Shown: positions 1 to 27,280 of the stretch, in pieces
Layout: the number at the start of each line of letters is the position of its first letter
How positions within the stretch are numbered: the first letter of the stretch is position 1
Origin: a virus
Reading direction: 5' to 3' (one strand)
DNA: 27,280 nt
IMG/VR virus record: IMGVR_UViG_3300030035_000142
Coordinates: 1-27,280 of that record
Translations under genes and position numbers: made by a program
Notes under the pieces: model-generated
Databases searched by the model: none
The model's input: the letters and a program-made list of their open reading frames with translations, nothing else
What the model was told of the DNA's origin: nothing

Positions 1-1188
1 ATGGCAGGCATCATCAAACGCAACAACAAATGGGTGGCCGTCTTCCGCTCCCTGGACGGCAAAGAGCTTCGGAAAACCACCGGCATCGACGTGGTTCCCA
101 AGGCGCTTCTTCCGGGAGCCAATAAGAAATCAATCATGTCCCAGAATGAAGCCCGGGCGCGGCTGGTAGCCCAGGAGATGGAGAAAGAAGCCCGGTACGG
201 GGTTTTCGACCTGGACAAGGTGAAGGCCATTGCCGGGGACCAGGCCGGCGTGCTGAAAGCCACCATGAACGGCATGACGGTAACCCGGTTCCTCTTTGAC
301 TGGCTGGACGGGAGGAAAAACAAGAAGCGGGCCTATGAGCGGGACGGCATGGCCGTCCGCAGGCTTCTGGCGTTCCTGGGGGACCGGCGGAATATGCCGC
401 TGGCCGCCCTGAATAAAGGCATGGCGAAGGATTTTGTAGAAACGGAATTGGAGCGCGTTTCCGCCGGAACCGTCATCCGCTATGTGTCCACGCTGTCCAT
501 CGCGTTCAATGTCGCTGTAGACCGGGAGATCCTTTCCCGGAATCCGTTCCGGGGCGTCATGCCTTCCCGGGCGGACCACCAGGCGGAAAAGCAGCTGCGC
601 GGCGCGTTCACGATGGAGGAAGTGAACACCATCATTGAACGGTTCCCGGATGAATGGCCGGATCTGGTGCGGGTGTGCCTCTATACCGGAGGCCAGCGCC
701 TCGGAGACCTGGCGACGCTGAAATGGGACCAGATTGACCTGAAGAACTCCTTCCTGTTCATGACCACGCAGAAGAGCCGGCGCCGCATGAACAAGCCGAT
801 CATCCAGCCCTTGAAAGAGGTTCTGGAAAGGCGTCTGGTCAACCGGGTGAACGATTACGTGTTTCCCCTGGCCGCGCTTCGCCATGCCCATGCCGGAGGT
901 CGTTCGGACAAGCTTTCCACGGAGTTCACGACATTGTTGAAAACGTACGGGATCATCAGAGAGATGCCCGGGGAAATGAGAGGCGACCGGCACCGGCTTT
1001 CGGAAAAGAGCTTCCACAGCCTACGGGCGACCGCCGTGACCGTCCTGCGCCTGGCCGGGGTGTCCCCGGATTTGTGCCGTTTCATCGTCGGCCACGACTC
1101 CGAAGAGATTGAACGGGTTTATTTCCGCCCGGATTCGTCGGACGTTCAGGAGGCCATGAGCAAGATTGCCGTCGGCTTGGCCCGTTAG
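1..1188 (+). CDS. int: Tyrosine recombinase / phage integrase
   Basis: 395-aa ORF. N-terminal arm/SAM-like region (NNKWVAVFRSLDGKELRKTTG). Catalytic-domain signatures GQRLGDLATLKW (Arg), HSLRATAVT (HxxR) and VGHDSEEIERVYFRP (His...Tyr). Ends in TAG. Confidence 0.9.
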   Translation: MAGIIKRNNKWVAVFRSLDGKELRKTTGIDVVPKALLPGANKKSIMSQNEARARLVAQEMEKEARYGVFDLDKVKAIAGDQAGVLKATMNGMTVTRFLFDWLDGRKNKKRAYERDGMAVRRLLAFLGDRRNMPLAALNKGMAKDFVETELERVSAGTVIRYVSTLSIAFNVAVDREILSRNPFRGVMPSRADHQAEKQLRGAFTMEEVNTIIERFPDEWPDLVRVCLYTGGQRLGDLATLKWDQIDLKNSFLFMTTQKSRRRMNKPIIQPLKEVLERRLVNRVNDYVFPLAALRHAHAGGRSDKLSTEFTTLLKTYGIIREMPGEMRGDRHRLSEKSFHSLRATAVTVLRLAGVSPDLCRFIVGHDSEEIERVYFRPDSSDVQEAMSKIAVGLAR

Positions 1189-1200
1189 CCTTCCTTCCCT

Positions 1201-1241
1201 AAGACGATCATGTTGTTGACATCAACAAGATGATCCGTCTT
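1201..1241. terminator. Long imperfect hairpin between the convergent int and glycosyltransferase-like genes (putative terminator)
   Basis: AAGACGATCATGTTGTTGA-CA-TCAACAAGATGATCCGTCTT forms about 18 bp with one bulge and one mismatch. A pyrimidine/T-rich tail (CTTCCTTATTG) follows on the + strand. The stop codon of the minus-strand gene lies inside the hairpin. Confidence 0.4.
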
Positions 1242-1977
1242 CTTCCTTATTGAACCGGTAACGGTACAAGGCGTCCATGGCGCGGGCGCGCTCGGATTTG
1301 GGAATGTTCGTAGGGCGCGGGTTGCCGAAGGTGACCATCCAGAATTCGGCGTATTTTTTCGGCGTTACGGCGATGCTGAACCAGTTCCATGCCGTCCACT
1401 TCCCTTCACGGTAGAAGGGCGTCCACGGCTCATCAAGTCGGATCTTCTCCTGGGGAAAGAGCCCCTGGATGGTCCGGCAGATCGTCAGGTCTTCCGGCGC
1501 GAGCGGAGGGATGTCAGCCTCCATCAGTTCCTCAGCCGCCAGTCTGGCCGCCCGTCCGCTGATCGCGTAACACGGCCCATAGGCGGAGCGTTCGGACGGG
1601 TTCCGGGGGACCTGGTAGCCGGAGGCGTGCAACGCCAGCCCGTTGCTCTGCATGTCACGCACCCATCCCCCAGACAACAAGAGCGTGTCCGAGTCGATTT
1701 TGACGATGACGTCATCGTCCTCCGCTTCCCCGGCCAGCGTGGAAATGATGCCCCGGACGCATTCCGGTCCGCGCAGGTTGCCGCAGCGGGGGAAAGAGCT
1801 CCGGCGATACCGCGCCCCATACGCTACAAGAGCCCTCCTGGCCTCCGGGGGCACCGGGGCGGCGCTGTCGTCCACCACCGTGATGACGGCTTCAGGCAGG
1901 GCCGCCGCGGCGCATCGGACACAAACGAGGGCTTCCTCCGCGTCTCCGGCATAGGTGAATAGATAGATTCTGATCAT
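1222..1977 (-). CDS. GT-A fold glycosyltransferase-like protein (moron next to the integrase)
   Basis: I start at the internal ATG 1977 (MIRIYLFTYAGD...), 9 nt after the upstream gene's stop. The longer 341-aa form would overlap that gene and is Arg/Pro-rich. GT2-like N-terminus (ITVVDDSAAPV) and DXD-like KIDSDT. Confidence 0.45.
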   Translation of the reverse strand: MIRIYLFTYAGDAEEALVCVRCAAAALPEAVITVVDDSAAPVPPEARRALVAYGARYRRSSFPRCGNLRGPECVRGIISTLAGEAEDDDVIVKIDSDTLLLSGGWVRDMQSNGLALHASGYQVPRNPSERSAYGPCYAISGRAARLAAEELMEADIPPLAPEDLTICRTIQGLFPQEKIRLDEPWTPFYREGKWTAWNWFSIAVTPKKYAEFWMVTFGNPRPTNIPKSERARAMDALYRYRFNKEEDGSSC

Positions 1978-1985
1978 GGTGTTTG

Positions 1986-4130
1986 TTAAGCTGGTCCGTA
2001 GGGGTAGAAGGTGCCTCCGAAGACGGGTATCTGGATCATGCCCAGCGCGTACTGCGTCACCTGGTCGTCTTCGATGTCGGCTATCAGAAAGGAATAGTCG
2101 AAGTTGACACCCGGTTTTTCTTGGGCAAGCATGATAGGATAAACGGTCCCCGGTATGCCAGATACGTCCGCGCCCGTCAGTTTGGCGTCCTGGTCGAAGT
2201 GGACGTTGAGCCATACTTCCCCGCTGGTTTGGGGGATAGTCACCCACGAGGAACCGGAACCGCCCCCCTGCGGATATTTGCCGAGCAGCGAGCCGTTCAG
2301 ATAGAGCGCGCCGGGCTTCATCTGCGCCCCGGTGATGGCTCCCTCCGTATCTTTCTGCAAGCGCACCTGAAAGCCGTATTCCGGCGCGGGCGTGGATTCT
2401 CCCGTGGATTTGGTGATGTGCTGGCTGATGGTGGGGGATTCCGGCTTGGGGTCAAAGCCGTATTCCGTCGATTCCGGCGCCCCCTGCATGTTTTCCAGCG
2501 TGGAAGAAATGTTAGAAACGGAATTAATTTCATTGAGCGAAAGCAAATCTTCAACCCCAAGTTGATTTGGCGCGCCGTAGGACAGGGAAATCGCGTTGGT
2601 CTGCAGGTCGCGCGAAACGGTTTGAATCATGGTGTTGATGTTCTGCCACTCTGGGTTGCCTCCCAGCAGCGAGACGCGCCGGCCCATGTATTGCCGCGTC
2701 TGCGCTTCTCCCAGCGCGACAAAGGAAATAGAGCCGTCCCAGGGCAATTCCTGCATGGATTCCCATACCGTTTTGGCAATGTCCCCATAGGGCACTCCTT
2801 CCGACGGTTCCGGCGATTCCCCTTCTTCCGGGCCGTTGGAGGGCTGTTCCCCGTTGTAGATGCCGTCAATGGGGTAGCTCGCGTAGGGGCGGTCCATGGT
2901 GACCAGATCCACCGAGAATTCTTCCCAGAAGCAGGGCACGCCTTGCAGGGTCCCCACATTCTTGAATTTCTCCCTCCACTTGGCCGGGGCGCTTTCCGGG
3001 ATGGCAAGACGCTGCTTGACGGTGGCGTTGCACCATTGCGGGCGGATGGATTTGGTATGAATTTGCCCGTCCGTCAGTTCATAGCCTGTGGCGGCGGTGT
3101 TGTAGCCTCGCGGCTTGTCTTCCTCCGTTCCGTCCCAGGGCTTCCCGGTGATGGTCGGATCCTGGTCATAGACGGCGATTGCTCCTACATCTTTCATCCA
3201 CGGGAAATGATGTTTCCAGAAACTGTTGATCATGTCGTTCTGGTCAATCCTGGTCCCCGTCACTTTCATGCGCTGGTAAGACAGGCTGCCGGCCCTGGTG
3301 CCCTGCACCGGCTGCGGATCTTCTACCGGCTCCCCCGTAGAACTGTATTTGGAGTAGTAGAAGTCTACTGACGTTCGGTAAACAATGGAGTGCGGCAAGG
3401 TCGGGTCCCCGTCTTCCGGGTATTTGGACAGGTAGGAGACGCGGTAGCCGTTGCTGCCGGTGGTTTCCGCGACGATAGCCACGCAGGGCGGTACGAGGTC
3501 GCCCCGGGGGACCAGGGAAACATCCATAGACTTGACCGTCGCCGTCGGCTGCAAGGGAAGCGCGATGGGCGTCAGGGCGTCATAGTCCGTGATGATGAGC
3601 TTGGGGCGCGCGCCGCTGTAGTCGTAGTAGGAAACCATGCGGGGCGACCAGCGGCGGATGGATTGAAGGAGGCTGCTCAGCGTATCGCAGGAGGCGTTCC
3701 ACGGAATCAGCATCTTGTCGTCGCTGATACGCAGCTCGTAGTCCGCCGGGTGGTGTTTGGCGAGGTTCAGCACCCGGGAGAGTGCGGAGGCAATGCTTAT
3801 CTTGGGAATGATGCCGCCCCCTCCGCTGACTTTATTCCACATGGAAAAGACCGGCTTCCATTCGGAATCCAGCGCAAAGCAGTTGTCCAGCCAATACCAG
3901 GGATCGGAAAAGACGATTTTCCACGCACGGGAAGAGCCGCTGTAGGTCTTTTCGATGCTGGAAACGAGGCCGGAAAGAATGGTGTTCCCGTTTTGGGAGA
4001 TGGAGACAGTATCGAACTGTTGGAAGGGTAAGACCTCCCCCAGCGTTCGCACGGGATAAACCGCGGTGATGGCGGAGGAGGAAAAGCTTTGCTGGTCGTG
4101 GGTCAGGCTCGACGGCTTGAGGCCCAGCAA
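1986..4130 (-). CDS. Large distal tail protein (714 aa from TTG; possible AGG start at 4157)
   Basis: Long ORF directly downstream of the tape-measure region, with no recognisable enzymatic motif. The function call rests on position and size. The first canonical start is TTG 4130. The frame is open back to TAA 4181-4179 with an in-frame AGG at 4157-4155. Confidence 0.55.
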   Translation of the reverse strand: MLGLKPSSLTHDQQSFSSSAITAVYPVRTLGEVLPFQQFDTVSISQNGNTILSGLVSSIEKTYSGSSRAWKIVFSDPWYWLDNCFALDSEWKPVFSMWNKVSGGGGIIPKISIASALSRVLNLAKHHPADYELRISDDKMLIPWNASCDTLSSLLQSIRRWSPRMVSYYDYSGARPKLIITDYDALTPIALPLQPTATVKSMDVSLVPRGDLVPPCVAIVAETTGSNGYRVSYLSKYPEDGDPTLPHSIVYRTSVDFYYSKYSSTGEPVEDPQPVQGTRAGSLSYQRMKVTGTRIDQNDMINSFWKHHFPWMKDVGAIAVYDQDPTITGKPWDGTEEDKPRGYNTAATGYELTDGQIHTKSIRPQWCNATVKQRLAIPESAPAKWREKFKNVGTLQGVPCFWEEFSVDLVTMDRPYASYPIDGIYNGEQPSNGPEEGESPEPSEGVPYGDIAKTVWESMQELPWDGSISFVALGEAQTRQYMGRRVSLLGGNPEWQNINTMIQTVSRDLQTNAISLSYGAPNQLGVEDLLSLNEINSVSNISSTLENMQGAPESTEYGFDPKPESPTISQHITKSTGESTPAPEYGFQVRLQKDTEGAITGAQMKPGALYLNGSLLGKYPQGGGSGSSWVTIPQTSGEVWLNVHFDQDAKLTGADVSGIPGTVYPIMLAQEKPGVNFDYSFLIADIEDDQVTQYALGMIQIPVFGGTFYPYGPA

Positions 4131-4235
4131 GTCATTGATGGTGATGTCGTGGTTCCTGCTGCTTGTAAAATGGTTATGTTATGGCTTGATGTTACCGTAT
4201 CTTGCCTGGTTCGGCAATGCGTTTACCTGTCCTAG

Positions 4236-4643
4236 TTATTTATTTTTGCTTAATAGGACATAAAACGTATACCACATAATTCCACCAATTACCCCCCCGA
4301 CGATATAGCCTATTCCAGCCATAGATAAGCCTGATATAAAACTTGCTATTCCCATAATTGCTCCACCACCAACTGACAATGTTGCTAAGAATACGAGGAC
4401 TGTGGCAAGAGCAGAATGACTTTCTTTGCAAGTTGGAACCTTATTAGGGGAATGCATGATCCCACTATTTTCCCTCAATAATGAAGAAGAAAATAACAAT
4501 TCCGAAGCCTTGACCCATTTTTTTGTACCTTCTGCGCAAATTAACGTGTCGGGAGAAATTATGTTTCTCTCGACTAACCTTCTTAACTCGGTAAGAACAA
4601 TAGGTCCCTTCACAACATTTCCGGAAAAATAGTGATACCGCAT
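4236..4643 (-). CDS. GYF_2 (DUF4339)-like domain protein with a C-terminal transmembrane segment
   Basis: The N-terminus YHYFSGNVVKGPIVLTELRRLVERNIISPDTLICAEGTKKWVKASEL matches the GYF_2 pattern. The C-terminus is hydrophobic and Gly-rich (LATVLVFLATLSVGGGAIMGIASFISGLSMAGIGYIVGGVIGGIMWYTF). The gene lies in an AT-rich island. Confidence 0.6.
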   Translation of the reverse strand: MRYHYFSGNVVKGPIVLTELRRLVERNIISPDTLICAEGTKKWVKASELLFSSSLLRENSGIMHSPNKVPTCKESHSALATVLVFLATLSVGGGAIMGIASFISGLSMAGIGYIVGGVIGGIMWYTFYVLLSKNK

Positions 4644-4676
4644 AAATTTGGGAATTTACAATATCCTCATTTTTTT

Positions 4677-6524
4677 TCAATGCTTTCTTCTTCTTAAGCC
4701 CTCTATATTGTTTTTAGCTTGTTCTAAGTCTTTTTTCATTTGATCCAAACCGTTTTTTAGATTTTTTAGTTCTCCTGATTGAATGTTAATCAGTAATAGA
4801 GCTTCTTTCATGTTTCCGGAAAGTCCGTTCAATATAGATTGATTAGTAATGCCCTGTTGTCTTAAGGCGTCTCTAAACGCTATTCCAATTTGTTCATATT
4901 CTCGAGAATCTATTACTCCATCGGAAGCGGCTTTCTTCACCTGTCCACGTATAGCTTCAGATGCAGCTCTAACAAGTGCCTTTTGTTGGTCAGTGGCAGA
5001 TTTTCCAGCCTCCACTATAAACCTATCTACAGCCTCTGAAAAATACTCATTATTCTTTTTAAGTTCCTCTGTTTTCTTATCTATATCTTTTTTTCGCCCC
5101 TTAATTTCATTCTCGGCATCTTCTCTTTGTCTTTCTTCTCTAATGGATTTTCTCTCTTGCGCTTGAGCGGTCCTCCCTCGTTGTTCATCAACTGCCGCTT
5201 CCGATTCATTTTTCTTTTTTATATTAGAAAAGTTTCTCGTTGCCTTTTCTTCTTCATTTATAGCTTCTATTAGAGATTTTTCCGCCTCTTCATATTCTTT
5301 TTCAAGAGTTTCTATAGTTTTTGCATAAGATGCATAGGCATTACTATATCCACCTTCGCCAGAAGTTCCATTACCTAAAGAGAATCCGCTATCTTCAAGG
5401 GCAATATCACTCTTCTCTATGGCTTCTTCTGTGTTAAATATTTTATCTCTTCTATCTTCTGCGTTGATATAACCATATTTATCAAGCAAGGATGAAATTC
5501 TTCTATCAGATATATTTTTACCGCCAACAAATTGAGATACTGCATCATAAATATTTTTATCGCTAACTTGTTTATACCTAATAGCCCCTAAATTTACTTC
5601 TTTATCCCTTAAAGATATTAAATAATCGTATAAGTCATTTCTCAATGAATTAGTCTGTTCTTCTACAGAAACTTCTGCAGCTCGTCTCTCTTCCAGGGTC
5701 ATTATATCATCATTAATAGATGCGTTTTGCAAGGCGGCCTTAGCTTCTCTTTGTCTTCGTGCTGCATCTATTCTTTTATTTACTGCATCCGATACATCCA
5801 AACTTGCTGATTCTTCTATTTCTCCTCTTCTCCTTGCACGACTATCTAATTCAATTCCTTCCAACAAACGTGCTTTTCTTCGTTCTGCATCTGATCCTTC
5901 TCCTAATAGTCCATTTGCAAAATCTTCTTCTACCTTTAATCGGGCAATTTCTGCTTCATCGTCTTTGATTCCTGATTCTAAAGAAATCAATTCTTTACGA
6001 TAATCCAGAGAATATTTTAAGGCTTCTGATTCCAGCTTTCGATAATCAGCTATTTTCTTTGCACTATCTAAAGCTTCTCTTAAAATTTGCTCGTTTTGAT
6101 TTTGCCGCCATGTCTCTTCAACCTCTGCTTTTAATTTTCTAAATGCTTCTGCTTCCTCTTCAATCGCCTTAGCAAGCTCTTTGGATTTCGCTTCCGTGTT
6201 CCCCATCCAATCGTAAAGCTTCGCCCCGGCCAGAACGGCAAGCGACATCGCGCCGGCCAGACCTGCGCCGCCTCCGAAGCCCATCACCAGCCCCGGAATA
6301 TTGTTCATGATGCCCCGGATGCCGTACTGCAAGTCATCGAAGAAGTAGGCAGCCTGCAAGGCCCCCTGCCCCATGTTCTTCACGCTCCGGGTTGCCTGCT
6401 GGCTGTCTTTATCCAGCTGCTCCGTAGACTTGTTCAGGGAGTCAATTTTCTGTTTCGCTTCTTCCACGCCTTTTCCGTCCAGCGTGGACTTGAGCTTGAT
6501 TTCGATTTCTTTCTTGGTGGCCAT
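4677..6524 (-). CDS. Tape measure protein (compositionally chimeric)
   Basis: 615 aa. Gly-rich hydrophobic segment (GLVMGFGGGAGLAGAMSLAVLAGA) followed by a long K/E-rich coiled coil. It sits directly after a small chaperone-like ORF. The first ~110 codons are GC-rich and the rest is AT-rich. Confidence 0.7.
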   Translation of the reverse strand: MATKKEIEIKLKSTLDGKGVEEAKQKIDSLNKSTEQLDKDSQQATRSVKNMGQGALQAAYFFDDLQYGIRGIMNNIPGLVMGFGGGAGLAGAMSLAVLAGAKLYDWMGNTEAKSKELAKAIEEEAEAFRKLKAEVEETWRQNQNEQILREALDSAKKIADYRKLESEALKYSLDYRKELISLESGIKDDEAEIARLKVEEDFANGLLGEGSDAERRKARLLEGIELDSRARRRGEIEESASLDVSDAVNKRIDAARRQREAKAALQNASINDDIMTLEERRAAEVSVEEQTNSLRNDLYDYLISLRDKEVNLGAIRYKQVSDKNIYDAVSQFVGGKNISDRRISSLLDKYGYINAEDRRDKIFNTEEAIEKSDIALEDSGFSLGNGTSGEGGYSNAYASYAKTIETLEKEYEEAEKSLIEAINEEEKATRNFSNIKKKNESEAAVDEQRGRTAQAQERKSIREERQREDAENEIKGRKKDIDKKTEELKKNNEYFSEAVDRFIVEAGKSATDQQKALVRAASEAIRGQVKKAASDGVIDSREYEQIGIAFRDALRQQGITNQSILNGLSGNMKEALLLINIQSGELKNLKNGLDQMKKDLEQAKNNIEGLRRRKH

Positions 6525-6545
6525 GGTGGTCTGGATGGTAGGGTG

Positions 6546-6827
6546 TTATCGTTGAGCGCGGACTTCTTCGATGATGAAAGCGGGCAAATTCCCGGACGTG
6601 AGCGCCGTCCGGGATTCTTCCACGCGTTTCTGCAAGGATTCCAGAATCATCATATCGCGGATGATGATTCCGAAGGCATGGGAGGGATCGACGCCGGCAT
6701 CTTGGGAGGCAGTAAAGACGCTTTCCTTCAATTCCTGCACCGCCTGGTTCAGGTTCGGGTTCTTGCCGCACTCTTCGGCCAATTCGACGAAAAGCCGTTC
6801 TATTCCGTTTTGTTGTTGTTCGTTCAT
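6546..6827 (-). CDS. Small acidic protein, tail assembly chaperone-like by position
   Basis: 93-aa ORF with an ATG start, immediately upstream of the tape measure gene. The call is positional only. Confidence 0.4.
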   Translation of the reverse strand: MNEQQQNGIERLFVELAEECGKNPNLNQAVQELKESVFTASQDAGVDPSHAFGIIIRDMMILESLQKRVEESRTALTSGNLPAFIIEEVRAQR

Positions 6828-6841
6828 GATGGATTATGCTG

Positions 6842-8356
6842 TTAAGATGGGTATTCGGTGGAAGTGTAGCGGATGACGAGGGATAATCCGAACGTACGTC
6901 CGGGCGCCGTGGCTGCGGCGGGATAGGACTCGTCTCCGAGACCGTCAAATGACTGGGGGCTTTCCAGCATGGCATGCTGCTCATAGATGCCGTTCTGGTT
7001 TTCCACGACCAGCTGCCAGTCCGAGCGGATTTCCACGCCGGGAGAAAACGTCCATTTCACGTTTCCGCCCTCTCCGGTGGAAACCGCCTCGCTGCTGGTC
7101 GCTAGAAGAGAGGCAGACCCGTTTTCCACCCGGTAAAGCGTTAACGTGCCGGAATTGGAGCTGGTGGGGTTCGTCGTGATGATTTCCTGCAGCGTCAGTC
7201 CCTTTCCTTCGGGGTTGCCTTCCGGGAAGTCCGGATAAACGTCCGAGGGAATAAACCTCCATGAGGAATAACTCATCGGATTATCCGAGTATTCCCCTCC
7301 GGGCGGGGGAAGCTGATGATTTCGGGTGACCAGTCCTGCCCTCAATACGCGGATTGTCTGTTTTAAACCGGAATCCGCCTGTGTCGCGGAAACGACGACG
7401 GAGCCGGCCCCTCCTTCATTGGGCGCCGCGGTTAACGTGAAGGACCCGTTATTTCCGTTCGTGATATCGGAGATGACAACGGAAGAGCTGGGAGAATTGG
7501 GCGTCCAGTCAACGCTGACTGCCCCCGGGTCATAATAGGAAGTCACCTGGACCTGGTAGCTTCCGCCAGTAACGGGAACCTGTACCTGGGTTGGAGAAAG
7601 GCTGAATGAGAAAGTAGGAAGCGGCTGACGAAATTCAACCTCAACAGCCTGCCCGGTTCCGTCCTGAATGACCTGGAGCGACATGGTCCTGTCCTCGTCT
7701 CCTTCATTGGCGGAGACTGCCACCTTGAATGATCCGTTGTTCCCGTTGACCACATCGGAGACGGTCAACCCTTCGGAGACTTCGGCTATCTGCCACCCCT
7801 GCCCGACCGGACCCGGGGTAAACGAAGATTCCACGTTCACGGTATATTCACCCCCCTGGACGGGCACGTCAAAAGAAGCGGGTGTCACGGCAAAAACCCA
7901 GTTGGAATTGTCTGGTGTCCTGTCGGTGACGGTCATGGTCAGCGTGACCAGCAGGCACAGATAGCCGTCCTCTGGAGACGGAGGCGGGACGAAGTTTTCG
8001 GTTTCAAACTGGTAGCCGGTGATGACGGCGGCAAACCGCCATTGCGGCTGTTCGGCGAACTGCAGGTAGAGATAGCCGTTCTGGTTGCTGGCCAGCCACA
8101 GAGCCAGATTCTCCTGATAGGCAGCCATATCCTGAAAATCGACGAACCAGCGGTAAAACGCGATGGTGCGCTGCTCCACGGCACTCCCAAGCCCCTGCGC
8201 GAACGCCCTGGGGCCGTCCACCAGCGACGTTTCGAATGCCTCCATGGAACCGCCGAAGCGGGGCGGCTCCGGCGTATCGTCCCAGAGGTTGAGCAGCTGG
8301 ATCTGGTTGCCGGCGGCGGAAACGTAGCGGGCTGCGTAGGGGGCCTGGTAGGTCAT
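6842..8356 (-). CDS. Tail-associated protein with two tandem BACON/Ig-like beta-sandwich repeats
   Basis: 504 aa with an ATG start 6 nt after the amidase stop. Two ~90-aa repeats share the pattern ...P..v.VP..GG.Y.V.V.S...PG.....W........v.SD..NGNNGSF............ It occupies the slot usually held by the major tail protein (upstream of chaperone + TMP). Confidence 0.6.
   Translation of the reverse strand: MTYQAPYAARYVSAAGNQIQLLNLWDDTPEPPRFGGSMEAFETSLVDGPRAFAQGLGSAVEQRTIAFYRWFVDFQDMAAYQENLALWLASNQNGYLYLQFAEQPQWRFAAVITGYQFETENFVPPPSPEDGYLCLLVTLTMTVTDRTPDNSNWVFAVTPASFDVPVQGGEYTVNVESSFTPGPVGQGWQIAEVSEGLTVSDVVNGNNGSFKVAVSANEGDEDRTMSLQVIQDGTGQAVEVEFRQPLPTFSFSLSPTQVQVPVTGGSYQVQVTSYYDPGAVSVDWTPNSPSSSVVISDITNGNNGSFTLTAAPNEGGAGSVVVSATQADSGLKQTIRVLRAGLVTRNHQLPPPGGEYSDNPMSYSSWRFIPSDVYPDFPEGNPEGKGLTLQEIITTNPTSSNSGTLTLYRVENGSASLLATSSEAVSTGEGGNVKWTFSPGVEIRSDWQLVVENQNGIYEQHAMLESPQSFDGLGDESYPAAATAPGRTFGLSLVIRYTSTEYPS
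7340..7897 (-). repeat. Tandem duplicated Ig/BACON-like domain coding repeat (2 x ~90 codons)
   Basis: Repeat 1 runs FAVTPASFDVPVQGGEYTVNVESS...VVNGNNGSFKVAVSANEGDEDRTMSLQV. Repeat 2 runs FSLSPTQVQVPVTGGSYQVQVTSY...ITNGNNGSFTLTAAPNEGGAGSVVVSAT. Confidence 0.6.
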
Positions 8357-8362
8357 GGGCGG

Positions 8363-8893
8363 TTACTGGTTGAGGTAGTCTTTCACCCCTTCGGCAATGG
8401 CTTCGGCAATGCGTCCGGGATGGTCCTTCATCAGGGCGGCGTTTTCAGGATTGGTGATAAATCCGCATTCGCACAGCACCCACGGACAGCGGGTCCTTTT
8501 CAGGACGGCGAGGCCCGGACGCGACTGGACGGTATTGGCCCGGCCGGGAAGCAGGCGGGAAAGAGGTTCCGCAATGCACATGGCCAGCCTGCTGCCCTTG
8601 ACGCTGCCCGGGTAAAAACACACATGGGCCCCATGGGCCTGGGGATTGTCGGAAGCGTCGCAATGCAGTGAGATGCCGAAGTCATAGCCGCCTTCATTGG
8701 CGGCCTTGATGGTGGCGTTCAAATCCTGGGCATTGCTCATGCCCGGAAAGTCAATCACGTCCACCTTGGCCCCCAGCTGCCGCAGCATGGGGGCGAGGCA
8801 TTCGGCGATCGTCACGGCGACGGCGTGTTCTTCAAGACCGTTCCCGCGGGCTCCGGTGTTGTTGGCATGTCCAATATCAATGGCTATTTTCAT
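8363..8893 (-). CDS. N-acetylmuramoyl-L-alanine amidase (Amidase_3-type endolysin)
   Basis: MKIAIDIGHANNTGA...EH...SLHCDAS...AHGAHVCF...LCECGFITNPENA matches the Zn-amidase type 3 pattern (DxGHG.., SiHaNa, E.gFisN). Confidence 0.85.
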   Translation of the reverse strand: MKIAIDIGHANNTGARGNGLEEHAVAVTIAECLAPMLRQLGAKVDVIDFPGMSNAQDLNATIKAANEGGYDFGISLHCDASDNPQAHGAHVCFYPGSVKGSRLAMCIAEPLSRLLPGRANTVQSRPGLAVLKRTRCPWVLCECGFITNPENAALMKDHPGRIAEAIAEGVKDYLNQ

Positions 8894-8954
8894 GAATATT
8901 CTCCTTTAATGGTTGGTTGTTAATATGATTGAACTGGTAAGAAAAACTTTACTG

Positions 8955-10118
8955 TTAATTAAACCGTTGATGGACAAAGAGCTTTTCAATCGTTTTTTTT
9001 GCGTTATTATTTGCCGCAAAGTGGCACGTTTTCGCTTTCTCCCATATGGGAACGAAATCAGAAGGAGCTTTGTATTCTGAAATGAATACCGGAAAATCTC
9101 TCGTCCGGCACCACTCCCAAAAGCGATCATGGTTAAAAAGTCCGGACTTATATCTTTCCGTCCCCTCATAAGGAGGGTCGGCATAAACCACACTACCTTC
9201 CGGAATTGTTATTTCAGTATAATCTTTCCCGCTAATTGTTAATTTCTTATCCAAATAGACATCGCTTTCCAGGCTTTCCAATCTTTGCAGACGTTCCAAG
9301 CTTTCCAGGCTTTCCAGGCTTTCCAATCTTTCCAGGCGTTCCAGGCTTTGCAGATGTTGACCGTAATAATCAACGGGGTGCAAGGTTGGCAAAATCTCAC
9401 GCAGCTTTTCAAACTCTTCCCGTGTGGGGAATGCCCATTGGCTGGATCCAAAATAATGACCCGCCATTTGAGACCCCAAATGGCGGTTTACCTCCGCTTG
9501 AGTTTTCCCAGACGCTTTCAGCGCAGCGCGCAGCTCACCTCTGAGCCATTCTTCAATATTGTCAATCTGGTCCAAAATAGAAGACCTTTGTTCCTTCCTC
9601 CTTTTCAATTCAGCCCGTGCATCCCTTAAGCCCTGAATGAATTTTTTAAACCAGGCCAGACGGTCCTCTCTGTTTTCGGACATGATCATACGGAGCGCCG
9701 CCAACTTTACTGGCTCAAGGTCTGCGTTCCATAAATAACATTCACCGTGATTTCCAAATGACCATAAGAGGGCGACCGCCGCATCATGATCTTTCACGCG
9801 GTTGAACTCATCCCGATCAACAGCCCTCCGGTCACAATCTGTCAAACGCCCTGTTGCCGCACGAAAAAATAAATCAGGAAATTGCCGCTGAATATCATTG
9901 GCGATGACCCTGGGCCACTTCCCCGACCATAATGCCGCATGAGTCATGGCACACCCACCCGCGAAAAGATCAACAAATACCGGCCCTTCTGGTAAAATAT
10001 TCACCAGATCTGCGGCGATCTTATTTTTTGAGCCCATATAAGGCAATCCGAAACTGGCAGGTTTTTTTCTCGGAAGAGCGCATGGGGAGCTTAACCGTCT
10101 GGGATAAGAAGCAATCAC
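8955..10118 (-). CDS. N6-adenine DNA methyltransferase (Dam/D12-class-like) with an internal LES/LER repeat
   Basis: N-terminal LPYMGSKNKIA..., AdoMet motif VDLFAGGCAM and catalytic VYADPPY. The start is uncertain: GTG 10118 overlaps the upstream gene, and the ATG at codon 28 is an alternative. The gene is visibly more AT-rich than its flanks. Confidence 0.8.
   Translation of the reverse strand: MIASYPRRLSSPCALPRKKPASFGLPYMGSKNKIAADLVNILPEGPVFVDLFAGGCAMTHAALWSGKWPRVIANDIQRQFPDLFFRAATGRLTDCDRRAVDRDEFNRVKDHDAAVALLWSFGNHGECYLWNADLEPVKLAALRMIMSENREDRLAWFKKFIQGLRDARAELKRRKEQRSSILDQIDNIEEWLRGELRAALKASGKTQAEVNRHLGSQMAGHYFGSSQWAFPTREEFEKLREILPTLHPVDYYGQHLQSLERLERLESLESLESLERLQRLESLESDVYLDKKLTISGKDYTEITIPEGSVVYADPPYEGTERYKSGLFNHDRFWEWCRTRDFPVFISEYKAPSDFVPIWEKAKTCHFAANNNAKKTIEKLFVHQRFN
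9264..9353 (-). repeat. In-frame imperfect 9-nt tandem repeat array inside the Dam-like methyltransferase gene
   Basis: The + strand shows repeated GGCTTTCCA / AGCTTTCCA / ATCTTTCCA units. They encode LQSLERLERLESLESLESLERLQRLESLES. Confidence 0.85.
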
Positions 10119-10366
10119 CTTTCCAGTTTCCTTTCTATATTTTCTATTCTGACGGCAAGCAGCTGAATCGCCTTGGCCGTCTCGACCTGGGCCTGTGTCT
10201 GCATGGTCATCAGGTCACACAGCCGGTCATTATGGTGTCCCATGACATCCCCGATGTACCAGCAGGACGCGCCGCAAATGACCAGCGACAGCATGACGCA
10301 GGCCAACACGGGTGATGCCTTGGCAAAATCCATGAAACGCGCCGGCACTTCGGAGAGTTTGCACAT
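10115..10366 (-). CDS. Small membrane protein with a C-terminal coiled coil (i-spanin- or holin-accessory-like)
   Basis: 83 aa with an ATG start. Hydrophobic segment SPVLACVMLSLVICGASCWYI, then heptad-like QTQAQVETAKAIQLLAVRIENIERKLE. It lies next to the other small membrane protein and in the same gene block as the amidase. Confidence 0.4.
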   Translation of the reverse strand: MCKLSEVPARFMDFAKASPVLACVMLSLVICGASCWYIGDVMGHHNDRLCDLMTMQTQAQVETAKAIQLLAVRIENIERKLER

Positions 10367-10370
10367 GGTG

Positions 10371-10661
10371 TTACTTCTTGGAAGGAATTACCTGCACAAC
10401 GGGCGGAACGTCCGTTTCGGGTTGCGCCTGTGAATAGGAAATATGGCCCGGTTCCAGCACCAGGCAGGAGCCGTCCTTGCATACGACCGTCTTGTCCGGC
10501 GTTACGTCCACGGAATGGCCGCAGCCGGGTTGCGTCAGAATCCCCGCGGCAACCAAGGCCCCAATCACAGCTCCGGCAATGACTTTTGCCCAACTCTCTT
10601 TAATACCCCAACCGGTCAGGAGACCAGTCAGCCAACTCACTTTTTCTTTATTCGTACTCAT
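10371..10661 (-). CDS. Small single-pass membrane protein (holin/spanin candidate)
   Basis: I start at the internal ATG 10661 (MSTNKEKVSW...), 1 nt after the upstream gene's stop. One TM (WAKVIAGAVIGALVAAGIL) followed by QPGC. The longer 171-aa form is Arg/Trp-rich and overlaps the upstream gene. Confidence 0.4.
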   Translation of the reverse strand: MSTNKEKVSWLTGLLTGWGIKESWAKVIAGAVIGALVAAGILTQPGCGHSVDVTPDKTVVCKDGSCLVLEPGHISYSQAQPETDVPPVVQVIPSKK

Positions 10662-10662
10662 A

Positions 10663-11067
10663 TTATTTAATAGTGAAATGCTTGAAAAACGCCACCGCGG
10701 CGGGGGCGGTAATGACGAACTCCGGGTAGTCGCGGTCCGTAAAAATCCTGCGCCCGCCCTGTGGATTGACGGCTTCCACGGCCAGATACACCGCCTCCAC
10801 TCCCACAATGGGGTCATCCTCATTGACAGGATCCGGGTAATACCAATCCTGTGTTGCCCACACCTGGACGGCCTGCCAATCCTCACCCAATCCCACCAGC
10901 GCGGCCACTACGGCGGCCATGGCCGGGGTCTGGTTCGCCGGAATCTCGTCCTGCGTATAGCGGTCTATGCGGGTGTACCCTTCCTCGTCCTGGTAAATGG
11001 CCGCCAGGCCGAATTCATCCCATTGACCGGGTTTCGGGAACTGTATTTGTATCTCGGAATTATTCAT
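10663..11067 (-). CDS. Hypothetical acidic protein downstream of the fibre gene (fibre-assembly candidate by position only)
   Basis: 134-aa ORF. Its ATG overlaps the fibre stop (ATGA). No motif recognised. Confidence 0.45.
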
Positions 11068-13004
11068 GATTCTATCGGCACGTTAATATCTTCAAAAGCG
11101 GCGGTTGCCTCGGATTCAACGGCATTCGTTCCTATTGCGTTCAACCCGTAAAAGAGGGGGTTCACATTGCCCGGCTGGTAGTAGGCATATTCTCCGGGCC
11201 CCGCATAAACGGAAGCCGTGCCGCTGGTGGTGTTGATCACATCCGTCACCCACCTGGAAATGCCGACGCCGGTCTCAAAATTGGAGACGCCCCGGCAGGT
11301 GGCGATCTTGAACAGGTTGTTGGTCTGTGCCCCCGTGACCAGCAGCCAGAGGCCTCCCAGGTTTTCATAAACGCTGCTGTTGGCAACCGTCTGCTGCTGG
11401 TAAATAATCTTGCACACCGTCCACGGGACGGGCTCGTTTTGCGTCGCCGGGATAAAGCTGGTCGTCGTCTTGACCTGCCATCCATCGGCGGACGTCAGCG
11501 CATAAATTTCACGCACGCGCACCGTATAGCCGTTGCGCGCCGTATCGCGCACGTTGTCAAAGGTGATGTCCAGAATCTCCCCGGAATTAAATGCCAGGTC
11601 ATTGCCCGGAATAATCGTGTAGGAGTCGGTGGTAAGGTCTGTCCTGATTGTTTTCGCCCCCCGTCCGATGCCCATCGTTATCTTCGCCGCGGCCGTGGCC
11701 CGCCAGACAAATGAAAAGCCGGCCCAGGAAGAATAATTCCATTGGGAACTGGGGCCTTCAAAAGGGGCCTGAATAGTCGTGTGAGCGCCCGCGGAAATTC
11801 CTATGCGGGCCATCTGGTAGGGAACCGTTTTAGTCACCGTTGCCGTGCCGGTAGTTGTCAGCGTGTCCGTATTCAGGAAAGCCGCCGCCGTATAAGCATT
11901 GGCTGCGCCTCCCATGCCCGCGGCATACAGGCGGTTGACGCCGGATTCATTGGTCGGCGCTCCCACGGCCAGCGGGATGTTGACGCCTCCATTGGCGTTG
12001 ATGGCGCTTGAAAACGTGGATGTCCCCGCGCAGTTGAAGCTGGCGCCCTGGCTGATATTCAGGATTCCGGTCTCTACCATGAATGTCCCTCTCAGCCATC
12101 CGCCCGACCGAAGATCGACCGACTGGTAAAACCGGGTGATCCCGTAAATCTGGTTCAGCGTGCCGGCGCTTCCGCTGCCGTCCGGGTTGTTGACCACCAG
12201 AGGCCCGTTCACGGTAGCTGATTCGGCTGTCAGGGCTCCCCCGATATTCACATCGCCAACGTTGGATGTCAGAGTACCAGGATCTCCCTTTTCCCCTTGC
12301 GGCCCCTGGGGGCCTGCCGGACCTTCCGGCCCCTGGGGGCCCTCCGGGCCTTGAGGCCCCGCCGGTCCTGTATCTCCCTTCGGTCCCTGCTCCCCGGTTT
12401 CGCCCTGCGGCCCGCGTTCCCCGGTTTCGCCGCGTGGACCTTGCGGCCCTTCGGGTCCGGTTTCACCCCGTTCACCCTGCGGGCCTGACGGTCCCTGAGG
12501 ACCAACATCCCCGCGGGGAATCGTGAAATTGAGCAGATAGGATCCTGATTCAGTTCCCTTGACGGCTTCCGCGTTGGCGGGCGTCCCCGGTTCCCCGGTG
12601 GTGACCTGACCCACGGACAGATTAAAATTCTCGGCGTACTTTTTGGCCTGCTCCGCGTACCAGGCGGCGCTGGACGCGTTATCAAGCATGATTTGCACGC
12701 AGCCGCTTCCTTCCGGCAGCTGCACGACGACCGCGCCCGCCACGGCCTGCTGTTCGTCCGGCAAGTCCGGCGTCACCCGGCCCGAAGAAACAAAGCATCC
12801 GTAAAGGAACGGGCTTTCCTCGTTTCCGTCGTCCATGAAGACGTCATAGGACCACATGCCCGCAGGCACCGAAGCCCAGGAAATTACGCCATTGCCCTCG
12901 TCATCGCGTGAAAAGCCGAACTCCGTCACGCCCGTCTTGAGACGGACAGCGCCGCGCAGGGTGACGCCGCTCATATCGACGGGATCGCCCTGAAAATCCA
13001 CCAC
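11064..13004 (-). CDS. Collagen-like repeat tail fibre protein (646 aa from GTG; possible AGG start at 13070)
   Basis: About 26 uninterrupted G-X-Y triplets ([76 protein letters not shown]), flanked by a beta-rich N-domain and a ~400-aa C-terminal domain. Confidence 0.8.
12276..12512 (-). repeat. Collagen triple-helix (G-X-Y)n coding repeat
   Basis: Read directly from the translation of residues ~165-243 of the fibre ORF. Confidence 0.9.
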
Positions 13005-13072
13005 GCGGACGACCAGGGACTGGTTCAGCCCTGTGACGGTCCGGATATCGTATTTACCTGCCTGCTGCCTGG

Positions 13073-13106
13073 AAAAAAAGAGGATGCGGGGGAGCAGCGC
13101 TCCCCC
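13073..13106 (-). terminator. GC hairpin plus T7 run between the tube and fibre genes (weak intrinsic terminator or attenuator)
   Basis: Minus-strand GGGGGAGC-GCT-GCTCCCCC (8-bp perfect stem), then GCATCCTC and TTTTTTT. The 8-nt spacer between the stem and the U-run is atypical. Confidence 0.3.
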
Positions 13107-13118
13107 TGGTGAAACACG

Positions 13119-13730
13119 TCAGGAACCCGGCACCGGCGTCACGTCCTGCACATTGGAAGGCGTGAAATTGTAGTCGCCGCGGTAATCCATTTCGAACTCG
13201 AACTGGGGTGAAGCGATCGCCGTGGTGTGTTCGGGGTCCTGCAGGAGGCGCAAATCTCCGTGCGCCACGCCCGTCAAGTACACCGTCCCCACGTCGTTCT
13301 GATACCAGAAACGGATATGTCCGGAAATTTTATTATCCCCGCCATGGCCGACGGTGGTCGATTCCTCGCCGTTGGCGGGAGCCGCCCCCAGGGCAAACGC
13401 CAGCTGGAAGTATTCGGGCGACATATCCGGCGTGGTGAAAGTCATCCGCTTGCCGGTCGTCGTGTTCTTGCGCTGCTGCCGGTAGCCAAGATTGCCTCCG
13501 TAAAAGCGCGTCACTTCCCCCTCGACCTGCGTGGCAACGGACTGGAACGCGCCCAGCAGCCCGAAACTCACCCAAGGCGCTTCGGGCCCGGCTGTCGGAT
13601 CGGCCGGAGGATTGGCGGGAGGTTCGGGATATTGGCCGGGGCCGGTAACGTAAGAGGCTCCCTCGTCCTCGGTCACCTTGATGCCGTCGGGGAGGAAAAT
13701 AGCCAGAACGCCGGTAATCTGCGGCGTCAC
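13119..13730 (-). CDS. Putative major tail (tube) protein (203 aa from GTG; possible AGG start at 13769)
   Basis: The function call rests on size and position after the head-completion genes. The frame is open back to the upstream gene's TAA. AGG GCT ACT at 13769 would give MATTYDPIFTNRNV... Confidence 0.45.
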   Translation of the reverse strand: MTPQITGVLAIFLPDGIKVTEDEGASYVTGPGQYPEPPANPPADPTAGPEAPWVSFGLLGAFQSVATQVEGEVTRFYGGNLGYRQQRKNTTTGKRMTFTTPDMSPEYFQLAFALGAAPANGEESTTVGHGGDNKISGHIRFWYQNDVGTVYLTGVAHGDLRLLQDPEHTTAIASPQFEFEMDYRGDYNFTPSNVQDVTPVPGS

Positions 13731-13784
13731 GTTGCGGTTGGTAAAGATAGGATCGTATGTAGTAGCCCTGATGCTTGAAAAAAG

Positions 13785-13982
13785 TTAGTAGATAATGGCT
13801 GCCTTGCCGTCGGCTTCCAGTTTGTCGGCGAGTTCTTTCGTAACACGGATTTCCGCCCCTTTCAAGAACGTTGAACGCCCTATGTGGGTTTTCCTGGCAA
13901 GAAAACGGATTTTCGTGTTAATGACGGCGGCCTGCTCCGTCTTTTTGTCCGGTTCGGTATTGGCGGCAGTTGCTTTGCTCAT
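13785..13982 (-). CDS. Small hypothetical protein (65 aa)
   Basis: ATG start overlapping the upstream stop (ATGA). Lys/Ala-rich. Confidence 0.45.
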   Translation of the reverse strand: MSKATAANTEPDKKTEQAAVINTKIRFLARKTHIGRSTFLKGAEIRVTKELADKLEADGKAAIIY

Positions 13983-14245
13983 TTGATGTCAACAAGGTTG
14001 AGGGTTTGCAGAGCTTCCGCGACGGGCGCGGGAAGTTCCGGAGTATCGGTTTTCATGGAGAGGCTGATGACCAGCCCTCCGTCCAGTTCGGCGCGGGTGC
14101 GAATGACCCGCACGGCCTTCTTGTCAGTTGTTTTCTTCTTTTCGTCCGGTGCGGACGGCGTTTTGCCGGCGGTTTCGGAAGATTCGTCCGGCTTCGGGAC
14201 GTTCTTCCGCACGGCCTTCTTGTCAGTTGTTGATGCTTTGTTCAT
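13979..14245 (-). CDS. Small Lys-rich hypothetical protein (88 aa) with an internal duplication
   Basis: ATG start. TTDKKAVR occurs twice, encoded by an exact 24-nt direct repeat (14109-14132 and 14208-14231). Confidence 0.45.
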   Translation of the reverse strand: MNKASTTDKKAVRKNVPKPDESSETAGKTPSAPDEKKKTTDKKAVRVIRTRAELDGGLVISLSMKTDTPELPAPVAEALQTLNLVDIK

Positions 14246-14753
14246 AGAATTCTGGCTTGGTTCTCATGTTAATATTAACCGGGACACGGTAATCCACGGT
14301 CAAAACGTTCATTTGCCGCTTCTCGCCGTCGATGACGGCGGAAGAGGAAAAACGGCCTTTGATTTTCGGTTTCATCATCGCAGGCGCGGCAAAGGGGAAA
14401 GGGTTCCAGTTCCACAGGGCTTCTTCAATTTCGTCGCCTACCGCCCGCAGGTAGTAGTCGGGCGTCAGGCATTCCGGGGGGAACAGGGCCGCGTTGTGGT
14501 AGACGGCCGCAATGATGAAATACTGCCGCCACATGGTCGGCGCTTCCGTCTGCCCGTGCCCGTCCTGGTATTCGTCCGCGTCTCCCGGACACACCAGCAC
14601 CACGCCGTTGTTGCCCATCGCCGACATGATGATGTCATTGGCGGCGTACTGGGGGTCAAAGGGCCGCTCAAAGATATGGCAGTCCAATGTTCCGAGGCTC
14701 TGCAGGCGCTCAATGATGCGCCGGCACATGGTTTGGTCAAGGGAGGGGATCAT
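14223..14753 (-). CDS. Head-tail joining / tail completion-type hypothetical protein (176 aa)
   Basis: I start at ATG 14753 (MIPSLDQTMCRR...), which overlaps the upstream stop as ATGA. The longer 211-aa form is Arg/Pro-rich. Function is positional. Confidence 0.5.
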   Translation of the reverse strand: MIPSLDQTMCRRIIERLQSLGTLDCHIFERPFDPQYAANDIIMSAMGNNGVVLVCPGDADEYQDGHGQTEAPTMWRQYFIIAAVYHNAALFPPECLTPDYYLRAVGDEIEEALWNWNPFPFAAPAMMKPKIKGRFSSSAVIDGEKRQMNVLTVDYRVPVNINMRTKPEFYEQSINN

Positions 14754-15415
14754 GATTCGTTTCCGATGTTGGCGAGGTAGGTTTCCGCGGCGCGCTGCGC
14801 CATCCGGTCCAGCGTCGGGAGAATCCCCGGCGTGGGCGGGATTGTGACTTCGCGGCACAGCACGTAGAGGACGTCCCCGGTTCTGGCGCCTTTGCTGAAC
14901 AGCTTCCGGGCCGCTTTCTTTCCGGTGGACGACTGCGCCGTCTTGAGGATGAGGACTCCGGTCACATTGCCGTTGCGTCCTCCGTTTCTGGACGGGATGA
15001 ATTGTAAATCGTCTTTGCGGAACCCGGCGCTGTAAATGCTCCGGGCCCCTCCATGCCCGCGCGGGGCGTTGATGGTGGGAATCGCGAGGTTTTGGATCGG
15101 CTGTCCCGTGATTTCCGAGGTGCGCCCGGTGGGCCGGAGCGGGCCGCCCAGATAGCCCTGCGTGCCGATCCAGTGCAGGCCGATGCCGCGCCAGGCGATG
15201 GAGACGCTGACGCCCTCGGCGGTTTCTTCCATGGAGGTGGCGTCCGCCGCGCCATCGTAGTAGTCCTTGCCCTGCTGGCGCAGGGTTTCCTGAATAAGCA
15301 GGCTGAGGGCGACGCCCGCTTTGCGGATGGCTGTTTTGTGCCGGGCCGCGGACGGCTCCATCTCGGCAAACGCCCGGTCAATCGCGGCCTGGTCGATATG
15401 GACGGTTACAGCCAT
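14750..15415 (-). CDS. Virion morphogenesis / neck-type hypothetical protein (221 aa)
   Basis: The ATG start overlaps the end of the upstream gene by 10 nt (15406-15415). Function is positional (between the head and tail modules). Confidence 0.5.
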   Translation of the reverse strand: MAVTVHIDQAAIDRAFAEMEPSAARHKTAIRKAGVALSLLIQETLRQQGKDYYDGAADATSMEETAEGVSVSIAWRGIGLHWIGTQGYLGGPLRPTGRTSEITGQPIQNLAIPTINAPRGHGGARSIYSAGFRKDDLQFIPSRNGGRNGNVTGVLILKTAQSSTGKKAARKLFSKGARTGDVLYVLCREVTIPPTPGILPTLDRMAQRAAETYLANIGNES

Positions 15416-16542
15416 TTGACGGGCAAAACGTAAGGGGTAGGCAGTTCCACGCGGAGAGCTCCGGCGACGTCTTCCACTTTTTTGACGTGCCCGGAGGTAA
15501 GGCGCCAGGTGAATTCCCCCTCTTCCTTCCGGGAGACGGGGATGAACTGGCGGGACGACGCGGCAGCCACATCAGCGGGCCGGGCGAACCAGACGCCTTC
15601 CGGTTCGGAAAACAGGCGGTCCAGCAGGCGGTCCAGGTAGAGGGATGCCAGCGTTCCGGCCACCGCTCCCCCGGCTGCCGCCAGGCGGAAGGCCTGGGCC
15701 TGCCGCAAGGGGATCTCTTCCGGGAAATCCCCGGACAGGAGTTCCGCCAGTTCCGCGTCCGTGTAAGGCCGCGTGCCGTTCGGGTCGGTATAGACAAAGG
15801 TGGTATTGCCGTCGCTTTCGTTGCTGACGCGCAGGGCGTCTTTCAGGATGCCGCGTATCTTCTTCTTGTTGGCTTCCGTCACACCCTGGGCATTGCTTTC
15901 CAGTGTGGCGTTGAAGCTGGCCGGAGCGGGACGGACGCTGGAAACGTCCAGCCCGGCAGCGCGGGCTTCTTCGGCTCCGATGGGAGCAATGTTCATTCCG
16001 GACAAGTAATCAAAGGGAGGGTAAGGCGTGCCGAACCGCGACAGACGGATCCAGATATCGGAGGACGCCAGGGCATAGCCGACGGTCTCGCCCCGGATGA
16101 ATCCGGAGGATACCGCCTCCGTGGCTTCTTCTTCCAGCCCCGCTCTGGCCCGGTTCCAGCGTTCGGCCCAATAGCGCGGGTCTTCCCTGCCCTGGGAGCG
16201 GTAAAATTTGAAGGCGGCCGTGTCTTCATCCTGCGTCCAGTTGTACCAGTTCCGGTATCCGTGAGCCATGGCCGCGTTGGTTTCCATCACGACCTGGATG
16301 CGGACCCAGGAGGACAAATCCCGAATGCCTCCCTGACCCGTCGCCGGGGGACGGTAGCCCTGCTGGCGCAGGGTTTCGCGGATGGCCTGCTGCGCTTCCT
16401 CGTAGCTCAAGGCGCCGGATGCGACTTTCGCGGCCTTGTCCTCGAAATCGGACAGGATGACGCCGGGTTCCACGCCGGACACGAAAAAGGCGCGCTCGGC
16501 GTAGTCGTTGGCGATCATCTCTCTCTGGGCGGCGGTCATCAT
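15406..16542 (-). CDS. Mu gpF / SPP1 gp7-like minor head (morphogenesis) protein, divergent
   Basis: I start at ATG 16542 (MMTAAQREMI...), an ATGA overlap with the upstream gene. Segments RIQVVMETNAAMAHGYRNW and FGTPYPPFDY loosely resemble Phage_Mu_F motifs (rTN..a...G ; PP.h..C). Confidence 0.45.
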   Translation of the reverse strand: MMTAAQREMIANDYAERAFFVSGVEPGVILSDFEDKAAKVASGALSYEEAQQAIRETLRQQGYRPPATGQGGIRDLSSWVRIQVVMETNAAMAHGYRNWYNWTQDEDTAAFKFYRSQGREDPRYWAERWNRARAGLEEEATEAVSSGFIRGETVGYALASSDIWIRLSRFGTPYPPFDYLSGMNIAPIGAEEARAAGLDVSSVRPAPASFNATLESNAQGVTEANKKKIRGILKDALRVSNESDGNTTFVYTDPNGTRPYTDAELAELLSGDFPEEIPLRQAQAFRLAAAGGAVAGTLASLYLDRLLDRLFSEPEGVWFARPADVAAASSRQFIPVSRKEEGEFTWRLTSGHVKKVEDVAGALRVELPTPYVLPVKWL

Positions 16543-17015
16543 CGGTAGGTGCTTCGCATCGGGTTGAACCAGGGCCGGCGCGTGTAGCGCGGCATCATGT
16601 AGGCGGGGTCCGCGGGAGCGGATCCGTCCACGCTTTCGGGCAGCATGTCGCCCCGGGCATAGAGAGCCAGCATCGCGTCCGCCGATTCGGCGGCCTTCTG
16701 GCGCGTCTCGGTCAGGTTGAGCTGGTAGCGCAGGTAGAGCTGCCGGATAATCAGCGGCCATGCCAGGGACCGCATGCTTTGCGGAATGTCGTACATGCCG
16801 CTGTTTTGTAGGGATTGCCGCAGGGCGAGGTTGTTGGCCAGCGCCCCGCGGATGGTCATGCAGACATCGTTGACCGCCTCCATCATGACGTCCCGGTAGT
16901 CCAGGCTGCGCTGTTCCCCGGCGGTCACCAGGGCGTCGCGTTCGGCGGTGTTGAGGCCGAGCAGACGATCAGCTTCATCGGTGGAAATCGTGGACCACGC
17001 GGGAAAGGCGGACAT
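16539..17015 (-). CDS. Head-tail connector / adaptor-type protein (158 aa)
   Basis: ATG start 21 nt after the capsid gene's stop. Position is equivalent to Mu gp36/DUF1320-like adaptors. That resemblance is from memory only. Confidence 0.45.
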   Translation of the reverse strand: MSAFPAWSTISTDEADRLLGLNTAERDALVTAGEQRSLDYRDVMMEAVNDVCMTIRGALANNLALRQSLQNSGMYDIPQSMRSLAWPLIIRQLYLRYQLNLTETRQKAAESADAMLALYARGDMLPESVDGSAPADPAYMMPRYTRRPWFNPMRSTYR

Positions 17016-17036
17016 GATGGAGGCGGACGTTGGGGG

Positions 17037-17777
17037 TTAATCGGCGGAGGCCGTCGCGTCGATGCGGACGATGGCGCCGGGGTTGGTCAGCTTGGTCAGC
17101 GAGTAGACGCGGTTGGTGACGAGCGTCAAGGCCAGCGTCGGCTTGTATTCGGTGATGACTTCGCGGCGAAGCTGGCCGGAAAGACCGAAGGTTTTGACGG
17201 CGGAGGCGTCGAACTGCGTCGGGGAATCTTCCTTGTACAGGACATAGACTTCGTTTTCCATGATGGTTTTCGCGTCGCCGGAAGCGTCGCGGTACGGCAT
17301 GGAGGCGATGTAAATATCCCGGATGGGCCGGATCAGAGCCATGCGAAGCAGGTCTTCGTTGAACAGGCCGACGCTGTTGAAGGAAACCACCTGGCGCGCG
17401 AGCGTGTTGGAGCGAAGCAGCTGCCACGCGTTGATGCCGAAGACAATCGTGTTCGGCATGTGTCCGGTTGCGGCGTTGATGGACAGGATCGCCTGGTCCA
17501 GATCCGCCAACGGGTTTTTCTGCTGGTTGGCCCAGTCACCCATCCCGGAAGCGGCCGGAAGCTGGCTCATCAGAAGCTTGGCGCGTTCGTATTCGTACGA
17601 CGTCACAAACTGGGATTCGATGAGTTTGTATTCCGCCAGGGTGATGGCCTGCGCCTTTTCCCGGTTGACGCCCAGCAAGGCGTCAGGGATGGGCAGCGTC
17701 AAGCCGTAGCCCTGAAGGGTGTCGGTTTCGTTTCTTCCGCGCAGGACGGTCTGGCGGGGAGGTTCGCCCGGTCCCAC
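17037..17777 (-). CDS. Major capsid protein, lambda gpE-like (coordinates from the first canonical GTG; true N-terminus probably at AGG 17963)
   Basis: PLADLDQAILSINAATGHMPNTIVFGINAWQLLRSN parallels lambda gpE PTDDIEAYALNASGVVNIIVFDPKGWALFRSF. At 246 aa it is too short for this family. The frame is open for 72 more codons upstream, and these read like capsid N-terminus. Confidence 0.75.
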   Translation of the reverse strand: MGPGEPPRQTVLRGRNETDTLQGYGLTLPIPDALLGVNREKAQAITLAEYKLIESQFVTSYEYERAKLLMSQLPAASGMGDWANQQKNPLADLDQAILSINAATGHMPNTIVFGINAWQLLRSNTLARQVVSFNSVGLFNEDLLRMALIRPIRDIYIASMPYRDASGDAKTIMENEVYVLYKEDSPTQFDASAVKTFGLSGQLRREVITEYKPTLALTLVTNRVYSLTKLTNPGAIVRIDATASAD

Positions 17778-17997
17778 CTGGATGGGCTGGACGGTGAAGG
17801 CCGATTCCGTGTCCCAGACCTTGTACTGGAAATTCAGGTCATAGACCGGGACGATCGGAGCGATGCGGCTGATGATGGAGTTCTCTTCTGTGTTCCCGGA
17901 CCCCGCGGAATAGGAGGTCAGGACATCGGTGAACTGAACGGCGGAGCAAAATGGAGTAGCCCTTGTTCTTGGTCTTTCTGTTGGTTGGGGTTAATAG

Positions 17998-18429
17998 TTA
18001 GGCTGCGGCGACCTGGTAGGACGGGACGAAGCCGATTTCCACAAGGCCCTGTTCCCACTGGGCATGAATAACTCGGGCATAGACGGTGTCGCCGCTGACG
18101 GCGGCCTTCCATGTCCCGTTGGCCGTGATGGTGACGGGCGTTCCGGCGTTGATGGTTCCGGGCGTCTCGGATAGAGCCGCCTTGATCAGGCCGGCATACA
18201 TGCCGACGAGCGCGGCGACGCAGGTCCCCTTGTTGGGCTGTCCCTGCAGGACGACGCCGAGCAGCTGCGTCTGCGTAGGAATGGCGGACAATGGAGTCCC
18301 AACAAATTCGGGGATGTCAGGATTGGCGGTCAGCGCCACGACGGTTCCTTCCTGTCCGCACAGGTCAACGCCTTCCGGGGCGTTGAAATAGACGATGGCG
18401 CTTTTCTGTGTTACGTTGATTGATGGCAT
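17998..18429 (-). CDS. Head decoration / DUF2190-like protein
   Basis: 143 aa with an ATG start, beta-rich, located between the protease/scaffold and a gpE-like capsid gene, as in lambda D/E-type modules. The family call is from memory. Confidence 0.5.
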   Translation of the reverse strand: MPSINVTQKSAIVYFNAPEGVDLCGQEGTVVALTANPDIPEFVGTPLSAIPTQTQLLGVVLQGQPNKGTCVAALVGMYAGLIKAALSETPGTINAGTPVTITANGTWKAAVSGDTVYARVIHAQWEQGLVEIGFVPSYQVAAA

Positions 18430-18447
18430 TGGTTGATATAGGTTAAA

Positions 18448-19569
18448 TTATCGGTTGGCGGAGACGATGAAGCCTTCTTCGGTCGCTTTCTGGTAGGCGT
18501 CATAGCGCTTCATGCCGTCCTTGATCAGTTCGTTCACACGGTTGTTGAATCCTTCAATGGATTCCTTCTTGCGGAACGGATCAGGGGGATTCAGCGTCAC
18601 GCGGCGGTTCAGAGGCGTCCTTTGCGGAAGCTTCTTCTGCTCCGGCTGCTCCTGTTTCTGTGGGGCCGCCTGGCGGTTGAGCGCACGGATAAAGGCGTTC
18701 AGCGCGGCGGGGCTTTCCCGGAGAGAGTTTTTCAGCTCTTCCCGGCGTTCTTCCGTAAATTCCTCGCGTTCTTCCTCGTCCAGCGCGTTTTCGTACGTGC
18801 TGACGGCGTCGTCCACTTCGGCGTTCACGTGGTCTTTCTCGCGCTTTTCCAGCGAGAGCAGTTCATCAAGTCGTCCGAGGATCGCCCTGCTCATATCGTC
18901 GGTGCCGTCAAATTCGACATCCAGCTTGTCAAGCAGGGAATCGAACAGGGCCCGCTGGGCCTTGTCCATTTCCTTGGACGGATATTCTCTATCGTCGTTG
19001 TCCATATTGGTGTTCTGGGTTATTTCCCCCTCTTCGCGGGGCTTTTGTGGTTTGGTGTCGCCCCCGGCCTCGTCGGAGGCGGGGGAAGTCTGTCGGTTGA
19101 CCAGCGGCCGCTTTCCCTTGATGCGGGGTCGGTTGGTCAGGGCAAAGCCGGTCAGGCGCGACGGTCGGTAAACGCCGTCCGTAAAGGTCATGCCTTCGCC
19201 GTATTCCGTAGAAGATTGCGTATATTCTTTGTCCTCGAGCATCTTCAGGCCGCGGGGAGTCCATTCAATGAAGCCGTAGAGTTCCAGCGTACCGGAAGGG
19301 TCTCGGTAGGTGTCCAGCCTCTTGAGCCATCCGAGAGCCCGCGTATCGCGGGAAAGGTCGTGGCTCAGGTGGTCGCCGTCGATGAGCATGCCCGGCCCGT
19401 CAAAGGTGCGGGCGTTGAAGTCGTCCACCATGTCCCGGATCGCCTGCTCGTCGATGCGCAGCACGGCGGGTCCTTCACCGTAGTCGACGTCATGGTCTCC
19501 GCTTTTCTCGATGTGATACCAGCCGTTGGCGGGTCGGGACAGGTCATTGATTTGTTTCGTACTGATCAT
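18448..19569 (-). CDS. Mu gpI-like prohead protease / scaffold fusion
   Basis: The N-domain GDHLSHDLSRDTRALGWLKRLD...LELYGFIEWTPRGLKMLEDKEYTQSSTEY...RLTGFALTNRPRIKG matches the Mu-like prophage I protein pattern. The C-terminal half is an acidic coiled coil (scaffold-like). Confidence 0.7.
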   Translation of the reverse strand: MISTKQINDLSRPANGWYHIEKSGDHDVDYGEGPAVLRIDEQAIRDMVDDFNARTFDGPGMLIDGDHLSHDLSRDTRALGWLKRLDTYRDPSGTLELYGFIEWTPRGLKMLEDKEYTQSSTEYGEGMTFTDGVYRPSRLTGFALTNRPRIKGKRPLVNRQTSPASDEAGGDTKPQKPREEGEITQNTNMDNDDREYPSKEMDKAQRALFDSLLDKLDVEFDGTDDMSRAILGRLDELLSLEKREKDHVNAEVDDAVSTYENALDEEEREEFTEERREELKNSLRESPAALNAFIRALNRQAAPQKQEQPEQKKLPQRTPLNRRVTLNPPDPFRKKESIEGFNNRVNELIKDGMKRYDAYQKATEEGFIVSANR

Positions 19570-20680
19570 CGGTAAATCCTTTCATGAGTCCGGCGTAAAT
19601 CATTTGCTGAAGCTGCTCGTAGGCGTCGGGCGGAATGAGGGAGGCTCCCGACTCCCTGTTGACTGCCGCCGCCGTCGGCACAGGCTCCCTCGTGTCCTCG
19701 ATCGACATGCCGATCTTTTCTTCGATTTCGGTTTTCTCCGGACGGACGCCTCCGTCCGCAAGGGCGGCGATTTCCTCGGCCTTCTGCAATGGCGTCTGGA
19801 CGGTGTCAAAGGTGATGTGGAGGCGGGCCAGCGGTTCGCCGTCTCCCAATATAAGCGGGCTGATGGCGGTGTTGAACGCTTCCGCCACTTTGGAGCAGAC
19901 GGCGGATACCACCGCATTCCAGCTGTCCGTATGGGCGGACCCGGCCAGCGTGCCTGATCCTGATTCGTTCAGGACCGTCAGGGTTCCGGCCATCACAAAA
20001 CGCACCTGGTCCTTGTCGGCCATGTTGATGCGCGAGAGAAAATAGTTTTCGTTGATGTTGGACGCCTTGAGCGGTTCCGCCTTGCAGTCAGGAGGCAGCA
20101 CGATAGAGGCGCCTGATTTAAGCTGTTCGCAGGCCCGTTCCAGCGCGTCCATGACGGCGGGACTCGCGTCCTTGGGGGCGGTGATGATGACCGGGGCGCT
20201 TCCGTAGCGGTCCATGTGGTTGTCCCACGTGATTTTTGCGTGGTTGCGCTCAAAAGAAGCGCGGGCAGCCGGGAACAGGATGGGATACTGGTGTTCCATC
20301 ACGACGAGCGTTTCGTCTTCCACGCTTTCCCCGGTGTCGACGCCGATATAGCACTGTGGGTTGAACTGCCACTCGTTCAACACTCCCGGCCTCACCCAAT
20401 AGCGCTGTGGGATGAATTCAAAGCGGCGGCCCCAGGCGTCCTCAATGTATTGGAGGTGGGCGTAACCGTAGAACATGGCGGAGGCCAGCTGCCCAAAGGC
20501 CTGTTGAAGTCCGGTGACGGAGTGATAGAATTCTTCCAGCGCGTTCTGCTGACGCTGGGCTTCCGGGCTGTCGTCCGCGGCGTCAATCTTCCAGCCCTGC
20601 ATGGAGACGCTTTCAATGAGGCGGGAGTAGAGCATTCCCAGCAGCCCGTCCGAGTAGATGACCTCGTCCCAGATGAGCAT
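19544..20680 (-). CDS. Portal protein, Mu gp29 / DUF935-like (coordinates from the first ATG; true N-terminus probably at AGG 20908)
   Basis: 378 aa from the ATG is short for this family. The conserved block ...ADLQTLIDARNEARRGAFARQ|MLIWDEVIYSDGLLGMLYSRL spans the ATG. The frame is open upstream to within the tRNA gene and has no ATG/GTG/TTG. Confidence 0.8.
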   Translation of the reverse strand: MLIWDEVIYSDGLLGMLYSRLIESVSMQGWKIDAADDSPEAQRQQNALEEFYHSVTGLQQAFGQLASAMFYGYAHLQYIEDAWGRRFEFIPQRYWVRPGVLNEWQFNPQCYIGVDTGESVEDETLVVMEHQYPILFPAARASFERNHAKITWDNHMDRYGSAPVIITAPKDASPAVMDALERACEQLKSGASIVLPPDCKAEPLKASNINENYFLSRINMADKDQVRFVMAGTLTVLNESGSGTLAGSAHTDSWNAVVSAVCSKVAEAFNTAISPLILGDGEPLARLHITFDTVQTPLQKAEEIAALADGGVRPEKTEIEEKIGMSIEDTREPVPTAAAVNRESGASLIPPDAYEQLQQMIYAGLMKGFTDDQYETNQ

Positions 20681-20928
20681 TTGGCGGGCAAAGGCTCCCC
20701 GCCGCGCTTCGTTCCGGGCGTCAATCAGGGTTTGCAGGTCGGCTCCCTGTAACGGATCCCAATATTCGAACCATTGGGGCCTGCCTGGCTTGCGGCTTTG
20801 TTCCGTCAGGGCTCGCCGGGTGAGATCCGTTTCAAGTTCCTTGATTCTGGTCTCCTGTTGGGCGACCAGCTTCGGGGCGTTGAGGATATTTCTTAATGCG
20901 TTAAACCTGCGGCGAAAGAAAAAAATGG

Positions 20929-21002
20929 TGGTTGCAGGGGGGGGAATTGGACCCCCTACTCGGGCACAGGAAACCCGCGTGATAACGTTTCACCACCCTG
21001 CG
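20929..21002 (-). tRNA. tRNA, anticodon CCU (AGG-reading), with an initiator-like acceptor stem and a non-canonical D/T loop
   Basis: Manual cloverleaf: CGCAGGG UG GUGA-AACGUUA-UCAC G CGGGU-UUCCUGU-GCCCG AGUA GGGGG-UCCAAUU-CCCCC CCCUGCA A CCA. All stems pair (one U.G), U33 is present, position 37 is a purine and CCA is encoded. Position 1:72 is a C x A mismatch. Confidence 0.6.
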
Positions 21003-21018
21003 ATTGTTTACATATCGT

Positions 21019-21047
21019 CATATATTGATATATTGATATATTGTCAA
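21019..21047 (-). promoter_or_regulatory. Near-consensus sigma70-type promoter directly upstream of the tRNA
   Basis: The minus strand reads TTGACA (21047-21042), a 17-nt spacer, then TATATG (21024-21019), about 17 nt before tRNA position 1. It starts 2 nt after the terL stop codon. Confidence 0.4.
21021..21044. repeat. 3 x 8-nt tandem repeat TATATTGA / TATATTGA / TATATTGT
   Basis: Read directly from the + strand. It fills the spacer and -10 region of the putative tRNA promoter. Confidence 0.85.
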
Positions 21048-21049
21048 CC

Positions 21050-22357
21050 CTAATATCTCCCGTAAGCGCGTTTTGATGACACGGGCCGGGCGTACCAGGC
21101 TCCCAGCGTCCGGGCCAGTCCGCTGTGCCGGCGCGCGTGCCAGGCCATGACGAGGGCGTCGGCGCGGTCGGGAGAACGGACGCCCCGTTTCGCCATGTCT
21201 TCCTTGCTTTCGATTTTGACGCGGCCGATCGCGTCGGTTTGGAGCCGGGGCGCTACCAGCTGCTCAATCGTGTCCTCGTCAATGTCGAGGATGAGTTCCT
21301 TTTCTTCGATGGCTCGGGCCAGGGCCCGCCACGCCTGGGCGCGGAGGTTGACAAAGGCCTGCGTATCGTCTGCCGGGAAACCGCCCCGGTAGGAGTGCAC
21401 CGGGAAGCCCTCGGCGCGGAAGTCGTCAATGATGGGTAGTCCAAGGCCGTCTCCGTCCGCGTAAATGCGGTCGGCGGGGATGCCGAGTTCGGACGCCCTG
21501 CGGCGGAACCGTCCGCGCGCTCCTACGGTGTCCGGGTCCGACCAGTGGTCGGCGATGAAGAATCGGTTGCCCTGCCCGGCCGCGAAGACGTTTTCGTCGC
21601 CTCCGGCCGCGAAGTCGAAGCCGCCGCAGGTCTCCCCGGTGTCCAGAAAGGGAGGCGGGTTGTTGACCAGATCCATGAGGGCGCGCCGGGGAATGACGGA
21701 CTGACCGTCGAGGTCCGTGAATTCGCCGAGGATGGCGGAGCGGTAGAAGGAGGACTGCTCGCCGTATTCTTTTTTCAGGCGCTCGGCCTTGCCCGGGTCA
21801 TTGATCTCAATGTGGGGGCAATCCTCGTATTTGACGCGGATCTTGTAGTAGAGGGATGAATTTTTGTGGAAGCAGTCGTAGAAGGTGCCGGAATCGGCCC
21901 CAGGTGACGAGGTAATGAACGCGTGGAAGAGCGTGCAGCGGGAAACGGCGGTGAAGATGGAGTCCGGGATGGTTTTAGCCTCGTCGAGGACGTAAAAGAC
22001 GGGGTCCACGTCGGGCGAGATTTTCGGGTGCCATCCTTCCGCGCGGCCGGCGTTGTCGGTCGAGAAGCCCACGGCAAAGCCTCCCTCCGGCGTGCGAATC
22101 TCGGTTTTGTTGAATGTCCAGCCGTCAAAGAAAGGGTTGTCCATGTAGCGGCGGAGCGCGGGAAAGAGCTGCTTTTCCACCTGCATCCACGACGACGACG
22201 TAACCGGCACCTGACCCCGCGGGAAGCAGGTAAGGAAGTACAGGATGGCCGGAGCGATGCAGTTGCTCGTCTTGCCGGATCCGTTGGGAGCAACCAGAGC
22301 CACGCTTTTCCCTCCCAGGGTCAGCTTGCCGAGGGACAACGCCTTGATGGCTTCCAC
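21050..22357 (-). CDS. terL: Terminase large subunit (coordinates from the first canonical GTG; true N-terminus probably at AGG 22423)
   Basis: Walker A VAPNGSGKT, Walker B-like FYVLDEAK and a C-terminal nuclease-type acidic motif (SPDRADALVMA). The typical TerL N-terminal block FFLRHVLRLDPYPWQ lies upstream of the GTG. Confidence 0.9.
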   Translation of the reverse strand: MEAIKALSLGKLTLGGKSVALVAPNGSGKTSNCIAPAILYFLTCFPRGQVPVTSSSWMQVEKQLFPALRRYMDNPFFDGWTFNKTEIRTPEGGFAVGFSTDNAGRAEGWHPKISPDVDPVFYVLDEAKTIPDSIFTAVSRCTLFHAFITSSPGADSGTFYDCFHKNSSLYYKIRVKYEDCPHIEINDPGKAERLKKEYGEQSSFYRSAILGEFTDLDGQSVIPRRALMDLVNNPPPFLDTGETCGGFDFAAGGDENVFAAGQGNRFFIADHWSDPDTVGARGRFRRRASELGIPADRIYADGDGLGLPIIDDFRAEGFPVHSYRGGFPADDTQAFVNLRAQAWRALARAIEEKELILDIDEDTIEQLVAPRLQTDAIGRVKIESKEDMAKRGVRSPDRADALVMAWHARRHSGLARTLGAWYARPVSSKRAYGRY

Positions 22358-22429
22358 CTGCCAGGGATAGGGATCCAGGCGGAGGACATGGCGGAGGAAG
22401 AAGCTGACGGGGAGGCGTGTCCTGGTCTG

Positions 22430-22996
22430 TTAAGCGTGGAGTTTGCCGGCGATGGTTTCCAGCGCGGTTTTCTCGTCTTCCTGCAGCTGGGCCAGCTGCT
22501 CGGGGTCCAGGGTGATTTTCCGTTCCAGCGGCGCGCCGGGAACGCCGGCGACATCCTGACGGACCCGGTCGCCGAATTTTTCCGGCGCGAATCGGGCGGC
22601 GACTTTCAGCCGGGTTTCAATGGCGAGCTTCTTCGCGGCGACGGAGGCGGAGCCGCATTCCGGGTCCAAGGCGACTTTCGCGGCTTCGTCGGCCAGCTCC
22701 TGACAGGCGTCAATCATAGCTTCCGACTGCGCTTCCCGCGCGCGTTGAATGATTTTACAAAACTCTTCCCGCTCATGTCTCCATCTCCAGACAGTTAAAA
22801 CATCCGGCATGTGGTCATCGGAGCAGATGGATTTCATGGTTTCCCCGTTGGCAAGACGGGTGGCTATCTCGGCGGCCAGTTCCTCGGTGTAGAGGCTCGG
22901 CCGCCCCGGTTTTCTTTTGGTGGTAGGTTTCTTTTTCCTTCCGGGACGATAAGATTTTTTTAGTAGCGCGTCAAAACAAGATTTTTTCTCTTGCAT
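22430..22996 (-). CDS. terS: Terminase small subunit
   Basis: I start at ATG 22996 (MQEKKSCF...). GRPSLYTEELAAEIATRLANGETMKSICSDDHMPDVLTVWRWRHEREEFCKIIQRAREAQSEAM matches the widespread HTH-type TerS N-domain. The 270-aa long form is antisense to the neighbouring + gene and looks hydrophobic and junk-like. Confidence 0.7.
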   Translation of the reverse strand: MQEKKSCFDALLKKSYRPGRKKKPTTKRKPGRPSLYTEELAAEIATRLANGETMKSICSDDHMPDVLTVWRWRHEREEFCKIIQRAREAQSEAMIDACQELADEAAKVALDPECGSASVAAKKLAIETRLKVAARFAPEKFGDRVRQDVAGVPGAPLERKITLDPEQLAQLQEDEKTALETIAGKLHA

Positions 22997-23019
22997 CACT
23001 AAACATTGTTTAGTATATT
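22991..23019 (+). promoter_or_regulatory. Putative promoter of the plus-strand small-gene operon, with a palindromic operator in the spacer
   Basis: TTGCAT (22991-22996), a 17-nt spacer, then TATATT (23014-23019). The spacer contains the perfect 7-1-7 palindrome CTAAACA-T-TGTTTAG (22999-23013). The -10 overlaps a copy of the TATATTGA 8-mer seen at the tRNA promoter. Confidence 0.4.
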
Positions 23020-23089
23020 GATCTTGTTGATGGGAGGTAAGGGACCAACCGGAGACACAATCCAAAACCAAACCAGAAAGACTAAAACA

Positions 23090-23347
23090 ATGAACGCTGA
23101 TAAAACTTACAAAATCCGAGAAATATTCACCTTTCACCGCCATGAAATAGCTATTGCCGGAGAAGTGGTGAAAAACTATGACGAAGAAGGAAGAACCTAT
23201 AATTTTTATTGCCCGGTGCGGGAAGTCCACGGCGTAAGGCATGGATTTGTCAGCGGCAATGTTCCGGAAGAAGTAAAAGACTTTGTTGATGTGAGAGACA
23301 TCCTTGAAAAAGCGGAAGAATACGATGTGGTTGTAGATTGGGACTAA
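23090..23347 (+). CDS. Small acidic hypothetical protein (85 aa)
   Basis: I start at ATG 23090, preceded by the A-rich leader AACCAAACCAGAAAGACTAAAACA. The upstream TTG-initiated extension is hydrophobic and junk-like. AT-rich gene. Confidence 0.55.
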   Translation: MNADKTYKIREIFTFHRHEIAIAGEVVKNYDEEGRTYNFYCPVREVHGVRHGFVSGNVPEEVKDFVDVRDILEKAEEYDVVVDWD

Positions 23348-23376
23348 AATAAAACCAAATCAGAAAGAACAAGACA

Positions 23377-23745
23377 ATGACTAAAAACGAATTAACAGAA
23401 ATTCTCAAACTGCACGAAATGTGGCTGAACGAGGAAGAAGGCGGCGCTCAGGCCAAATTTGAAGACCTCGACCTCAGGGGGCTCGACTTTAGGGGTGCTA
23501 ACTTAATCAAGGCTGACTTTAAGGACGCCGACTGTTCCGGAGTTGATTTCACAGGGGCCGACTTGAGATGTGCCGATTTCACCGGGGCCAATCTAACCGG
23601 GACCGATTTCTCCGGGTGCAATCTGAAATGGGCCAATTTTTACAAGGCCAATCTAACCGGAGCCAGATTTAACGGGGCTATCCTGGAATGCGCCGACTTT
23701 AGATGGGCCCGCGGGATTGTCGATCTGACCGTAGGGAAAGCTTAA
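23377..23745 (+). CDS. Pentapeptide-repeat protein
   Basis: About 18 consecutive A(D/N)LXX-type pentapeptides (DLRGLDFRGANLIKADFKDADCSGVDFTGADLRCADFTGANLTGTDFSGCNLKWANFYKANLTGARFNGAILECADF). Confidence 0.85.
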   Translation: MTKNELTEILKLHEMWLNEEEGGAQAKFEDLDLRGLDFRGANLIKADFKDADCSGVDFTGADLRCADFTGANLTGTDFSGCNLKWANFYKANLTGARFNGAILECADFRWARGIVDLTVGKA

Positions 23746-23760
23746 ACACAAACCAAACAC

Positions 23761-24069
23761 ATGAAAAAATATATTATCCCTCAAAAGTTTAGAGATACGT
23801 CTTTATCAGATATCTCCTCTACCAAGTATGACCGCATCATTGAATTTCCGGAAGGTCACAAATTTGCGGTTGTCCTGGCTGCGTACTACATCAAAGATGT
23901 CAACGAAGAACCATGCTATTATACCTACCAAACACAAGACGAAGCGCTCAATGCAATAGCAAAATACTGGAATGATTATTGCTACGAAGTAATTGACGAC
24001 GAAGGTTATCAGCGTTGGGATATCATGAGATGTGGCCCTGTTGGGAGGCGATTTGAGCAAATCAAATAA
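23761..24069 (+). CDS. Small acidic hypothetical protein (102 aa)
   Basis: ATG with the A-rich leader AAACACAAACCAAACAC. No motif recognised. Confidence 0.55.
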   Translation: MKKYIIPQKFRDTSLSDISSTKYDRIIEFPEGHKFAVVLAAYYIKDVNEEPCYYTYQTQDEALNAIAKYWNDYCYEVIDDEGYQRWDIMRCGPVGRRFEQIK

Positions 24070-24083
24070 TCGGAAGCTCAAAT

Positions 24084-24284
24084 ATGAATCCTCAAGAATT
24101 TGTTGATTGGGTCCAGTCCAGATACCATTTGCGATCCAAAACTTCTGCGGTCAAAAAGGCTGCGCAGATGTTGCGGGTGACAGAAATGGCTGTATGGCAA
24201 TGGTTGGGCGGGTCCAGAAAAACGAGTCCGTCGATGGAGCTGTTGATGGAGCTAATCACCCGTCACGGATTGCCGGACGAATAG
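24084..24284 (+). CDS. Small HTH DNA-binding protein (Cro/YdaS/Aca-like)
   Basis: 66 aa. VKKAAQMLRVTEMAVWQWLGG fits a helix-turn-helix of the '..lgVs..avsqW..g' type. It is the last gene of the plus-strand operon. Confidence 0.55.
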   Translation: MNPQEFVDWVQSRYHLRSKTSAVKKAAQMLRVTEMAVWQWLGGSRKTSPSMELLMELITRHGLPDE

Positions 24285-24287
24285 ACC

Positions 24288-24321
24288 TATACGAGATTCC
24301 AGGGTATACGAGATTCCAGGG
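24288..24321. repeat. Exact 2 x 17-nt tandem repeat TATACGAGATTCCAGGG
   Basis: Read directly from the sequence. It fills nearly the whole 37-nt gap between the convergent stop codons at 24282-24284 (+) and 24322-24324 (-). Confidence 0.9.
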
Positions 24322-25062
24322 CTATTCCCGGGGATGGTAATTGATCTCGCGGTAGGATTTCCAATCACAGGTGATGATGGTGCCGCAAAGGTGGATGCGG
24401 GAAACAATGGCCGGCCCGAGTCGATCTTCAAGGGCGGCGGGGCTGTAGTTGGAGATGATGATGGTCGGTTTGCCGTTCTGGTGCCGATAATCAATGAGCC
24501 TTTCCAGCGCGGCGCCTGCAAAGTCCGTGTCCTTGACCTCGTGATACTCGTCCAGCACCAGAAGATACGGGGCCTTGTATCGCTTCATGACATCGGATTC
24601 CGAGCCGTTGCCGTTAAACGTCTCTCTCAAGTCCATCGTGTAATCATAGGCCTTGGTATAGAGAACTCGCCTCTTTCGCCTGTACATGAGGCGTCCAAGA
24701 AACGTGCTCAATACCGTTTTCCCGGTGCCGTATCGCCCGTTCAGTACAATGATACTCCCAGGCGTCAAAACGAGGCGGTAGGCATCACGCAGGGCTTTCT
24801 TCCATGGTTCCCCGGTTACTTCGTCAAGGCAATCAATAGCTCGGCGGGGAAAACCGCGGTCAATCAGGCCAAGGCGTTCGTATGCCGCTCGGCGTTCTTC
24901 TTCCCGCTGCTTTTCAGCATCCAGCGCTTCCGCTTCCAGCTCTTCAATGCTTCTTCCGTCGTCCTCGGCAAGCAGGGTGATAGATTCCAGGAGGCTTTCA
25001 AGATTAACTTCTTTCAGTCCTCCCTGGGGTTTAATGGGGTCGTCAATCTTTCCAGAGGTCAT
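24322..25062 (-). CDS. DnaC/IstB-like AAA+ helicase loader
   Basis: Walker A LNGRYGTGKT and Walker B YLLVLDEYHE. ATG 25062 is preferred because it limits the overlap with the upstream gene to 20 nt. ATG 25110 is possible. Confidence 0.75.
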   Translation of the reverse strand: MTSGKIDDPIKPQGGLKEVNLESLLESITLLAEDDGRSIEELEAEALDAEKQREEERRAAYERLGLIDRGFPRRAIDCLDEVTGEPWKKALRDAYRLVLTPGSIIVLNGRYGTGKTVLSTFLGRLMYRRKRRVLYTKAYDYTMDLRETFNGNGSESDVMKRYKAPYLLVLDEYHEVKDTDFAGAALERLIDYRHQNGKPTIIISNYSPAALEDRLGPAIVSRIHLCGTIITCDWKSYREINYHPRE

Positions 25063-25810
25063 CTCGTCTTGATGGTTTAGTCGTTGATTTTGTCGGGGAT
25101 TCCGCGGCATTGGCGGGTTTCAGCCCGGGCGGGTTCGCATTGTTCCGGGCCCAGGTGGCAGCGTATTGGCGAGCCATGGGCCGCCAGTCTGCCAGGGGGA
25201 CGCCGTGCCGGTTTCGCCATCCAACGGCGGACTGCTCGTTGAAAAACCGTTCCGCGCACCGGGTCAGCTCGTCTCCGATTGGGTGCAGAACCTGGGCGGC
25301 CATAAAACGGTCAACCTCGGAAACATCCTTCGGAAATTGGCAGACCTCGCGCCCGGTTGTAGTTGTAGTAGTAGTAGTATCTTCTCTTCTCTTCTCTGGT
25401 AACGGTTTTTGTAACGGTTCAAGCGTTACATTTTCGTTACATGTTTTTACAACTCGCTCATGATGAGCTTTTCTGCTATTCGCAACACGGCGGTTCGTAT
25501 TGGCCCTATTTTTGGCGGATTGGCCGTTGTGGCGGTCAAAATTGGGGATTGAAAGGAGGCCCTCGCGTCCATTCAACCAGCCAACTTTGACAAGCCCAGC
25601 GGCGAAGCCGGGGCAGAATACAAGACGGTCGAGAAACGAATTTGTAACGGTAATGGCGTTACCAGAAACGGATTGTTGATCAGCCCAAATCCAGAGGCGA
25701 AGCAGCTTGCCGACAACGGCATCCTGATCAATTCCAAGGATGCCGGCCAGCTTCACCACTTCGGGTTTGTCAGGTGTGGTGTGTTCAACCTTGATCCAGT
25801 CTCCGGCCAT
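25043..25810 (-). CDS. Phage replication organiser/initiator-like protein
   Basis: I start at ATG 25810 (MAGDWIKVEHTTPDKPEVVKLAGILGIDQDAVVGKLLRLWIWADQQS), a typical N-terminal winged-helix-type domain of phage replication proteins. It lies upstream of a DnaC-like loader and contains a T8 tract. Confidence 0.55.
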   Translation of the reverse strand: MAGDWIKVEHTTPDKPEVVKLAGILGIDQDAVVGKLLRLWIWADQQSVSGNAITVTNSFLDRLVFCPGFAAGLVKVGWLNGREGLLSIPNFDRHNGQSAKNRANTNRRVANSRKAHHERVVKTCNENVTLEPLQKPLPEKRREDTTTTTTTTGREVCQFPKDVSEVDRFMAAQVLHPIGDELTRCAERFFNEQSAVGWRNRHGVPLADWRPMARQYAATWARNNANPPGLKPANAAESPTKSTTKPSRRDDLWKD

Positions 25811-25815
25811 ATATA

Positions 25816-26340
25816 CTATATCCCTTCTTTCTCTTTTACTCCTTCGCCAAATGTGGGTGAGAGCTGTATTTTTCTGCCTTGAACAGTATTGATCTTTAAC
25901 GGTTTCTGGATGTATAGACACGCTGTCAAAAGGCTTATTTCTGCGGCGCGGTTTATATCAGGGAAGCGGCCGCTGGGTCGGATTTCCCGAACCCTTCCGC
26001 CAGGGAGAACATACAGTAATCCCCAAAGTCCCGGCACGTCATCAAAAGTGATGACTCCCGGCTCGCATATGTAATACCGATACATACCCATTCCTTTTTT
26101 AGGATGGATGCGGAACGGCTTTTTAAGGTCTGCCAAAAAGTCCGCTCGGCTGGTTTTTGCCTCCACAAGAACGCTCGCATATCCGCCAAACCCTATGGCG
26201 TCAGGCTGCTCGTTAGTAATAATGCAATTCGGTTCAGCGATCGCTACCCGGCAACGTTTAGTTCCCATAAGCCATCGTTCTGCTATTTCGCACAGTTCCC
26301 GGTGCGTCCGTGGAATTAAAGATGTTGGTTTGCGTGGCAT
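25816..26340 (-). CDS. PD-(D/E)XK-fold nuclease-like protein (MmcB-like)
   Basis: QPDAIGF...ASVLVEAKTSRADFLADLKK fits D...(E/D)xK with the SraDf..D..K pattern. ATG start 1 nt after the methyltransferase stop. Confidence 0.5.
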   Translation of the reverse strand: MPRKPTSLIPRTHRELCEIAERWLMGTKRCRVAIAEPNCIITNEQPDAIGFGGYASVLVEAKTSRADFLADLKKPFRIHPKKGMGMYRYYICEPGVITFDDVPGLWGLLYVLPGGRVREIRPSGRFPDINRAAEISLLTACLYIQKPLKINTVQGRKIQLSPTFGEGVKEKEGI

Positions 26341-26341
26341 A

Positions 26342-27280
26342 TCAAAAAAGCGTCAGTTGGGGGTTGTTTTTCATGATTCTGCCGAGCAGAACCCGGAATG
26401 CAGTTGCCGCCACAGCAGGTACTTGCCCATTGCCAAGGGCTTTAATGCGGTCCACTCTAGCGGCCACCCCATGAGCCACTCGACCCACGTCGGGTTCAGC
26501 TGACCACCATTCCCCGCAGTCATTTGTCTCCGCTCGTCCGGCGTGATAATTCCCTTGGTTTCCAGGTCTTTCATTTTCTGAAAACTCCCCGTCCCCCCGC
26601 ACATCCCCTTGGTGCGGGGTGTTGGAAACTGTGAAACCATAGTTATCAATTTCTTCCCTGTTGCCCGGTTGATTTCCTTGCCGCCGCAACTGGCGGTTGG
26701 AGTAGGAAACATCCGGACAAATTCGGACAATCCCTGTTGCCTGCTGTTTGGGCCACGTCTCTTGTGATCCGAGGCAAGGGGGCTTGGGAACATCTCTACG
26801 AACTCGTATGGATTGGGCGGCTTGTTGCCCTCCCGAAACTTCTTGCTCCGATTCTTCCCGGAAGCGGTTGGAGTTCCGATCCATACACCTCTTTTCAAAG
26901 AGGCTTTCCGGGAATTCGACCCTCCGTCGAGACCTTTCGTTGTCGCTGTTGGCCACATCATCCCCGGCATCCAGCCTGTTGTCGCTACATCCATCAGGCT
27001 CTTGGGTCCCCGTGAATGGCTCCCCTTGTTGGGGGCGTTGCAAGCCGTTGGCGTGGGGATCATGTGCAAGTATCCAGATGCGCTTTCTGACGTGCGGGGC
27101 TCCCACATCGTCCGCTCCCAGCACAAGCCATTCCGCATCGTACCCGATTTCGGCAAGATCACCGAGGACTCTGGCAAGTCCTCGTCCCACAAGCAAAGGT
27201 GAGTTTTCCAGGAATGCGAATTTCGGTCGTACCTCATTGATAATTCGGTGCATTTCCCGCCAGAGCCCGGAGCGGGCGCC
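26342..27280 (-). CDS. DNA cytosine-5 methyltransferase, 5' end outside the window (frame A; a second fully open frame overlaps it)
   Basis: Frame A carries LWREMHRIINEVRPKFAFLENSP (motif IV-VI region, ENV-like), GYDAEWLVLGADDVGAPHVRKRIWILA (motif VIII-like) and the C-terminal EPDVGRVAHGVAARVDRIKALGNGQVPAVA (motif X-like). It is open to the window edge. Confidence 0.7.
   Translation of the reverse strand, partial: GARSGLWREMHRIINEVRPKFAFLENSPLLVGRGLARVLGDLAEIGYDAEWLVLGADDVGAPHVRKRIWILAHDPHANGLQRPQQGEPFTGTQEPDGCSDNRLDAGDDVANSDNERSRRRVEFPESLFEKRCMDRNSNRFREESEQEVSGGQQAAQSIRVRRDVPKPPCLGSQETWPKQQATGIVRICPDVSYSNRQLRRQGNQPGNREEIDNYGFTVSNTPHQGDVRGDGEFSENERPGNQGNYHAGRAETNDCGEWWSAEPDVGRVAHGVAARVDRIKALGNGQVPAVAATAFRVLLGRIMKNNPQLTLF

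What the first reader, a model, noticed from the sequence alone, without database searches (positions are those of the whole stretch)
1986..22423. Candidate AGG-initiation regulon: six core late genes have no canonical start at their real N-terminus but all share an in-frame AGG
The late operon is tightly packed, with many ATGA-type overlaps. Its sizeable gaps (54-369 nt) precede terL, portal, major capsid, tube, fibre and the 714-aa tail gene.

In every one of these gaps the downstream frame stays open back to the previous stop. It contains no ATG, GTG or TTG, and it translates to sensible protein. For terL, portal and capsid that protein is family-conserved.

I listed the in-frame codons of all six leaders. 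The only codon common to all is AGG, at 22423-22421, 20908-20906, 17963-17961, 13769-13767, 13070-13068 and 4157-4155. Each sits where a natural N-terminus would be, and using them shrinks the gaps to 6-78 nt. Capsid and tube both begin AGG GCT ACT (M/?-A-T...). AGG is the codon read by the operon's own initiator-like tRNA(CCU).

Possible logic: essential virion and packaging genes are translationally locked until the phage tRNA is expressed.

Caveat: AGG is also used internally (the portal leader has a second one). The fibre and tail cases alone could therefore be chance.
Basis: partly seen in the sequence, partly recalled or inferred. Interest (0 to 1): 0.9.

Follow-up and report, generated by a model that had tools for sequence, protein, structure and literature searches.

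The report
Phage initiator tRNA makes AGG a start
A family of Akkermansia muciniphila prophages carries its own initiator-type tRNA whose anticodon reads AGG instead of AUG, and six essential virion and packaging genes begin with AGG exactly where tRNA-less relatives have ATG. This looks like a natural "private start codon", which has not been described before as far as I could find.

Summary
Six late genes (terL, portal, major head protein, "tube", collagen-like fibre, 723-aa tail protein) have no ATG/GTG/TTG at their real N-terminus, and each has an in-frame AGG there.

Comparative evidence is strong:
- In a tRNA-less relative (L026), residue 1 (ATG, or TTG for portal) maps exactly onto the window's AGG for portal, capsid, tube and fibre, and within 2 codons for terL. 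Chambord and Chantilly start the tail gene with ATG/GTG within 1 codon.
- Across about 46 tRNA-bearing contigs the AGGs are invariant. The only alternative state seen is ATG (L029: terL and capsid).
- Only 4.4% of internal Arg codons are codon-invariant, and none of 8 internal AGGs is.

The tRNA (20929-21002, minus strand) has anticodon CCU. It also has the bacterial initiator hallmarks: C1xA72 mismatch in 16/16 variants despite covarying neighbours, G2-C71, C3-G70, A73, and GC/GC/GC around an invariant G30-C40.

Best explanation (about 0.8): AGG initiation by a phage-encoded initiator tRNA(CCU).

Still unproven: the amino acid carried (probably Arg), formylation, and the regulatory purpose. 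I found no natural precedent.

Minor correction: ACC is also common to all six leaders.

The parts
20929..21002 (-). Initiator-type tRNA with anticodon CCU (reads AGG): CGCAGGGTGGTGAAACGTTATCACGCGGGTTTCCTGTGCCCGAGTAGGGGGTCCAATTCCCCCCCCTGCAACCA, with CCA encoded
   Evidence: Found by ARAGORN and Rfam tRNA at 47.4 bits. Across 16 variants, 8 pairs change compensatorily and the D, anticodon and T helices are 100% paired. Position 1:72 is CxA in 16/16. It has G2-C71, C3-G70 and A73. The anticodon stem is GC/GC/UG here and GC/GC/GC in most relatives.
21003..21047 (-). Conserved AT-rich element upstream of the tRNA: TTGACA, 17 nt, TATATG, with three tandem TATATCAA-like repeats. It is a putative promoter or operator for the tRNA and portal block.
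   Evidence: Sequence. It is conserved in relatives. The simple consensus scan did not call it because the last base of the second hexamer is G. Function is inferred only.
21050..22423 (-). terL (457 aa) starting at AGG 22423-22421, 6 nt after the terS stop
   Evidence: Matches phrog_2. AGG is present in about 44 of 46 tRNA-bearing relatives although the spacer and codons 2-3 vary. One variant has a 5-nt spacer that breaks the frame with the upstream stop. L029 has ATG one codon downstream. L026 has ATG two codons upstream.
19544..20908 (-). Portal (454 aa) starting at AGG 20908-20906, 20 nt after the tRNA
   Evidence: Matches Portal_Mu. AGG is present in 46/46 tRNA-bearing loci. Upstream sequence diverges with indels, while downstream sequence is conserved with synonymous-type changes. 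The TTG start of L026 maps exactly onto the AGG.
17037..17963 (-). Major head protein (308 aa) starting at AGG 17963-17961
   Evidence: Matches phrog_1005, with residue 13 aligned to profile position 14. P0001 (MPNNFCTAVQFTDVL) and P0006 (MANLFYSAVQFTDVL) align their Met on the AGG. ATG is at that exact codon in L026-28 and in the tRNA-bearing L029.
13119..13769 (-). 'Tube' protein (216 aa, no family match) starting at AGG 13769-13767
   Evidence: L026 reads ATG MATTLSPDYANRNV against the window's (AGG)ATTYDPIFTNRNV, an exact mapping. AGG is invariant in 12 relatives. The preceding ATC varies (ACC in some) and the spacer length varies between 14 and 15 nt.
11064..13070 (-). Collagen-like tail fibre (668 aa) starting at AGG 13070-13068
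   Evidence: Matches Collagen repeats and tail-fibre PHROGs. L026 reads ATG MSTPALYNIKTLTGL against (AGG)[14 protein letters not shown], an exact mapping. Synonymous changes begin 4 codons after the AGG. L001 loses the first downstream GTG.
1986..4157 (-).
   Evidence: AGG is conserved in DTMo-2021a. Homologues in Akkermansia phages Chambord (ATG MKTIDVSSADFL) and Chantilly (GTG overlapping the upstream stop) begin within 1 residue of the AGG. This is the weakest of the six sites because few relatives are available and identity is 27%.
13073..13106 (-). Conserved hairpin GGGGGAGCGCTGCTCCCCC, then 8 nt, then T7, ending 2 nt before the fibre AGG
   Evidence: The stem is maintained by compensatory changes in relatives. 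It is not a textbook terminator, because the T-run starts 8 nt after the stem and the scan did not call it. It shows that the upstream part of the fibre 'leader' is RNA structure and not coding sequence.

Best explanation
The prophage encodes a dedicated initiator tRNA whose anticodon is CCU instead of CAU. Six essential late genes (terL, portal, major head, 'tube', fibre and a 723-aa tail protein) use AGG as their initiation codon.

Proposed mechanism:
1. The tRNA is made from the late region, either from its own TTGACA-17-TATATG element or by processing of the operon transcript.
2. It is aminoacylated. Arginine is most likely, because C35, U36, A73, G2-C71 and C3-G70 are bacterial ArgRS determinants and MetRS needs A35.
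3. Because of its C1xA72 mismatch and its G2-C71/C3-G70 pairs, it is handled as an initiator: a poor EF-Tu substrate and a possible formylase substrate.
4. Because of the G-C pairs centred on G30-C40, it is accepted in the 30S P-site.
5. There it pairs perfectly with AGG and starts translation.

Each ATG-to-AGG switch and the CAU-to-CCU switch needs only one substitution.

Shown here: the anatomy, codon-level conservation, ATG/AGG interchange at homologous positions, and co-occurrence of the tRNA with AGG starts.

Inferred: P-site use, the amino acid carried, formylation, and any regulatory purpose. Possible purposes include insulating or gating de novo initiation of virion and packaging genes, several of which head translationally coupled gene blocks.
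For: (1) No canonical start. The six genes have no ATG/GTG/TTG for 48-309 nt, while all other late genes have one next to the upstream stop.

(2) Natural experiment. L026/L027 have the same gene order but no tRNA and only 94 nt between terL and portal. Their residue-1 codon maps exactly onto the AGG for portal (TTG), capsid, tube and fibre (ATG), and within 2 codons for terL. It maps exactly onto ATG for every canonical window gene.

(3) Intermediate. L029 carries the tRNA but has ATG at terL and capsid, and AGG at portal, tube and fibre.

(4) Codon-level constraint. The AGG is invariant in 46/46 (portal), about 44/46 (terL, capsid), 12/12 (tube) and 10/10 (fibre) tRNA-bearing loci, while adjacent bases vary. 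Only 5 of 113 internal Arg codons are codon-invariant, and 0 of 8 internal AGGs.

(5) Coding starts at the AGG. Upstream there are indels, frame changes and a structured hairpin. Downstream the changes are synonymous-type. PHROG profiles align in register with the AGG N-termini.

(6) The tRNA. CCU is present in all 46 loci. There are 8 compensatory pairs, and 1:72 stays CxA in 16/16 even where 4:69 and 7:66 covary. The 29:41/30:40/31:39 pairs are GC/GC/GC, au/GC/GC or GC/GC/ug with 30:40 invariant. That nearly matches the variation tolerated in natural initiators, except that the ug pair is in the opposite orientation (PMC5389676).

(7) Codon usage. AGG is not enriched: 5.8 per 1000 codons, and zero inside capsid and tube. 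The tRNA is therefore not explained by codon supply.

(8) Real isolates. The system is present in phage CP084202.1 and in chromosome CP048438.1.
Against: There is no experimental evidence of any kind: no N-terminal peptides, no ribosome profiling, no tRNA charging data.

- The window's own tRNA has U31.G39 in place of G31-C39, and a G-to-T change in the D loop, so it may be weaker than the clade consensus.
- It lacks the A11:U24 pair of E. coli tRNAfMet (it has U11:A24). That criterion is from my own knowledge.
- It has no clear A20, the major bacterial ArgRS determinant (PMC9976931), so charging is uncertain.
- From memory of E. coli work with a Lys-charged initiator, basic residues are poor formylase substrates.
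- No Shine-Dalgarno or special motif precedes the AGGs. Most ATG genes of this phage lack one too.
- The co-occurrence of tRNA and AGG starts rests essentially on two clades plus one intermediate, so it amounts to few independent evolutionary events.
- The host tRNAfMet could not be retrieved for comparison.
- The tRNA lies downstream of terL inside the operon, which does not fit a simple timing lock.
Confidence: 0.8

Rival explanations
1. AGG is used as a weak near-cognate start read by the host's ordinary tRNAfMet (CAU; AGG differs from AUG only at position 2). The phage tRNA(CCU) is unrelated to initiation.
For: AGG is one substitution from AUG. Most genes of this phage lack Shine-Dalgarno sequences, so start selection may be relaxed. 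No experiment links the tRNA to the AGG sites.
Against: AGG starts occur only in genomes that carry the tRNA (46 loci). They are absent from the tRNA-less L026-L028, which have ATG/TTG at the same codons. A second-position mismatch is among the poorest near-cognates in bacteria (from my own knowledge of all-64-codon measurements in E. coli). That is implausible for a major capsid protein needed in hundreds of copies. The tRNA combines an exactly complementary anticodon with a conserved C1xA72 mismatch and the 3GC motif, which would be an unexplained coincidence.
Confidence: 0.07
2. The tRNA is an ordinary elongator tRNA-Arg(CCU) that supplies a rare codon. The six AGGs are internal or leader codons, and initiation happens elsewhere, at the downstream GTG/TTG/ATG or at another near-cognate such as AUC, AUU or CUG.
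For: ARAGORN types it as tRNA-Arg. Phage tRNAs are commonly interpreted as codon compensation. ATC directly precedes the AGG in tube and in some portal variants. Gene callers place the starts downstream.
Against: The leaders are conserved as protein and are homologous to the N-terminal residues of L026/P0001/P0006 proteins that start with Met at the AGG position. The AGG is constrained at codon level, unlike other Arg codons. The ATC is not conserved: ACC in tube variants, and CGC/CTC/TGC in portal. AGG makes up 10% of Arg codons and is absent inside capsid and tube. The 1:72 mismatch is maintained while neighbouring pairs covary, and it would impair EF-Tu binding (established knowledge). Position 37 is G in 15 of 16 variants, not the A expected for a tRNA that reads ANN codons (the expectation is from my own knowledge).
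Confidence: 0.04
3. The genes are expressed as fusions by stop-codon readthrough or recoding from the upstream gene. terS-terL, g65-tube and tube-fibre are each in one frame, separated by a single stop.
For: In the window, terL (after TAA), tube (after TAA) and fibre (after TGA) are in frame with the preceding gene.
Against: Portal, capsid and the tail gene are not in frame with an upstream gene. In relatives the terL spacer is 5 nt and the tube spacer 14 nt, which breaks the frame while the AGG stays. The fibre leader contains a conserved hairpin and a T-run. In L026 these genes are separate and ATG-initiated.
Confidence: 0.01
4. Artefact or decay: sequencing or assembly errors, or a degenerating prophage whose late genes have lost their start codons.
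For: Public annotations of these genes are truncated or inconsistent.
Against: The same six AGGs recur in more than 46 independent metagenome assemblies, in an isolated phage genome (CP084202.1) and in a complete chromosome (CP048438.1). The ORFs are intact with no internal stops. The substitution pattern is that of purifying selection. The tRNA shows compensatory evolution.
Confidence: 0.01

Closest known systems
Engineered anticodon-mutant initiator tRNAs in E. coli. Examples are the amber initiator tRNAfMet(CUA), i-tRNA(AAC), and the GAC/GAA variants from the Schulman and RajBhandary laboratories. Held-library examples: bioRxiv 10.1101/2021.05.25.445580, 10.1101/2024.07.29.605542 and PMC11744186.
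   Same: The principle is the same. A tRNA that keeps the initiator determinants (1:72 mismatch, 3GC pairs) but has a changed anticodon starts translation at the complementary non-AUG codon. It usually carries the amino acid dictated by the new anticodon. This creates an initiation channel orthogonal to AUG.
   Different: Those systems are laboratory constructs derived from E. coli tRNAfMet. This one is natural and phage-encoded, and its body sequence is far from tRNAfMet (short D loop, TCC T-loop, G37). It reads a sense codon (AGG) and serves six essential genes of the same genome. Its function here is inferred and has not been measured.
Stop-codon recoding in phages by phage-encoded suppressor tRNAs (crAss-like, Lak and others; Borges et al., bioRxiv 10.1101/2021.08.26.457843)
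   Same: A phage-encoded tRNA changes the meaning of a codon. That codon is concentrated in late, structural or lytic genes, so those genes are only properly translated when the phage's own tRNA is present. The result is a proposed translational gate and a pitfall for gene callers.
   Different: That system acts in elongation, on in-frame TAG/TGA codons. This one acts at initiation, on a sense codon at a single position per gene. The window has no in-frame stops.
Canonical bacterial initiator tRNAfMet, and the CAU-anticodon tRNAs with a 1:72 mismatch carried by some phages (e.g. L120/L123 found here)
   Same: C1xA72-type mismatch, G2-C71, C3-G70, A73, and G-C pairs centred on G30-C40 (PMC5389676).
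   Different: The anticodon is CCU and not CAU, so it cannot be recognised by MetRS in the usual way and cannot read AUG/GUG/UUG. It has U11:A24 and not A11:U24.
Near-cognate or non-canonical bacterial start codons read by tRNAfMet (e.g. the AUU of infC, the GTC of Streptomyces sigR, PMC5472188)
   Same: A non-ATG/GTG/TTG start codon that standard gene finders miss, with possible regulatory use.
   Different: Those are single genes read inefficiently by the normal initiator under IF3 control. Here a dedicated, perfectly complementary tRNA accompanies a set of six highly expressed genes.

Membership tests
Bacterial initiator tRNA (tRNAfMet class) | [quoted passage not shown] | tested here: met
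   C1 and A72 are present in 16/16 distinct variants, and this is the only never-paired position of the cloverleaf. Neighbouring pairs 4:69 and 7:66 covary. Criterion from PMC5389676.
Bacterial initiator tRNA (tRNAfMet class) | Three consecutive G-C pairs at 29:41, 30:40 and 31:39, with G30-C40 essential | tested here: met
   GC/GC/GC in 12 of 16 variants, au/GC/GC in 2, and GC/GC/ug in 2 (including the window). G30-C40 is invariant. Natural initiators show au/GC/GC and GC/GC/gu (PMC5389676). The window's third pair is U31.G39, the reverse orientation of those natural G.U pairs.
Bacterial initiator tRNA (tRNAfMet class) | Formylase determinants G2-C71 and C3-G70, plus discriminator A73 | tested here: met
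   G2-C71 in 15/16 variants (one G.U). C3-G70 and A73 in 16/16.
Bacterial initiator tRNA (tRNAfMet class) | Anticodon CAU and methionine identity (C34 A35 U36) | tested here: not met
   The anticodon is CCU in all 46 loci that have the tRNA. MetRS determinants are from PMC9976931, Table 1. It is therefore not a tRNAfMet in the strict sense. It is an initiator-type body with a different anticodon.
Bacterial initiator tRNA (tRNAfMet class) | A11:U24 pair in the D stem (E. coli initiator feature; criterion from my own knowledge) | tested here: not met
   U11:A24 in 16/16 variants (columns 11:23).
Bacterial initiator tRNA (tRNAfMet class) | Binds the 30S P-site with IF2/IF3, and its aminoacyl group is formylated | not testable with these tools
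   Needs biochemistry or ribosome profiling.
Elongator tRNA-Arg(CCU) | Anticodon CCU with C35 and U36 (ArgRS determinants) | tested here: met
   Determinants from PMC9976931, Table 1.
Elongator tRNA-Arg(CCU) | A20 in the D loop (the major bacterial ArgRS determinant) | tested here: inconclusive
   The D loop is AACGNTA (7 nt). By analogy with tRNAfMet (…GGUA), the base after the G's is U20, followed by A21, so there is no clear A20.
Elongator tRNA-Arg(CCU) | Watson-Crick 1:72 pair, as needed for efficient EF-Tu binding (established knowledge) | tested here: not met
   CxA in 16/16 variants.
Elongator tRNA-Arg(CCU) | Rationale of codon supply: AGG enriched in phage genes | tested here: not met
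   39 AGG in 6710 codons (5.8 per 1000; 10% of Arg), and none inside capsid or tube. Host codon usage was not available for comparison.
Phage genetic-code recoding by suppressor tRNA | In-frame stop codons in late genes, read by a phage suppressor tRNA | tested here: not met
   The six ORFs have no internal stops, and the only tRNA has a sense anticodon. This is a functional analogy only.

The most novel reading that the evidence does not exclude
This is a natural orthogonal translation-initiation system. A temperate phage has reassigned a sense codon (AGG) as a private start codon by evolving an initiator tRNA with anticodon CCU. Its terminase, portal, capsid and tail proteins would then begin with (formyl-)arginine instead of methionine, and could be made only when the phage tRNA is present. 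Consequences would include gating or insulation of virion production, N-termini with unusual processing or N-degron properties, and start sites invisible to standard gene finders.
Probability: 0.7. Interest if true: 0.95.

Novelty: categorically new. Interest (0 to 1): 0.9.

Why it matters
If this is confirmed, it would be the first natural case I know of in which a genome sets up its own start codon with a dedicated initiator tRNA. Until now that has only been built in the laboratory (amber and AAC initiator tRNAs).

- Biology: it would show that the AUG/GUG/UUG rule for bacterial initiation can be bypassed in nature by a single anticodon substitution. It would add initiation to the ways phages recode translation, so far known for stop codons.
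- Testable questions: it would raise the N-terminal amino acid, formylation, deformylation and N-degron fate of proteins that start with Arg. Phage DTMo-2021a and A. muciniphila lysogens are available for experiments.
- Annotation: terL, portal, capsid, tube and fibre of this widespread Akkermansia prophage family are truncated in public databases. Examples are the 246-aa and 278-aa 'major capsid protein' entries and the 397-aa portal. Gene finders need an AGG-start option when such a tRNA is present.
- Engineering: a naturally evolved orthogonal initiator tRNA and start-codon pair would be a useful part for synthetic biology and phage biocontainment.

Tried and rejected
1. C(-1):G37 quadruplet pairing (CAGG:CCUG). 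C at -1 is invariant at terL, portal, tube, fibre and tail, but it is A at capsid. C at -1 is also common before ATG genes. The four loci whose tRNA has A37 still have C at -1. There is no covariation, so I dropped the idea.

2. Stop-codon readthrough. Rejected because of the frame-breaking spacer variants.

3. A special RBS or motif shared by the six AGG sites. None was found beyond pyrimidine- or T-rich tracts. Tube and tail share TTTT(N)CAAGCA(T/G)C AGG. Most ATG genes also lack a Shine-Dalgarno sequence.

4. The same kind of tRNA elsewhere. I used a generalised pattern: initiator acceptor stem, GGG/CCC anticodon stem, and anticodon C-notA-U.
- In IMG/VR it found only this Akkermansia phage clade.
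- In 185,579 species-representative genomes it gave 21 hits, none of them a tRNA at the hit position.

5. An ancestral CAU version of the same scaffold. A D-arm-only search found mostly unrelated tRNA-Gln. It also found a second phage family with a CAU tRNA that has a 1:72 mismatch (L120, L123), and one contig (L115) with CCU. The flanking genes use SD+ATG, and no ATG/AGG SNP occurs in 4.7 kb. This is not a second regulon, and it may be an assembly error.

6. Host tRNAfMet comparison. I could not retrieve an Akkermansia tRNAfMet with the available scans.

7. Literature. Eight searches for a natural non-CAU initiator tRNA or an AGG start in phages found none. PMC11744186 used chemically pre-charged tRNAs, so it gives no information on in vivo charging.

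8. The consensus promoter/terminator scan called neither the tRNA-upstream element nor the fibre hairpin.

Full report
WHAT THE WINDOW IS. The window is a temperate Akkermansia muciniphila phage or prophage. It is 90% identical over 91% of its length to Akkermansia phage DTMo-2021a (CP084202.1). It has an integrase at 1-1188 (+) and a minus-strand late operon. Pfam and PHROGs identify these genes:
- terS: 23242-22430
- terL: ending at 21050
- Mu-type portal: ending at 19544
- Mu-like protease: 19569-18448
- major head protein: ending at 17037
- collagen-like tail fibre: ending at 11064

The 'tube' protein (ending at 13119) and the large tail protein (ending at 1986) have no family match. The same prophage sits in the complete A. 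muciniphila chromosome CP048438.1.

Stop-to-stop analysis shows that exactly six late genes have long stretches of open frame without ATG, GTG or TTG before the first canonical start: 72, 309, 213, 54, 114 and 48 nt. Every other late gene has a canonical start within a few bases of the upstream stop, often overlapping it. Starting there leaves gaps of 6, 20, 34, 15, 48 and 78 nt. One detail is wrong: ACC is also shared by all six leaders. ACC is a common codon, and in random draws some codon was shared 80% of the time, whereas AGG was shared in none of 20,000 draws.

HOMOLOGUES PUT A CANONICAL START ON THE AGG. A protein search with the AGG-started capsid found full-length homologues whose Met aligns with the AGG. 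These are P0001 (MPNNFCTAVQFTDVL) and P0006 (MANLFYSAVQFTDVL), against the window's (AGG)ATPFCSAVQFTDVL. P0001 comes from contigs L026-L028. They form a more AT-rich relative with the same gene order, no tRNA and only 94 nt between terL and portal.

I mapped every L026 protein onto the window. Residue 1 falls exactly on the AGG for four genes:
- portal: TTG, LIKTLKNLF against X-FNALRNIL
- capsid: ATG
- tube: ATG, MATTLSPDYANRNV against X-ATTYDPIFTNRNV
- fibre: ATG, MSTPALYNIKTLTGL against [15 protein letters not shown]

For terL it falls two codons away. For window genes with canonical starts it falls exactly on their ATG. For the tail gene, Akkermansia phages Chambord (ATG) and Chantilly (GTG) start within one residue of the AGG.

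L029 carries the tRNA but has ATG at the capsid start, in the very codon where its sisters have AGG. It also has ATG one codon downstream at terL, while portal, tube and fibre keep AGG. It is an evolutionary intermediate, and it shows ATG and AGG interchanging at the same site.

THE CONSTRAINT IS ON THE CODON, NOT THE AMINO ACID. About 46 related IMG/VR contigs were found by tRNA pattern and by portal homology. In them the AGG is invariant at every junction, although the spacer before it and the codons after it vary. Upstream of the AGG there are indels, changes of frame relative to the upstream stop (a 5-nt spacer in one terL variant, 14 against 15 nt at tube) and, at fibre, a hairpin kept by compensatory changes. 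Downstream, the changes are of the synonymous type.

As a control, I looked at 113 internal Arg codons in terL through capsid. Only 5 (4.4%) are codon-invariant across the clade, and none of the 8 internal AGG codons is. An ordinary arginine codon would have drifted to AGA or CGN. The only alternative seen at these sites is ATG.

THE tRNA. There is one tRNA, at 20929-21002 on the minus strand, between terL and portal. All 46 relatives that have a tRNA have the CCU anticodon. The cloverleaf is under selection. Among 16 distinct variants, 8 pairs show compensatory double changes, and the D, anticodon and T helices are 100% paired.

[quoted passage not shown] Natural exceptions are au/GC/GC and GC/GC/gu (PMC5389676). 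The phage tRNA compares as follows:
- C1xA72 in 16/16 variants, even in the variant where 4:69 and 7:66 have both changed compensatorily
- G2-C71, C3-G70 and A73
- GC/GC/GC in most variants, au/GC/GC in two, and GC/GC/ug in two (including the window), with G30-C40 invariant

It differs from E. coli tRNAfMet in these ways: U11:A24, a short D loop, a TCC T-loop, G37 and, decisively, the anticodon. So it is not a tRNAfMet. It is an initiator-type body carrying an AGG-reading anticodon. AGG is rare in the phage (5.8 per 1000 codons, and none inside capsid or tube), so supplying a rare codon does not explain the tRNA.

MECHANISM AND ITS LIMITS. The best-supported model is that the tRNA initiates translation at AGG on these six genes. 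Laboratory initiator tRNAs with altered anticodons start at the complementary codon in the same way.

The amino acid is probably arginine. C35, U36, A73, G2-C71 and C3-G70 are bacterial ArgRS determinants, and MetRS needs A35 (PMC9976931). However, the major ArgRS determinant A20 is not evident. Whether the aminoacyl group is formylated is unknown.

The purpose is also unknown. A conserved TTGACA-17-TATATG element with TATATCAA repeats precedes the tRNA, but I have no evidence that it is a regulated promoter. AGG genes tend to be those preceded by a real intergenic gap, often at the head of translationally coupled blocks. Control of AGG initiation could therefore propagate to downstream genes. 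That is inference.

RIVALS.
- Near-cognate reading of AGG by the host tRNAfMet (0.07). It conflicts with the strict co-occurrence of the tRNA and AGG starts, and with the need for abundant capsid protein.
- Downstream canonical starts with an elongator tRNA-Arg (0.04). It conflicts with protein-level conservation of the leaders, codon-level invariance, and the conserved 1:72 mismatch.
- Readthrough fusions (0.01). It conflicts with the frame-breaking variants.
- Artefact or decay (0.01). It conflicts with recurrence in more than 46 assemblies, an isolated phage and a finished chromosome.

DISTRIBUTION AND PRECEDENT. A generalised search (initiator acceptor stem, GGG/CCC anticodon stem, anticodon C-notA-U) found only this Akkermansia clade in IMG/VR. 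It found no real tRNA in 185,579 species-representative genomes.

A D-arm-only search turned up a second phage family with a CAU tRNA that has a 1:72 mismatch (L120, L123). One contig, L115, is 99.3% identical and has CCU at the same position. Its neighbouring genes use SD+ATG, and no ATG/AGG switch occurs there. This shows that the single-step CAU-to-CCU change occurs, or is an assembly error. It is not a second regulon.

Eight full-text searches found no natural initiator tRNA with a non-CAU anticodon and no AGG start codon in phages. The closest known systems are engineered orthogonal initiator tRNAs (same mechanism, but artificial) and phage stop-codon recoding by suppressor tRNAs (same logic, but acting in elongation).

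VERDICT. Confidence that AGG is the initiation codon read by the phage tRNA is about 0.8. To my knowledge, and within the searchable literature, this is a new kind of natural system. Interest is high. A practical by-product is that public annotations of these genes are systematically truncated at the N-terminus.

Noticed in passing
L115:609-680 compared with L120 and L123 (IMG/VR contigs 3300034375_000708, 3300034418_002638, 3300007346_001846): A second, unrelated phage family carries the tRNA TGCGGGGTAGTGAAACGGTATCATGCTAGGCTC[A/C]TGCCCTGG…CCCCGCCAC. It has a U1xC72 mismatch, G2-C71, C3-G70, A73, au/GC/GC and G37. The anticodon is CAU in two contigs and CCU in a third contig that is 99.3% identical. 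Downstream genes use SD+ATG in all three, and none of the roughly 45 SNPs is an ATG/AGG switch. It may be a real one-step anticodon mutant or an assembly error.
   Followed up: partly
window 21003-21047 (minus strand): A conserved AT-rich element lies between the terL stop and the tRNA: TTGACA, a 17-nt spacer, TATATG, with three tandem TATATCAA-like repeats. It is conserved across the clade. It could be a promoter or operator for the tRNA and portal block. The consensus scan does not call it.
   Followed up: partly
window 13073-13106 (minus strand): A G+C-rich hairpin (GGGGGAGCGCTGCTCCCCC) sits between tube and fibre and is kept by compensatory changes in relatives. A T7 run follows, but only after 8 nt, so it is an atypical terminator or attenuator placed immediately before the fibre AGG.
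   Followed up: partly
window 4677-6524 (minus strand), and 4000-6000 in general: The 615-aa gene lies in a low-GC island (35-41% against about 59% elsewhere). It contains 25 AGA codons, against 0-3 in most other late genes. That suggests a horizontally acquired or mosaic tail module. Its N-terminus (MATKKEIEIKLKSTLDGKGVEEAK) is nevertheless conserved with L026.
   Followed up: no
window 23377-24300 (+ strand): A low-GC segment (about 44%) with three small plus-strand ORFs (122, 102 and 66 aa) is inserted between the early minus-strand genes and terS. It may be a moron or a regulatory cassette.
   Followed up: no
P0002, P0012, P0017, P0020, P0033; L158 (CP048438.1 68639-89475); L029: Public gene calls for this prophage family are systematically truncated at the N-terminus because gene finders do not allow AGG. 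Capsid is called at 246 or 278 aa instead of 308, portal at 397-421 instead of 454, terL at 435-444 instead of 457, and tube at 185-198 instead of 216. In L029 the fibre gene is instead called from an ATG in the hairpin region upstream of the AGG.
   Followed up: yes
window 22430-22432, 13785-13787, 13119-13121: terS/terL, g65/tube and tube/fibre are each in the same reading frame, separated by a single stop codon (TAA, TAA, TGA). Relatives break the frame, so this looks coincidental.
   Followed up: yes
window 20929-21002 compared with the clade consensus: The window's own tRNA copy is the outlier of the family. It has U31.G39 in place of G31-C39, a state it shares only with the A37 variant group, and a G-to-T change in the D loop (AACGTTA against AACGGTA). 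Going from G-C to U.G needs two substitutions, which suggests that pairing is still under selection.
   Followed up: partly

Follow-up and report, generated by a model that had tools for sequence, protein, structure and literature searches.

Probable AGG start codons in late genes of an Akkermansia phage and a putative virus-encoded initiator tRNA with the matching CCU anticodon

The DNA considered here, which we call the window, is a stretch of 27,280 nucleotides of viral origin (IMGVR_UViG_3300030035_000142:1-27280) that covers the larger part of a temperate phage of Akkermansia muciniphila, with its genes on the minus strand throughout. We surveyed the stop-to-stop open frames of the window and took the identities of the products from Pfam and PHROGs. 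Six of the minus-strand genes have no ATG, GTG or TTG near the start of the open frame, and each has an AGG within 2–27 codons of that start (Table 1). A single tRNA gene is found in the window by ARAGORN and Rfam, between the terminase large subunit (TerL) and portal genes and on the same strand.

Table 1. Features of the window bearing on AGG starts (positions counted from the first nucleotide of the window)
Feature	Position	Strand	Evidence and remarks
723-aa tail-module protein, no family assigned	1986..4157	-	AGG start 4157
Collagen-repeat tail-fibre-like protein	11064..13070	-	AGG start 13070, 2 nt after the terminator U-tract
Intrinsic-terminator-like hairpin	13073..13106	-	GGGGGAGCGCTGCTCCCCC at 13106-13088 and T-run at 13079-13073; 3′ of the 216-aa gene
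216-aa virion-module protein ("tube protein" of the preliminary description)	13119..13769	-	AGG start 13769; homologues
Reported leader	13731..13784	-	15-nt intergenic spacer, AGG start and 12 first sense codons (ATTYDPIFTNRN)
Major capsid protein	17037..17963	-	phrog_1005; AGG start 17963
Mu-type portal protein	19544..20908	-	PF06074, phrog_113; AGG start 20908
tRNA, anticodon CCU (reads AGG)	20929..21002	-	ARAGORN; Rfam tRNA, 47.4 bits
Promoter-like element	21003..21047	-	TTGACA 21047-21042, 17 nt, TATATG, TATATCAA repeats; directly upstream of the tRNA
Terminase large subunit (TerL)	21050..22423	-	phrog_2; AGG start 22423

Upstream of the 216-aa gene lies a gene with a 65-aa product that ends in a TAA (13787–13785), after which come a spacer (CTT TTT TCA AGC ATC, 13784–13770), the AGG (13769–13767), a run of sense codons (GCT ACT ACA TAC GAT CCT ATC TTT ACC AAC CGC AAC, 13766–13731) and a GTG (13730–13728). 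All of this belongs to a single open frame that runs to a stop at 13119, just as a preliminary description of the locus had read the interval between the TAA and the GTG. An open leader of 18 codons is by itself nothing unusual; the signal lies in the comparison with relatives. A tube role is suggested by where the gene lies, between the head-completion genes and a terminator, and we use "tube" as its label below. Searches for a tail-tube identity gave no Pfam, PHROG or PDB profile match (the PDB search returned noise only), and the AlphaFold model, built on a shallow alignment, has a mean pLDDT of 35. The terminator-like hairpin 3′ of the gene is kept in three relatives (L002–L004) with compensatory changes.

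Similar pictures emerge at the other genes. The small-subunit gene ends with an in-frame TAA two codons ahead of the TerL AGG, the first canonical start is 22 codons downstream of this AGG, and the portal AGG lies 21 nt after the CCA of the tRNA, with the first ATG a further 76 codons downstream. The capsid frame is open from 17990 and its first ATG, GTG or TTG is codon 71, which is 62 codons downstream of the AGG. In the capsid and portal genes the start of the PHROG family coincides with the AGG: portal residue 31 aligns with position 30 of phrog_113, and capsid residue 13 with position 14 of phrog_1005.

The tRNA itself (CGCAGGG-UG-GUGA-AACGUUA-UCAC-G-CGGGU-UUCCUGU-GCCCG-AGUA-GGGGG-UCCAAUU-CCCCC-CCCUGCA-ACCA) resembles a bacterial initiator in much of its anatomy. 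Its acceptor end has a C1xA72 mismatch followed by G2:C71 and C3:G70, with A73 and an encoded CCA, all of which it has in common with bacterial tRNAfMet. The acceptor of E. coli tRNAfMet reads CGCGGGG.../CCCCGCAACCA, and the two stems, CGCAGGG/CCCUGCA in the phage and CGCGGGG/CCCCGCA in E. coli, are one compensated pair apart. The anticodon stem of the window copy is G:C-rich (CGGGU/GCCCG), with G29:C41 and G30:C40 and with U31:G39 in place of the third G:C pair, and the loop, UUCCUGU, carries G37.

These features recur in the family of the tRNA, for which we obtained 21 distinct sequences from 101 loci, the 16 first collected being used for covariation. Every one of the 21 has C1, A72, an ACCA end and the anticodon CCT. 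Among the 16, the four cloverleaf helices are 100% paired and eight pairs show compensatory changes, and 1:72 is never paired. The determinants of formylation are likewise kept, with G2:C71 in 15 of 16 variants (G:U in the other), C3:G70 in 16 of 16 and A73 in 21 of 21. The G:C pairs 29–31:39–41 of tRNAfMet are present in most variants (anticodon stem CGGGG/CCCCG, 16/21), two others having A29:U41, and the role that the phage tRNA would share with tRNAfMet, judging by this anatomy, is the reading of the first codon. It differs from tRNAfMet in having CCU rather than CAU as anticodon, U11:A24 (16/16 aligned variants) rather than the initiator-type A11:U24, and G37 in most copies where E. coli has A37. 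Its D-arm (GUGA-AACGGUA-UCAC) also differs, the loop being typically AACGGUA and in the window copy AACGUUA, with a single G, as does its T-loop, which has C55 in most variants (UCCAA loop). Moreover, its gene is viral, and the tRNA would serve only about six of some 25 genes.

The region directly upstream of the tRNA is conserved as well. A TTGACA is present in 32 of 33 distinct contexts, and the arrangement TTGACA, 17 nt, TATRTG is maintained; the relative L001 has the TTGACA at the same place without the tRNA. A scan with the sigma-70 consensus made no call at this promoter-like element, the second hexamer of which ends in G. The portal AGG follows the CCA of the tRNA by 12–23 nt among relatives, and from this layout the tRNA appears to head the portal–capsid transcript.

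Relatives were gathered by scanning public collections with the tRNA pattern and the capsid protein. This gave about 100 loci, mostly human-gut contigs and one a prophage in an Akkermansia muciniphila MAG, which include many close relatives and duplicates across collections and among which a single one, L001, clearly lacks the tRNA. A number of matches in genomes were discarded in the process: five to the first tRNA pattern (L043, L044 and L046–L048) and most of the 120 to the second arose by chance, with no tRNA at the site, and six of the eight found with an 18-mer are not tRNAs.

Start codons follow the presence of the tRNA closely. L001, the one relative clearly without it, has full-length, tightly packed genes, and the tRNA-bearing L002–L004 have gene calls that look truncated. 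For five of the six genes the exactly aligned codon of L001 is ATG, in the capsid, tube, fibre and 723-aa genes, or TTG, in the portal gene, and in TerL it has an ATG two codons upstream of the aligned AGG site; at least ten other genes start with ATG in both L001 and the window phage. Save in L024, every readable start position in the tRNA-bearing loci is AGG. In the metagenome set AGG was counted at 52 portal, 52 capsid, 48 TerL, 38+1 tube and 36 fibre starts, and the IMG/VR set agrees. Counted instead as distinct sequence contexts, the start is AGG in 21 for TerL (L024, with ATG, excepted), in 24 for the portal gene and, as C-AGG, in all 16 for the fibre gene; the 723-aa gene begins with AGG in L002. 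In L024 the tRNA is present, TerL and capsid begin with ATG, and portal, tube and fibre begin with AGG, which makes this locus an intermediate state. The apparent misses are two contigs that end short of the tRNA, L239 with a one-codon insertion after the AGG, and L257, which is rearranged and has a truncated tRNA.

The stretches between the AGGs and the first canonical starts evolve as coding sequence. Variable sites at codon positions 1/2/3 number 14/14/49 in the capsid gene, 4/2/15 in TerL, 25/14/66 in the portal gene, 5/2/19 in the fibre gene and 3/2/10 in the 12 codons between AGG and GTG of the tube gene. Immediately before the AGGs there is little conservation, with 17–24 distinct contexts per gene and 22 of 30 sites variable before the tube AGG. 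The AGGs are never replaced by AGA or CGN, though third positions just downstream vary freely.

For the tube gene, the preliminary description had placed the start at AGG 13769 and had proposed looking in homologues for conservation of ATTYDPIF and for the codon that precedes it. The comparison bears this out. The N-terminal peptide ATTYDPIFTNRNV is conserved at the protein level in all relatives, where it differs by ordinary replacements (PNTYDPTYSNRNV and DTTYDPTFTNRNV, for example), and the codon before it is an invariant AGG in tRNA-bearing relatives (about 57 further loci with a readable tube start). It is ATG in L001, where the homologue (P0005) begins M-ATTLSPEYANRNV and is the sole exception among homologues that are otherwise called from internal GTGs as proteins of 203 or 185 aa. 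Translation of the 216-aa protein from AGG 13769, giving X-ATTYDPIFTNRNV..., and not from GTG 13730, is strongly supported by these alignments. The ATC at 13772, a candidate near-cognate start, is not the start because it is ACC in several relatives.

Two further points of that description survive only in part. It had drawn attention to AGG GCT ACT as the opening of both the tube and the capsid genes. The identity is real (17963–17955 in the capsid gene), and the 9-mer AGGGCTACT has two exact matches in the window, which are these two starts; allowing up to one mismatch gives seven matches compared to 2.8 expected, a number reached in one of 100 shuffles. However, only the AGG is fixed among relatives. 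We discarded an extended conserved motif AGGGCTACT, and "GCT ACT" is not a conserved signal because the second and third codons vary, tube genes beginning with AGG CCT AAT, AGG GCA ACT, AGG GAT ACT or AGG TCA ACC and some capsid genes with AGG GCT AAT. What the two genes share beyond the AGG may be coincidental or may reflect a second-codon preference of highly expressed genes.

It had also stressed that the stop of the 65-aa gene is in the same frame, 15 nt upstream. This holds in the window and is not conserved: the spacing is 14 nt, and out of frame, in L004 and differs again in other relatives, so the in-frame stop is incidental. The point matters for the idea that these proteins are made by stop read-through (at TAA 13787) or frameshifting, as fusions to the product of the upstream gene, for which the in-frame TAA so close by in the window would be the natural argument. 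Read-through of this TAA fails on the unconserved spacing and frame. Elsewhere the capsid gene is in a different frame from the end of its upstream neighbour, a terminator precedes the fibre AGG and the tRNA precedes the portal AGG, and in L001 the genes are separate and ATG-initiated. We regard fusion by either route as exceedingly improbable. Nor is there more than the slimmest chance that the AGGs are sequencing or assembly artefacts, or that the genes are pseudogenes of a decaying prophage, a suspicion that only the lack of canonical starts invites: about 100 contigs, the products of independent studies and assemblers, have these AGGs at the head of intact open frames under purifying selection, and the one genuinely decayed copy, L257 with its truncated tRNA, looks different.

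An ordinary reading of the tRNA must also be considered, namely that it is an elongator tRNA-Arg(CCU) for a rare codon, that the genes start downstream (GTG 13730 in the tube gene, the GTG at codon 71 in the capsid gene) and that the leaders are untranslated. ARAGORN indeed calls it tRNA-Arg, gene callers placed the starts of P0001–P0004 downstream, and phage tRNAs that compensate for codon usage are common. Against this stand the coding-type evolution and protein-level conservation of the leaders, the homologues and PHROG profiles that reach the AGG, and the implausibility of a capsid protein lacking 62 N-terminal residues that match its family profile. The codon usage does not fit either. 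Internal AGG accounts for 43 of 7130 codons (6.0 per 1000, or 10% of Arg codons), which is no enrichment, and the capsid and tube genes have none. A codon-supplementation role is not supported by these figures, on which the tRNA is not needed for elongation. Elongator tRNAs need a paired 1:72 for EF-Tu, and this tRNA keeps C1xA72 in 21 of 21 variants as its other pairs covary. G37 in place of A37 would moreover be unusual in an elongator that reads ANN codons. Taken together we find the elongator reading very unlikely, and propose from its anatomy and distribution that the tRNA at 20929–21002 is an initiator tRNA for AGG.

When a tRNA of this kind is sought more widely, it is found again. We searched with the canonical initiator acceptor stem combined with a CCU anticodon and then scanned with the anticodon arm found in this way. 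Unrelated low-GC phages proved to carry tRNA(CCU) genes with an unpaired 1:72, as C1xA72 in L265, L354 (a Clostridia MAG) and L393 and as A1xA72 in L389, L390, L391 and the cultured isolate Lacrimispora defluvii PI-S10-B5A, in which the gene is on contig NZ_JAAOXG010000061.1. Their tRNAs have U37 and an anticodon stem (CCAGC/GCUGG) without the three G:C pairs. In these lineages 15 distinct long ORFs have an AGGAGG-type Shine-Dalgarno sequence 7–9 nt before an AGG that lies 0–15 codons after the upstream stop, and no canonical start for 15–97 codons. They include portal, major head, major tail, tail sheath, head-closure and small-terminase (TerS) genes, which is the same class of gene as has AGG starts in the window, and the N-termini of PHROG profiles lie at most about three residues from the AGG. 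The hosts of the low-GC phages use Shine-Dalgarno sequences. At the Lacrimispora locus (L397) only ATG and TTG genes are found in the 8 kb upstream of the tRNA, the structural genes being outside the stretch. Initiator-like tRNAs with a GAC anticodon were also seen, at 14 viral loci; GTC and GTT starts sought in two ways gave no convincing signal in these fragments.

A further trait links the tRNAs to the AGGs. E. coli tRNAfMet has been shown to pair through its position 37 with the base that precedes the start codon in the mRNA, at −1 (PMC10018350). In the Akkermansia phages, with G37 tRNAs, the base before the AGG is C in TerL (21/21), portal (24/24), tube (19/19), fibre (16/16) and 723-aa (2/2) genes, unlike bases −2 to −4, which vary. 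The capsid gene, with A rather than C, is the sole exception among the six. In the other lineages, with U37 tRNAs, the base is A in 14 of 15 AGG starts compared to 9 of 16 ATG starts (p=0.037). This link between base −1 and position 37 fits decoding of AGG by tRNA(CCU) in the P site.

The remaining possibility is that host tRNAfMet reads the AGGs by mismatch, as near-cognate starts or by re-initiation after nearby stops, and that the tRNA(CCU) is unrelated. Stops do lie close upstream in some genes, two codons before the TerL AGG and five before the tube AGG, and low-level initiation at AGG by tRNAfMet is on record in E. coli (PMC6868393). The same work shows that IF3 strongly rejects AGG in wild-type cells, which is hard to square with expression at capsid level. 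Re-initiation would lack a translated ORF before the fibre AGG, which follows the terminator, and before the portal AGG, which follows the tRNA. This explanation also leaves unaccounted for the co-occurrence of the AGGs with an exactly complementary tRNA that is always mismatched at 1:72, the recurrence of the pairing in other lineages with strong Shine-Dalgarno sequences, and the 37/−1 link. Overall we judge it unlikely, somewhat less so than the other alternatives.

Instead, we hold it very likely, going by sequence comparisons, that the phage uses a tRNA of initiator type to read AGG in the P site, ATG having given way to AGG in six late genes. The switch would have needed a single-base change in each of the TerL, portal, capsid, 216-aa, collagen-like fibre and 723-aa genes. 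The tRNA would be transcribed from the promoter-like element upstream of it, at the head of the portal–capsid transcript, and then be aminoacylated, most likely with arginine, and possibly formylated. The CCU anticodon should abolish recognition by MetRS, and C35 and U36, both present, should favour ArgRS. A20 is a major ArgRS determinant in E. coli; here a U precedes A21 and A20 is apparently absent (numbering by analogy). An N-terminal Arg left unformylated would, by the bacterial N-end rule, destabilise the protein. The 1:72 mismatch would keep the tRNA off EF-Tu, and IF2 would deliver it to the ribosomal P site, where CCU would pair with AGG and G37 probably with the conserved C at −1. Synthesis of key packaging and virion proteins would then likely depend on the phage's own tRNA, and the outcome would be either a translational gate on late proteins or freedom from the host initiator tRNA. 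The anatomy of the tRNA, its co-occurrence with AGG starts, the patterns of conservation and the recurrence in other lineages are what we observed, and from them we infer function in the P site, exclusion from EF-Tu, charging, formylation and purpose. Such a pair can work in a bacterium: an engineered i-tRNA(CCU) combined with AGG starts outperformed every other non-canonical pair in each E. coli strain tried (bioRxiv 10.64898/2026.04.16.719103), and AGG without a matching tRNA is a poor start against which IF3 discriminates (PMC6868393).

Several known systems come near to this one. Laboratories have changed the anticodon of initiators since about 1990, and synthetic biology now uses this as a tool; the anticodon-mutant initiators of the RajBhandary/Schulman type, including the amber initiator, are laboratory constructs. 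The phage system would resemble these in keeping initiator identity and changing the anticodon, so that a complementary non-AUG codon becomes an orthogonal start, and with the engineered i-tRNA(CCU)/AGG (bioRxiv 10.64898/2026.04.16.719103) the pair is identical. The engineered initiators derive from E. coli metY, whereas the phage system is natural, with a diverged tRNA body and matching starts in late genes.

A second comparison is with phages that recode TAG or TGA by means of suppressor tRNAs, such as crAss-like and Lak phages (PMC10879173). There too a phage tRNA alters the meaning of a codon mainly in late and structural genes, translation depends on that tRNA, and standard gene callers are confounded. 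However, suppression acts in the A site and turns stop into sense, whereas here sense would be turned into start in the P site with the elongation code untouched. The anticodon CCU is not complementary to a stop codon, and the ORFs contain no in-frame stops. Finally, as in phages whose elongator tRNAs serve codon compensation or escape from defences that target tRNAs (PMC10264068), a tRNA gene is carried in the phage genome and may free the phage from a host tRNA that can be targeted. Unlike those, this one has no rationale in codon usage, and its 1:72 mismatch argues against elongation.

We know of no cellular or phage translation that starts with anything other than an initiator tRNA with a CAU anticodon. 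In our search of openly available full-text literature, no initiator tRNA occurring in nature was described with an anticodon other than CAU, and no AGG starts were described in phages. What we describe looks like a natural, virus-encoded reassignment of a start codon for which we found no precedent. It is likely, by the same comparative evidence and with a little less assurance than for the window alone, that phages of at least two bacterial phyla, Verrucomicrobiota (Akkermansia) and Bacillota (Clostridia/Lachnospiraceae), encode CCU initiator tRNAs of their own and have changed ATG to AGG in packaging and virion genes, as a form of orthogonal initiation. The genes converted would be those for terminase, portal, major capsid, major tail, sheath and fibre.

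If this is true, viruses recode translation in a new way, at the start rather than the stop codon, and provide a ready-made orthogonal initiation pair, CCU/AGG having independently come out best among engineered ones. The synthesis of late proteins would be gated on the phage tRNA and their N-terminal residue may not be methionine, which would bear on formylation, on deformylation and on how the N-end rule handles the N-terminal amino acid. Current gene callers would be misled systematically, which would also explain capsid, portal and terminase calls that are truncated or missing in catalogues of gut phages, as here, where the callers give 203 or 185 aa for the 216-aa protein and 245 aa for the capsid protein. 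VapC toxins cleave initiator tRNA, and the purpose might be to evade loss of the host initiator to toxins or, by analogy with stop-codon recoding, to gate late genes. Akkermansia is an important gut commensal, and either a lock on the translation of late genes or freedom from the host initiator would be relevant both to the control of lysogeny in Akkermansia and to defence against its phages.

A promoter-like element precedes the tRNA(CCU) proposed as the initiator for AGG, in the gap that follows the TerL stop, and consists of TTGACA, then TATATCAA repeats and TATATG. Of 33 distinct contexts, 32 conserve this element, which probably serves as the promoter of the tRNA-portal-capsid transcript, and perhaps as its operator as well. 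The TTGACA is retained at the same position in L001, a relative lacking the tRNA. A strong hairpin that, with its U-tract, resembles a terminator stands 3′ of the 216-aa gene, and only 2 nt separate this U-tract from the AGG of the fibre gene. A Shine-Dalgarno sequence is not evident at any gene of the window. The remaining gene content fits a temperate phage and includes an integrase, N6-adenine and C5-cytosine methylases and a DnaC/IstB-like ATPase.

Coordinates of window features and of tRNAs in other contigs
Feature	Location	Coordinates	Strand
Tyrosine integrase	window	1-1188	+
D12-class N6-adenine methyltransferase, LERLES-type repeat insert	window	8955-10037	-
Terminator-like hairpin and U-tract	window	13068-13106	-
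tRNA(CCU)	window	20929-21002	-
Promoter-like element	window	21003-21047	-
DnaC/IstB-like ATPase	window	24322-25110	-
C5-cytosine methylase	window	26342-27253	-
tRNA(CCU)	L024, IMGVR_UViG_3300010163_000397	4935-5008
tRNA remnant, 3′ end CCCCTGCAACCA only	L257, ULRR01030325.1	about 7000-7052
CCU tRNA, canonical initiator body	L281, Parcubacteria MAG, JABMPZ010000105.1	41-115
A1xA72 tRNA(CCU)	L397, Lacrimispora defluvii PI-S10-B5A, NZ_JAAOXG010000061.1	459-534
GAC tRNAs	viral contigs L095, L099, L101, L105, L127, L135, L174, L177, L188, L189, L196, L204, L206, L207		

When the copies of tRNA(CCU) from the window and related loci are aligned, the T-loop reads UCCAA in most and UUCAA in a few; the former places a C at position 55, which in tRNAs is normally U or pseudouridine. 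The D-loop of the window tRNA is AACGUUA, and therefore holds only one of G18 and G19, the two residues usual there.

Among 120 viral matches to the initiator-type acceptor stem (CGCGGGG...CCCCGCAA, C1xA72), 14 carry the anticodon GAC in an unusual loop, UUGACUU, and the anticodon-stem differences among these variants are compensatory changes. Such tRNAs might be the sign of a second reassigned start codon, GUC or GUU; crude searches of the contig fragments gave no convincing case of such starts. Three further viral contigs (L146, L161 and L193) have initiator-type tRNAs labelled 'Glu-CTC' by ARAGORN, which appear to have 8-nt anticodon loops with CUCAU inside, and are therefore probably CAU initiators with an enlarged loop. 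The Parcubacteria tRNA, from a 2.6-kb contig, is a fully canonical initiator in its D-arm (GAGA-AGUCUGGUA-UCUC), CCGGG/CCCGG stem and C1xA72, and its loop, CUCCUAA, makes the anticodon CCU rather than CAU. It could be a genuine CCU initiator or the product of a single-base error.

The tRNA(CCU) of the Lacrimispora isolate is of the type seen in L390 and L391, which represent another, Clostridia-type phage lineage, and its presence in a cultured organism offers an experimental handle. The 8-kb stretch covered does not extend to the structural genes, which lie downstream of that tRNA.

Among the loci related to the window, L257 keeps AGG starts at portal and capsid despite having only a tRNA remnant, upstream of which TerL is absent and the sequence is AT-rich and unrelated; it is probably a prophage that is rearranged or in decay. 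L024 is an intermediate relative, carrying tRNA(CCU) with AGG at the portal, tube and fibre genes and ATG at TerL and at the capsid gene, the latter a variant at 70% identity, and so helps to reconstruct the sequence of ATG-to-AGG conversions.

Follow-up and report, generated by a model that had tools for sequence, protein, structure and literature searches.

The window analysed here is a stretch of 27,280 nucleotides, positions 1 to 27,280 of IMG/VR record IMGVR_UViG_3300030035_000142, and represents a temperate phage of Akkermansia muciniphila, present as an integrated element with its integrase at 1-1188. When the GTDB representative genomes were scanned, a single match was obtained, an A. 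muciniphila MAG. A tRNA gene is found between the terminase large subunit gene (terL) and the portal gene, and the major capsid gene follows the portal gene, a Mu-like protease/scaffold gene and the gene of a 143-aa protein. The features considered below are collected in Table 1.

Table 1. Features of the 27,280-nucleotide window, with positions, strand and the basis of each assignment
Feature	Position	Strand	Basis
723-aa protein CDS, from AGG 4157	1986..4157	-	comparison of IMG/VR loci
Amidase_3 endolysin CDS, ATG start in the window	8363..8893	-	Pfam Amidase_3
Collagen-repeat tail-fibre-like CDS, from AGG 13070	11064..13070	-	Pfam Collagen and PHROG tail-fibre matches
216-aa tail-module protein CDS, from AGG 13769	13119..13769	-	ATG at the aligned codon in L001 and L002
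Major capsid protein CDS, 308 codons from AGG	17037..17963	-	profile and homologue alignment
61 capsid codons between AGG and GTG 17777 (first canonical start)	17778..17960	-	PHROG 1005, homologues, third-position bias
AGG in the capsid start slot	17961..17963	-	opposite ATG of L001-L003 and L012; Met1 of P0001, P0006 and P0048
Capsid leader CCCCAACCAACAGAAAGACCAAGAACA, with SD-like AGAAAGA (17979-17973)	17964..17990	-	sequence
Portal CDS, from AGG 20908, 20 nt past the tRNA 3' end	19544..20908	-	Pfam Portal_Mu match
tRNA gene, 74 nt, anticodon CCU (reads AGG), encoded CCA end	20929..21002	-	ARAGORN; Rfam tRNA 47.4 bits
Promoter-like TTGACA (21047-21042), then 8-bp repeats ATATATCA ATATATCA ATATATGA CGATATGT	21010..21047	-	sequence
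Terminase large subunit CDS, from AGG 22423, six bases past the terS stop	21050..22423	-	PHROG 2 match, residues 16-435
ATG leader, AACCAAACCAGAAAGACTAAAACA followed by ATG	23066..23092	+	sequence
ATG leader, AACCAAATCAGAAAGAACAAGACA followed by ATG, pentapeptide-repeat protein gene	23353..23379	+	sequence and profile match

The original prediction concerned the capsid gene, and held that coding sequence extends upstream of its first canonical start and that an AGG occupies the start-codon slot. As it stated, the minus-strand frame of the capsid gene stays open from 17990, right after TAA 17993-17991, as far as 17037, and contains no ATG, GTG or TTG before GTG 17777, which is codon index 71; AGG 17963 is the sole AGG in the entire ORF. 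The upstream peptide reads ATPFCSAVQF...QPIQ, as quoted there, and its description as capsid-like agrees with the match of capsid residues 13-263 to positions 14-273 of 315 of PHROG 1005, 'major head protein' (E 4e-18). The upstream region is also conserved as protein in relatives. In protein alignments the Met1 of three homologues (P0001, P0006 and P0048) lies exactly opposite AGG 17963, which supports the placing of AGG in the start slot, and three comparisons of the extension gave 10/11/30, 10/10/39 and 11/9/36 substitutions at codon positions 1/2/3. At the aligned position the codon is ATG in four related loci (L001-L003 and L012) and AGG in the remaining ones. The profile match, the homologue alignment and the third-position substitution bias together indicate that the codons upstream of GTG 17777 are genuine N-terminal capsid sequence.

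The suggested alignment to Phage_cap_E was borne out in part. The 308-aa window protein matches nothing in Pfam, Phage_cap_E included, even at E 10, whereas its L009 homologue (70% identical) scores 24.8 bits with PF03864, above the cut-off of 22.9 bits (residues 142-284 versus profile positions 160-303 of 329), so that the likeness of the window capsid to lambda gpE-type HK97-fold capsids (PF03864, PHROG 1005) is significant for PHROG 1005 and not for Pfam. An AlphaFold2 model built from a 10-sequence alignment had a mean pLDDT of 40.9, too low for a fold search, and a PDB profile search gave as its best match a weak one, 3bjq 'phage-related protein' (E 0.05). Two other origins for the capsid N-terminus were rejected. 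Read-through or frameshifting from the upstream gene is incompatible with the differing frames, with TAA 17993, which closes the frame, and with the ATG that L001 has of its own; the CTG at capsid codon 15, a possible near-cognate start, is CTC in L001, and a start there drops invariant residues.

The same prediction placed the capsid AGG behind a leader shared with two ATG-initiated genes. All three leaders are as quoted, with CAGAAAGA-N9-AGG at 17980-17961 and CAGAAAGA-N8-ATG at 23090 and 23377. The CAGAAAGA motif is SD-like, and its AAAG-N10-start spacing equals that of the AAAGGAG site of the endolysin gene. The window has four copies of it where 0.85 would be expected, a number reached in 4 of 100 shuffles; three of the four copies precede a start slot. 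However, the CAGAAAGA leader is absent from the other five AGG-start genes of the window and consequently does not define the AGG system, to which it is incidental.

The placing of AGG in a start slot is itself supported, and was understated when noted for the capsid gene only: six window genes have AGG there, namely those of the capsid, terL and portal and the genes at 13769, 13070 and 4157, and in the five besides the capsid gene an in-frame AGG precedes any canonical start. In terL the AGG is invariant, whereas the two codons that follow it are not (acacgc, aatcat, ccatac, aaccat); among relatives, L012 has an ATG one codon downstream of this position and L001 an ATG two codons upstream of it. 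The Pfam Portal_Mu match begins at residue 79, beside ATG 20680, and AGG 20908 was at first discounted. It was reinstated because the TTG of L001 aligns exactly with it and the 76-codon extension has a coding substitution pattern (13/4/37 by codon position); L002 also has TTG at the aligned codon. Gene 13769 opens with AGG GCT ACT, the first three codons of the capsid gene, and AGG 13070 directly follows a hairpin and a T-run. Both genes have AGG in every tRNA-bearing locus, and the codon aligned with AGG 13070 is ATG in L001 and L002. In gene 4157 the start slot has AGG in 26 of 26 IMG/VR loci across four different upstream contexts, synonymous changes are seen from codon 2 on, and the stretch from the in-frame stop to the AGG contains no canonical start.

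Early-region genes start with ATG. All ORFs end at standard stop codons, and the reassignment would concern a sense codon, solely where it is the first codon of a gene; internal AGG presumably still means arginine in this phage. Within the late genes AGG is rare, accounting for none of the 16 internal Arg codons of the capsid gene, none of the 8 of gene 13769 and 1 of the 37 of terL, which argues that there is no elongation demand for a tRNA(CCU). Three further AGG codons were considered as starts and rejected: those at 20782 and 10883 lie inside a gene or in a spurious ORF, and for the one at 2016, a candidate seventh, the next gene begins at ATG 1977.

With the endolysin of relatives added to the six window genes, AGG is found in seven start slots overall. 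The endolysin start codon is AGG in 15 loci and ATG in 10, the two lying at the same distance behind the same AAAGGAGAA Shine-Dalgarno, and position 1 of the Amidase_3 profile corresponds to endolysin residue 3. In about 50 loci the start-slot AGG is invariant while flanking codons and leaders vary. The tRNA(CCU) gene is present in all 51 retrieved AGG-start loci that span the terL-portal junction. It is missing from L001 and L002, which, compared with the window, have ATG or TTG at the aligned codon of the capsid gene, the portal gene, 13769 and 13070, and start terL within two codons of the AGG. L012 and L055 are intermediate: the tRNA is present, the capsid gene and terL are on ATG, and the other three genes are on AGG.

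A single transversion converts ATG into AGG, and in an integrated element such codons might be inactivating mutations of a decaying prophage, or else sequencing or assembly errors. We find this scarcely credible, since identical AGGs are seen in over 50 independent assemblies (Logan, ENA, JGI, IMG/VR and GenBank) and in lineages whose capsid proteins share only about 70% identity. Furthermore, the ORFs are all intact with substitution patterns of purifying selection, and six hits at the exact start codon and nowhere else are unlike decay. One member of the family, GenBank entry CP084202.1, was deposited as a separate phage molecule of 31.9 kb, and has AGG at six of its genes together with the same tRNA. 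Inducible prophages and purified virions of A. muciniphila are also documented, in a record that does not link them to the present phage family (PMC8008629).

The original prediction had hinted at the involvement of a tRNA. The gene between terL and portal supports this, being cognate to AGG and having an initiator-type acceptor stem, with a C1xA72 mismatch, G2:C71, C3:G70 and A73, all of them shared with bacterial tRNAfMet; only one pair of the 7-bp stem differs from E. coli tRNAfMet. A 1:72 mismatch is the main determinant of formylation, of exclusion from EF-Tu and of resistance to peptidyl-tRNA hydrolase, elongator tRNAs need a paired 1:72 for EF-Tu, and G2:C71, C3:G70 and A73 are formyltransferase determinants. 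The Rfam alignment flags 1:72 as a non-pair in the phage tRNA. Among 16 tRNA sequence variants, C1xA72, the CCU anticodon, A73 and C3:G70 are kept in all and G2:C71 in 15, the other having G2:U71. The 20 pairs of the cloverleaf are 100% paired across the variants and eight of them show compensatory changes; pairs 4:69 and 7:66 change in this way while 1:72 stays CxA. The anticodon stem of the window tRNA consists of C27-G43, G28-C42, G29-C41, G30-C40 and U31.G39. Bacterial initiators have a run of three G:C pairs beside the anticodon loop. The full set G29-G31:C39-C41 is present in 12 of the 16 variants, U31.G39 occurs in the window and in v02, A29:U41 in v03 and v04, and G30:C40 in all. The two departures weigh against the initiator reading; natural initiator tRNAs with two G:C pairs exist.

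Other features distinguish this tRNA from tRNAfMet, beginning with the anticodon, CCU versus CAU. The D stem has U11:A24 in 16 of 16 variants in place of A11:U24, which in E. coli is one of the secondary features of initiators, and position 55 of the T-loop is C in most variants, which is odd for any tRNA; both count against the initiator reading. The D-loop has 7 nt, AACGKTA across variants (AACGGTA), and lacks A20, the main ArgRS identity element in E. coli, the base being U20 by inferred numbering. A scan of IMG/VR with the 5'-half pattern of the tRNA matched only the present phage family, with CCU every time, and a narrow scan for E. coli- or Bacillus-type initiator anticodon arms with an altered first or second anticodon base found none. 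The idea that the tRNA is the remnant of an att site was rejected, as the integrase lies 20 kb off and the tRNA is inside the late operon in every locus.

ARAGORN and Rfam label the gene as a plain tRNA or tRNA-Arg, which its CCU anticodon fits, and phage elongator tRNAs are common. It could accordingly be an ordinary elongator tRNA-Arg(CCU), serving codon supplementation or the evasion of tRNA-targeting defences, with the affected genes starting downstream to give shorter proteins, or starting weakly at AGG by means of host tRNAfMet. Gene callers do find GTG or ATG starts further downstream, from which capsids of 246 and 278 aa result, and native initiators give trace initiation at many codons including AGG (bioRxiv 10.64898/2026.04.16.719103). 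We nevertheless judge this explanation quite improbable. It does not sit well with a position 1:72 that is never paired in 16 variants whose neighbouring pairs covary, with the rarity of AGG inside late genes or with the absence of A20. The downstream starts, for their part, are not conserved (codon 14 of gene 13769 is GTG in the window and GTA in L009 and L012), and they cut off invariant capsid residues and the Amidase_3 N-terminus with its DIGH motif. Furthermore, an elongator leaves unexplained why AGG alone is found at seven starts, and at none where the tRNA is absent.

The reading that we prefer, and consider very probable from these sequence comparisons, is that the phage supplies an initiator tRNA by which AGG is decoded as a start codon. 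It is also probable, if held with slightly less confidence, that we are dealing with a natural orthogonal initiation system, in which a dedicated CCU initiator has been matched by a move of packaging, head, tail and lysis starts from AUG to AGG. The phage would encode a second, private initiator tRNA with CCU in place of the CAU anticodon, and AGG would become the start codon of late genes through it. By analogy with E. coli initiator biology, the 1x72 mismatch together with pairs 2:71 and 3:70 would allow the host methionyl-tRNA formyltransferase to formylate the charged tRNA and would keep it off EF-Tu; IF2 would deliver it to the 30S P site, where the anticodon-stem G:C pairs and the fully cognate CCU:AGG duplex would pass IF3 proofreading. 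The packaging, head, tail and often lysis proteins would then be made only when the phage tRNA is present. Pairing of G37 with a C at position -1 was considered as a further contribution and found weak: C precedes the AGG in six of seven gene families, but also the ATG in about half of the ATG genes, and phages with an A37 tRNA variant keep the C too.

A TTGACA element with 8-bp repeats (TRF period 8, 3 copies) lies directly upstream of the tRNA, just past the terL stop codon, and is kept, with variation, in L004, L009 and L012. It is promoter-like and we regard it as a putative promoter. A strict sigma-70 consensus scan did not call it, and the timing of tRNA expression is consequently a matter of conjecture. 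Since the tRNA lies directly behind this element, which heads the portal-capsid block, it may be co-produced with the mRNAs that need it.

Which amino acid the initiator tRNA(CCU) would carry is a separate question. ArgRS reads C35 and U36 and is for this reason the likeliest charger, although its identity element A20 is absent; a basic amino acid such as arginine is possibly a poor formylation substrate (cf. E. coli MTF with lysine). Alternatively, relaxed MetRS recognition or an anticodon modification could load the tRNA with methionine, in which case the proteins would begin with fMet and the codon alone would be reassigned. The acceptor stem nearly identical to that of E. coli tRNAfMet, the replacement of A20 by U20 (numbering inferred) and the fact that methionine is the best formylation substrate all favour methionine. 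We think it unlikely all the same, since MetRS recognises its tRNAs mainly by the CAU anticodon, and in E. coli the change of A35 to C35 is strongly deleterious; a phage-encoded CCU tRNA is presumably not charged by MetRS. Profile searches revealed no synthetase or modification enzyme among the window genes, and anticodon-mutant initiators are generally charged according to their new anticodon (bioRxiv 10.64898/2026.04.16.719103).

Close parallels are offered by laboratory constructs. Among 12 non-canonical pairs, an engineered E. coli initiator tRNA(CCU) acting at AGG performed best, with 35- to 402-fold induction (bioRxiv 10.64898/2026.04.16.719103). Engineered initiators of this kind (amber CUA, i-tRNA-AAC and i-tRNA-CCU/AGG; see also PMC11744186) follow the same logic as the phage tRNA, the anticodon being swapped and the complementary codon put in the start slot. 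They are, however, built on E. coli tRNAfMet, whereas the phage tRNA is natural, conserved in a phage family and tied to a late-gene set. Full-text literature searches gave no natural precedent for AGG start-codon reassignment, the only descriptions found being of engineered systems.

Known departures from AUG differ from the AGG starts in kind. GUG, UUG, CUG, AUU (infC), AUC and AUA starts resemble them in being non-AUG triplets behind a normal ribosome-binding site, but these are near-cognates, mismatched at position 1 or 3, and require no extra tRNA. In AGG it is position 2 that is mismatched, which sets it apart from the near-cognates that differ from AUG at position 1 or 3. To our knowledge, and within the full-text literature searched, all described natural initiator tRNAs have a CAU anticodon, and non-AUG starts are near-cognates read by the same tRNA. 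In E. coli studies of IF3, AGG has reportedly been used as a negative, 'non-start' reporter.

Another parallel is offered by crAss-like, Lak and other gut phages, in which phage-encoded suppressor tRNAs recode a stop codon. In these as in the present family, a phage tRNA alters the use of one codon, concentrated in late, structural and lysis genes, and this concentration makes late-gene translation dependent on the phage's own tRNA. In those phages an EF-Tu-dependent suppressor reads the stop as sense in the course of elongation; in the present family an initiator-type tRNA would read a sense codon as the start, at initiation.

If correct, the proposed reassignment would provide the first case in nature that departs from the CAU-anticodon rule for initiators in cellular-type translation, and would define a new class of genetic-code deviation in which start codons join the reassignable codons. 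A single small RNA would then turn on late-protein synthesis, acting on phage late genes as a translational master switch that parallels stop-codon recoding at the level of initiation, and the first residue of the proteins may be other than fMet. For synthetic biology, it would provide an evolution-optimised orthogonal initiator/start pair, the same pair that engineers found best in E. coli. Its host is cultivable and medically important and has known inducible prophages, making the system directly testable. A blind spot in annotation would be exposed as well, since gene callers shorten or miss AGG-start genes: hundreds of NCBI, ENA and Logan entries show capsids of 246 and 278 aa, endolysins are annotated with the catalytic N-terminus missing, and the tRNA goes under the label tRNA-Arg.

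The capsid frame is open on the minus strand (coordinates in the table), with a TAA just ahead, and read-through from the upstream gene is ruled out by the frame and by this TAA. The original prediction had quoted a capsid peptide and three leaders, which match the window sequence exactly, and an open frame without a canonical start before a GTG, with which our frame check agrees. The proposed AGG start is codon 10 of the open frame and the sole AGG of the entire ORF. Residues 13-263 of the AGG-initiated product align with positions 14-273 of 315 in the PHROG 1005 'major head protein' profile (E 4e-18), so that from its first residues onwards the protein runs co-linear with the family. Of 48 relatives found by database search, those with a name are Akkermansia muciniphila proteins; in the full-length relatives P0001, P0006 and P0048, Met1 lies exactly opposite the capsid AGG, and the many entries of 246 and 278 aa have been cut short by gene callers on DNA that poses the same problem. 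Three diverged relatives differ from the window in the extension by 10/11/30, 10/10/39 and 11/9/36 substitutions at codon positions 1/2/3, a third-position signature of coding sequence under purifying selection. The expectation that the upstream region is conserved as protein in relatives is therefore borne out by the profile, the Met1 alignment and the codon-position bias. The suggested alignment to Phage_cap_E succeeded for a 70% identical capsid homologue from the related locus L009, which exceeds the Pfam PF03864 threshold (residues 142-284 on profile positions 160-303 of 329) and fits a length of about 308 aa rather than 246 aa; this match belongs to the homologue and not to the window protein. 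Four lines of evidence thus indicate that the 62-codon extension is capsid sequence.

A scan of all long window frames revealed five more late genes in which an AGG occurs early in frame, ahead of any canonical start, and aligned codons were compared in relatives from Logan, ENA, JGI, IMG/VR, GTDB and GenBank. The reading of AGG in the capsid start slot is supported by this comparison, and extends beyond the single gene to a system of seven genes across the family.

Features of the window and start codons at the aligned positions in related loci (L numbers); L001 and L002 lack the tRNA
Feature	Position	tRNA-bearing loci	L001/L002
Capsid open frame (minus strand)	17990 to stop codon at 17037		
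TAA ahead of capsid frame	17993-17991		
Earliest ATG/GTG/TTG in capsid frame	GTG 17777		
terL (terminase large subunit)	AGG 22423	all AGG but L012/L055 (ATG one codon downstream)	ATG two codons upstream
Portal	AGG 20908	all AGG	TTG at aligned codon
Capsid	AGG 17963	all AGG but L012/L055 (ATG)	ATG at aligned codon (also L003)
216-aa tail-module protein	AGG 13769	all AGG	ATG at aligned codon
Collagen-like fibre (gene 11064-13070)	AGG 13070	all AGG	ATG at aligned codon
723-aa protein	AGG 4157	26/26 AGG, four unrelated upstream contexts	outside comparison
Endolysin	ATG 8893	15 AGG, 10 ATG	ATG
tRNA(CCU) (minus strand)	20929-21002		
TTGACA/8-bp repeat element (minus strand)	21010-21047		
Integrase	1-1188		
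Low-GC block	4236-6524		
Two DNA-methyltransferase-like ORFs	8955-10118 and 26342-27253 (minus strand)		
Divergent module of small genes (plus strand)	23090-25080		
Pentapeptide-repeat protein	23377-23745		

Codons and leaders flanking each AGG vary among loci; in terL the two codons that follow are acacgc, aatcat, ccatac, aaccat or ccctac, while the AGG itself is constant. In all genes tested, substitutions in the stretch from the AGG to the first canonical codon are biased to third positions (portal 13/4/37). In the endolysin a AAAGGAGAA Shine-Dalgarno precedes the start codon at constant distance in all loci, and residue 3 corresponds to position 1 of the Pfam Amidase_3 profile, so that an AGG there can only be the first codon. 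Decay or sequencing error was rejected as the source of the AGGs, as they recur in more than 50 assemblies, the ORFs are intact and selected, and GenBank phage CP084202.1, deposited as a separate 31.9-kb phage molecule (host A. muciniphila NBRC 114322), shares the tRNA and has AGG at six start positions. For A. muciniphila, inducible prophages whose virions were purified are on record (PMC8008629), these being prophages of the species, not linked to this phage family. The fibre gene encodes collagen triple-helix repeats (Pfam PF01391, residues 211-266), and a GC-rich hairpin with a T-run, resembling an intrinsic terminator, lies immediately upstream of its AGG.

The leader originally proposed to recur is real as an element, with four copies of CAGAAAGA in the window against 0.85 expected and three of the four 8-9 nt before a start slot, but does not characterise the system: the other AGG starts in the window have leaders differing from the CAGAAAGA type. 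The AAAG of CAGAAAGA lies 10 nt ahead of the capsid AGG, and that of the endolysin AAAGGAG site is spaced equally, which is consistent with a Shine-Dalgarno-like contact; pairing could be to a CCUCCUUUCU-type 16S rRNA tail, if Akkermansia has one. The capsid-type AACCAAAYCAGAAAGA leader is common to two genes of the divergent module, which has a lower GC content (0.44) and includes the pentapeptide-repeat protein.

The only tRNA that ARAGORN called in the window has the anticodon CCU, exactly complementary to AGG; it scores 47.4 bits against Rfam tRNA, with 1:72 flagged as a non-pair. It reads CGCAGGG-TG-GTGA-AACGTTA-TCAC-G-CGGGT-TTCCTGT-GCCCG-AGTA-GGGGG-TCCAATT-CCCCC-CCCTGCA-ACCA, and its acceptor stem (C1xA72, G2:C71, C3:G70, A4:U69, G5:C68, G6:C67, G7:C66, then A73) differs from that of E. 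coli tRNAfMet at one pair only. An unpaired 1:72 is the hallmark of bacterial initiator tRNAs, and in E. coli determines formylation and exclusion from EF-Tu. When 16 distinct variants from related loci were counted against the cloverleaf, all 20 pairs were fully paired and eight had compensatory double changes (including 4:69, A:U to G:C, and 7:66, G:C to A:U); 1:72 is CxA in all 16, and this mismatch, kept while neighbouring pairs covary, is therefore a selected feature. The G29-G31:C39-C41 run is complete in 12 variants and G30:C40 is invariant. Unlike the initiator pattern, tRNA(CCU) has U11:A24 in place of A11:U24, and in most copies C rather than U at position 55. U55 is near-universal in tRNA T-loops; most copies have TCCAAYT, the usual TTCAAYT being found in L012, L030 and L036. 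D-loop position 19 varies (G, T, C or A) and, together with C55, apparently reflects relaxed elbow contacts.

The base at -1 of the AGG is C in six of the seven AGG-start gene families and A in the capsid gene. A C there is complementary to G37 of tRNA(CCU) and would allow a CAGG:CCUG quadruplet, as pairing of nucleotide 37 with -1 has been demonstrated for E. coli tRNAfMet (PMC10018350); against this, phages with an A37-variant tRNA keep the C, and roughly every second ATG gene has it too.

All 51 fetched loci that have AGG starts and span the terL-portal junction carry tRNA(CCU) at this junction, a count that overstates independence because many are close relatives; the family nevertheless includes capsid lineages that are only 67-72% identical, besides the 16 different tRNA sequences. 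In L001 and L002, which span the junction, the tRNA is missing and every gene compared starts canonically, and L012 and L055 are intermediate, with the tRNA, three AGG genes and two ATG genes. A pattern scan of IMG/VR with the 5' half of the tRNA recovered only the Akkermansia phage family, the anticodon being always CCU. Codon supplementation is an unlikely reason for carrying the tRNA, because internal AGG is rare in late genes (none of 16 Arg codons in the capsid, none of 8 in the 216-aa protein, 1 of 37 in terL). An att-site remnant was rejected on the position of the integrase and of the tRNA, internal in all loci. The 55-kb viral contig IMGVR_UViG_2850266918_000004 (L099, L109) carries the AGG-start gene for the 723-aa protein twice, at a distance of about 24 kb, hinting at tandem prophages or polylysogeny within this family.

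What the sequences directly present is an initiator-type CCU tRNA, AGG at seven alignment-defined starts and their co-occurrence, and we consider it highly probable that the phage tRNA is an initiator that decodes AGG as start. From E. coli initiator biology we infer that tRNA(CCU) would be aminoacylated, most likely by ArgRS through C35 and U36 though A20 is missing, methionine being possible; that it would be formylated through C1xA72, G2:C71 and C3:G70 and rejected by EF-Tu; and that IF2 would place it in the P site of the 30S subunit and IF3 would accept it there on account of the cognate CCU:AGG duplex and the G:C pairs of the anticodon stem. Such initiation is physically plausible because an engineered E. 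coli CCU initiator, on a scaffold that also has U20, works at AGG: across six strains it gave 35- to 402-fold induction and outperformed 11 other non-canonical pairs, and in one strain it also outperformed AUG (bioRxiv 10.64898/2026.04.16.719103). The full-text literature searched, which excludes most subscription journals, held only engineered anticodon-mutant initiators, with no natural non-CAU initiator and no report on the tRNA or start codons of these phages. The mechanism proposed here was anticipated by engineering. Among natural systems, stop-codon recoding by phages that carry suppressor tRNAs comes closest: there too a private tRNA gates late genes, but at stop codons during elongation. 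The benefit might conjecturally be that packaging and lysis genes stay tightly silent in lysogens, that exploitation or recombination meets a barrier, or that defences directed at tRNAfMet are evaded; a neutral ratchet is a further conjecture.

Between the terL stop codon and tRNA(CCU) lies a TTGACA with four 8-bp periodic units (ATATATCA, ATATATCA, ATATATGA, CGATATGT), conserved with variation in L004, L009 and L012, which may be promoter and operator for the tRNA and the portal-capsid block. The tRNA is directly behind this element and the portal AGG 20 nt downstream of the tRNA, which is therefore perhaps made at the head of the transcript that needs it.

Public annotation is systematically wrong for this family (P0002-P0046; gene calls of L004 and L009): capsids are called at 246 or 278 aa, portals at 378-484 aa, with one call starting within the tRNA, and endolysins at 141-158 aa without the catalytic N-terminus; records contain unannotated gaps of 220-320 nt, and CP084202.1 is wholly unannotated. 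The low-GC block (0.35-0.41 against about 0.59 elsewhere), whose 615-aa gene has 25 AGA codons while its neighbours are CGC/CGG-rich, appears to be a tail-fibre or receptor-binding module that was acquired recently. Of the two methyltransferase-like ORFs, one has PHROG 56 matches and lies within the late region between the tail genes and the endolysin (GC 0.48), and the other, with a Pfam DNA_methylase match, is at the right end of the window.

Follow-up and report, generated by a model that had tools for sequence, protein, structure and literature searches.

Six virion genes of a temperate phage of Akkermansia muciniphila very likely begin at AGG codons, and these AGGs are probably read, a point held with good confidence, by an adjacent tRNA that carries a CCU anticodon on an initiator-like body. 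The arrangement as a whole is likely, if somewhat less firmly so, to represent a natural orthogonal initiation system in which a CCU initiator tRNA and the AGG codon are dedicated to the six virion genes, in the role of a gate or of an insurance.

Genome context and features

Most of the phage genome is covered by the stretch of DNA analysed here (27,280 nt, hereafter the window). Its terminase-portal region is 93% identical to that of pJ30893, a circular 32,814-bp record from strain JCM 30893 that is labelled as a plasmid, yet encodes an integrase along with a full virion module; identity to Akkermansia phage DTMo-2021a is 86%. All structural genes of the window are on the minus strand, and the CCU tRNA is the sole tRNA gene in the complete genome of the phage. 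The features discussed below are, in the order of transcription of the minus strand:

23242..22430, minus strand: small terminase
21050..22423, minus strand: large terminase (PHROG 2), putative AGG start at 22423-22421
21003..21049, minus strand: intergenic region between large terminase and tRNA, probable promoter
20929..21002, minus strand: tRNA of 74 nt with anticodon CCU (ARAGORN; Rfam tRNA, 47.4 bits)
20909..20928, minus strand: spacer of 20 nt between tRNA and AGG, non-coding and pyrimidine-rich, of varying length and sequence among relatives
20906..20908, minus strand: AGG, putative portal start codon from the comparison of this codon among relatives
20681..20905, minus strand: portal N-terminal extension (codons 2-76), without ATG, GTG or TTG
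19544..20908, minus strand: portal gene of the Mu gp29/DUF935 type, 454 codons from the AGG (Pfam PF06074, E=9e-32)
19569..18448, minus strand: Mu-like protease/scaffold, next after the portal
Minus strand, between protease/scaffold and major head protein: 143-aa protein
17037..17963, minus strand: major head protein (PHROG 1005), putative AGG start at 17963-17961
Minus strand, between major head protein and 215-aa protein: head-tail genes
13119..13769, minus strand: 215-aa virion-module protein without a family match, putative AGG start at 13769-13767
11064..13070, minus strand: collagen-like tail fibre (tail-fibre PHROGs), putative AGG start at 13070-13068
Minus strand, between fibre and 722-aa protein: lysis and accessory genes
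1986..4157, minus strand: 722-aa protein of unassigned family, probable AGG start at 4157-4155
1..1188, plus strand: integrase, at the far end of the window

A tRNA of the initiator type with a CCU anticodon

The tRNA gene located between the large terminase and portal genes is called tRNA-Arg(CCT) by ARAGORN, whose fold leaves C1 and A72 unpaired, followed by A73 and CCA. Its 16 distinct 74-nt variants, collected from 80 loci and the window, align with no gaps; 100% of the cells of the cloverleaf pair, and 8 of the 20 pairs display compensatory changes. These pairing values were reached by none of 500 shuffles and shifted-register controls were far lower. Such pairing and compensation indicate a functional tRNA under selection.

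Bacterial initiator tRNAs are recognized by a 1x72 mismatch, the G2:C71 and C3:G70 pairs, A73, and G:C pairs in the anticodon stem. The mismatch blocks use of the tRNA by EF-Tu and, together with the 2:71 and 3:70 pairs and A73, directs formylation. In the phage tRNA, the C1xA72 mismatch is invariant (16 of 16 variants, as well as L133, a relative found in a MAG), as are C3:G70 and A73, and G2:C71 is present in all variants but one, where it is replaced by G:U. Acceptor pairs 4-7 vary with compensation, from CGCAGGG/CCCUGCA to CGCGGGA/UCCCGCA and, in L133, CGCGGAU/AUCCGCA. Three G:C pairs lie next to the anticodon loop (29-31:39-41) in 12 of the 16 variants and in L133; elsewhere, A29:U41 is found in the L008 and L032 types, while U31.G39 replaces the third G:C pair in the L017 type and in the window copy. 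The latter is a singleton variant, with CGGGU/GCCCG as its anticodon stem and one D-loop G replaced by U. Natural initiators with imperfect G:C triplets in the anticodon stem exist. The D stem has U11:A24 in all variants, in place of the A11:U24 of initiators, and U occupies position 20 within the D loop AACG(G/U)UA, so that A20 is absent. The anticodon is CCU in every copy (80 loci, 53 metagenome contigs, L132, L133, and L140). Of note, the query used to scan the metagenomes was a full-length tRNA pattern in which the anticodon was left free, and all 53 contigs carried CCT, with no family member of another anticodon among them.

For comparison, the tRNAs of the Akkermansia host itself were replaced by two from E. 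coli, tRNAfMet and argW. The reference tRNAfMet is the four-copy tRNA-Met gene carried by each of 5,426 E. coli genomes, and its ARAGORN drawing displays the same unpaired c and a as that of the phage tRNA. C1xA72, G2:C71, C3:G70, A73, and an encoded CCA are common to the phage tRNA and bacterial tRNAfMet (metZWV and metY in E. coli), and the two acceptor stems, CGCGGGG/CCCCGCA in tRNAfMet and CGCAGGG/CCCUGCA in the phage, are a single base pair apart; the L017 type even has G4:C69, as in E. coli tRNAfMet, and most members of the phage family share the three G:C pairs at the anticodon loop. In contrast to tRNAfMet, the phage tRNA has CCU rather than CAU as its anticodon, U11:A24 rather than A11:U24, a short D loop (7 nt), a variable loop of 4 nt, and a T loop with mostly UCC rather than UUC; it is, in addition, encoded by a phage and presumably not charged with methionine. 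As it lacks the defining CAU/methionine feature, it cannot be filed as a tRNAfMet. Phage elongator tRNA-Arg(CCU) has the CCU anticodon, A73, and the automatic label in common with this tRNA, and the short D arm GUGAAACGGUAUCAC, generic among phage tRNAs, is present here too. Unlike such an elongator, the phage tRNA has no 1:72 pair, no A20, and no accompanying enrichment of internal AGG; E. coli tRNA-Arg(CCU), argW, has both G1:C72 and A20. Judging from its sequence and from that of its relatives, the phage tRNA(CCU) is thus of the initiator type and not an ordinary arginine tRNA.

Two further features of the tRNA were considered and set aside. The D-arm pattern does not serve as a marker of the family, being generic to phage tRNAs (Trp, Thr, Met), and a fourth pair between G37 of the tRNA and a C at position -1 of the mRNA found no support, as A37 variants (L017 type) still carry C at -1.

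AGG codon use, leaders, and promoter

AGG makes up 0.33% of the internal codons of the structural genes of the window, versus 0.37% in L046, a related locus with canonical starts and no tRNA in the 11 kb read; the genes of the head protein and of the 215-aa protein have no internal AGG at all. Elongation places no special demand on this codon in the phage. Leaders of the AGG-start genes are G-poor and devoid of a Shine-Dalgarno sequence, and the same is true for the ATG-start structural genes; by contrast, the amidase gene has a clear AAGGAG. With such leaders, the choice of the start must rest largely on codon-anticodon pairing. The AGG preceding the amidase gene was itself tried as a start and discarded, as it belongs to this real Shine-Dalgarno sequence ahead of an ATG.

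Upstream of the tRNA, 33 of the 35 distinct sequence variants have a -35-like TTGACA, with a -10-like TATATG or TATGTG 17 nt downstream and ATATCAA repeats in the same region. This TTGACA/TATATG site is probably the promoter of the tRNA, and of the portal operon with it. A consensus promoter scanner made no call at the TTGACA site on the minus strand; it missed the site because the -10 element is imperfect.

It could be argued that the AGG starts are read, weakly, by the host initiator tRNA(CAU), and that the phage tRNA is an elongator tRNA-Arg(CCU) acting as a codon supplement or against a host defence. AGG is indeed one base away from AUG (a mismatch at the middle position), and the ARAGORN label is Arg(CCT). 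Furthermore, some promiscuous initiation by native initiators, AGG included, is mentioned among the work cited in a preprint (10.64898/2026.04.16.719103), and codon compensation or evasion of defence are the usual explanations for phage tRNAs (PMC10264068), both of which fit this possibility. However, the invariant C1xA72, G2:C71, C3:G70, and A73 form an initiator signature that disfavours EF-Tu, and internal AGG is no commoner than in L046, with none at all in two of the proteins concerned. In addition, AGG is, in reporter work in E. coli, a non-canonical start signal for the native initiator and is repressed by IF3 (PMC6868393), so that the head protein, made in hundreds of copies, would hang on an IF3-repressed start, and AGG starts are confined to genomes that carry the tRNA. 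Reading by the host initiator is therefore considered unlikely, and the initiator-like phage tRNA is retained as the probable decoder of these codons.

The portal gene and its putative AGG start

The initial annotation had described the portal gene as only 378 aa long from its first ATG (20680), with a frame that stays open upstream as far as a TGA within the tRNA and is free of ATG, GTG, and TTG, and had pointed to an AGG 20 nt after the tRNA as the start of a 454-aa protein. The description holds: the ORF from this ATG ends at 19544, the TGA lies at 20992-20990, and none of the three canonical codons occurs in the 103 codons preceding ATG 20680. The CCA of the tRNA ends at 20929 and is followed by the spacer CCATTTTTTTCTTTCGCCGC, then by the AGG at 20908-20906 and by TTT AAC GCA TTA AGA.

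Forty close relatives, every one from an Akkermansia phage, came out of a homology search with the portal protein. Their called lengths range from 310 to 493 aa, and gene callers disagree on the start, placing it within the tRNA, on a codon further downstream, or on the ATG. Two relatives have a canonical start at the position in question. P0013 (locus L045) is a 454-aa protein beginning with MFNALKNIL, whose ATG occupies the position of the AGG codon of the window, with the tRNA still upstream. P0037 (locus L046, 60% identical) begins with MIKTLKNLF, its homologous codon being TTG; at this locus, no tRNA was found by ARAGORN within 11 kb of the 24.6-kb contig. The proposed length of 454 aa, said to be normal for the family, agrees with that of the relatives with canonical starts, which are 454-473 aa long and thus not short.

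The region between the AGG and the first ATG evolves as coding sequence. The 76-codon extension has no indel in 45 relatives, and its variable sites are distributed as 25, 13, and 64 over the first, second, and third codon positions, respectively; this excess of third-position variation and the absence of indels indicate that it is translated from the codon after the AGG. The conserved block that was reported to run through the ATG does so, residues 1-76 being kept in all relatives. Together with the ATG and TTG of relatives at the same codon, this conservation supports the 454-aa reading. The expectation that the DUF935 profile would reach upstream of the ATG was borne out in part. The Pfam profile Portal_Mu (PF06074) matches over 3-336 of its 336 positions (E=9.3e-32) and covers portal residues 79-401, starting at MLIWDE and so not upstream, one of the outcomes that the initial annotation had listed as counting against its reading, while the PHROG 113 portal profile extends further, covering residues 31-421 of the 454-aa ORF.

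The tRNA-AGG spacer, which is 20 nt long in the window, measures 15, 16, 22, or 23 nt in relatives, and these changes in length are not multiples of 3. By this comparison, the sequence upstream of the portal AGG is non-coding. The portal protein itself is ordinary: the full-profile match and the neighbouring Mu-like protease/scaffold are as in the Mu gp29/DUF935 family, and its start codon alone is unusual.

Five other genes with putative AGG starts

To locate further starts, the proteins of L046 were aligned to the window and each L046 start codon was projected on it. The ATG of the L046 head protein gene aligns with the AGG at 17963-17961 (MPNNFCTAVQF versus R-ATPFCSAVQF). This is the sole AGG of the ORF, its first canonical codon lies 62 codons downstream, and ATG is found in this place in L036 as well as in L046. 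The same holds for the gene of the 215-aa protein, where the AGG at 13769-13767, again the sole one in the ORF, aligns with the L046 ATG. In the fibre gene, the AGG at 13070-13068 aligns with the L046 ATG (MSTPALYNIKTLTGL in the alignment) and is preceded by a GC hairpin and a T-run. The large terminase AGG lies two codons past the small-terminase stop and 2 codons downstream of the aligned L046 ATG; the first canonical codon of this gene, GTG 22357, is 22 codons downstream and is preceded by the conserved LPVSFFLRHVLRLDPYPWQ. With AGG at 0.59% of the internal codons of the window genes, the chance of finding it at 4 or more of the 12 aligned starts is 5.6e-7.

The sixth gene, encoding the 722-aa protein, is beyond the L046 DNA that was read, and was compared with tRNA-bearing relatives only (n=17). 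Its AGG is found seven codons past an in-frame stop, and a conserved TTG 9 codons downstream represents an alternative start. Codon variation in the AGG-TTG interval is mostly synonymous, and in-frame stops lie just upstream. Ordinary ATG starts are present in other late genes, namely those of the protease and of the 143-aa, 158-aa, 378-aa, and 221-aa proteins. ORF 10214..8955, which has a 32-codon startless leader, was discarded as a candidate since it encodes a methyltransferase with a normal ATG start.

Another possibility is that translation starts downstream, at canonical or near-cognate codons (ATG 20680 of the portal, or GTG, TTG, ATC, ATT, or CTG), and that AGG is an RNA signal, such as a Shine-Dalgarno core or a processing site. 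A Portal_Mu match that sets in only at residue 79, where the ATG lies, is consistent with this, as are the choice of such starts by automatic annotation and the conserved TTG of the 722-aa gene. Nevertheless, the extensions are conserved as protein, free of indels, from the codon after the AGG onward, they align with the canonical N-termini of the L046 proteins, and an RNA signal leaves unexplained why ATG stands at that very codon in L045 and L036. As to its particular forms, a Shine-Dalgarno core was rejected because no start-like codon lies at a suitable spacing and because ATG replaces AGG in these two loci, and downstream starts at ATC, ATT, or CTG were rejected because protein conservation begins right after the AGG, matching the L046 N-termini. 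Downstream initiation is thus very improbable, and translation of the six genes from AGG is the preferred reading.

Conservation of the AGG starts across relatives

The portal codon is AGG in 44 of 46 related loci, the exceptions being L045 (ATG) and L046 (TTG); in 44 IMG/VR contigs, AGG is found without exception. The 53 further metagenome contigs all have a CCT tRNA followed by AGG-TTy. In L133, which is 63% identical, the tRNA(CCT) is followed by a 26-nt spacer and AGG TTT CAA. For the other genes, AGG was found in 43 of 45 loci for the large terminase, 44 of 46 for the head protein, 37 of 38 for the 215-aa protein, 35 of 36 for the fibre, and 17 of 17 for the 722-aa protein. The finished record of an isolate, pJ30893, has all six AGGs, and the integrated prophage L140 has AGG in the five genes, out of five, that could be checked.

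Every AGG-start locus that covers the tRNA region carries the tRNA, while in L046 the five homologous genes within the 11 kb that were searched for a tRNA all start canonically. A few loci are in a mixed state. L036 has the tRNA and AGG on the portal, 215-aa protein, and fibre genes, together with ATG on those of the terminase, where it is one codon downstream of the AGG position, and of the head protein. Likewise, L133 retains the tRNA and has ATG on its terminase gene. These mixed states imply that AGG and ATG can be interchanged at starts, gene by gene. A search of IMG/VR for further L046-like or L133-like members returned nothing new, and a search for these lineages in species-representative genomes returned one integrated prophage.

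A sequencing error, a pseudogene of a decaying prophage, or a portal gene decapitated by tRNA insertion is scarcely credible, for even though a tRNA between terminase and portal is unusual and the window copy of the tRNA is a singleton, the same arrangement recurs in some 100 independent contigs, in the finished circular record of an isolate, and in an integrated prophage, and the genes are under purifying selection.

Proposed mechanism

Transcription of the tRNA would probably begin at the conserved promoter just ahead of it. The tRNA would then probably be released from an RNA that runs on into the portal gene, whose remaining leader would be about 20 nt long and lack a Shine-Dalgarno sequence. 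The C1xA72 mismatch, together with G2:C71, C3:G70, and A73, would keep the tRNA off EF-Tu and direct it to the formyltransferase/IF2 route, the G:C pairs at the anticodon loop would license binding to the P site, and the CCU anticodon would pair there with AGG, allowing 30S initiation at this codon. In this way, the six virion genes would be efficiently translated solely when the tRNA is present, and AGG would act as a private start codon. Decoding of AGG by the tRNA, its processing, and its formylation are steps that we infer. Precedent for the central one exists in E. coli, where an initiator tRNA(CCU) raised expression of an AGG-start reporter 35- to 402-fold; of the 12 pairs compared, CCU/AGG performed best in all six E. 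coli strains used and was above AUG in one of them (bioRxiv 10.64898/2026.04.16.719103).

As for its origin, the system may go back to an initiator tRNA carried by the phage, whose anticodon changed once, from CAU to CCU, before ATG was replaced by AGG through single T-to-G changes, gene by gene; this order of events is conjectural. The mixed states of L133, L036, and L045 would fit such a gene-by-gene passage from ATG to AGG.

Arginine is the best guess for the amino acid carried by the tRNA, given C35, U36, and A73, which favour ArgRS; A20, an ArgRS identity element in E. coli, and CAU, on which MetRS chiefly relies, are both absent. An N-terminal arginine may destabilise proteins in those bacteria that have the Leu/Phe-transferase N-degron pathway, and in E. 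coli basic aminoacyl-tRNAs are formylated poorly. The purpose of the system is a matter of speculation: candidates include a translational gate, a safeguard of key late genes should the host initiator come under attack, and a device linking the genes of the module. Its selective benefit is not evident, since L036, L045, and L133 use some ATG starts despite the tRNA, and many late genes start with ATG.

Relation to known systems

To our knowledge, all known cellular and viral translation begins with a CAU initiator, non-AUG starts being near-cognates for the same tRNA. A literature search, whose coverage did not extend to all journals, found no natural non-CAU initiator tRNA and no dedicated non-canonical start codon in a phage. 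If the present reading is correct, this would be, as far as we know, both the first natural non-CAU initiator tRNA and the first natural reassignment of a start codon.

The closest parallels are man-made. The engineered i-tRNA(CCU)/AGG pair, i-tRNA(AAC), and the amber initiator follow the same principle, i.e., an initiator body with a changed anticodon and a matching start codon, and the amber initiator has been used for biocontainment, the expression of phage genes being made dependent on a dedicated initiator tRNA (10.1101/2024.07.29.605542). Engineered initiators are, however, built on the body of an E. coli tRNA, while the phage system is natural, conserved in a clade, and spread over six virion genes; moreover, it would work on leaders devoid of Shine-Dalgarno sequences and in a verrucomicrobial host. 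The orthogonal initiation of synthetic biologists would thereby exist in nature, with the very pair, CCU/AGG, that performs best in E. coli, and would provide an evolved part for the control of expression in a medically relevant gut bacterium.

In crAss-like and Lak-type phages, suppressor tRNAs recode stop codons in late and structural genes. There, as would be the case here, a phage tRNA alters the meaning of a codon concentrated in late or structural genes, which come to depend on that tRNA. In the Akkermansia phage, by contrast, the change would occur at initiation, and internal AGG keeps its sense meaning. The system thus resembles suppressor-tRNA recoding and is not a member of this class, because reassignment would take place at initiation and not at stops. 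If confirmed, it would constitute a new kind of deviation from the genetic code, the initiation counterpart of stop-codon recoding by phages.

The practical consequence is for annotation. All six genes would be mis-annotated by gene callers and in RefSeq, being either truncated or, for the portal, run into the tRNA, and similar systems elsewhere would escape standard annotation. The initial annotation of this stretch had itself missed the complementarity between CCU and AGG, the initiator-type features of the tRNA, and the five further AGG-start genes.

An isolate genome record and mixed AGG/ATG genomes

The 32.8-kb circular record NZ_AP021899.1 (L132; pJ30893 of A. muciniphila JCM 30893), although annotated as a non-mobilizable plasmid, holds this phage's complete genome, including an integrase, the virion module and the amidase. 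The RefSeq starts in this record are wrong for all six of the AGG-start genes, five of which are truncated, while the portal CDS extends into the tRNA gene. Related loci in which tRNA(CCT), the initiator-like phage tRNA, is present together with ATG instead of AGG on some genes are natural intermediates for tracing the spread or reversion of the AGG-start system: this is the case for the terminase and the head protein in L036/L068 (IMGVR_UViG_3300010163_000397), for the portal in L045, and for the terminase in L133.

A tRNA-Met(CAT) gene was also found in an unrelated phage:

L097 (IMGVR_UViG_3300001487_000076), 895-968: tRNA-Met(CAT) with a G1xA72 mismatch and A73

This gene could be a bona fide initiator tRNA encoded by a phage. 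It has a short D arm in common with the CCU tRNA, and a gene of this type might be the ancestor of the latter.

Transcription and translation signals

Three stretches of the window carry candidate expression signals:

21003-21049, minus strand: region from the terminase stop to the tRNA, with a conserved TTGACA, TATATG or TATGTG 17 nt downstream, and ATATCAA repeats
13073-13107 (approximate), minus strand: terminator-like GC-rich hairpin followed by a T-run, directly 5' of the AGG start of the fibre gene
8893-8910, minus strand: clear Shine-Dalgarno sequence (AAGGAG) 5' of the ATG of the amidase (endolysin) gene

The first of these is probably the promoter of the tRNA and of the portal operon, and its ATATCAA repeats could be regulator sites; among relatives, TTGACA is found in 33 of 35 variants of the region 5' of the tRNA. 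In L046, a relative with canonical starts, a hairpin similar to that preceding the fibre gene lies at about 9395-9425, 5' of the ATG of the fibre homologue.

In contrast to the amidase gene with its AAGGAG, the structural genes have G-poor leaders devoid of a Shine-Dalgarno sequence, whether they start with AGG or ATG, and the phage therefore appears to have two classes of translation-initiation region.

Other gene starts and accessory genes

Three further genes of the window deserve comment:

22430-23242, minus strand: small-terminase ORF, 270 aa counted from the first ATG
23377-23745, plus strand: 122-aa pentapeptide-repeat protein, encoded on the opposite strand and flanked by the small terminase and the genes upstream (surrounding region about 22430-24300)
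8955-10118, minus strand: DNA methyltransferase-like gene with a DPPY motif and an internal ERLESLESLESLERLQRLESLES repeat

The real start of the small terminase is probably an internal ATG, since the family match spans only residues 106-234 of the ORF and the gene of a relative is called at 135 aa. The pentapeptide-repeat gene may be an accessory (moron) gene. The methyltransferase-like gene also looks like an accessory (moron) gene, and translation probably begins at the ATG of MGSKNK, not at the listed GTG.

Follow-up and report, generated by a model that had tools for sequence, protein, structure and literature searches.

A prophage of Akkermansia muciniphila appears to encode a dedicated initiator-type tRNA with a CCU anticodon and to have had the starts of six virion and packaging genes converted from ATG or TTG to AGG, a reading that we put at a probability of roughly 0.78. 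The window analysed here is the whole 27,280-nt stretch formed by positions 1 to 27,280 of IMG/VR record IMGVR_UViG_3300030035_000142. We also consider it fairly probable that tRNA and starts together form a natural, virus-encoded orthogonal initiation system, with a non-CAU initiator tRNA, a private AGG start codon and N-termini that are not methionine and are probably arginine or formyl-arginine. The first-pass annotation of this DNA had proposed AGG initiation, and comparison with relatives supports that interpretation at the level of sequence. The tRNA gene at its centre is:

20929..21002, minus strand: tRNA gene with anticodon CCU and encoded CCA (ARAGORN, Rfam, covariation and fold)

The minus strand from 21002 to 20929 is a genuine 74-nt tRNA gene, typed by ARAGORN as tRNA-Arg(CCT) and scored by Rfam model RF00005 at 47.4 bits (gathering score 29, E = 2.2e-7), so that the covariance-model check suggested in the first-pass annotation came out in its favour. 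In the RF00005 alignment, 1:72 is the sole non-canonical pair of the window tRNA. For the commonest variant, RNAfold predicts a cloverleaf in which positions 1 and 72 stay unpaired (-28.2 kcal/mol, z = -2.1), and for the window copy a near-cloverleaf with a shifted D-arm register (-31.5 kcal/mol, z = -2.0). From about 120 related Akkermansia prophage contigs we obtained 21 distinct sequences of this tRNA, all of which are paired at 20 of the 21 stem pairs. Both-sided changes occur at eight pairs (4:69, 7:66, 27:43, 29:41, 31:39 and three in the T stem) against 2.3 expected, and none of 500 shuffles reaches the observed value. The cloverleaf originally drawn, with its CCU anticodon and each of its arms, thus agrees with the sequence, with both program calls and with the covariation of the stems; no alternative fold with a paired 1:72 or another anticodon emerged, C1xA72 and CCU being constant while the stems covary.

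Several features by which initiators are recognised are conserved across this set. The window tRNA carries C1xA72, G2:C71, C3:G70 and A73. Position 1:72 is C x A, never a Watson-Crick pair, in all 21 variants as well as in two more distant lineages (L188 and L189), G2:C71 is kept in 20 of the 21 and replaced once by G:U, and both C3:G70 and A73 are invariant (21/21 each). The paired 1:72 of an elongator is therefore absent from the family; in the host tRNA-Glu and tRNA-Cys genes that adjoin the prophage, 1:72 is paired and the T loop reads TTCGA. Similarly, the CCU anticodon and G30:C40 are fixed in 21 of 21 variants, and the pairs 29-31:39-41 read GC/GC/GC in 17, au/GC/GC in two and GC/GC/U:G in two, the window copy belonging to the last group. 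Taking the 21-variant set, the three G:C pairs expected of an initiator at 29:41, 30:40 and 31:39 are present. The combinations au/GC/GC and GC/GC/gu (G31:U39) are exceptions found among natural initiators, in which the middle pair is essential (PMC5389676); the U31:G39 of the window copy has the reverse orientation of G31:U39.

The window tRNA is a derived variant, with an anticodon stem of CGGGU/GCCCG where most relatives have CGGGG/CCCCG, and several departures from an initiator that had been noticed in it prove to be local. The G:C run lies one register off the initiator position in the window copy, as described, but not in most relatives, where G31:C39 restores the canonical register 29-31:39-41. 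A D loop without GG is likewise seen in the window (AACGUUA) but not in most relatives (AACGGUA, with G18G19 present), and the T loop mostly has C55, as had been remarked, although U55 occurs in a few variants. The elongator-like 11:24 stood throughout, U11:A24 being found in all 21 variants and in L189; a purine 11:pyrimidine 24 combination, as in initiators, occurs only in the L188 tRNA. All variants have CCU, and with it lack the CAU anticodon of methionine identity, while C35, U36 and A73 match an elongator tRNA-Arg(CCU), for which C35, U36 and A/G73 are expected. A20 in the D loop is a bacterial ArgRS determinant, and its absence, also noted at first reading, was borne out: U follows G18G19 (D loop AACGGUA; AACGUUA in the window). 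Position 37 is G, U or A among the variants and is not A in most. The t6A37 modification is found on ANN-reading elongators and is absent from bacterial tRNA-fMet, and position 37 of the phage tRNA presumably never stands in a t6A-type context.

The tRNA gene is preceded by a candidate promoter, read from the sequence:

21019..21047, minus strand: promoter-like element TTGACA-N17-TATATG (putative)

This element begins 3 nt past the large terminase stop, and its downstream end lies 16 nt short of the tRNA 5' end. It is kept in one relative (L001), and tRNA-less relatives (L067 and L186) have TTGACA-N17-TATGTT at the same place. A consensus promoter scan did not list the element at 21019..21047 because its second hexamer ends in G. 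We also considered whether the gene might be left over from an attP site or from a tRNA at the end of a prophage, and this was ruled out: in prophages and in the complete phage record CP084202 alike, it is flanked by the large terminase and portal genes. The integrase occupies window positions 1-1188, and the host tRNA-Glu and tRNA-Cys genes flank that end in relatives.

The genes that would depend on this tRNA are:

21050..22423, minus strand: large terminase subunit (phrog_2), start AGG 22423-22421
19544..20908, minus strand: portal protein (Portal_Mu, PF06074), start AGG 20908-20906
17037..17963, minus strand: major capsid protein (phrog_1005), start AGG 17963-17961
13119..13769, minus strand: 216-aa virion-module protein, function unassigned, start AGG 13769-13767
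11064..13070, minus strand: collagen-repeat tail fibre (PF01391, tail-fibre PHROGs), start AGG 13070-13068
1986..4157, minus strand: 723-aa late gene, function unassigned, start AGG 4157-4155

The earlier proposal that six late genes need AGG starts held for each of them. None has ATG, GTG or TTG at its N-terminus, the first such codon lying 9 to 76 codons inside the reading frame, and AGG is invariant at the six aligned starts across about 120 tRNA-bearing loci, bar one exception (L014) at two sites. Upstream of AGG, relatives differ by frame-breaking indels and the coding signature starts only at AGG, and the stretches between AGG and the first canonical start vary at third codon positions and contain no in-frame stops in any relative. 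On these alignments, AGG occupies what we take to be the true N-termini of the six genes.

The individual genes show the same pattern. The large terminase AGG lies two codons past the in-frame TAA of the small terminase gene and is found in 108 of 109 tRNA-bearing loci, L014 having ATG; the first canonical start comes only 22 codons later (6/3/18 variable sites by codon position), and in tRNA-less L067 an ATG stands two codons upstream of the aligned position. The portal AGG sits 20 nt past the tRNA 3' end and is present in all 122 loci, and the sequence upstream of it contains indels of lengths not divisible by three; the first ATG comes 76 codons later (26/14/65), and the aligned codon is TTG in L067 and L186. 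For the major capsid gene, AGG occurs in 110 of 111 loci and ATG in L067 and L014, and three homologous proteins (P0001, P0006 and P0048) have M in exactly the AGG column. The 216-aa gene begins AGG GCT ACT ACA in the window against ATG GCA ACT ACT in L067, L185 and L186, with AGG in 81 of 81 loci. The tail fibre AGG directly follows a hairpin and T-run and is kept in 76 of 76 loci (3/2/14), the aligned codon being ATG in L067, L185 and L186. Finally, L001 and all 24 further loci have AGG at the start of the 723-aa gene, and a distant homolog (P0065, from L185) reads ATG ACA CAC GAC (MTHDITIND) where the window reads AGG AAC CAC GAC (xNHDITIND).

A possible fourth pair, between position 37 of the tRNA and the base before AGG, was also examined and rejected: variants with G37 and variants with A37 alike have C as the -1 base at five of the six sites, so that the two positions do not covary within the family. 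Across lineages the pattern is suggestive only, with G37 accompanied by C(-1) and, in L189, U37 by A(-1).

Relatives exchange start codons at these sites. The syntenic sister lineage L067/L185/L186, in which we found no tRNA over the interval that begins 10 kb upstream of the large terminase and runs through the integrase, has ATG or TTG exactly at five of the six sites and within two codons at the large terminase. The tRNA-bearing L014 has ATG at its capsid and large terminase starts, and appears from its alignment to have reverted two AGG sites. A further gene is polymorphic:

8363..8893, minus strand: endolysin (Amidase_3), ATG start in the window

Behind an unchanged Shine-Dalgarno sequence AAAGGAGA, the same endolysin codon reads ATG in 23 of 43 relatives and AGG in the other 20. 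A survey for co-occurrence, as the first-pass annotation had advised, therefore bore out its expectation: about 120 tRNA-bearing loci keep AGG, the tRNA-less lineage uses ATG or TTG, and the endolysin start varies. AGG starts co-occur with the tRNA, and ATG and AGG interchange at the same codons among relatives, an association that draws on a small number of independent lineages, three with the tRNA and about three without it. Two contigs, L080 and L110, count against it: both have an AGG portal start, L110 also has an AGG capsid start (the capsid start of L080 was unmatched), and of the tRNA they retain just the final 12-16 nt, next to which a foreign replication module is joined, with no intact tRNA within these contigs.

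More distant relatives carry tRNAs in the same slot. That of L189 has the acceptor CGCGGAT/ATCCGCA with C1xA72, A73 and a CCU anticodon, and the portal gene of this lineage starts with AGG. The L188 tRNA also has C1xA72 and A73, together with a D arm identical to that of E. coli tRNA-fMet, including A11:U24 (D stem GAGC/GCUC); it matches E. coli tRNA-fMet at 58 of 78 positions (74%) and has an 8-nt anticodon loop (CCCU). The large terminase and capsid genes of L188 lack canonical starts and show A-GGU and U-GGG at the expected start position, and here, as elsewhere in the group, initiator-type tRNA and start codons appear from sequence to co-evolve. Outside these lineages, a scan of genome contigs for the tRNA found one locus only, in an A. 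muciniphila MAG, and a metagenome scan found only close relatives, 83-96% identical. Pattern scans of IMG/VR for the same kind of tRNA in other phage families gave only the Akkermansia prophage family, and a scan for the L188-type anticodon loop gave chance matches only.

How such a system might work can be sketched from these features. A sigma-70-like promoter of its own, between the large terminase and portal genes, would drive transcription of the tRNA, which would then be matured and aminoacylated, most likely with arginine, since it has the ArgRS identity elements C35, U36 and A73 and lacks the CAU recognised by MetRS. Its unpaired C1xA72, with G2:C71 and C3:G70, would let it avoid EF-Tu and serve as a substrate of host formyltransferase and IF2; the G:C pairs at 29-31:39-41, with invariant G30:C40, would favour P-site binding and passage of the IF3 checkpoint; and the CCU anticodon would pair with AGG in the P site. 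AGG would then serve as a start signal that does not rely on host tRNA-fMet. Efficient synthesis of the six proteins would require the phage tRNA, and virion production would in this way be under a translational lock or timer. The presence of U20 in place of A20 makes the charging identity and efficiency of the tRNA uncertain. A tRNA charged with a basic amino acid such as lysine is a disfavoured substrate of the E. coli formyltransferase, and the Arg-tRNA may for this reason be poorly formylated. The underlying notion, that an anticodon-changed tRNA-fMet starts at the matching non-AUG codon, is well matched by engineered E. coli, where AGG/CCU is reported to be the best non-canonical pair: i-tRNA(CCU) on AGG gave the largest fold-changes in five of six strains and the second-largest in the sixth, from 35- to 402-fold (bioRxiv 10.64898/2026.04.16.719103).

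Could the tRNA instead carry methionine, or another amino acid that is not arginine, and initiate at AGG so that the proteins begin with the usual fMet? The formylase prefers methionine, the acceptor stem is almost that of tRNA-fMet, A20 is missing for ArgRS, and the 74% identity of the L188 tRNA to E. coli tRNA-fMet suggests initiator descent. MetRS identity, however, needs the full CAU anticodon, and in the phage tRNA A35 is replaced by C35, the main ArgRS determinant; moreover, anticodon-mutated i-tRNAs are reportedly charged by non-cognate synthetases. We regard methionine charging as unlikely, and arginine remains our preferred assignment.

A more conventional explanation is an ordinary Arg-charged, EF-Tu-bound elongator, supplementing codons or replacing a host tRNA-Arg cleaved by an anticodon nuclease, with the AGG starts unrelated and weakly read by host fMet-tRNA. 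Codon supply and host tRNA replacement are common accounts of phage tRNAs (PMC10264068), and the Arg(CCU) type given by ARAGORN, the U:A at 11:24 and the 31 internal AGG codons agree with them. Those 31 codons are found among 6155, or 5.0 per 1000 in the window phage vs 3.4 per 1000 in the tRNA-less relative, frequencies that we read as no enrichment of AGG in the phage genes, and the capsid and 216-aa genes contain none at all; internal AGG is rare, and codon supply therefore does not account for the tRNA. Nor does an elongator explain why 1:72 stays C x A in all variants and two further lineages while neighbouring pairs covary, why the tRNA has the three G:C pairs, lacks A20 and in most variants carries a base other than A at position 37, and it leaves six or seven ATG-to-AGG swaps, confined to tRNA-bearing lineages, without reason. 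Wild-type tRNA-fMet initiates very poorly at AGG, a start that IF3 suppresses (PMC6868393), and such a start is implausible for a major capsid protein. The elongator account, which the first-pass annotation had listed among the findings that would refute it, thus seems to us distinctly improbable. Hardly credible is the idea that the AGG codons are not starts and that the genes begin at downstream ATG, GTG or TTG codons behind untranslated leaders. It would agree with public gene calls (NCBI, ENA and Logan), which shorten the capsid protein to 246 or 278 aa and start the 723-aa protein at a downstream TTG, but is already contradicted by the third-position-biased, stop-free stretches, by residue-by-residue alignment to homolog N-termini with M at the AGG column, and by the loss of frame upstream of AGG.

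Compared with bacterial tRNA-fMet (E. coli metZWV/metY type), the phage tRNA shares C1xA72, G2:C71, C3:G70, A73 and encoded CCA, as well as an invariant G30:C40 and, in most variants, the full run of three G:C pairs at 29-31:39-41; its acceptor stem differs from the E. coli one at 4:69 only, and one variant even has E. coli's G4:C69. Unlike tRNA-fMet, it is phage-encoded, has CCU rather than CAU and lacks MetRS identity, has U:A at 11:24, a D loop of only 7 nt and a T loop that is mostly UCCAA, and is proposed to serve only a subset of genes. A phage can also carry the canonical form: L206 has an initiator-type tRNA-Met(CAU), CGCGGAT...ATCCGCAACCA, with C1xA72 and an acceptor stem identical to that of the L189 CCU tRNA, but it keeps CAU and reads normal starts. 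With engineered orthogonal initiators (the amber initiator, and i-tRNA(CCU)/AGG in E. coli) the phage tRNA has in common an initiator body, a changed anticodon and a complementary non-AUG start; unlike those laboratory derivatives of E. coli tRNA-fMet, it is natural, diverged and prophage-borne, and essential virion genes have evolved AGG starts to match it. Suppressor tRNAs in stop-codon-recoded gut phages, reportedly described by Borges, Peters and colleagues in 2022, resemble it in shifting the meaning of a codon concentrated in late and structural genes and in plausibly tying late-gene expression to the phage's own tRNA, but they read a stop as sense in elongation, whereas here a sense codon, AGG, would be used as a start via the initiation pathway. 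Phage elongator tRNA-Arg(CCU/UCU) has the same anticodon and receives the same automatic annotation; the phage tRNA differs in its unpaired 1:72, its three G:C pairs, its lack of A20, the lack of AGG enrichment and the position of AGG at starts.

To our knowledge, every natural initiator tRNA has a CAU anticodon, and non-AUG starts are read by that same tRNA; our literature search for a natural non-CAU initiator found only engineered systems. If our reading is true, this would be the first natural start-codon reassignment, in which a natural non-CAU initiator is paired with matching evolved start codons, and it would offer ready-made natural parts for orthogonal initiation. It also bears on annotation, as hundreds of public Akkermansia records contain gene calls that cut short the large terminase, portal, capsid and tail genes. 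For the phage, it would represent a novel means of gating viral late genes, freeing its virion proteins from host tRNA-fMet and making them dependent on a phage RNA, and because A. muciniphila is a therapeutically important gut commensal, the biology of its prophages matters.

The window is an almost complete Akkermansia muciniphila prophage, matched at ~90% identity across 75% of its length by Akkermansia phage DTMo-2021a (CP084202, locus L001). Its late genes occupy the minus strand down to position 1986, in the order small terminase, large terminase, tRNA, portal, Mu-like protease, capsid, head and tail genes, tail fibre, endolysin and further genes. Host tRNA-Glu(UUC) and tRNA-Cys(GCA) genes lie just past the integrase end in relatives and are the probable attachment site; both have a paired 1:72 and a standard TTCGA T loop. 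Five related loci (L165, L170, L174, L181 and L182) carry host tRNAs ~2 kb beyond the 723-aa gene. The 4677–6524 island looks like a recent acquisition within the tail region.

Prophage features other than the tRNA and the six AGG-start genes
1–1188, plus strand: tyrosine integrase, at the prophage end
4677–6524, minus strand: low-GC island (GC 0.35–0.41) with a 615-aa ORF, 25 AGA codons and no family match
8363–8905 region, minus strand: endolysin (Amidase_3), starting with ATG
8955–10118 and 26342–27253, minus strand: two DNA methyltransferases, a D12-class N6-adenine and a C5-cytosine enzyme
23242–22430, minus strand: small terminase
23377–23745, plus strand: pentapeptide-repeat protein in another low-GC patch (GC 0.44), encoded opposite to the late genes and located between the small terminase and the early region

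A stop-to-stop analysis of the minus strand shows that in most late genes an ATG follows the upstream in-frame stop by no more than 10 codons, and that in six the first ATG, GTG or TTG appears 9 to 76 codons into the frame. The first-pass annotation had proposed that six late genes need an AGG start, and each of these indeed has an AGG near the upstream stop (22423, 20908, 17963, 13769, 13070 and 4157). Relatives were gathered by a portal-based IMG/VR search plus one genome scan and one metagenome scan, yielding ~120 loci with portal identity of 82–96%, across which the AGG starts are almost invariant.

AGG-start genes, all on the minus strand, with loci sharing the AGG, variable sites at codon positions 1/2/3 between the AGG and the first canonical start, and start in the syntenic tRNA-less lineage (L067, L185, L186) versus the window
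22423–21050: large terminase (phrog_2); 108/109 loci; 6/3/18; ATG two codons before the aligned position versus AGG
20908–19544: portal (PF06074); 122/122 loci; 26/14/65; TTG versus AGG
17963–17037: major capsid (phrog_1005 / PF03864); 110/111 loci; 14/14/46; ATG CCT AAT versus AGG GCT ACT
13769–13119: 216-aa protein, no family match; 81/81 loci; 3/5/10; ATG GCA ACT ACT versus AGG GCT ACT ACA
13070–11064: tail fibre (collagen repeats, tail-fibre PHROGs); 76/76 loci; 3/2/14; ATG versus AGG
4157–1986: 723-aa protein, no family match; 25/25 loci; ATG ACA CAC GAC versus AGG AAC CAC GAC

The stretches from AGG to the first canonical start are coding: no relative has an in-frame stop within them, and variation falls mainly on third codon positions. 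The AGG is the first conserved in-frame codon, and the sequence just upstream contains indels that are not multiples of three. Together with the aligned starts of homologs, this conservation and coding character show that the six AGG codons are the true N-termini. The preceding base (22424, 20909, 17964, 13770, 13071 and 4158) is C at five of six sites and A at the capsid, invariant across relatives. C(−1) could form a fourth pair with G37 of the tRNA, and the distant locus L189 has A(−1) with U37; against this, family members with A37 retain C(−1). Leaders of the AGG starts are G-poor, several sharing CAAGCA(N)C right before the start. In TAA CAG ACC AGG (22421–22432, minus strand), the small terminase stop and the large terminase AGG share a frame, two codons apart.

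The sole tRNA gene of the window (20929–21002, minus strand) is typed as Arg with anticodon CCT by ARAGORN, scores 47.4 bits against the Rfam tRNA model (E = 2.2e-7; gathering score 29) and contains all the arms described in the first-pass annotation. It lies directly upstream of the portal gene in all but two of the ~120 loci. The unpaired C x A at 1:72, which that annotation considered initiator-like, is the only non-standard pair flagged by the Rfam model, and is present in all 21 distinct sequences from relatives (alignment A3), as are anticodon CCU, A73, C3:G70 and G30:C40. Twenty of 21 cloverleaf pairs are intact in every variant, with both-sided changes at eight (4:69, 7:66, 27:43, 29:41, 31:39 and three T-stem pairs) versus 2.3 expected, a count reached in none of 500 shuffles. 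Thermodynamic folding of the commonest variant gives a cloverleaf with nucleotides 1 and 72 unpaired; for the window copy the fold is close to a cloverleaf, with the D arm shifted in register.

The commonest variant has an anticodon stem CGGGG/CCCCG, giving G:C at 29:41, 30:40 and 31:39, and a D loop AACGGUA. The window copy, with U31:G39 and D loop AACGUUA, is a derived form, so the earlier remark that the G:C run sits one register off the initiator position applies to this copy only; likewise, the D loop lacks GG here and not in the commonest variant. The three pairs are GC/GC/GC in 17 variants, au/GC/GC in two and GC/GC/U:G in two, and natural initiators with au/GC/GC or GC/GC/gu are known (PMC5389676). 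The three G:C pairs license the 30S-to-70S transition, the middle pair being essential, and the 1:72 mismatch plus 2:71 and 3:70 form the formyltransferase determinant (PMC5389676). Features unlike an initiator are U11:A24, as already remarked from the sequence, C55 and an anticodon other than CAU; the ArgRS element A20 is absent, again as first read (U20 instead). IMG/VR pattern scans found this tRNA type in no other phage family.

Internal AGG usage argues against an elongator supplying rare AGG codons, a possibility raised in the first-pass annotation: the window phage genes use AGG in 31 of 6155 codons, or 5.0 per 1000, with none in the capsid or 216-aa gene, versus 3.4 per 1000 in tRNA-less L067. 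At such a frequency, the chance of AGG at four exactly aligned first codons is ~1e-9.

At five of the six sites the canonical start of homologs coincides exactly with the AGG, and at the terminase the two are within two codons of each other. The homologous capsid proteins P0001, P0006 and P0048 begin with M precisely in the AGG column; P0001 is on L067, a syntenic phage of lower GC. Together, L067, L185 and L186 span this lineage from a point 10 kb before the large terminase gene through the integrase, and no tRNA was found in that span; further tRNA-less relatives (L187, L190/L191) also use ATG. Surveying relatives, we found AGG starts co-occurring with the tRNA in ~120 loci, with deviations in L014 and L080/L110. 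In L014, the most divergent tRNA-bearing member, the capsid and large terminase genes begin with ATG, and AGG is retained at the other three sites covered. The endolysin starts with ATG in 23 loci, the window included, and with AGG in 20, following an identical Shine-Dalgarno sequence, AAAGGAGA, at identical spacing. These exchanges, drawn from few independent lineages, indicate that AGG is interchangeable with ATG at start positions, apparently only in genomes with the CCU tRNA. The endolysin polymorphism is seen in relatives such as L124, L184 and L071; in the window, an AGG within the endolysin Shine-Dalgarno (8905) directly follows a stop and shares the frame of the ATG, which lies four codons further on.

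In two metagenome contigs, L080 (1–3530) and L110 (1–9990), the last 12–16 nt of the tRNA are fused to a replication module of foreign origin (Toprim primase, ERCC4 nuclease) whose relatives belong to another family of Akkermansia phages, of 36 kb (L130–L157). The junction aligns to window position 20940 and may reflect recombination or insertion at the tRNA gene. In both contigs the portal begins with AGG, as does the capsid in L110; no match was obtained for the capsid start of L080. No intact tRNA was found within either contig sequence; these could be defective recombinants, or dependent on a tRNA elsewhere.

Two contigs reached via large terminase homologs, L189 (NCBI GCA_965336545.1) and L188, carry a tRNA in the same slot. 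The L189 tRNA has anticodon CCU and acceptor CGCGGAT/ATCCGCA, retaining C1xA72 and A73 with 6:67 and 7:66 altered on both sides. Its portal has an AGG start, with the first canonical codon 54 codons later, and the N-termini of L189 and the window align (xFQSLKQFFRAPGLVAQQ against xFNALRNILNAPKLVAQQ). The same acceptor stem occurs in a canonical initiator-type tRNA-Met(CAU) with C1xA72 at L206 4564–4639, L206 being an unrelated large IMG/VR phage with >30 tRNAs. The L188 tRNA (2035–2110) has the acceptor stem of the window copy, three G:C pairs, a D arm GAGC/GCUC that matches E. coli tRNA-fMet throughout, A11:U24 included, and identity to that tRNA at 58 of 78 positions (E. coli sequence verified). 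Its 8-nt anticodon loop, AUCCCUUA, is read as 'ccct' by ARAGORN. In L188 (gene starts at ~594, 2129 and 5039), no canonical start precedes the conserved N-terminal blocks of the large terminase and capsid, and the expected start positions read A-GGU and U-GGG; the portal has A-GGG, with a possible start at a GTG 17 codons later. L188 is a single 6.8-kb Logan contig and therefore a lead, not a result, pointing to possible descent from an initiator tRNA and to anticodon/start-codon co-evolution.

The best-supported reading from these comparisons is that the phage tRNA would act as an initiator for AGG. The features of its acceptor end would bar it from EF-Tu and allow recognition by Fmt and IF2, and its G:C pairs would carry it past the P-site and IF3 checkpoints, where IF3 would accept the CCU-AGG pairing because the two triplets are fully complementary. 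The wild-type initiator starts poorly at AGG, and IF3 suppresses such starts (PMC6868393). An engineered i-tRNA(CCU) paired with an AGG start produced the largest fold-change in five of six E. coli strains and the second-largest in the sixth, and its authors call it the most robust non-canonical pair (bioRxiv 10.64898/2026.04.16.719103), a precedent for the feasibility of initiation by the phage tRNA. We infer that arginine is the likeliest amino acid carried, since C35, U36 and A73 favour ArgRS and the CAU for MetRS is absent. Both the window and L001 show a promoter-like TTGACA-N17-TATATG ending 16 nt before the tRNA, and a similar element occupies the same gap in the tRNA-less lineage. Terminator prediction placed none between the tRNA and portal genes, so the tRNA may be co-transcribed with the portal-to-tail transcript.

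A full-text literature search found engineered non-AUG initiators, and neither a natural initiator tRNA with a non-CAU anticodon nor a phage with AGG starts. Gene callers systematically miss AGG starts in the tRNA-bearing family, and public annotations of these prophages shorten the genes concerned (P0002, P0005, P0012, P0033 and P0049–P0059): the capsid is begun at an internal GTG or ATG (246 or 278 aa versus 308), a TTG further downstream is taken as the start of the 723-aa protein, and the L189 portal is also shortened. For the phage, the gain might speculatively be a lock that keeps leaky prophage transcripts from yielding virion and terminase proteins, or else a timer, or freedom from reliance on host tRNA-fMet should this be targeted during infection.

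Follow-up and report, generated by a model that had tools for sequence, protein, structure and literature searches.

Phage morons, as described by Juhala, Hendrix and colleagues, consist of a gene that carries its own promoter and terminator and lies between two genes that are direct neighbours in related phages. Promoters that contain simple repeats can be phase-variable, as in the case of the TA repeats between the hifA and hifB promoters of Haemophilus influenzae, or the TAAA tract upstream of nadA in Neisseria. The stringently controlled tRNA promoters of E. coli are characterized by GC-rich discriminators. Initiator tRNAs have been modified to recognize other start codons; the amber initiator is one such engineered initiator tRNA with a changed anticodon. 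Further engineered initiators with changed anticodons include i-tRNA(AAC) (bioRxiv 10.1101/2021.05.25.445580) and non-AUG initiators (PMC11744186). In Akkermansia muciniphila, Cappable-seq of the mouse caecum revealed -35 and TATAAT-type signals at 886 transcription start sites (PMC4782308).

Here, we analyze the 47 bases (21003-21049) that separate the terL stop codon from a tRNA gene in a complete virus record of 27,280 bases (hereinafter, the window), the terL-portal region of which is 95.4% identical to that of Akkermansia phage DTMo-2021a (from A. muciniphila NBRC 114322). The best explanation for these 47 bases appears to be a minus-strand promoter of the housekeeping-sigma (sigma-70) type, a reading based on sequence comparison to which we assign a probability of about two in three. 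A conserved promoter of a phage tRNA gene is, in itself, an element of an ordinary kind, and the interest comes from the tRNA that it serves, which the earlier note had handled like any passenger gene, but which is initiator-like and fits the AGG starts of the late genes. If tRNA(CCU) initiates translation at AGG, this 47-bp element sets the supply for the translation of terS, terL, portal, capsid, and further late genes, and the promoter is the most practical experimental handle on the AGG system. In our literature search, we found neither this promoter nor a naturally occurring AGG initiator described.

Layout of the terL-portal junction

The order of elements that the earlier note had read from the minus strand is present in the sequence: the TAG stop codon of terL is followed by GG, TTGACA, 17 nt, TATATG, and 16 nt preceding tRNA(CCU) (Table 1). 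The description of this site as near-consensus is accurate for the -35 hexamer and the spacing, and overstated for the -10 hexamer, which matches at four of the six positions. An automated promoter rule that needs T at position 6 of the -10 omits the minus-strand site. By composition alone, the promoter match is not significant: TTGACA-N16-18-TAT occurs once in the window, compared with 0.28 expected occurrences, and at least once in 25 of 100 shuffled sequences. Therefore, we examined conservation, and it is because of conservation, not the consensus match itself, that the promoter amounts to more than a chance resemblance. From the spacing, transcription is predicted to start at a purine located 6-8 nt past the -10, at 21013 or 21011; RNA polymerase would initiate about 9-11 nt before the tRNA, and the resulting short 5' leader of 9-11 nt would be trimmed by RNase P. 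Initiation by RNA polymerase, the start position, read-through into portal, and any regulation are features that we infer from the nucleotide sequence.

Table 1 Features of the window discussed in the text, with mean pairwise diversity among relatives where available
Feature	Coordinates	Strand	Mean pairwise diversity	Remarks
Plus-strand promoter TTGCAT-17-TATATT	22991..23021	+		8-mer TATATTGA at 23014-23021
Upstream late promoter TTGACG-17-TATCGT	22946..22974	minus		AGG 22939 lies 6 nt past the -10
terS, Sf6-type small terminase		minus		First in late gene order
terL start AGG	22423-22421	minus		6 nt past terS stop; invariant in 28/29 junction variants
terL	21050..22423	minus	0.32 (third codon positions)	PHROG 2; after terS
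terL stop TAG	21052-21050	minus		2 nt upstream of -35; invariant in 34 relatives
GG	21049-21048	minus		Between terL stop and -35
Putative -35 hexamer TTGACA	21047-21042	minus	0.01	6/6 to E. coli consensus
Tandem repeat, three exact copies of ATATATTG	21020-21043	+		Tandem Repeats Finder: period 8, 3.0 copies, 100%
Promoter spacer, 17 nt, AT-rich	21041-21025	minus	0.145	Conserved pattern A-n-ATATCAA-n-ATATC-nn
Imperfect dyad A(C/T)ATATC / GATATGT	21041-21035 / 21016-21010	minus		Brackets -10; 6/7 complementary in the window
Putative -10 hexamer TATATG	21024-21019	minus	0.09	4/6 to TATAAT; last position without T
Discriminator and short pre-tRNA leader	21003-21018	minus		16 nt; 7/16 columns invariant
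tRNA, anticodon CCT	20929-21002	minus	0.10	Between terL and portal; ARAGORN
Spacer, tRNA 3' end to portal AGG	20909..20928	minus	0.47	Pyrimidine-rich; evolves neutrally
Portal start AGG	20908-20906	minus		First ATG/GTG/TTG at 20680, 76 codons on
Portal, Mu-type	19544..20908	minus	0.27 (third codon positions, N-terminal stretch)	PHROG portal profile; after tRNA
Protease/scaffold, Mu gpI-like		minus		After portal
Major head protein, then tail genes		minus		After protease/scaffold; head profile match

The terL and portal genes are tightly coupled in most of the more distant relatives that lack the tRNA: in 17 of the 23 scorable ones (24-30% terL identity), the distance from the terL stop to the portal start lies between -41 and +15 nt. 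In the window, the terL stop and the portal AGG are 141 nt apart. Promoter and tRNA together look like a small cassette, which would have been inserted into this normally tight junction. A pattern scan of viral contigs for the tRNA recovered it only within the same phage clade and at the same position.

The earlier note had called the promoter dedicated to the tRNA, a label that does not hold. No terminator-like site is predicted on the minus strand after the tRNA; a U-run begins 7 nt past the acceptor stem, and it is missing in two relatives (L024 and L033). In the absence of a terminator, transcripts should therefore continue into the head genes, so that the same RNAs would run on through portal, protease, and capsid. 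The cassette would provide the initiator-like tRNA(CCU) independently of, and beyond, the processing of the long late transcript, and the internal promoter would raise the level of head-gene mRNA relative to terminase mRNA.

Conservation of the promoter-like segment

The relatives used for comparison comprise 43 sequences from IMG/VR, GenBank, and one A. muciniphila MAG, of which 34 are distinct across the promoter region. Among these 34, 26 of the 47 columns of the segment are invariant (5/6 in the -35, 4/6 in the -10, and 10/17 in the spacer). The neutral sites of the same relatives show far less invariance, with 3 of 53 four-fold degenerate sites in the two flanking genes, terL and portal, and 1 of 20 bases from the tRNA 3' end to AGG. 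A binomial test against the neutral sites gives p = 1.5e-20 for the whole segment and, with 6% invariance at four-fold sites as the reference, p of about 5e-9 for the 17-nt spacer, although the 34 relatives are closely related and the alignment columns are not fully independent, so that these p-values overstate independence. Despite the kinship of the relatives, the contrast between the promoter and adjacent neutral sites in the same sequences is large (see also the diversity values in Table 1). From these alignments, we conclude that the segment is under strong purifying selection.

The earlier note had itself raised a low-complexity spacer as an alternative. This result bears directly on that alternative, here extended to AT-rich filler that was produced by replication slippage and resembles a promoter by chance. 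Such an origin would be in line with the unremarkable composition-based match and with the restriction of the three exact copies to this phage. It is contradicted by the 26 invariant columns out of 47, where neutral neighbours show 5-6%, and by the lack of copy-number or length variation in the 43 relatives; the invariance and the fixed length of the block therefore exclude a mere low-complexity spacer, and filler is an explanation to which we attach hardly any probability.

The conservation pattern bears out the proposal of a promoter-type element on the tRNA strand: across the 34 relatives, there is little or no variation in the -35, in the 17-nt spacing, or in the TAT of the -10. The -35 is TTGACA in 33 of them and TTTACA in the most divergent one, and the distance between the two hexamers shows no length change in any relative. 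The exact TTGACA-17-TATATG arrangement is found in 23 of the 34 sequences, and the rest have TAT(G)TG or TATATA in the same place. Within the -10, the initial T, A, and T as well as the T at the fifth position are invariant, whereas the last base is G in 32 sequences and A in 2; in about a quarter of the relatives, the hexamer is TATGTG, with a match of only 3/6.

The automated scan gave its top score to a site on the opposite strand, TTTACA-16-TATATT with TG (21007-21034), which raises the question of whether the real promoter points the other way and yields an RNA antisense to the terL 3' end. This site matches the consensus at 10 of 12 positions, has an extended -10, and its T, A, and final T of TAnnTT (21029-21034) are invariant. 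Nevertheless, a plus-strand site passing the same rule is present in only 17 of the 34 relatives, its -35 varies at positions 1, 2, and 5, and there is no conserved plus-strand gene or RNA downstream. An antisense promoter would also leave the invariant TTGACA unexplained, and we regard it as very unlikely.

To compare the putative minus-strand promoter with those of the host, we read the regions upstream of 47 tRNA matches in an Akkermansia genome that carries a related prophage. Most host tRNA genes that are first in their operon are preceded by cTTG(C/A)CA, a spacer of 16-18 nt, and TAnAnn, so that the geometry of the phage element matches that of the host tRNA promoters. The host -10 ends 11-46 nt before the mature 5' end, compared with 16 nt for the phage element. 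The last base of the host -10 is T in roughly 60% and A in roughly 28% of the cases, and G in two tRNA-Asp genes; a last base other than T thus appears unusual in this host, but not disqualifying. The host initiator tRNA has TTGACA-16-TATAAC and, after the gene, its own terminator with a clear hairpin and a T-run. In the same phages, the -10 of every late terS promoter is TAnnnT, unlike that of the tRNA promoter. The element also indicates that host-type promoters occur within the packaging and head operon of Akkermansia phages.

The spacer is conserved far beyond the need of a plain promoter, such that part of the constraint has another cause. This cause, which might also account for the hexamers, could be a bound protein, the bendability of the DNA, or a stem formed in read-through RNA. 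The earlier note had described three tandem 8-nt repeats at 21021-21044; three exact copies do exist, one position away, as units of ATATATTG, whereas in the proposed phase (TATATTGA) two copies are exact and the third has one mismatch (TATATTGT). On the tRNA strand, the repeat reads CAATATAT three times; it runs from the end of the -35 through the spacer into the -10, most of which it covers. The three units would form the spacer and the -10 of the promoter. Exact units are found in this phage only. In the relatives, the units are degenerate and follow CAAnnTAT; their fourth and fifth letters change independently of each other, and CCGTATAT or CTATATGT sometimes stands as the third unit. The conserved part of the repeats is A-n-ATATCAA-n-ATATC together with the partial dyad that brackets the -10. 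The conserved periodicity of ATATC points to an extra constraint, which may come from protein binding or from a structure at the DNA or RNA level.

A phase-variable promoter is at odds with the alignment, in which no change in the length of the repeat block was found among the 43 relatives (34 distinct). Of the IHF-like sequence WATCAANNNNTTR, ATCAA is present twice, and the TTR part has no match.

The 8-mer TATATTGA also occurs over the -10 (TATATT) of the plus-strand promoter, at 23014-23021, as the earlier note had pointed out. Reading it as a common regulatory word was not upheld: relative to the direction of transcription, the 8-mer is inverted at 23014, and in the closest relatives this place is taken by CTAATCTA. 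Its presence at both promoters is thus a coincidence. A composite word, TTGACAAYATATCAA, has no second site. On the plus strand, a perfect 8-bp inverted repeat, ACTAAACA-T-TGTTTAGT (22998-23014), fills the spacer of TTGCAT-17-TATATT and is likely to be the operator of the small divergent plus-strand operon. Just downstream of this operon, at 24288-24321, there is an exact tandem duplication of a 17-mer (TATACGAGATTCCAGGG twice).

Given the constraint on the spacer, the segment could be primarily a protein-binding array, with promoter likeness being secondary. The direct ATATC(AA) repeats and the dyad would then be the targets of a nucleoid protein, a regulator encoded by the phage, or the small terminase, in the last case at a packaging-related site. 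The spacer conservation well beyond neutral (10/17 invariant) and the recurrence of ATATC with a period of 8 agree with such an array, as does the enrichment of ATATCNNNATATC, which, with at most one mismatch, occurs 5 times against 0.79 expected, three of these occurrences being within this segment. Yet, no similar array is present at any other control region of the window, the plus-strand operon has a different operator word (ACTAAACA-T-TGTTTAGT), an 8-bp period would put successive sites on different faces of the helix, and 11 of the 34 sequences, the window among them, have an imperfect dyad at the DNA level. The ends of DTMo-2021a lie far from the site (the match is at 11426-13229 of 31946) and lend no support to a packaging start. 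Moreover, a binding site within the promoter is compatible with the promoter reading and does not replace it. As the primary role of the segment, protein binding is, in our estimate, quite improbable.

Another possibility is that the conserved feature acts at the RNA level, as an AU-rich cleavage site with little structure (in an RNase E or RNase P context) that separates the terL mRNA from the tRNA in the long late transcript, in which case all of the tRNA would derive from processing and the cleavage would leave a small 3' hairpin protecting the terS-terL mRNA. The arms 21041-21035 and 21016-21010 can pair, the leader beside the tRNA is conserved at 7 of 16 positions, and AU-rich single strands, the typical targets of RNase E, would suit this enzyme. 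At the dyad pair 21040/21011, the minus strand has CG in 15 sequences, TG in 11, TA in 7, and AG in 1; as RNA, the pair is C-G, U-G, or U-A in 33 of 34, which is the path expected for an RNA helix, but we consider this pattern to be weak evidence of a dyad or an RNA stem. On the other hand, the fold of 20880-21060 is no better than those of shuffled sequences (z = -1.2; 27 of 200 fold as well), the stem would consist of 7 AU-rich pairs closing an 18-nt loop, and the pair 21038/21013 is broken in 6 of the 34 sequences. An RNA element also leaves unexplained why the best-conserved bases are exactly TTGACA, located exactly 17 nt from TAT, and why the layout resembles that of host tRNA promoters. 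An RNA-level role in place of a promoter therefore seems unlikely to us.

The tRNA(CCU) and candidate AGG starts of late genes

The tRNA downstream of the putative promoter scores 47.4 bits against the Rfam tRNA model and has an acceptor end of the initiator type, with C1xA72, G2:C71, C3:G70, A73, and an encoded CCA. The C1xA72 mismatch is kept in all relatives and, among 43 distinct host tRNA sequences, is found in the initiator only. At the foot of the anticodon stem, most relatives have CGGGG/CCCCG, with three G:C pairs, and some have A29:U41, like the host initiator, whereas the window has U31.G39. The D stem, GUGA/UCAC, yields U11:A24 instead of the initiator A11:U24, and the anticodon is CCU in all relatives, not CAU. 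Judging from these features, the tRNA is best described as initiator-like, but not as a tRNAfMet. An elongator tRNA-Arg(CCU) unrelated to the phage tRNA is present in the host itself. Ranking the host tRNAs by global identity to the phage tRNA proved uninformative, as the long Ser and Leu tRNAs score highest; the acceptor ends provided the more telling comparison.

Several further observations concern tRNA variants. Unlike nearly all relatives, the window tRNA has a D loop, AACGUUA, without the second G of GG (G19); its pair 31:39 is U.G, compared with G:C in nearly all relatives, both sides having changed with pairing kept. In two relatives (L015 and L017), the acceptor stem is CGCGGGA/UCCCGCA, with a 5' strand identical to that of the host initiator, and the anticodon loop reads UUCCUAG; both the stem and the C1xA72 mismatch are preserved through compensatory changes. 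Three distant relatives (L075, L076, and L082; 24% terL identity), one of which comes from the genome of an uncultured 'Candidatus Scatocola', have a tRNA-Met(CAT) located some 1.7 kb ahead of terL, upstream of the packaging genes.

The terS, terL, portal, and capsid genes all have a conserved AGG where the start codon belongs, and tRNA(CCU) looks like a private initiator that would let the phage start its virion genes at AGG rather than ATG. The portal frame is open from the tRNA onward, and the 76-codon stretch upstream of the first conventional start codon evolves like coding DNA. Consistently, with residues counted from AGG, position 30 of the PHROG portal profile falls on residue 31. The spacer between the tRNA and AGG is 15, 16, 20, 22, or 23 nt long in the relatives, and the frame upstream of the portal AGG is therefore not kept. 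By contrast, the CAGG and the next codons are conserved, and one group of relatives has an in-frame TAG four codons before AGG. For terL, neither the downstream GTG at 22357 nor a CTG is conserved. The most divergent relative (IMGVR_UViG_3300010163_000397, L035; 89% terL identity) has an ATG one codon away from the terL AGG of the others, and it still has the tRNA and the AGG at the portal start.

In every relative, terS is preceded by a promoter followed, after 6-8 nt, by AGG AAA AAG, despite the mosaic, unrelated DNA further upstream, which implies, as far as promoter spacing can tell, that the terS mRNA starts with AGG and is leaderless or near-leaderless. Counted from AGG 22939, terS encodes 169 aa, and PHROG 1482 aligns from residue 5; the listed terS open reading frame of 270 aa, which begins at ATG 23242 and overlaps a plus-strand gene, is probably too long. 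For the major head protein, the profile alignment begins at residue 13 when AGG 17963 is taken as the first codon.

Additional AGG-associated observations were made along the late genes. The capsid gene (17963) and the gene at 13769 both begin with AGG GCT ACT (regions 17963-17955 and 13731-13784). The capsid leader, CAGAAAGACCAAGAACA-AGG, resembles the leaders of plus-strand genes that start with ATG (CAGAAAGAACAAGACA-ATG at 23377). At about 13073-13106 on the minus strand, a GC-rich hairpin, GGGGGAGC-GCU-GCUCCCCC, is followed by a T7 run, forming a terminator-like structure inside the late operon. It lies past the gene that ends at 13119 and directly before the in-frame AGG 13070, a candidate AGG start of a collagen-repeat fibre gene.

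If these AGG codons are starts, the late promoter upstream of terS would give rise to a long transcript, the AGG-start genes of which would be untranslatable without the tRNA. A further-reaching, doubtful extension of this scheme is that the ATATC repeat of the spacer and the dyad constitute an operator with which a protein of the phage or the host would time the AGG-initiator tRNA, such that the tRNA, silent in the lysogen, gates all AGG-start genes. Were this the case, a single 74-nt gene would gate the translation of packaging and virion proteins, including terS and terL, which lie upstream of the tRNA, and silence of the tRNA in the lysogen would spare the host stray initiation at AGG, which could be harmful.

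Comparison with known systems

The putative phage promoter resembles bacterial tRNA promoters, both those of the host and the classic E. coli examples, tyrT and leuV, which likewise combine a TTGACA-type -35, a spacer of 16-18 nt, and TAnAnn, and which have, as predicted for the phage tRNA, a short leader trimmed by RNase P. It differs from the host tRNA promoters in that its spacer is AT-rich and repetitive, whereas the host spacers are GC-rich, and in that its -10 ends in G. Unlike the host initiator tRNA gene, the phage tRNA has no terminator after it, and the phage discriminator is AT-rich, in contrast to those of stringently controlled E. coli tRNA promoters.

The resemblance to phase-variable promoters lies in the tandem repeats located between the -35 and the -10, where the gain or loss of one unit would change the spacer to 25 or 9 nt and turn the promoter off. 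In contrast to such promoters, there is no copy-number variation here, and the degenerate units of the relatives would be poor substrates for slippage. The arrangement is also reminiscent of a moron, in that an extra gene with its own putative promoter is placed between terL and portal. However, the phage cassette lacks a terminator, its cargo is a tRNA, whereas morons carry a protein gene, and this cargo appears to be essential for late translation of the phage instead of being an extra for lysogenic conversion.

With bacterial tRNAfMet, the phage tRNA has in common C1xA72, G2:C71, C3:G70, and A73, and with the engineered initiators it shares an anticodon that matches a non-AUG start codon. 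Unlike either, it is a natural, phage-encoded tRNA with the anticodon CCU and U11:A24.

What the first reader, a model, noticed from the sequence alone, without database searches (positions are those of the whole stretch)
22358..22429. The conserved TerL N-terminus lies upstream of the first canonical start codon
The first ATG/GTG/TTG in the terL frame is GTG 22357. That codon is the V inside ...LDPYPWQ|VEAIKAL, only about 21 residues before the Walker A. The 24 in-frame codons between the TerS stop and that GTG are CAG ACC AGG ACA CGC CTC CCC GTC AGC TTC TTC CTC CGC CAT GTC CTC CGC CTG GAT CCC TAT CCC TGG CAG. They read QT(R)TRLPVSFFLRHVLRLDPYPWQ. The FxxxVLxLxxxPWQ block is a typical TerL N-terminal element. 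There is no canonical start in this stretch, and AGG is the third codon after the TerS TAA, which is in the same frame.
Basis: partly seen in the sequence, partly recalled or inferred. Interest (0 to 1): 0.8.

Follow-up and report, generated by a model that had tools for sequence, protein, structure and literature searches.

The report
Phage initiator tRNA makes AGG a start
This Akkermansia prophage starts its terminase and five other virion genes at AGG, not ATG, and carries its own initiator-type tRNA with the matching CCU anticodon, apparently a natural alternative start-codon system that I could not find described in the literature.

Summary
On the minus strand, 24 sense codons (22429..22358) lie between the TerS TAA and the first canonical start of terL (GTG 22357). 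They encode a conserved TerL N-terminus: five residues invariant in homologs of 43-73% identity, with almost only synonymous variation across 13 haplotypes.

The explanation is bigger than the finding. The third codon, AGG (22423..22421), is the start codon. Directly after terL lies a tRNA (20929..21002) with bacterial initiator hallmarks: a C1xA72 mismatch, G2:C71, C3:G70, A73, and G:C pairs in the anticodon stem. Its anticodon is CCU, which reads AGG.

Five more late genes (portal, major head, a 216-aa protein, tail fiber, a 723-aa protein) also lack canonical starts. In syntenic relatives without the tRNA, ATG or TTG aligns exactly with an in-frame AGG in each of them. AGG is otherwise rare (4.9 per 1000 codons).

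TerS-TerL readthrough is refuted: some relatives have a 5-nt spacer that puts the stop out of frame.

Unrelated phages show the same design: a CCU tRNA with Shine-Dalgarno plus AGG starts, and a CUU tRNA with an AAG-start portal. Engineered E. coli initiator tRNA(CCU)/AGG pairs are known to work. I found no natural case in the literature I could search. There is no experimental evidence yet, and the amino acid used is unknown.

The parts
22421..22423 (-). AGG start codon of terL, the third codon after the TerS TAA
   Evidence: AGG in 13 of 13 junction haplotypes (54 loci) while the 5-6 nt before it are hypervariable. Starts of ATG-using homologs project to within 1-2 codons of it. L054 and L003 have ATG one codon downstream.
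22424..22429 (-). Non-coding 6-nt spacer (CAGACC) between the TerS stop and the terL AGG
   Evidence: Relatives have CCCGTC, CAGACC, ACATC, CCAATC, TACATC, CCGAGC, TACCGC or CCCGC here, so both sequence and length vary (5 or 6 nt). Only the last base, C, is constant.
22358..22420 (-). 21 coding codons of the TerL N-terminus (TRLPVSFFLRHVLRLDPYPWQ) upstream of GTG 22357
   Evidence: Invariant F9, L14, Y19, W21 and Q22 in homologs. 16 synonymous versus 9 non-synonymous alternative codons, 7 of the 9 in codons 2-4.
21050..22423 (-). terL coding sequence as re-defined (457 aa plus stop)
   Evidence: PHROG phrog_2 terminase large subunit, E = 8.6e-26. 775 homologs, most 445-470 aa. 99.6% identical to Akkermansia phage DTMo-2021a.
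22430..22996 (-). TerS (terminase small subunit), ATG start, TAA stop 22430..22432
   Evidence: Pfam PF20901 Sf6_terminase, E = 2.5e-29, and phrog_1482. Start at ATG 22996.
20929..21002 (-). Initiator-type tRNA with anticodon CCU, which reads AGG. ARAGORN labels it tRNA-Arg(cct).
   Evidence: ARAGORN. Rfam tRNA 47.4 bits, with the 1:72 pair flagged as non-canonical. C1xA72, C3:G70, A73 and CCA in all 17 variants, and G2:C71 in 16 of 17 (G2.U71 in L020). Cloverleaf 99.7% paired, with 9 of 20 pairs showing compensatory double changes. 42 distinct phage tRNAs with anticodon CAT carry the same acceptor stem.
19544..20908 (-). Portal gene, starting at AGG 20906..20908, 20 nt after the tRNA
   Evidence: The frame is open from the tRNA to ATG 20680 with no canonical start. 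The TTG start of the tRNA-less comparator L005 projects exactly onto the AGG. AGG in every tRNA-bearing locus analysed (38 incl. the window). phrog_113 portal.
17037..17963 (-). Major head protein gene, starting at AGG 17961..17963
   Evidence: The L005 ATG projects exactly onto the AGG: 308 aa versus 307 aa. The first canonical start, GTG 17777, would remove 62 conserved residues. L054 has ATG at the identical site. phrog_1005 aligns from residue 13 to profile position 14.
13119..13769 (-). 216-aa virion-module protein of unknown family, starting at AGG 13767..13769
   Evidence: L005 and L297 ATG GCA ACT ACT project exactly onto AGG GCT ACT ACA. AGG in all related loci that cover the gene.
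11064..13070 (-). Tail fiber gene (collagen-like repeats), starting at AGG 13068..13070
   Evidence: The L005 and L297 ATG starts project exactly onto the AGG. PHROG tail fiber families.
1986..4157 (-). 723-aa tail-region protein, starting at AGG 4155..4157
   Evidence: P0137 (54% identity) begins MTHDITINDLL. Its ATG in the tRNA-less locus L297 projects exactly onto AGG AAC CAC GAC ATC ACC ATC AAT GAC. The upstream context resembles that of the 216-aa gene.

Best explanation
terL does not start at GTG 22357. It starts at AGG 22423..22421, six bases after the TerS stop. The phage encodes, right after terL, a tRNA that has the acceptor stem and anticodon stem of a bacterial initiator tRNA but the anticodon CCU instead of CAU.

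Proposed mechanism:
1. The tRNA is made from the late region (inferred).
2. It is aminoacylated and probably formylated, because it keeps the determinants the formyltransferase uses: C1xA72, G2:C71, C3:G70 and A73. The 1x72 mismatch should also keep it out of elongation. This step is inferred from E. coli rules.
3. It binds the ribosomal P site and pairs CCU with AGG.

As a result, AGG serves as the start codon of six late genes: terL, portal, major head, a 216-aa protein, tail fiber and a 723-aa protein. The other late genes use ATG.

Shown here by comparative genomics: the position of the start, its conservation, its co-occurrence with the tRNA, and the initiator-type features of the tRNA.

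Inferred, not shown: expression, charging, formylation, actual P-site use, and the biological purpose. The likely purpose is a translational lock that makes the key virion proteins depend on a phage-supplied initiator.
For: 1. Start position. Syntenic relatives without the tRNA (L005, L297) have ATG or TTG that projects exactly onto an in-frame AGG in 5 window genes, and within 2 codons for terL. All other genes have ATG at the projected site. AGG makes up only 29 of 5949 sense codons, so five exact coincidences have a chance probability of about 1e-11.

2. Conservation. AGG, never another Arg codon, sits at these sites in all tRNA-bearing loci. The bases just upstream are hypervariable, and the codons downstream are under purifying selection.

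3. Interconversion. The L054 capsid reads ATCA ATG GCT AAT CTA TTT where L006 reads AACA AGG GCT AAT CTA TTT. terL is ATG in L003 and L054 but AGG elsewhere.

4. Co-occurrence. In an unbiased sample of TerL relatives, nearly every locus at 89% identity or more carries the CCU tRNA right after terL; the one exception, L163, ends within terL so the tRNA site is not covered. No locus at 46% or less carries it. The 68% relative L005 has neither the tRNA nor AGG starts.

5. tRNA features. C1xA72, C3:G70, A73 and CCA are invariant in 17 variants, and G2:C71 holds in 16 of 17 (G2.U71 in L020), while positions 4-7, the anticodon stem and the T stem covary (9 of 20 pairs with double changes; 0 of 500 shuffles reach this). 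G30:C40 is invariant. 42 distinct phage tRNAs with anticodon CAT carry the same acceptor stem, which identifies it as an initiator stem.

6. Independent lineage. L268 (GC 30%) has a tRNA with a tRNA-fMet-like body and loop CUCCUAA, and at least 6 genes with a Shine-Dalgarno motif, a 6-10 nt spacer and an in-frame AGG. PHROG profiles align from residue 2 of the AGG-defined proteins (portal, major head, tail completion).

7. Experimental plausibility. Engineered E. coli initiator tRNA(CCU) with AGG gave the highest expression of 12 tested pairs in every strain (bioRxiv 10.64898/2026.04.16.719103). With the native initiator tRNA, AGG is rejected by IF3 (PMC6868393).
Against: There is no experimental evidence: no N-terminal peptide, ribosome profiling or tRNA expression data for this phage. 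The inducible YL44 prophages in the literature are distant relatives.

The window's own tRNA is a singleton variant. Its D loop is AACGUUA, lacking G19, and pair 31:39 is U.G. It was not found in any other contig, so this particular prophage copy could be impaired.

The tRNA lacks the A11:U24 pair of E. coli tRNA-fMet (it has U11:A24). Many variants have C55 in the T loop.

The amino acid is unknown. C35 and U36 favour ArgRS, but the Arg identity base A20 is absent (U20). From memory, formyltransferase handles basic aminoacyl groups poorly.

No Shine-Dalgarno motif precedes the Akkermansia-phage AGG starts, though none precedes its ATG starts either.

The promoter tool found no minus-strand promoter in front of the tRNA.

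The selective benefit is speculative, because the tRNA and its client genes lie in the same transcriptional region.
Confidence: 0.85

Rival explanations
1. AGG is the start codon, but the host's ordinary initiator tRNA-fMet reads it as a weak near-cognate codon. The neighbouring tRNA is an ordinary phage elongator tRNA-Arg(CCU) that supplies a rare codon.
For: AGG differs from AUG at one position, and native initiator tRNA shows low-level promiscuous initiation on many codons, including AGG (cited). ARAGORN labels the tRNA tRNA-Arg. Phage tRNAs are often explained as codon supplementation.
Against: The tRNA has a conserved C1xA72 mismatch under selection, where elongators need a 1:72 pair for EF-Tu. 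It has the initiator acceptor stem shared with 42 CAT tRNAs, and it lacks A20. The phage has only 29 internal AGG codons, so demand for an elongator is small. IF3 suppresses AGG initiation with native tRNA, a poor fit for major capsid and portal genes. Relatives without the tRNA have no AGG starts at all.
Confidence: 0.07
2. TerL is made as a TerS-TerL fusion by readthrough of the in-frame TAA, or by reinitiation that needs no start codon.
For: In the window, the TAA is in frame with terL and is followed by C, a weak termination context. The AGG lies only 6 nt after the stop, a spacing typical of translational coupling.
Against: Haplotypes with 5-nt spacers (TAG ACATC AGG and TAA CCCGC AGG) put the TerS stop in another frame while keeping the AGG and the TerL N-terminus. 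The spacer is hypervariable. The window contains no suppressor tRNA. The other five AGG genes are not preceded by an in-frame upstream gene; the portal follows a tRNA, for example.
Confidence: 0.01
3. GTG 22357 is the real start and the upstream conservation is a relic. Alternatively, the prophage is defective, having lost start codons by mutation, or the sequence is an assembly error.
For: GTG is the first canonical start. Gene callers produced truncated models in many assemblies (P0001 448 aa, P0007 429 aa). The window's tRNA is a singleton variant.
Against: A GTG product would lose five invariant residues, including the WQ motif about 20 residues before Walker A. The stretch is under purifying selection in 13 haplotypes from 54 independent contigs. 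Six genes share the same codon at the homologous start site, which decay or sequencing error cannot produce. The same arrangement is present in the record deposited as the complete Akkermansia phage DTMo-2021a.
Confidence: 0.03
4. Translation starts in another frame, at the ATG in CC ATG TCC (22389..22387), and shifts into the terL frame by a programmed frameshift.
For: An out-of-frame ATG exists inside the stretch.
Against: That frame would have to shift within about 4 codons to preserve the conserved LDPYPWQ, and there is no slippery site. Residues upstream of that ATG (PVSFFLRH) are conserved as protein. It also would not explain the other five genes.
Confidence: 0.005

Closest known systems
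Engineered orthogonal initiator tRNAs in E. coli: the amber initiator of Varshney and RajBhandary (from memory), and the i-tRNA(CCU)/AGG and i-tRNA(CUU)/AAG pairs in bioRxiv 10.64898/2026.04.16.719103
   Same: The design is the same: a tRNA-fMet scaffold (1x72 mismatch, formylation determinants, anticodon-stem G:C pairs) with a changed anticodon that initiates at the complementary non-AUG codon. CCU/AGG was the best-performing engineered pair.
   Different: Those are laboratory constructs. This one is encoded by a natural prophage, has co-evolved with six client genes, is conserved across dozens of metagenomic contigs, and sits on a divergent tRNA body (short D loop, U11:A24, often C55).
Phage stop-codon recoding by phage-encoded suppressor tRNAs (TAG or TGA reassignment in crAss-like, Lak and other gut phages; context in PMC10879173, the rest from memory)
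   Same: A phage-encoded tRNA changes the meaning of a codon, and the affected genes are mainly late or structural. Gene callers mis-annotate the genes in both cases.
   Different: There a stop codon is read as a sense codon during elongation. Here a sense codon (AGG) is read as a start codon during initiation. The window has no in-frame stops inside its genes, and the TAA before terL is a true stop.
Ordinary phage-encoded initiator tRNA-fMet (anticodon CAU)
   Same: The acceptor stem is identical (CGCAGGG...CCCUGCA-ACCA). 42 distinct examples turned up in viral contigs. Some sit downstream of terL in distant relatives (L193, L194).
   Different: Those read AUG, GUG or UUG like the host initiator and do not reassign a start codon. 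This one has CCU.
Non-canonical start codons read by the normal initiator tRNA (AUU of infC, from memory; GTC of Streptomyces sigR, PMC5472188)
   Same: Functional genes without ATG, GTG or TTG, where weak initiation is used for regulation through IF3.
   Different: Those are single regulatory genes and need no dedicated tRNA. Here six abundant virion genes share one non-canonical codon that is matched by a dedicated tRNA anticodon.

Membership tests
Bacterial initiator tRNA (tRNA-fMet class) | Mismatch at position 1:72 (C1xA72) | tested here: met
   C1 and A72 are invariant and unpaired in 17 of 17 variants, while neighbouring pairs covary.
Bacterial initiator tRNA (tRNA-fMet class) | Formylation determinants G2:C71 and C3:G70, plus discriminator A73 | tested here: met
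   Present in the window tRNA. C3:G70 in 17 of 17, G2:C71 in 16 of 17 (one G.U), A73 and CCA in 17 of 17.
Bacterial initiator tRNA (tRNA-fMet class) | Three consecutive G:C pairs in the anticodon stem (29:41, 30:40, 31:39) | tested here: inconclusive
   All three are present in 13 of the 17 variants. The window and L009 have U31.G39 and two variants have A29:U41. G30:C40 is invariant. Many phage CAT initiators also have only two of the three.
Bacterial initiator tRNA (tRNA-fMet class) | Anticodon CAU, charged with methionine | tested here: not met
   The anticodon is CCU in all variants. It is therefore not a tRNA-fMet, although it is built like an initiator. Charging cannot be tested here.
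Bacterial initiator tRNA (tRNA-fMet class) | A11:U24 pair in the D stem | tested here: not met
   U11:A24 in 17 of 17.
Bacterial initiator tRNA (tRNA-fMet class) | Acts in the P site during initiation, with IF2 | not testable with these tools
   Inferred only, from AGG at six start sites and from the engineered precedent.
Elongator tRNA-Arg(CCU) | Watson-Crick 1:72 pair (EF-Tu substrate) and the Arg identity base A20 | tested here: not met
   C1xA72 mismatch. The D loop AACGGUA (AACGUUA in the window) puts U at position 20. Only the anticodon fits this family.
Phage tRNA-based stop-codon recoding | In-frame stop codons inside genes, read by a phage suppressor tRNA | tested here: not met
   The only tRNA in the window has anticodon CCU. 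The genes have no internal stops. The TerS TAA is a real stop and is out of frame in some relatives.
Terminase large subunit (TerL) | Homology to the TerL ATPase and nuclease, with a conserved motif N-terminal to Walker A | tested here: met
   phrog_2, E = 8.6e-26. PDB terminase nuclease-domain hits. Walker A NGSGKT and the upstream WQ are invariant.
Programmed readthrough or fusion of adjacent genes | The upstream stop stays in frame with the downstream ORF across relatives | tested here: not met
   5-nt spacer haplotypes break the frame.

The most novel reading that the evidence does not exclude
Phages from several unrelated lineages run natural orthogonal translation-initiation systems. They carry initiator-type tRNAs whose anticodon has moved from CAU to CCU, CUU or CCC(U), and these reassign AGG, AAG or GGG/GGU as start codons of late virion genes (portal, capsid, terminase, tail). 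The codon-anticodon helix may extend to a fourth pair between tRNA position 37 and mRNA position -1. The effect would be a phage-controlled translational lock on virion production.
Probability: 0.65. Interest if true: 0.97.

Novelty: categorically new. Interest (0 to 1): 0.94.

Why it matters
To my knowledge, all natural initiator tRNAs described so far carry the anticodon CAU, and non-AUG starts are read by that same tRNA. A natural initiator-type tRNA with a different anticodon, co-evolved with matching start codons on six essential virion genes, would be the first natural case of start-codon reassignment.

If true:
- Phages would control late-gene expression at the level of initiator tRNA identity, a counterpart at the start codon of phage stop-codon recoding.
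- The questions of which amino acid begins these proteins, and how IF2, IF3 and the formyltransferase accept such a tRNA, could be tested in a natural system.
- Synthetic biology would gain evolved orthogonal initiator/start-codon pairs. Nature appears to use CCU/AGG, the pair that performs best when engineered.

It also has an immediate practical consequence. Gene callers systematically truncate or mis-start these genes. P0001, which stands for 967 sequences, is called at a synonymous Leu TTG. The L001 portal is called from inside the tRNA. Capsids lose about 60 residues. Phage annotation pipelines need to recognise such tRNAs.

Tried and rejected
- TerS-TerL readthrough. Rejected: 5-nt spacer haplotypes put the stop out of frame.
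- Frameshift from the out-of-frame ATG at 22389. Rejected: residues upstream of it are conserved as protein, and there is no slippery site.
- CTG (codon 18), or the CTC/ATC at codon 6, as a near-cognate start. ATC in L001 looked attractive 5 nt after AGGA, but that codon varies among CTC, CTT, ATC and TTA, while AGG is invariant.
- The TTG used for P0001. It is a synonymous Leu codon (CTT/TTG/CTC/CTG).
- Within-lineage covariation between tRNA position 37 and the -1 base. Not supported: L009-group tRNAs (A37) still have C at -1. Across lineages the complementarity holds in 4 of 5 tRNA types, so I keep it only as a suggestive side observation.
- My first Shine-Dalgarno-based 64-codon enrichment test was too noisy and was replaced by a stricter version.
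- A promoter in front of the tRNA. My eyeballed TTGACA-N17-TATATG was not called by the tool.
- The PDB sequence search gave only nuclease-domain matches and says nothing about the N-terminal motif.
- Searches for further L214-type tRNAs and for the window's exact tRNA variant found nothing.
- L228, L275 and L287 carry CCU initiator-type tRNAs but showed no clear AGG starts in the short loci available.
- I could not retrieve the Akkermansia host's own tRNA-fMet or tRNA-Arg(CCU) for direct comparison. The comparison with E. coli tRNA-fMet rests on memory.
- Literature searches found engineered systems only.

Full report
**1. The observation.** terL lies on the minus strand. TerS (Pfam Sf6_terminase, E = 2.5e-29) runs from ATG 22996 and ends with TAA at 22432..22430. 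The mechanical ORF therefore starts at the GTG (435 aa).

**2. The stretch is translated.**
- A PHROG terminase profile aligns from 7 residues upstream of the GTG.
- Of 775 homologs, most are 445-470 aa.
- P0002 (75% identity) begins MKIPAAWFLREVLKIDPYPWQ and P0003 (68%) begins MSKPYFPVSLFFREVLKIEPYPWQ. Both align with the window's TRLPVSFFLRHVLRLDPYPWQ.
- In an 11-sequence alignment down to 43% identity, F9, L14, Y19, W21 and Q22 are invariant. All five lie upstream of the GTG, which is residue 23.
- Across 13 distinct junction haplotypes from 54 contigs, codons 5-20 vary almost only synonymously (16 synonymous versus 9 non-synonymous alternative codons, 7 of the 9 in codons 2-4).
- The TTG that gene callers used for the 967-member cluster P0001 is just one of four synonymous Leu codons at codon 10.

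**3. Where translation starts.** AGG (22423..22421) is invariant in all 13 haplotypes. The 5-6 bases between the TerS stop and the AGG are hypervariable in both sequence and length: CCCGTC, CAGACC, ACATC, CCAATC, TACATC, CCGAGC, TACCGC and CCCGC. In the two 5-nt variants, TerS (...ETIAGKLNP* and ...ETIAGKLHP*) is in a different frame from terL. The in-frame TAA in the window is therefore incidental, and readthrough is excluded. ATG-using relatives start within one or two codons of the AGG position: L003 TGATG overlap, L054 ATT ATG AGA CTC CCG, and the L005 projection.

**4. The key to the finding.** ARAGORN finds one tRNA in the window, at 20929..21002 on the same strand, 47 nt after the terL stop, with anticodon CCT (Rfam tRNA 47.4 bits). 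CCU reads AGG. The sequence is CGCAGGG UG GUGA AACGUUA UCAC G CGGGU UUCCUGU GCCCG AGUA GGGGG UCCAAUU CCCCC CCCUGCA ACCA.
- It has a C1xA72 mismatch, G2:C71, C3:G70, discriminator A73 and an encoded CCA. From established E. coli work, these are the determinants for formylation and for exclusion from EF-Tu.
- It has a G:C run in the anticodon stem.
- Among 17 distinct variants from related phages, the cloverleaf is 99.7% paired, 9 of 20 pairs show compensatory double changes (0 of 500 shuffles reach this), and C1 and A72 stay invariant and unpaired.
- A scan of viral contigs for the same acceptor stem, with the anticodon left free, returned 42 distinct tRNAs with anticodon CAT. These are ordinary phage initiator tRNA-fMet, which identifies this as an initiator stem.
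- It does not fit an elongator tRNA-Arg: there is no 1:72 pair and no A20.

**5. terL is not alone.** A scan for long open frames without canonical starts flagged several late genes. I compared the window with two syntenic relatives that have no tRNA: L005, a 37.8-kb contig, and L297. Their start codons project exactly onto an in-frame AGG for five genes:
- portal: TTG onto AGG 20908;
- major head: ATG onto AGG 17963 (308 versus 307 aa; the first canonical start would delete 62 conserved residues);
- the 216-aa protein: ATG GCA ACT ACT onto AGG GCT ACT ACA, 13769;
- tail fiber: ATG onto AGG 13070;
- the 723-aa protein: ATG ACA CAC GAC ATA onto AGG AAC CAC GAC ATC, 4157.

Wherever the alignment reaches the N-terminus, every other late gene has ATG at or within one codon of the projected site. 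AGG is a rare sense codon here (29 of 5949), so five exact coincidences have a chance probability of about 1e-11. PHROG names the AGG genes as terminase, portal, major head and tail fiber, with two of unknown family.

**6. Co-occurrence and interconversion.**
- In the 38 tRNA-bearing loci compared, including the window (most found through a D-arm pattern), the same genes carry AGG and the same other genes carry ATG.
- In a sample chosen through TerL alone, nearly every relative at 89% identity or more has the CCU tRNA directly after terL; the one exception, L163, ends within terL so the tRNA site is not covered. No relative at 46% or less has it, including Luteolibacter and other Akkermansia MAGs.
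- L054 has the tRNA but uses ATG for capsid and terL. Its capsid reads ATCA ATG GCT AAT CTA TTT where L006 reads AACA AGG GCT AAT CTA TTT. L003 has the tRNA, an AGG portal and an ATG terL.
- The portal/tRNA pairing therefore looks older, and terL was converted later in the window's lineage.

**7. Independent lineages.**
- L268 is an unrelated phage with 30% GC. It carries a CCU tRNA with a classical tRNA-fMet body (loop CUCCUAA). At least six of its genes have a Shine-Dalgarno motif, a 6-10 nt spacer and an in-frame AGG that opens the ORF right after the previous stop, for example AAGGAGaatgataat AGG and AGGAGGTaaaactt AGG. PHROG profiles align from residue 2 of the AGG-defined portal, major head and tail-completion proteins.
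- Five distinct initiator-type tRNAs carry anticodon CUU. In three of their loci, a Shine-Dalgarno motif is followed by AAG directly after a stop; in L222 the gene is the portal, and the L226 ORF has nearly the same N-terminus and length.
- In 518 kb of control loci with CAT initiators, AGG and AAG account for 2 and 5 of 335 comparable sites.
- L214 (TerL 64% identical to the window's) has, at the same position after terL, an initiator-type tRNA with an 8-nt loop AUCCCUUA. Its start-less terL and capsid have GGT and GGG at or near the projected start. This is a single locus and only suggestive.

**8. Mechanism, and what is inferred.**
- Shown by comparison: AGG occupies the start position of six late genes, it is conserved, it interconverts with ATG or TTG, and it co-occurs with a tRNA that has a complementary anticodon and initiator architecture.
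- Inferred: the tRNA is expressed, charged and formylated, and is used in the P site.
- Experimental plausibility comes from engineered E. coli initiator tRNAs. Of 12 anticodon/start-codon pairs, CCU/AGG gave the highest expression in every strain, and CUU/AAG also worked (bioRxiv 10.64898/2026.04.16.719103). With native tRNA-fMet, AGG is suppressed by IF3 (PMC6868393).
- The amino acid is unknown. C35 and U36 favour Arg, but A20 is missing.
- The purpose is speculative. It could be a translational lock or timing device on virion proteins, or a linkage device that makes the structural module depend on its own tRNA.

**9. Caveats.**
- The window's tRNA copy is a singleton variant (U19 in the D loop, U31.G39). 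It was not found elsewhere, so this prophage copy might be sub-functional. The paired change at 31:39 keeps the helix, and the L009 group has it too.
- There is no Shine-Dalgarno motif before any start in the Akkermansia phage, whether AGG or ATG.
- No tool-supported promoter lies in front of the tRNA.
- I could not retrieve the host tRNAs.

**10. Novelty.** Eight full-text searches found only engineered non-AUG initiator tRNAs, plus phage suppressor-tRNA stop-codon recoding. They found no natural initiator-type tRNA with a non-CAU anticodon and no AGG-start phage genes. The library is limited to open-access papers and preprints. Within that limit I rate the finding as categorically new and of high interest.

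Noticed in passing
L268 (IMGVR_UViG_3300045988_159907), reverse-complement coordinates 514-590 (tRNA) and AGG at 615, 2499, 7649, 9481, 9909, 10323: An unrelated phage with 30% GC carries a CCU initiator-type tRNA with a tRNA-fMet-like body. At least six of its structural genes, including portal, major head and tail completion, start at AGG 6-10 nt after a strong Shine-Dalgarno motif.
   Followed up: yes
L222 7469 (+), L226, L285; tRNAs in L222, L226, L279, L281, L285: Five distinct initiator-type tRNAs (C1xA72, A73) have anticodon CUU. In three of their loci, a Shine-Dalgarno motif is followed by AAG directly after a stop. In L222 that gene is the portal (489 aa, phrog_533), and the L226 ORF (490 codons) has nearly the same N-terminus. 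This may be an AAG-start system.
   Followed up: partly
L214 2035-2110 (tRNA); terL GGT at 594, capsid GGG at 5039, portal A GGG at about 2131: A 64%-identity relative has, at the same position after terL, an initiator-type tRNA with an 8-nt anticodon loop AUCCCUUA (anticodon CCC or CCCU). Its start-less genes have GGT or GGG at the projected starts. No second example was found in the viral or metagenome collections.
   Followed up: partly
AGG, AAG and GGG start sites across the window, L003, L268, L222, L226, L285 and L214: The base before the start codon tends to complement tRNA position 37. Akkermansia phage, G37: C at -1 in 5 of 6 genes. L268, A37: T at -1 in 5 of 6. CUU group, U37: A at -1 in 3 of 3. 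L003, U37: A at -1. This would extend the helix to four pairs, as reported for E. coli tRNA-fMet in PMC10018350. The exception is the L009-group tRNAs, which have A37 but C at -1.
   Followed up: partly
L193 4042-4119, L194 6115-6192: Distant TerL relatives (about 43% identity) carry a tRNA-Met(CAU) with an A1xA72 mismatch about 570 nt downstream of terL. This may be the ancestral state, a phage CAU initiator at this position, from which the CCU tRNA arose.
   Followed up: no
L001 2781-4229; P0001, P0004, P0007, P0008; P0121-P0131: Public gene calls for this phage family are systematically wrong. terL is called at a synonymous TTG or after the WQ motif. The portal is called from a GTG inside the tRNA gene. 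The 723-aa protein is truncated by 9 residues. Some cluster representatives carry frameshifted tails.
   Followed up: partly
window 21003-21049 (minus strand), between the terL stop and the tRNA: An AT-rich segment, GGTTGACAATATATCAATATATCAATATATGACGATATGTAAACAAT, with a tandem ATATCAAT repeat and a TTGACA-N17-TATATG arrangement. It is conserved in L001. It looks like a promoter for the tRNA, but the scan tool did not call it.
   Followed up: partly
window 23377-23745 (+): A pentapeptide-repeat protein (ANLIKADFKDADCSGVDFTGADLRCADFTGANLTG...) is encoded on the opposite strand, in a low-GC (44%) island between the packaging module and the replication genes. It could be a moron or an anti-defence gene.
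   Followed up: no
window 20929-21002: The window's tRNA copy differs from every other variant seen. It has G19 to U in the D loop, and it shares the 31:39 U.G pair only with the L009 group. The exact sequence is absent from the viral and JGI metagenome contigs I scanned.
   Followed up: yes

What the first reader, a model, noticed from the sequence alone, without database searches (positions are those of the whole stretch)
22991..24284. Divergent AT-rich operon with acr-aca-like architecture (operator-bearing promoter, three small acidic proteins, terminal HTH)
The only plus-strand block inside the phage lies between the replication genes and terS, and it is visibly AT-rich compared with its flanks.

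Layout, in order:
- a putative promoter TTGCAT-17-TATATT whose spacer is the perfect palindrome CTAAACATTGTTTAG
- an 85-aa acidic protein
- a 122-aa pentapeptide-repeat protein
- a 102-aa acidic protein
- a 66-aa HTH protein

The genes have near-identical A-rich leaders. Small acidic proteins followed by an autoregulatory HTH, under a promoter with an inverted repeat, is the established anti-CRISPR/Aca (and more generally anti-defence) operon layout. None of the three small proteins resembles a family I can name apart from the pentapeptide fold. The palindrome also lies 3 nt upstream of the terS ATG on the other strand, so binding there could co-regulate late-operon entry.
Basis: inference. 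Interest (0 to 1): 0.65.

Follow-up and report, generated by a model that had tools for sequence, protein, structure and literature searches.

The report
Self-regulated swappable gene cassette, Akkermansia phage
A prophage of the gut bacterium Akkermansia muciniphila carries a small operon of three soluble acidic proteins of unknown function and a DNA-binding regulator that probably shuts off its own promoter; it is built like known phage anti-immunity operons, but nothing here shows what the three proteins do.

Summary
Window 22991-24284 is an AT-rich plus-strand unit (GC 0.41-0.53, flanks 0.58-0.68). It has a promoter-like site whose 17-bp spacer is the palindrome ACTAAACATTGTTTAGT, then an 85-aa protein, a 122-aa pentapeptide-repeat protein, a 102-aa protein and a 66-aa HTH.

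Comparison gives it meaning. The window is an Akkermansia muciniphila prophage. I collected 94 distinct copies of the same promoter and leader from viral and gut metagenome contigs. About 15 cargo families, nearly all without known relatives, are shuffled behind it, and an HTH of one small family almost always follows. Seven palindrome classes fill the same spacer. In 59 of 60 units the class matches the HTH recognition helix. That supports an Aca-like autorepressor bound to a promoter operator.

The anti-defence role is not shown. No cargo matches a known Acr or anti-defence family by Pfam, PHROGs, PADLOC, NCBIfam, PDB sequence or Foldseek. The ORF1 model is confident (pLDDT 91.7) but has no structural match. 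The HTH matches no solved Aca.

The terS co-regulation idea is not supported: in most relatives the operator lies 0.9-1.5 kb from terS.

Verdict: a new variant of the acr-aca type of operon, with function still inferred.

The parts
22991..22996 (+). -35-like hexamer TTGCAT of the cassette promoter. Its last three bases are the complement of the terS start codon.
   Evidence: Sequence read. The same position holds TTGCNN, TTGAAT or TTGACA in 94 related units. It matches TTGACA at only 3 of 6 positions, so the consensus scan did not list it.
22998..23014 (.). Putative operator: a perfect 17-nt palindrome, ACTAAACA-T-TGTTTAGT, that fills the 17-bp spacer between the -35 and -10 hexamers.
   Evidence: It is the only such site in the window. 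It is present in every locus that has an HTH with the VTEM recognition helix (27 units). Six other palindromes take its place where the HTH helix differs.
23014..23019 (+). -10-like hexamer TATATT.
   Evidence: It is conserved as TATATT, TAAATT, TAGATT or TAACTT in related units.
23024..23042 (+). Conserved start of the leader, TTGTTGATGGGAGGTAAGG. The consensus in relatives is TTGTTGACGGGAGGTAAGG.
   Evidence: The consensus is found exactly in 30 IMG/VR stretches and 57 metagenome stretches. It is shared by all operator classes. Only a weak hairpin is predicted, -3.8 kcal/mol. Its role is unknown.
23064..23093 (+). A-rich leader repeat, copy 1, ending in the ORF1 ATG.
   Evidence: Direct-repeat families D1 and D2, 87% identical to copy 2. 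The motif occurs nowhere else in the window without mismatches.
23090..23347 (+). ORF1: 85 aa, acidic (pI 4.9), soluble, beta-rich, unknown function.
   Evidence: Seventeen close homologues only, with no Pfam domain. The protein alignment is conserved. The AF2 model has pLDDT 91.7. Foldseek finds no match in PDB or BFVD, best E 0.12. It occurs behind operator classes A, C and G, and also alone in other phages.
23351..23380 (+). A-rich leader repeat, copy 2, ending in the PRP ATG.
   Evidence: In L012 the promoter leader joins directly to this copy and ORF1 is absent, which fits recombination between the two repeats.
23377..23745 (+). Pentapeptide-repeat protein (PRP): 122 aa, pI 4.7, net charge about -6.
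   Evidence: Pfam PF00805 E 1.5e-38. phrog_7713, of unknown function, E 1e-21. It scores far below the Qnr and MfpA cut-offs. PDB sequence matches are generic pentapeptide repeat proteins, including Qnr, MfpA and AlbG-type.
23761..24069 (+). ORF3: 102 aa, pI 5.1, soluble, unknown function.
   Evidence: Only 4 homologues in 5.8 billion clusters. They are conserved at 74-91% identity. The AF2 model is unreliable, pLDDT 60.7. There is no match by fold or sequence.
24084..24284 (+). Terminal HTH protein, 66 aa, pI 9.4: the putative autorepressor.
   Evidence: It belongs to a small family of 46 representatives in 1.84 billion proteins. Members hit HTH_23, YdaS, HTH_3 and P22_Cro. The best PDB match is N15 Cro at E 0.02, and no solved Aca matches. 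Its recognition helix co-varies with the operator class.
24288..24321 (.). Two perfect tandem copies of TATACGAGATTCCAGGG at the right boundary of the block, between the HTH stop codon and the DnaC stop codon.
   Evidence: 0.07 copies expected by chance. One to five or more copies mark the same boundary in nearly all relatives, whatever the last cassette gene or the neighbouring replication module. The function is unexplained.
22430..22996 (-). terS, the divergent neighbour. It is not part of the cassette.
   Evidence: PF20901 Sf6_terminase 4e-29 and phrog_1482 3e-33.

Best explanation
The block is one copy of a modular, self-regulated accessory-gene cassette that circulates among Akkermansia muciniphila phages.

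Proposed mechanism:
1. A sigma-70-type promoter drives a short operon of interchangeable small, soluble, mostly acidic proteins. In this window they are ORF1, a pentapeptide-repeat protein and ORF3.
2. The last gene encodes a small HTH protein. As a dimer it binds the 17-bp palindrome that fills the optimal 17-bp spacer between -35 and -10. This blocks RNA polymerase and gives negative feedback: a burst of cargo expression that then shuts itself down.
3. Cargo genes are gained and lost by recombination, partly through the repeated A-rich leaders. Cognate HTH-operator pairs stay together.
4. The cargo proteins most likely act as stoichiometric inhibitors of host proteins, meaning counter-defence or host takeover. 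The pentapeptide-repeat protein is a candidate DNA mimic.

What is shown: the anatomy, the conservation, the cargo shuffling and the operator-HTH covariation. What is inferred: binding, repression, timing of expression and every cargo function.

My confidence in the regulatory architecture is about 0.8. My confidence that the cargo is anti-defence or host takeover is about 0.4. The figure given is for the combined statement.
For: Anatomy in the window.

The host is A. muciniphila: a prophage in a MAG shares terL at 95-96% identity.

In all related phages the slot between terS and the replication genes holds a plus-strand block with an HTH of this family, while the cargo differs.

There are 155 occurrences and 94 distinct units of the same promoter and leader. 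About 15 credible cargo families are combined in many orders: cargoE 46, ORF1 14, PRP 10 or more, c100 9, c291 7, ORF3 6, c93 6 and others.

Seven palindrome classes sit at the same promoter position. The class matches the HTH recognition helix in 59 of 60 units:
- palA with VTEM..W/Y-Q/H-W, 27 units
- palD with ..WKW, 17 units
- palB' with ..WRW, 5 units
- palC with VKEITVWEW, 5 units
- palG, palE and palF in the remaining units.

The same cargo, such as cargoE, ORF1 and PRP, occurs behind several operator classes. The pairing is therefore kept through recombination.

L060-L062 carry two palA promoters around a single HTH that is only 53% identical overall but has the same VTEM helix.

The spacer is the optimal 17 bp, which argues for repression rather than MerR-type activation (established knowledge).

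The window has a single operator site.

The proteins have no predicted membrane segments and are acidic. Cargo codon usage is atypical.

The presence or absence of ORF1 is bounded by the leader repeats.

Aca proteins are documented to bind inverted repeats in acr promoters (PMC9410906, PMC13551039, PMC6765145).
Against: No experiment or expression data bears on the locus.

No cargo protein matches any known Acr or anti-defence family in Pfam, PHROGs, PADLOC, NCBIfam, PDB sequences or Foldseek. The only hint is a sub-threshold ArdC-N hit for a relative's 291-aa cargo, E 0.013.

The HTH matches no solved Aca.

The -35 hexamer is weak, and Akkermansia promoters have not been characterised.

No terminator was found in the window.

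HicAB toxin-antitoxin modules occupy the same slot in some relatives, so the slot is not devoted to counter-defence.

The units are related by descent, so 59 of 60 is not 60 independent tests.

No published case of a phage pentapeptide-repeat protein acting in anti-defence was found.
Confidence: 0.5

Rival explanations
1. It is a lysogenic-conversion moron. The cassette is expressed from the resident prophage and benefits the host or the prophage. Possible benefits are exclusion of other phages, or protection of gyrase or another DNA enzyme by the pentapeptide-repeat protein in the manner of Qnr, MfpA or McbG. The HTH would simply set a low steady-state level.
For: It is an independent, oppositely oriented unit with its own promoter-like site. 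Its base composition and codon usage are atypical. Its content varies between otherwise near-identical phages. HicAB modules, which are typical prophage accessory or defence cargo, sit in the same slot in some relatives. Pentapeptide repeat proteins of the Qnr, MfpA and McbG kind protect gyrase (PMC10886550). Negative autoregulation suits constant low expression.
Against: The same cassette occurs in a separate phage lineage of about 83 kb and in roughly 50-kb contigs with different gene content. ORF1 also occurs inside co-directional early or replication gene arrays next to an SNF2 helicase, which is not typical of lysogeny-expressed morons. The proteins have no membrane segments, unlike most superinfection-exclusion proteins. 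The PRP scores far below the Qnr and MfpA cut-offs. No terminator was detected.
Confidence: 0.25
2. It is a developmental regulatory module. The HTH would be a Cro-like or late-gene regulator, and the palindrome beside the terS start would control entry into the late packaging operon. The small proteins would be modulators of timing.
For: In this window the operator lies 1-2 nt from the terS start codon. A possible divergent minus-strand promoter, TTACCT-17-TATACT, overlaps it (my reading of the sequence). The slot between replication genes and terS is where late regulators often sit (established knowledge). There is weak similarity to Cro proteins: P22_Cro, and N15 Cro at E 0.02. In several relatives without the HNH gene, terS also abuts a cassette promoter.
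Against: In most relatives the same operator and promoter are 0.9-1.5 kb from terS, behind an HNH-like gene or another cassette. In L060-L062 a second copy lies downstream of the HTH. The window has only one operator site. The cassette with its HTH occurs in unrelated phage backbones. An operator inside an optimal 17-bp spacer implies repression of the cassette promoter, not activation of terS.
Confidence: 0.1
3. It is a toxin-antitoxin-like addiction module in which the HTH is an autoregulating antitoxin and one of the upstream proteins is a toxin.
For: There are weak hits of the HTH to YdaS, MqsA and spr1629-type antitoxin or repressor models. The toxin-first gene order exists in HigBA, HicAB and MqsRA (established knowledge). 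Operator autoregulation is typical of type II systems.
Against: All these hits are far below the family cut-offs. The cargo proteins are acidic and match no toxin family in Pfam, PADLOC or NCBIfam. One to three unrelated cargo genes can precede the same HTH. True HicAB pairs occur as separate additional modules downstream.
Confidence: 0.05

Closest known systems
Anti-CRISPR / Aca (acr-aca) operons, for example acrIF1-aca1 of Pseudomonas phage JBD30 and acrIF8-aca2 of Pectobacterium phage ZF40
   Same: One to three small, unrelated, interchangeable genes are followed by a small HTH regulator. An inverted repeat overlaps the promoter. Different regulator families or variants have different repeats. 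The regulator can be fused to other domains. The locus is found in several phage backbones (PMC9410906, PMC13551039, PMC6765145).
   Different: The HTH matches no solved Aca protein. No cargo is homologous to a known Acr. Binding, repression and inhibition of any defence system are untested. All operator classes here share a promoter and leader chassis and a boundary repeat, and I know of no equivalent in acr loci.
Morons of lambdoid and other temperate phages (Juhala and Hendrix definition)
   Same: It is an autonomous transcription unit in the opposite orientation, sitting between two conserved modules. It has deviant base composition and varies in content among close relatives.
   Different: No terminator was found in the window. 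A dedicated autoregulator and operator are present. The slot is always occupied but with different content. The unit also occurs in phages that may not be temperate.
DNA-mimic pentapeptide-repeat proteins MfpA, Qnr, AlbG and McbG
   Same: The 122-aa protein has a clear pentapeptide-repeat domain and a net negative charge.
   Different: It is about two thirds of their length and scores far below their family cut-offs (34.7 against 240 bits for Qnr, 28.9 against 360 for MfpA). It is phage-encoded in an accessory cassette. No target is known.
Acidic DNA-mimic anti-restriction proteins Ocr (T7 gene 0.3) and ArdA
   Same: They are small, very acidic, soluble phage or mobile-element proteins expressed early from a strong promoter. 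The commonest cargo in relatives (cargoE, 107 aa) has pI 4.05.
   Different: There is no similarity in sequence, or in fold for ORF1, the one cargo with a usable model. The window's own proteins are only moderately acidic, pI 4.7-5.1.
Heteroimmune repressor-operator sets of lambdoid phages
   Same: One HTH family has diverged into several specificities, each with its own palindromic operator at the same promoter position.
   Different: Here the pair controls an accessory cassette and not the lysis-lysogeny switch. There is one operator per promoter and no divergent partner repressor.

Membership tests
acr-aca operon | Small genes and an HTH (or RHH) regulator gene in one short operon on a phage or mobile element | tested here: met
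   Four contiguous plus-strand ORFs with 13-29 nt gaps, ending in the HTH. The HTH fold class is supported at family level. The prophage context is shown.
acr-aca operon | Inverted repeat overlapping the operon promoter, conserved with the regulator | tested here: met
   The 17-nt perfect palindrome fills the -35/-10 spacer. Seven palindrome classes match the HTH recognition helix in 59 of 60 units. This is in silico evidence only.
acr-aca operon | Regulator belongs to a described Aca family | tested here: not met
   Profile searches of the PDB sequence set, which I believe from my own knowledge holds solved Aca1, Aca2 and Aca10 entries, returned no Aca among hits up to E 10 (profile A3) or up to E 1 (profile A5). 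The best hit is N15 Cro at E 0.02. Pfam gives only generic HTH families. Aca families without a solved structure could not be compared.
acr-aca operon | At least one upstream gene is a validated anti-CRISPR or its homologue | tested here: not met
   No hit for ORF1, PRP or ORF3, or for 12 cargo families of relatives, in Pfam, PHROGs, PADLOC, NCBIfam, PDB sequences or Foldseek.
acr-aca operon | The regulator represses the promoter, and the cargo inhibits a defence system | not testable with these tools
   This needs EMSA, reporter assays and phage-infection assays.
Moron | Own promoter and own terminator | tested here: inconclusive
   A conserved promoter-like site is present. No intrinsic terminator was found after the HTH gene. 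The unit converges on the DnaC gene.
Moron | Base composition differs from the surrounding phage genes | tested here: met
   GC is 0.41-0.53 against 0.58-0.68. GC3 is 0.41-0.60 against 0.62-0.80.
Moron | Present or absent between genes that are adjacent in related phages | tested here: inconclusive
   The slot is never empty in the 18 related loci whose terS-to-HTH slot was catalogued. Individual genes and whole cassettes come and go.
Pentapeptide repeat family (PF00805) | Tandem A(D/N)LXX pentapeptides above the Pfam gathering score | tested here: met
   130.4 bits against a cut-off of 20.2, E 1.5e-38.
Qnr / MfpA gyrase-protecting pentapeptide repeat proteins | Score above the NCBIfam equivalog cut-off | tested here: not met
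   Qnr 34.7 bits against 240. MfpA 28.9 bits against 360.
Type II toxin-antitoxin module | A partner protein belonging to a toxin family | tested here: not met
   ORF1, PRP and ORF3 match no toxin family. HTH hits to YdaS, MqsA and spr1629 are far below their cut-offs.
Cro/CI-type lysis-lysogeny switch | Several operators between divergent repressor genes | tested here: not met
   The window has a single operator. The divergent neighbour is terS, not a repressor.

The most novel reading that the evidence does not exclude
The locus could be a phage-borne platform for exchanging cassettes. It would consist of a fixed promoter and leader chassis, leader repeats that act as crossover points, and a 17-nt tandem repeat that marks the far boundary. 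Counter-defence genes would be swapped among unrelated Akkermansia phages through this platform.

The HTH-operator pair would have diversified into at least seven orthogonal specificities. A plausible pressure for this is that a resident prophage with the same HTH type would silence an incoming phage's cassette, a form of heteroimmunity acting on anti-defence genes.

Under this reading the cargo would include the first pentapeptide-repeat DNA-mimic anti-defence protein and several new inhibitor folds, of which ORF1 is one.
Probability: 0.15. Interest if true: 0.8.

Novelty: new variant of a known kind. Interest (0 to 1): 0.55.

Why it matters
Akkermansia muciniphila is a medically important gut commensal, and its phage-host conflict is almost unstudied. 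If the inference holds, this locus gives three things.
- A new Aca-like regulator family with seven or more operator specificities that can be read from sequence. Together with the conserved 19-nt leader motif, this is a ready anchor for guilt-by-association discovery.
- About 15 small protein families of unknown function as candidate inhibitors of Akkermansia defence systems or other host proteins. They include a pentapeptide-repeat protein and a confidently modelled protein, ORF1, with no structural match.
- A natural set of orthogonal repressor-operator pairs that could serve as genetic tools in Verrucomicrobiota.

If the cargo instead proves to be lysogenic-conversion genes, the locus still shows how these prophages vary the traits of their host.

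Tried and rejected
- **DNA similarity to known phages.** blastn of the block against 50,697 GenBank phage records found nothing.
- **Family searches on the four window proteins.** Pfam, PHROGs, PADLOC and NCBIfam gave only the pentapeptide domain and sub-threshold HTH hits.
- **Homologues.** ORF1 has only 17 close relatives, ORF3 only 4 and the HTH only 7. None carries an annotation.
- **Structure.** The ORF1 model is good but has no Foldseek match in PDB or BFVD. The ORF3 model is poor, pLDDT 60.7, and its Foldseek output is noise.
- **PDB sequence searches.** ORF1, ORF3 and cargoE gave nothing.
- **Genome scan with the HTH profile.** It found no relative in 185,579 species representatives. 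The host was found through terL instead.
- **A broad HTH alignment.** It was too diverse to use as a query for locus search, so a sub-alignment was used.
- **Cargo of relatives.** I looked for any known anti-defence family among them. There was only a sub-threshold ArdC-N hit, E 0.013, plus HicA/HicB and a sulfotransferase further downstream.
- **RNA structure in the conserved leader.** This was tested by analogy with the 5'UTR hairpins bound by Aca1 and Aca2. Only a weak 7-pair consensus came out, at -3.8 kcal/mol, and the element is the same for all operator classes. It is therefore not an HTH-specific RNA site.
- **Intrinsic terminator.** None was found after the HTH gene.
- **Membrane superinfection-exclusion proteins.** Rejected, because no hydrophobic segment is present.
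- **Literature.** I found no report of phage pentapeptide-repeat proteins in anti-defence and none of this Akkermansia phage locus.
Full report
**1. The observation**

- TTGCAT lies at 22991-22996 and TATATT at 23014-23019.
- The 17 nt between them are filled by a perfect palindrome. At full length it is 17 nt, ACTAAACA-T-TGTTTAGT, at 22998-23014.
- Four contiguous plus-strand ORFs follow: ORF1 (23090-23347, 85 aa, pI 4.9), a pentapeptide-repeat protein or PRP (23377-23745, 122 aa, Pfam PF00805 E 1.5e-38, pI 4.7), ORF3 (23761-24069, 102 aa, pI 5.1) and a basic 66-aa HTH (24084-24284, pI 9.4).
- The block has GC 0.41-0.53, and its flanks have 0.58-0.68. Its GC3 is 0.41-0.60, and core phage genes have 0.62-0.80.
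- The ORF1 and PRP leaders share a 30-nt A-rich repeat at 87% identity. It occurs nowhere else in the window without mismatches.

The context is a prophage. It has an integrase (1-1188, plus strand), tail and head genes, a Mu-like portal, terL and an Sf6-type terS on the minus strand to the left. To the right are a DnaC-like loader, a replication initiator and a C5 methyltransferase on the minus strand.

Some points need correcting.
- The integrase is also on the plus strand.
- The -35 hexamer matches the consensus at only 3 of 6 positions, so the generic scan did not report it.
- A perfect palindrome with 8-bp arms is not rare across the window: 3 are seen and 1.0 expected, although only 0.04 are expected within the block.
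- On the window alone, then, the palindrome would be only suggestive.

**2. Host and relatives**

The block has no DNA match in GenBank phages.
- ORF1, ORF3 and the HTH have only 17, 4 and 7 close homologues among 5.8 billion protein clusters. All are unannotated metagenome proteins.
- A terL scan placed the phage in Akkermansia muciniphila. A 283-kb MAG contig carries a prophage with terL at 95-96% identity.
- IMG/VR holds about twenty near-identical phage backbones (terL 93-99%).

In every one of them, the slot between terS and the replication genes holds a plus-strand block that contains an HTH of this family. The other genes differ.
- The window's four genes recur in IMG/VR 3300005460_000112. 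There a second, different cassette lies between them and terS.
- Another phage has PRP-ORF3-HTH without ORF1.
- Others have ORF1 with a 107-aa very acidic protein ('cargoE', pI 4.05) and the HTH.
- Others have only a 94-aa protein and a 196-aa protein whose C-terminus is the HTH.

**3. The promoter-operator-leader module**

About 75-90 nt upstream of the first cargo gene, all these cassettes share one chassis. It consists of TTGNNN, a 17-nt spacer, a -10-like hexamer, the sequence TTGTTGACGGGAGGTAAGG, and an A-rich leader.
- I used that 19-mer as a probe. It gave 30 IMG/VR stretches and 57 gut-metagenome stretches.
- With up to 3 mismatches allowed across all held loci and the window, there were 155 occurrences and 94 distinct units.
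- The spacer always holds a palindrome, but not always the same one.

| Class | Palindrome | HTH recognition helix | Units |
|---|---|---|---|
| palA | ACTAAACAWTGTTTAGT | VTEM..(W/Y)(Q/H)W | 27 |
| palD | ACTATAAATTTTATAGT | V(S/T)(D/E)...WKW | 17 |
| palB / palB' | ACTATC-N5-GATAGT and a degenerate form | ..WRW | 5 |
| palC | ATCATTGAATGAT | VKEITVWEW | 5 |
| palG | ACTATTCAWTGAATAGT | V(R/E)EIT.WQW | 2, plus 1 exception |
| palE | GAATACCTAGTATTC | VTKDGIYKW | 2 |
| palF | GTGTACTAGGTGCAC | VTKWLVYRW | 1 |

In all, 59 of 60 units are concordant. These are not 60 independent events. Three observations show that the pairing survives recombination.
- The same cargo (cargoE, ORF1, PRP) occurs behind several classes.
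- One phage can carry two cassettes of different classes.
- In L060-L062 an HTH only 53% identical overall, but with the same VTEM helix, sits between two palA promoters.

A dimeric HTH bound inside an optimal 17-bp spacer should occlude RNA polymerase. The simplest reading is negative autoregulation. The window has only this one site.

**4. The regulator**

The HTH alone gets only sub-threshold hits: YdaS, P22_Cro and HTH_23 at E 0.016-0.04.
- An exhaustive profile search found just 46 cluster representatives in 1.84 billion proteins.
- These include stand-alone proteins, C-terminal fusions to acidic domains (191-196 aa), N-terminal fusions to long arrays of HTH-like repeats (about 430 aa), and proteins with three or four tandem copies.
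- Members hit HTH_23, YdaS, HTH_3 and P22_Cro.
- The best solved relatives are N15 Cro (E 0.02) and MqsA. No solved Aca protein appears.

It works like an Aca, but I cannot file it in a described Aca family.

**5. The cargo**

The catalogue has about 15 credible families. Their unit counts are:
- cargoE, 46
- ORF1, 14
- PRP, 10, plus 5 calls that read through into the next gene
- c100, 9
- c291, 7
- ORF3, 6
- c93, 6
- c135, 5
- c94, 5
- c113, c121, c74, c263 and others at lower counts

None matches a known anti-defence, Acr, toxin or defence family. The exceptions are a sub-threshold ArdC-N hit for c291 (E 0.013, 16 bits against a cut-off of 22.6) and real HicA/HicB pairs that follow the cassette in three units.

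On the window's own proteins:
- ORF1 folds confidently (pLDDT 91.7, mostly beta) but has no Foldseek match in PDB or BFVD, best E 0.12.
- The ORF3 model is unreliable and uninformative.
- The PRP is a generic pentapeptide-repeat protein with an N-terminal helix (phrog_7713, unknown function). It scores far below the Qnr and MfpA cut-offs.
- None of the four proteins has a hydrophobic segment.

I found no paper that reports a phage pentapeptide-repeat protein in counter-defence, and none that describes this Akkermansia locus. Phage-encoded acidic DNA-mimic peptides that inhibit gyrase are known (PMC10886550).

**6. How genes move**

- The junction in phages that lack ORF1 lies inside the leader repeat. 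The promoter leader continues directly into the PRP-type leader. This fits recombination between the repeats.
- ORF1 also travels alone with the promoter and leader, without an HTH, into co-directional gene arrays of other phages of about 50 kb.
- The full ORF1-cargoE-HTH cassette, class palC, occurs in a distinct lineage of contigs of about 83 kb.
- The right boundary of the block is marked by 1 to 5 or more tandem copies of TATACGAGATTCCAGGG, with two copies in the window at 24288-24321. This holds whatever the last cassette gene or the adjacent replication module. I cannot explain this repeat.

**7. Interpretation**

The regulatory architecture is well supported, at about 0.8. It matches the documented logic of acr-aca operons, in which Aca proteins bind inverted repeats in the acr promoter and damp a strong early promoter (PMC6765145, PMC9410906, PMC13551039).

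The claim that the cargo is anti-defence or host takeover rests only on analogy. The cargo is small, acidic, soluble, rapidly shuffled and horizontally mobile, and one member has a fold known for DNA mimicry. I put that claim at about 0.4.

The rivals are these.
- **Prophage-expressed moron (0.25).** The HicAB neighbours, the composition and the autoregulation favour it.
- **Regulator of late genes or terS (0.1).** It is weakened because in most relatives the operator lies 0.9-1.5 kb from terS. In this window a deletion has brought it next to the terS ATG, so a local effect is possible.
- **Toxin-antitoxin reading (0.05).** It has no support from the cargo.

**8. Novelty and verdict**

The kind of system, an autorepressed accessory or anti-defence operon, is known. 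Four things are new.
- The HTH family.
- All cargo families except the pentapeptide-repeat protein.
- The shared chassis, with at least seven operator specificities readable from sequence.
- The host clade, in which nothing comparable has been described, as far as the searched literature shows.

I rate it a new variant of a known kind. Interest is moderate to good, 0.55. It is a concrete and testable entry point into phage counter-defence in Akkermansia, and the function is still unproven.

Noticed in passing
window 24288-24321; also L012, L033, L061, L032 and most related loci: There are two perfect tandem copies of the 17-mer TATACGAGATTCCAGGG between the HTH stop and the DnaC stop. The same repeat, in 1 to 5 or more copies, marks the right boundary of the variable block in nearly all relatives, whatever the neighbouring genes. 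It is not a hairpin or a terminator. It might be iterons, an activator site or a recombination boundary.
   Followed up: partly
window 23024-23042 and 94 related units: The first 19 nt or so of the leader (consensus TTGTTGACGGGAGGTAAGG) are conserved across all operator classes and phage backbones. Only a weak hairpin is predicted. The role is unknown. It works well as a search probe for these cassettes.
   Followed up: partly
L013, L016-L021, L033, L050 (between terS and the cassette); absent from the window: Many relatives carry a 171-aa basic, Cys-rich, HNH-endonuclease-like zinc-finger gene (phrog_1271, E 6e-11) between terS and the palindrome promoter. The window lacks it, so the operator abuts the terS start codon, apparently after a deletion.
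   Followed up: partly
L011/L005 and L012 (IMG/VR 3300005460_000112 and 3300045988_178680): Some phages carry two tandem cassettes with different operator classes and HTH types. The first is a 94-aa protein with a 196-aa acidic-domain::HTH fusion. The second is the window-type cassette. This suggests that the pairs are orthogonal within one genome.
   Followed up: yes
L060-L062: A single HTH sits between two palA promoters. One drives a 291-aa cargo and the HTH. The other, downstream of the HTH, drives c93 or c121 together with c100. The 291-aa cargo has a sub-threshold hit to the N-terminal domain of the anti-restriction factor ArdC (E 0.013).
   Followed up: partly
L089 and metagenome units u67/u84: HicA/HicB toxin-antitoxin pairs (HicA Pfam E 3e-10) follow the cassette in the same variable slot in three units.
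   Followed up: partly
L024/L025 (311 aa) and L051-L059 (434 aa): Unusual members of the HTH family occur here. Some proteins have three or four tandem HTH copies. Others have the HTH fused to about eight repeats of an LLGK.PD..IA..FG-type motif. All are encoded directly after cargoE behind palD promoters.
   Followed up: no
L033 8150-8120 and L024 about 5215-5255: A GC-rich hairpin followed by a T-run (GGGGCGG-caaaga-CCGCCCC-TTTT) lies between cargoE and the HTH gene in palD cassettes. It may attenuate HTH expression relative to the cargo. The window cassette has no such hairpin.
   Followed up: no
L001 3346-7201 and the lineage of about 83-kb contigs (L007/L026): In another phage lineage that carries the cassette, the genes downstream include a sulfotransferase, a PAPS reductase, a CysN-like GTPase and an APS kinase. 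This looks like a phage-borne sulfate-activation and sulfotransfer set, which is notable for a phage of a mucin-degrading host.
   Followed up: no
window 26342-27253 (minus strand): A C5 cytosine DNA methyltransferase (PF00145, E 7.5e-12) lies in the early or replication operon. It is a conventional way for a phage to evade restriction.
   Followed up: no
window 11064-13004 (minus strand): A 646-aa protein has matches to collagen-like tail-fibre families (phrog_5073, E 1.5e-23, and many others).
   Followed up: no
window 13884-14858: Overlapping ORFs on both strands (298 aa on the plus strand, 211 aa on the minus strand) have no family hits and ambiguous GC3. The coding strand here is unresolved, so a further plus-strand gene inside the phage cannot be excluded.
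   Followed up: partly
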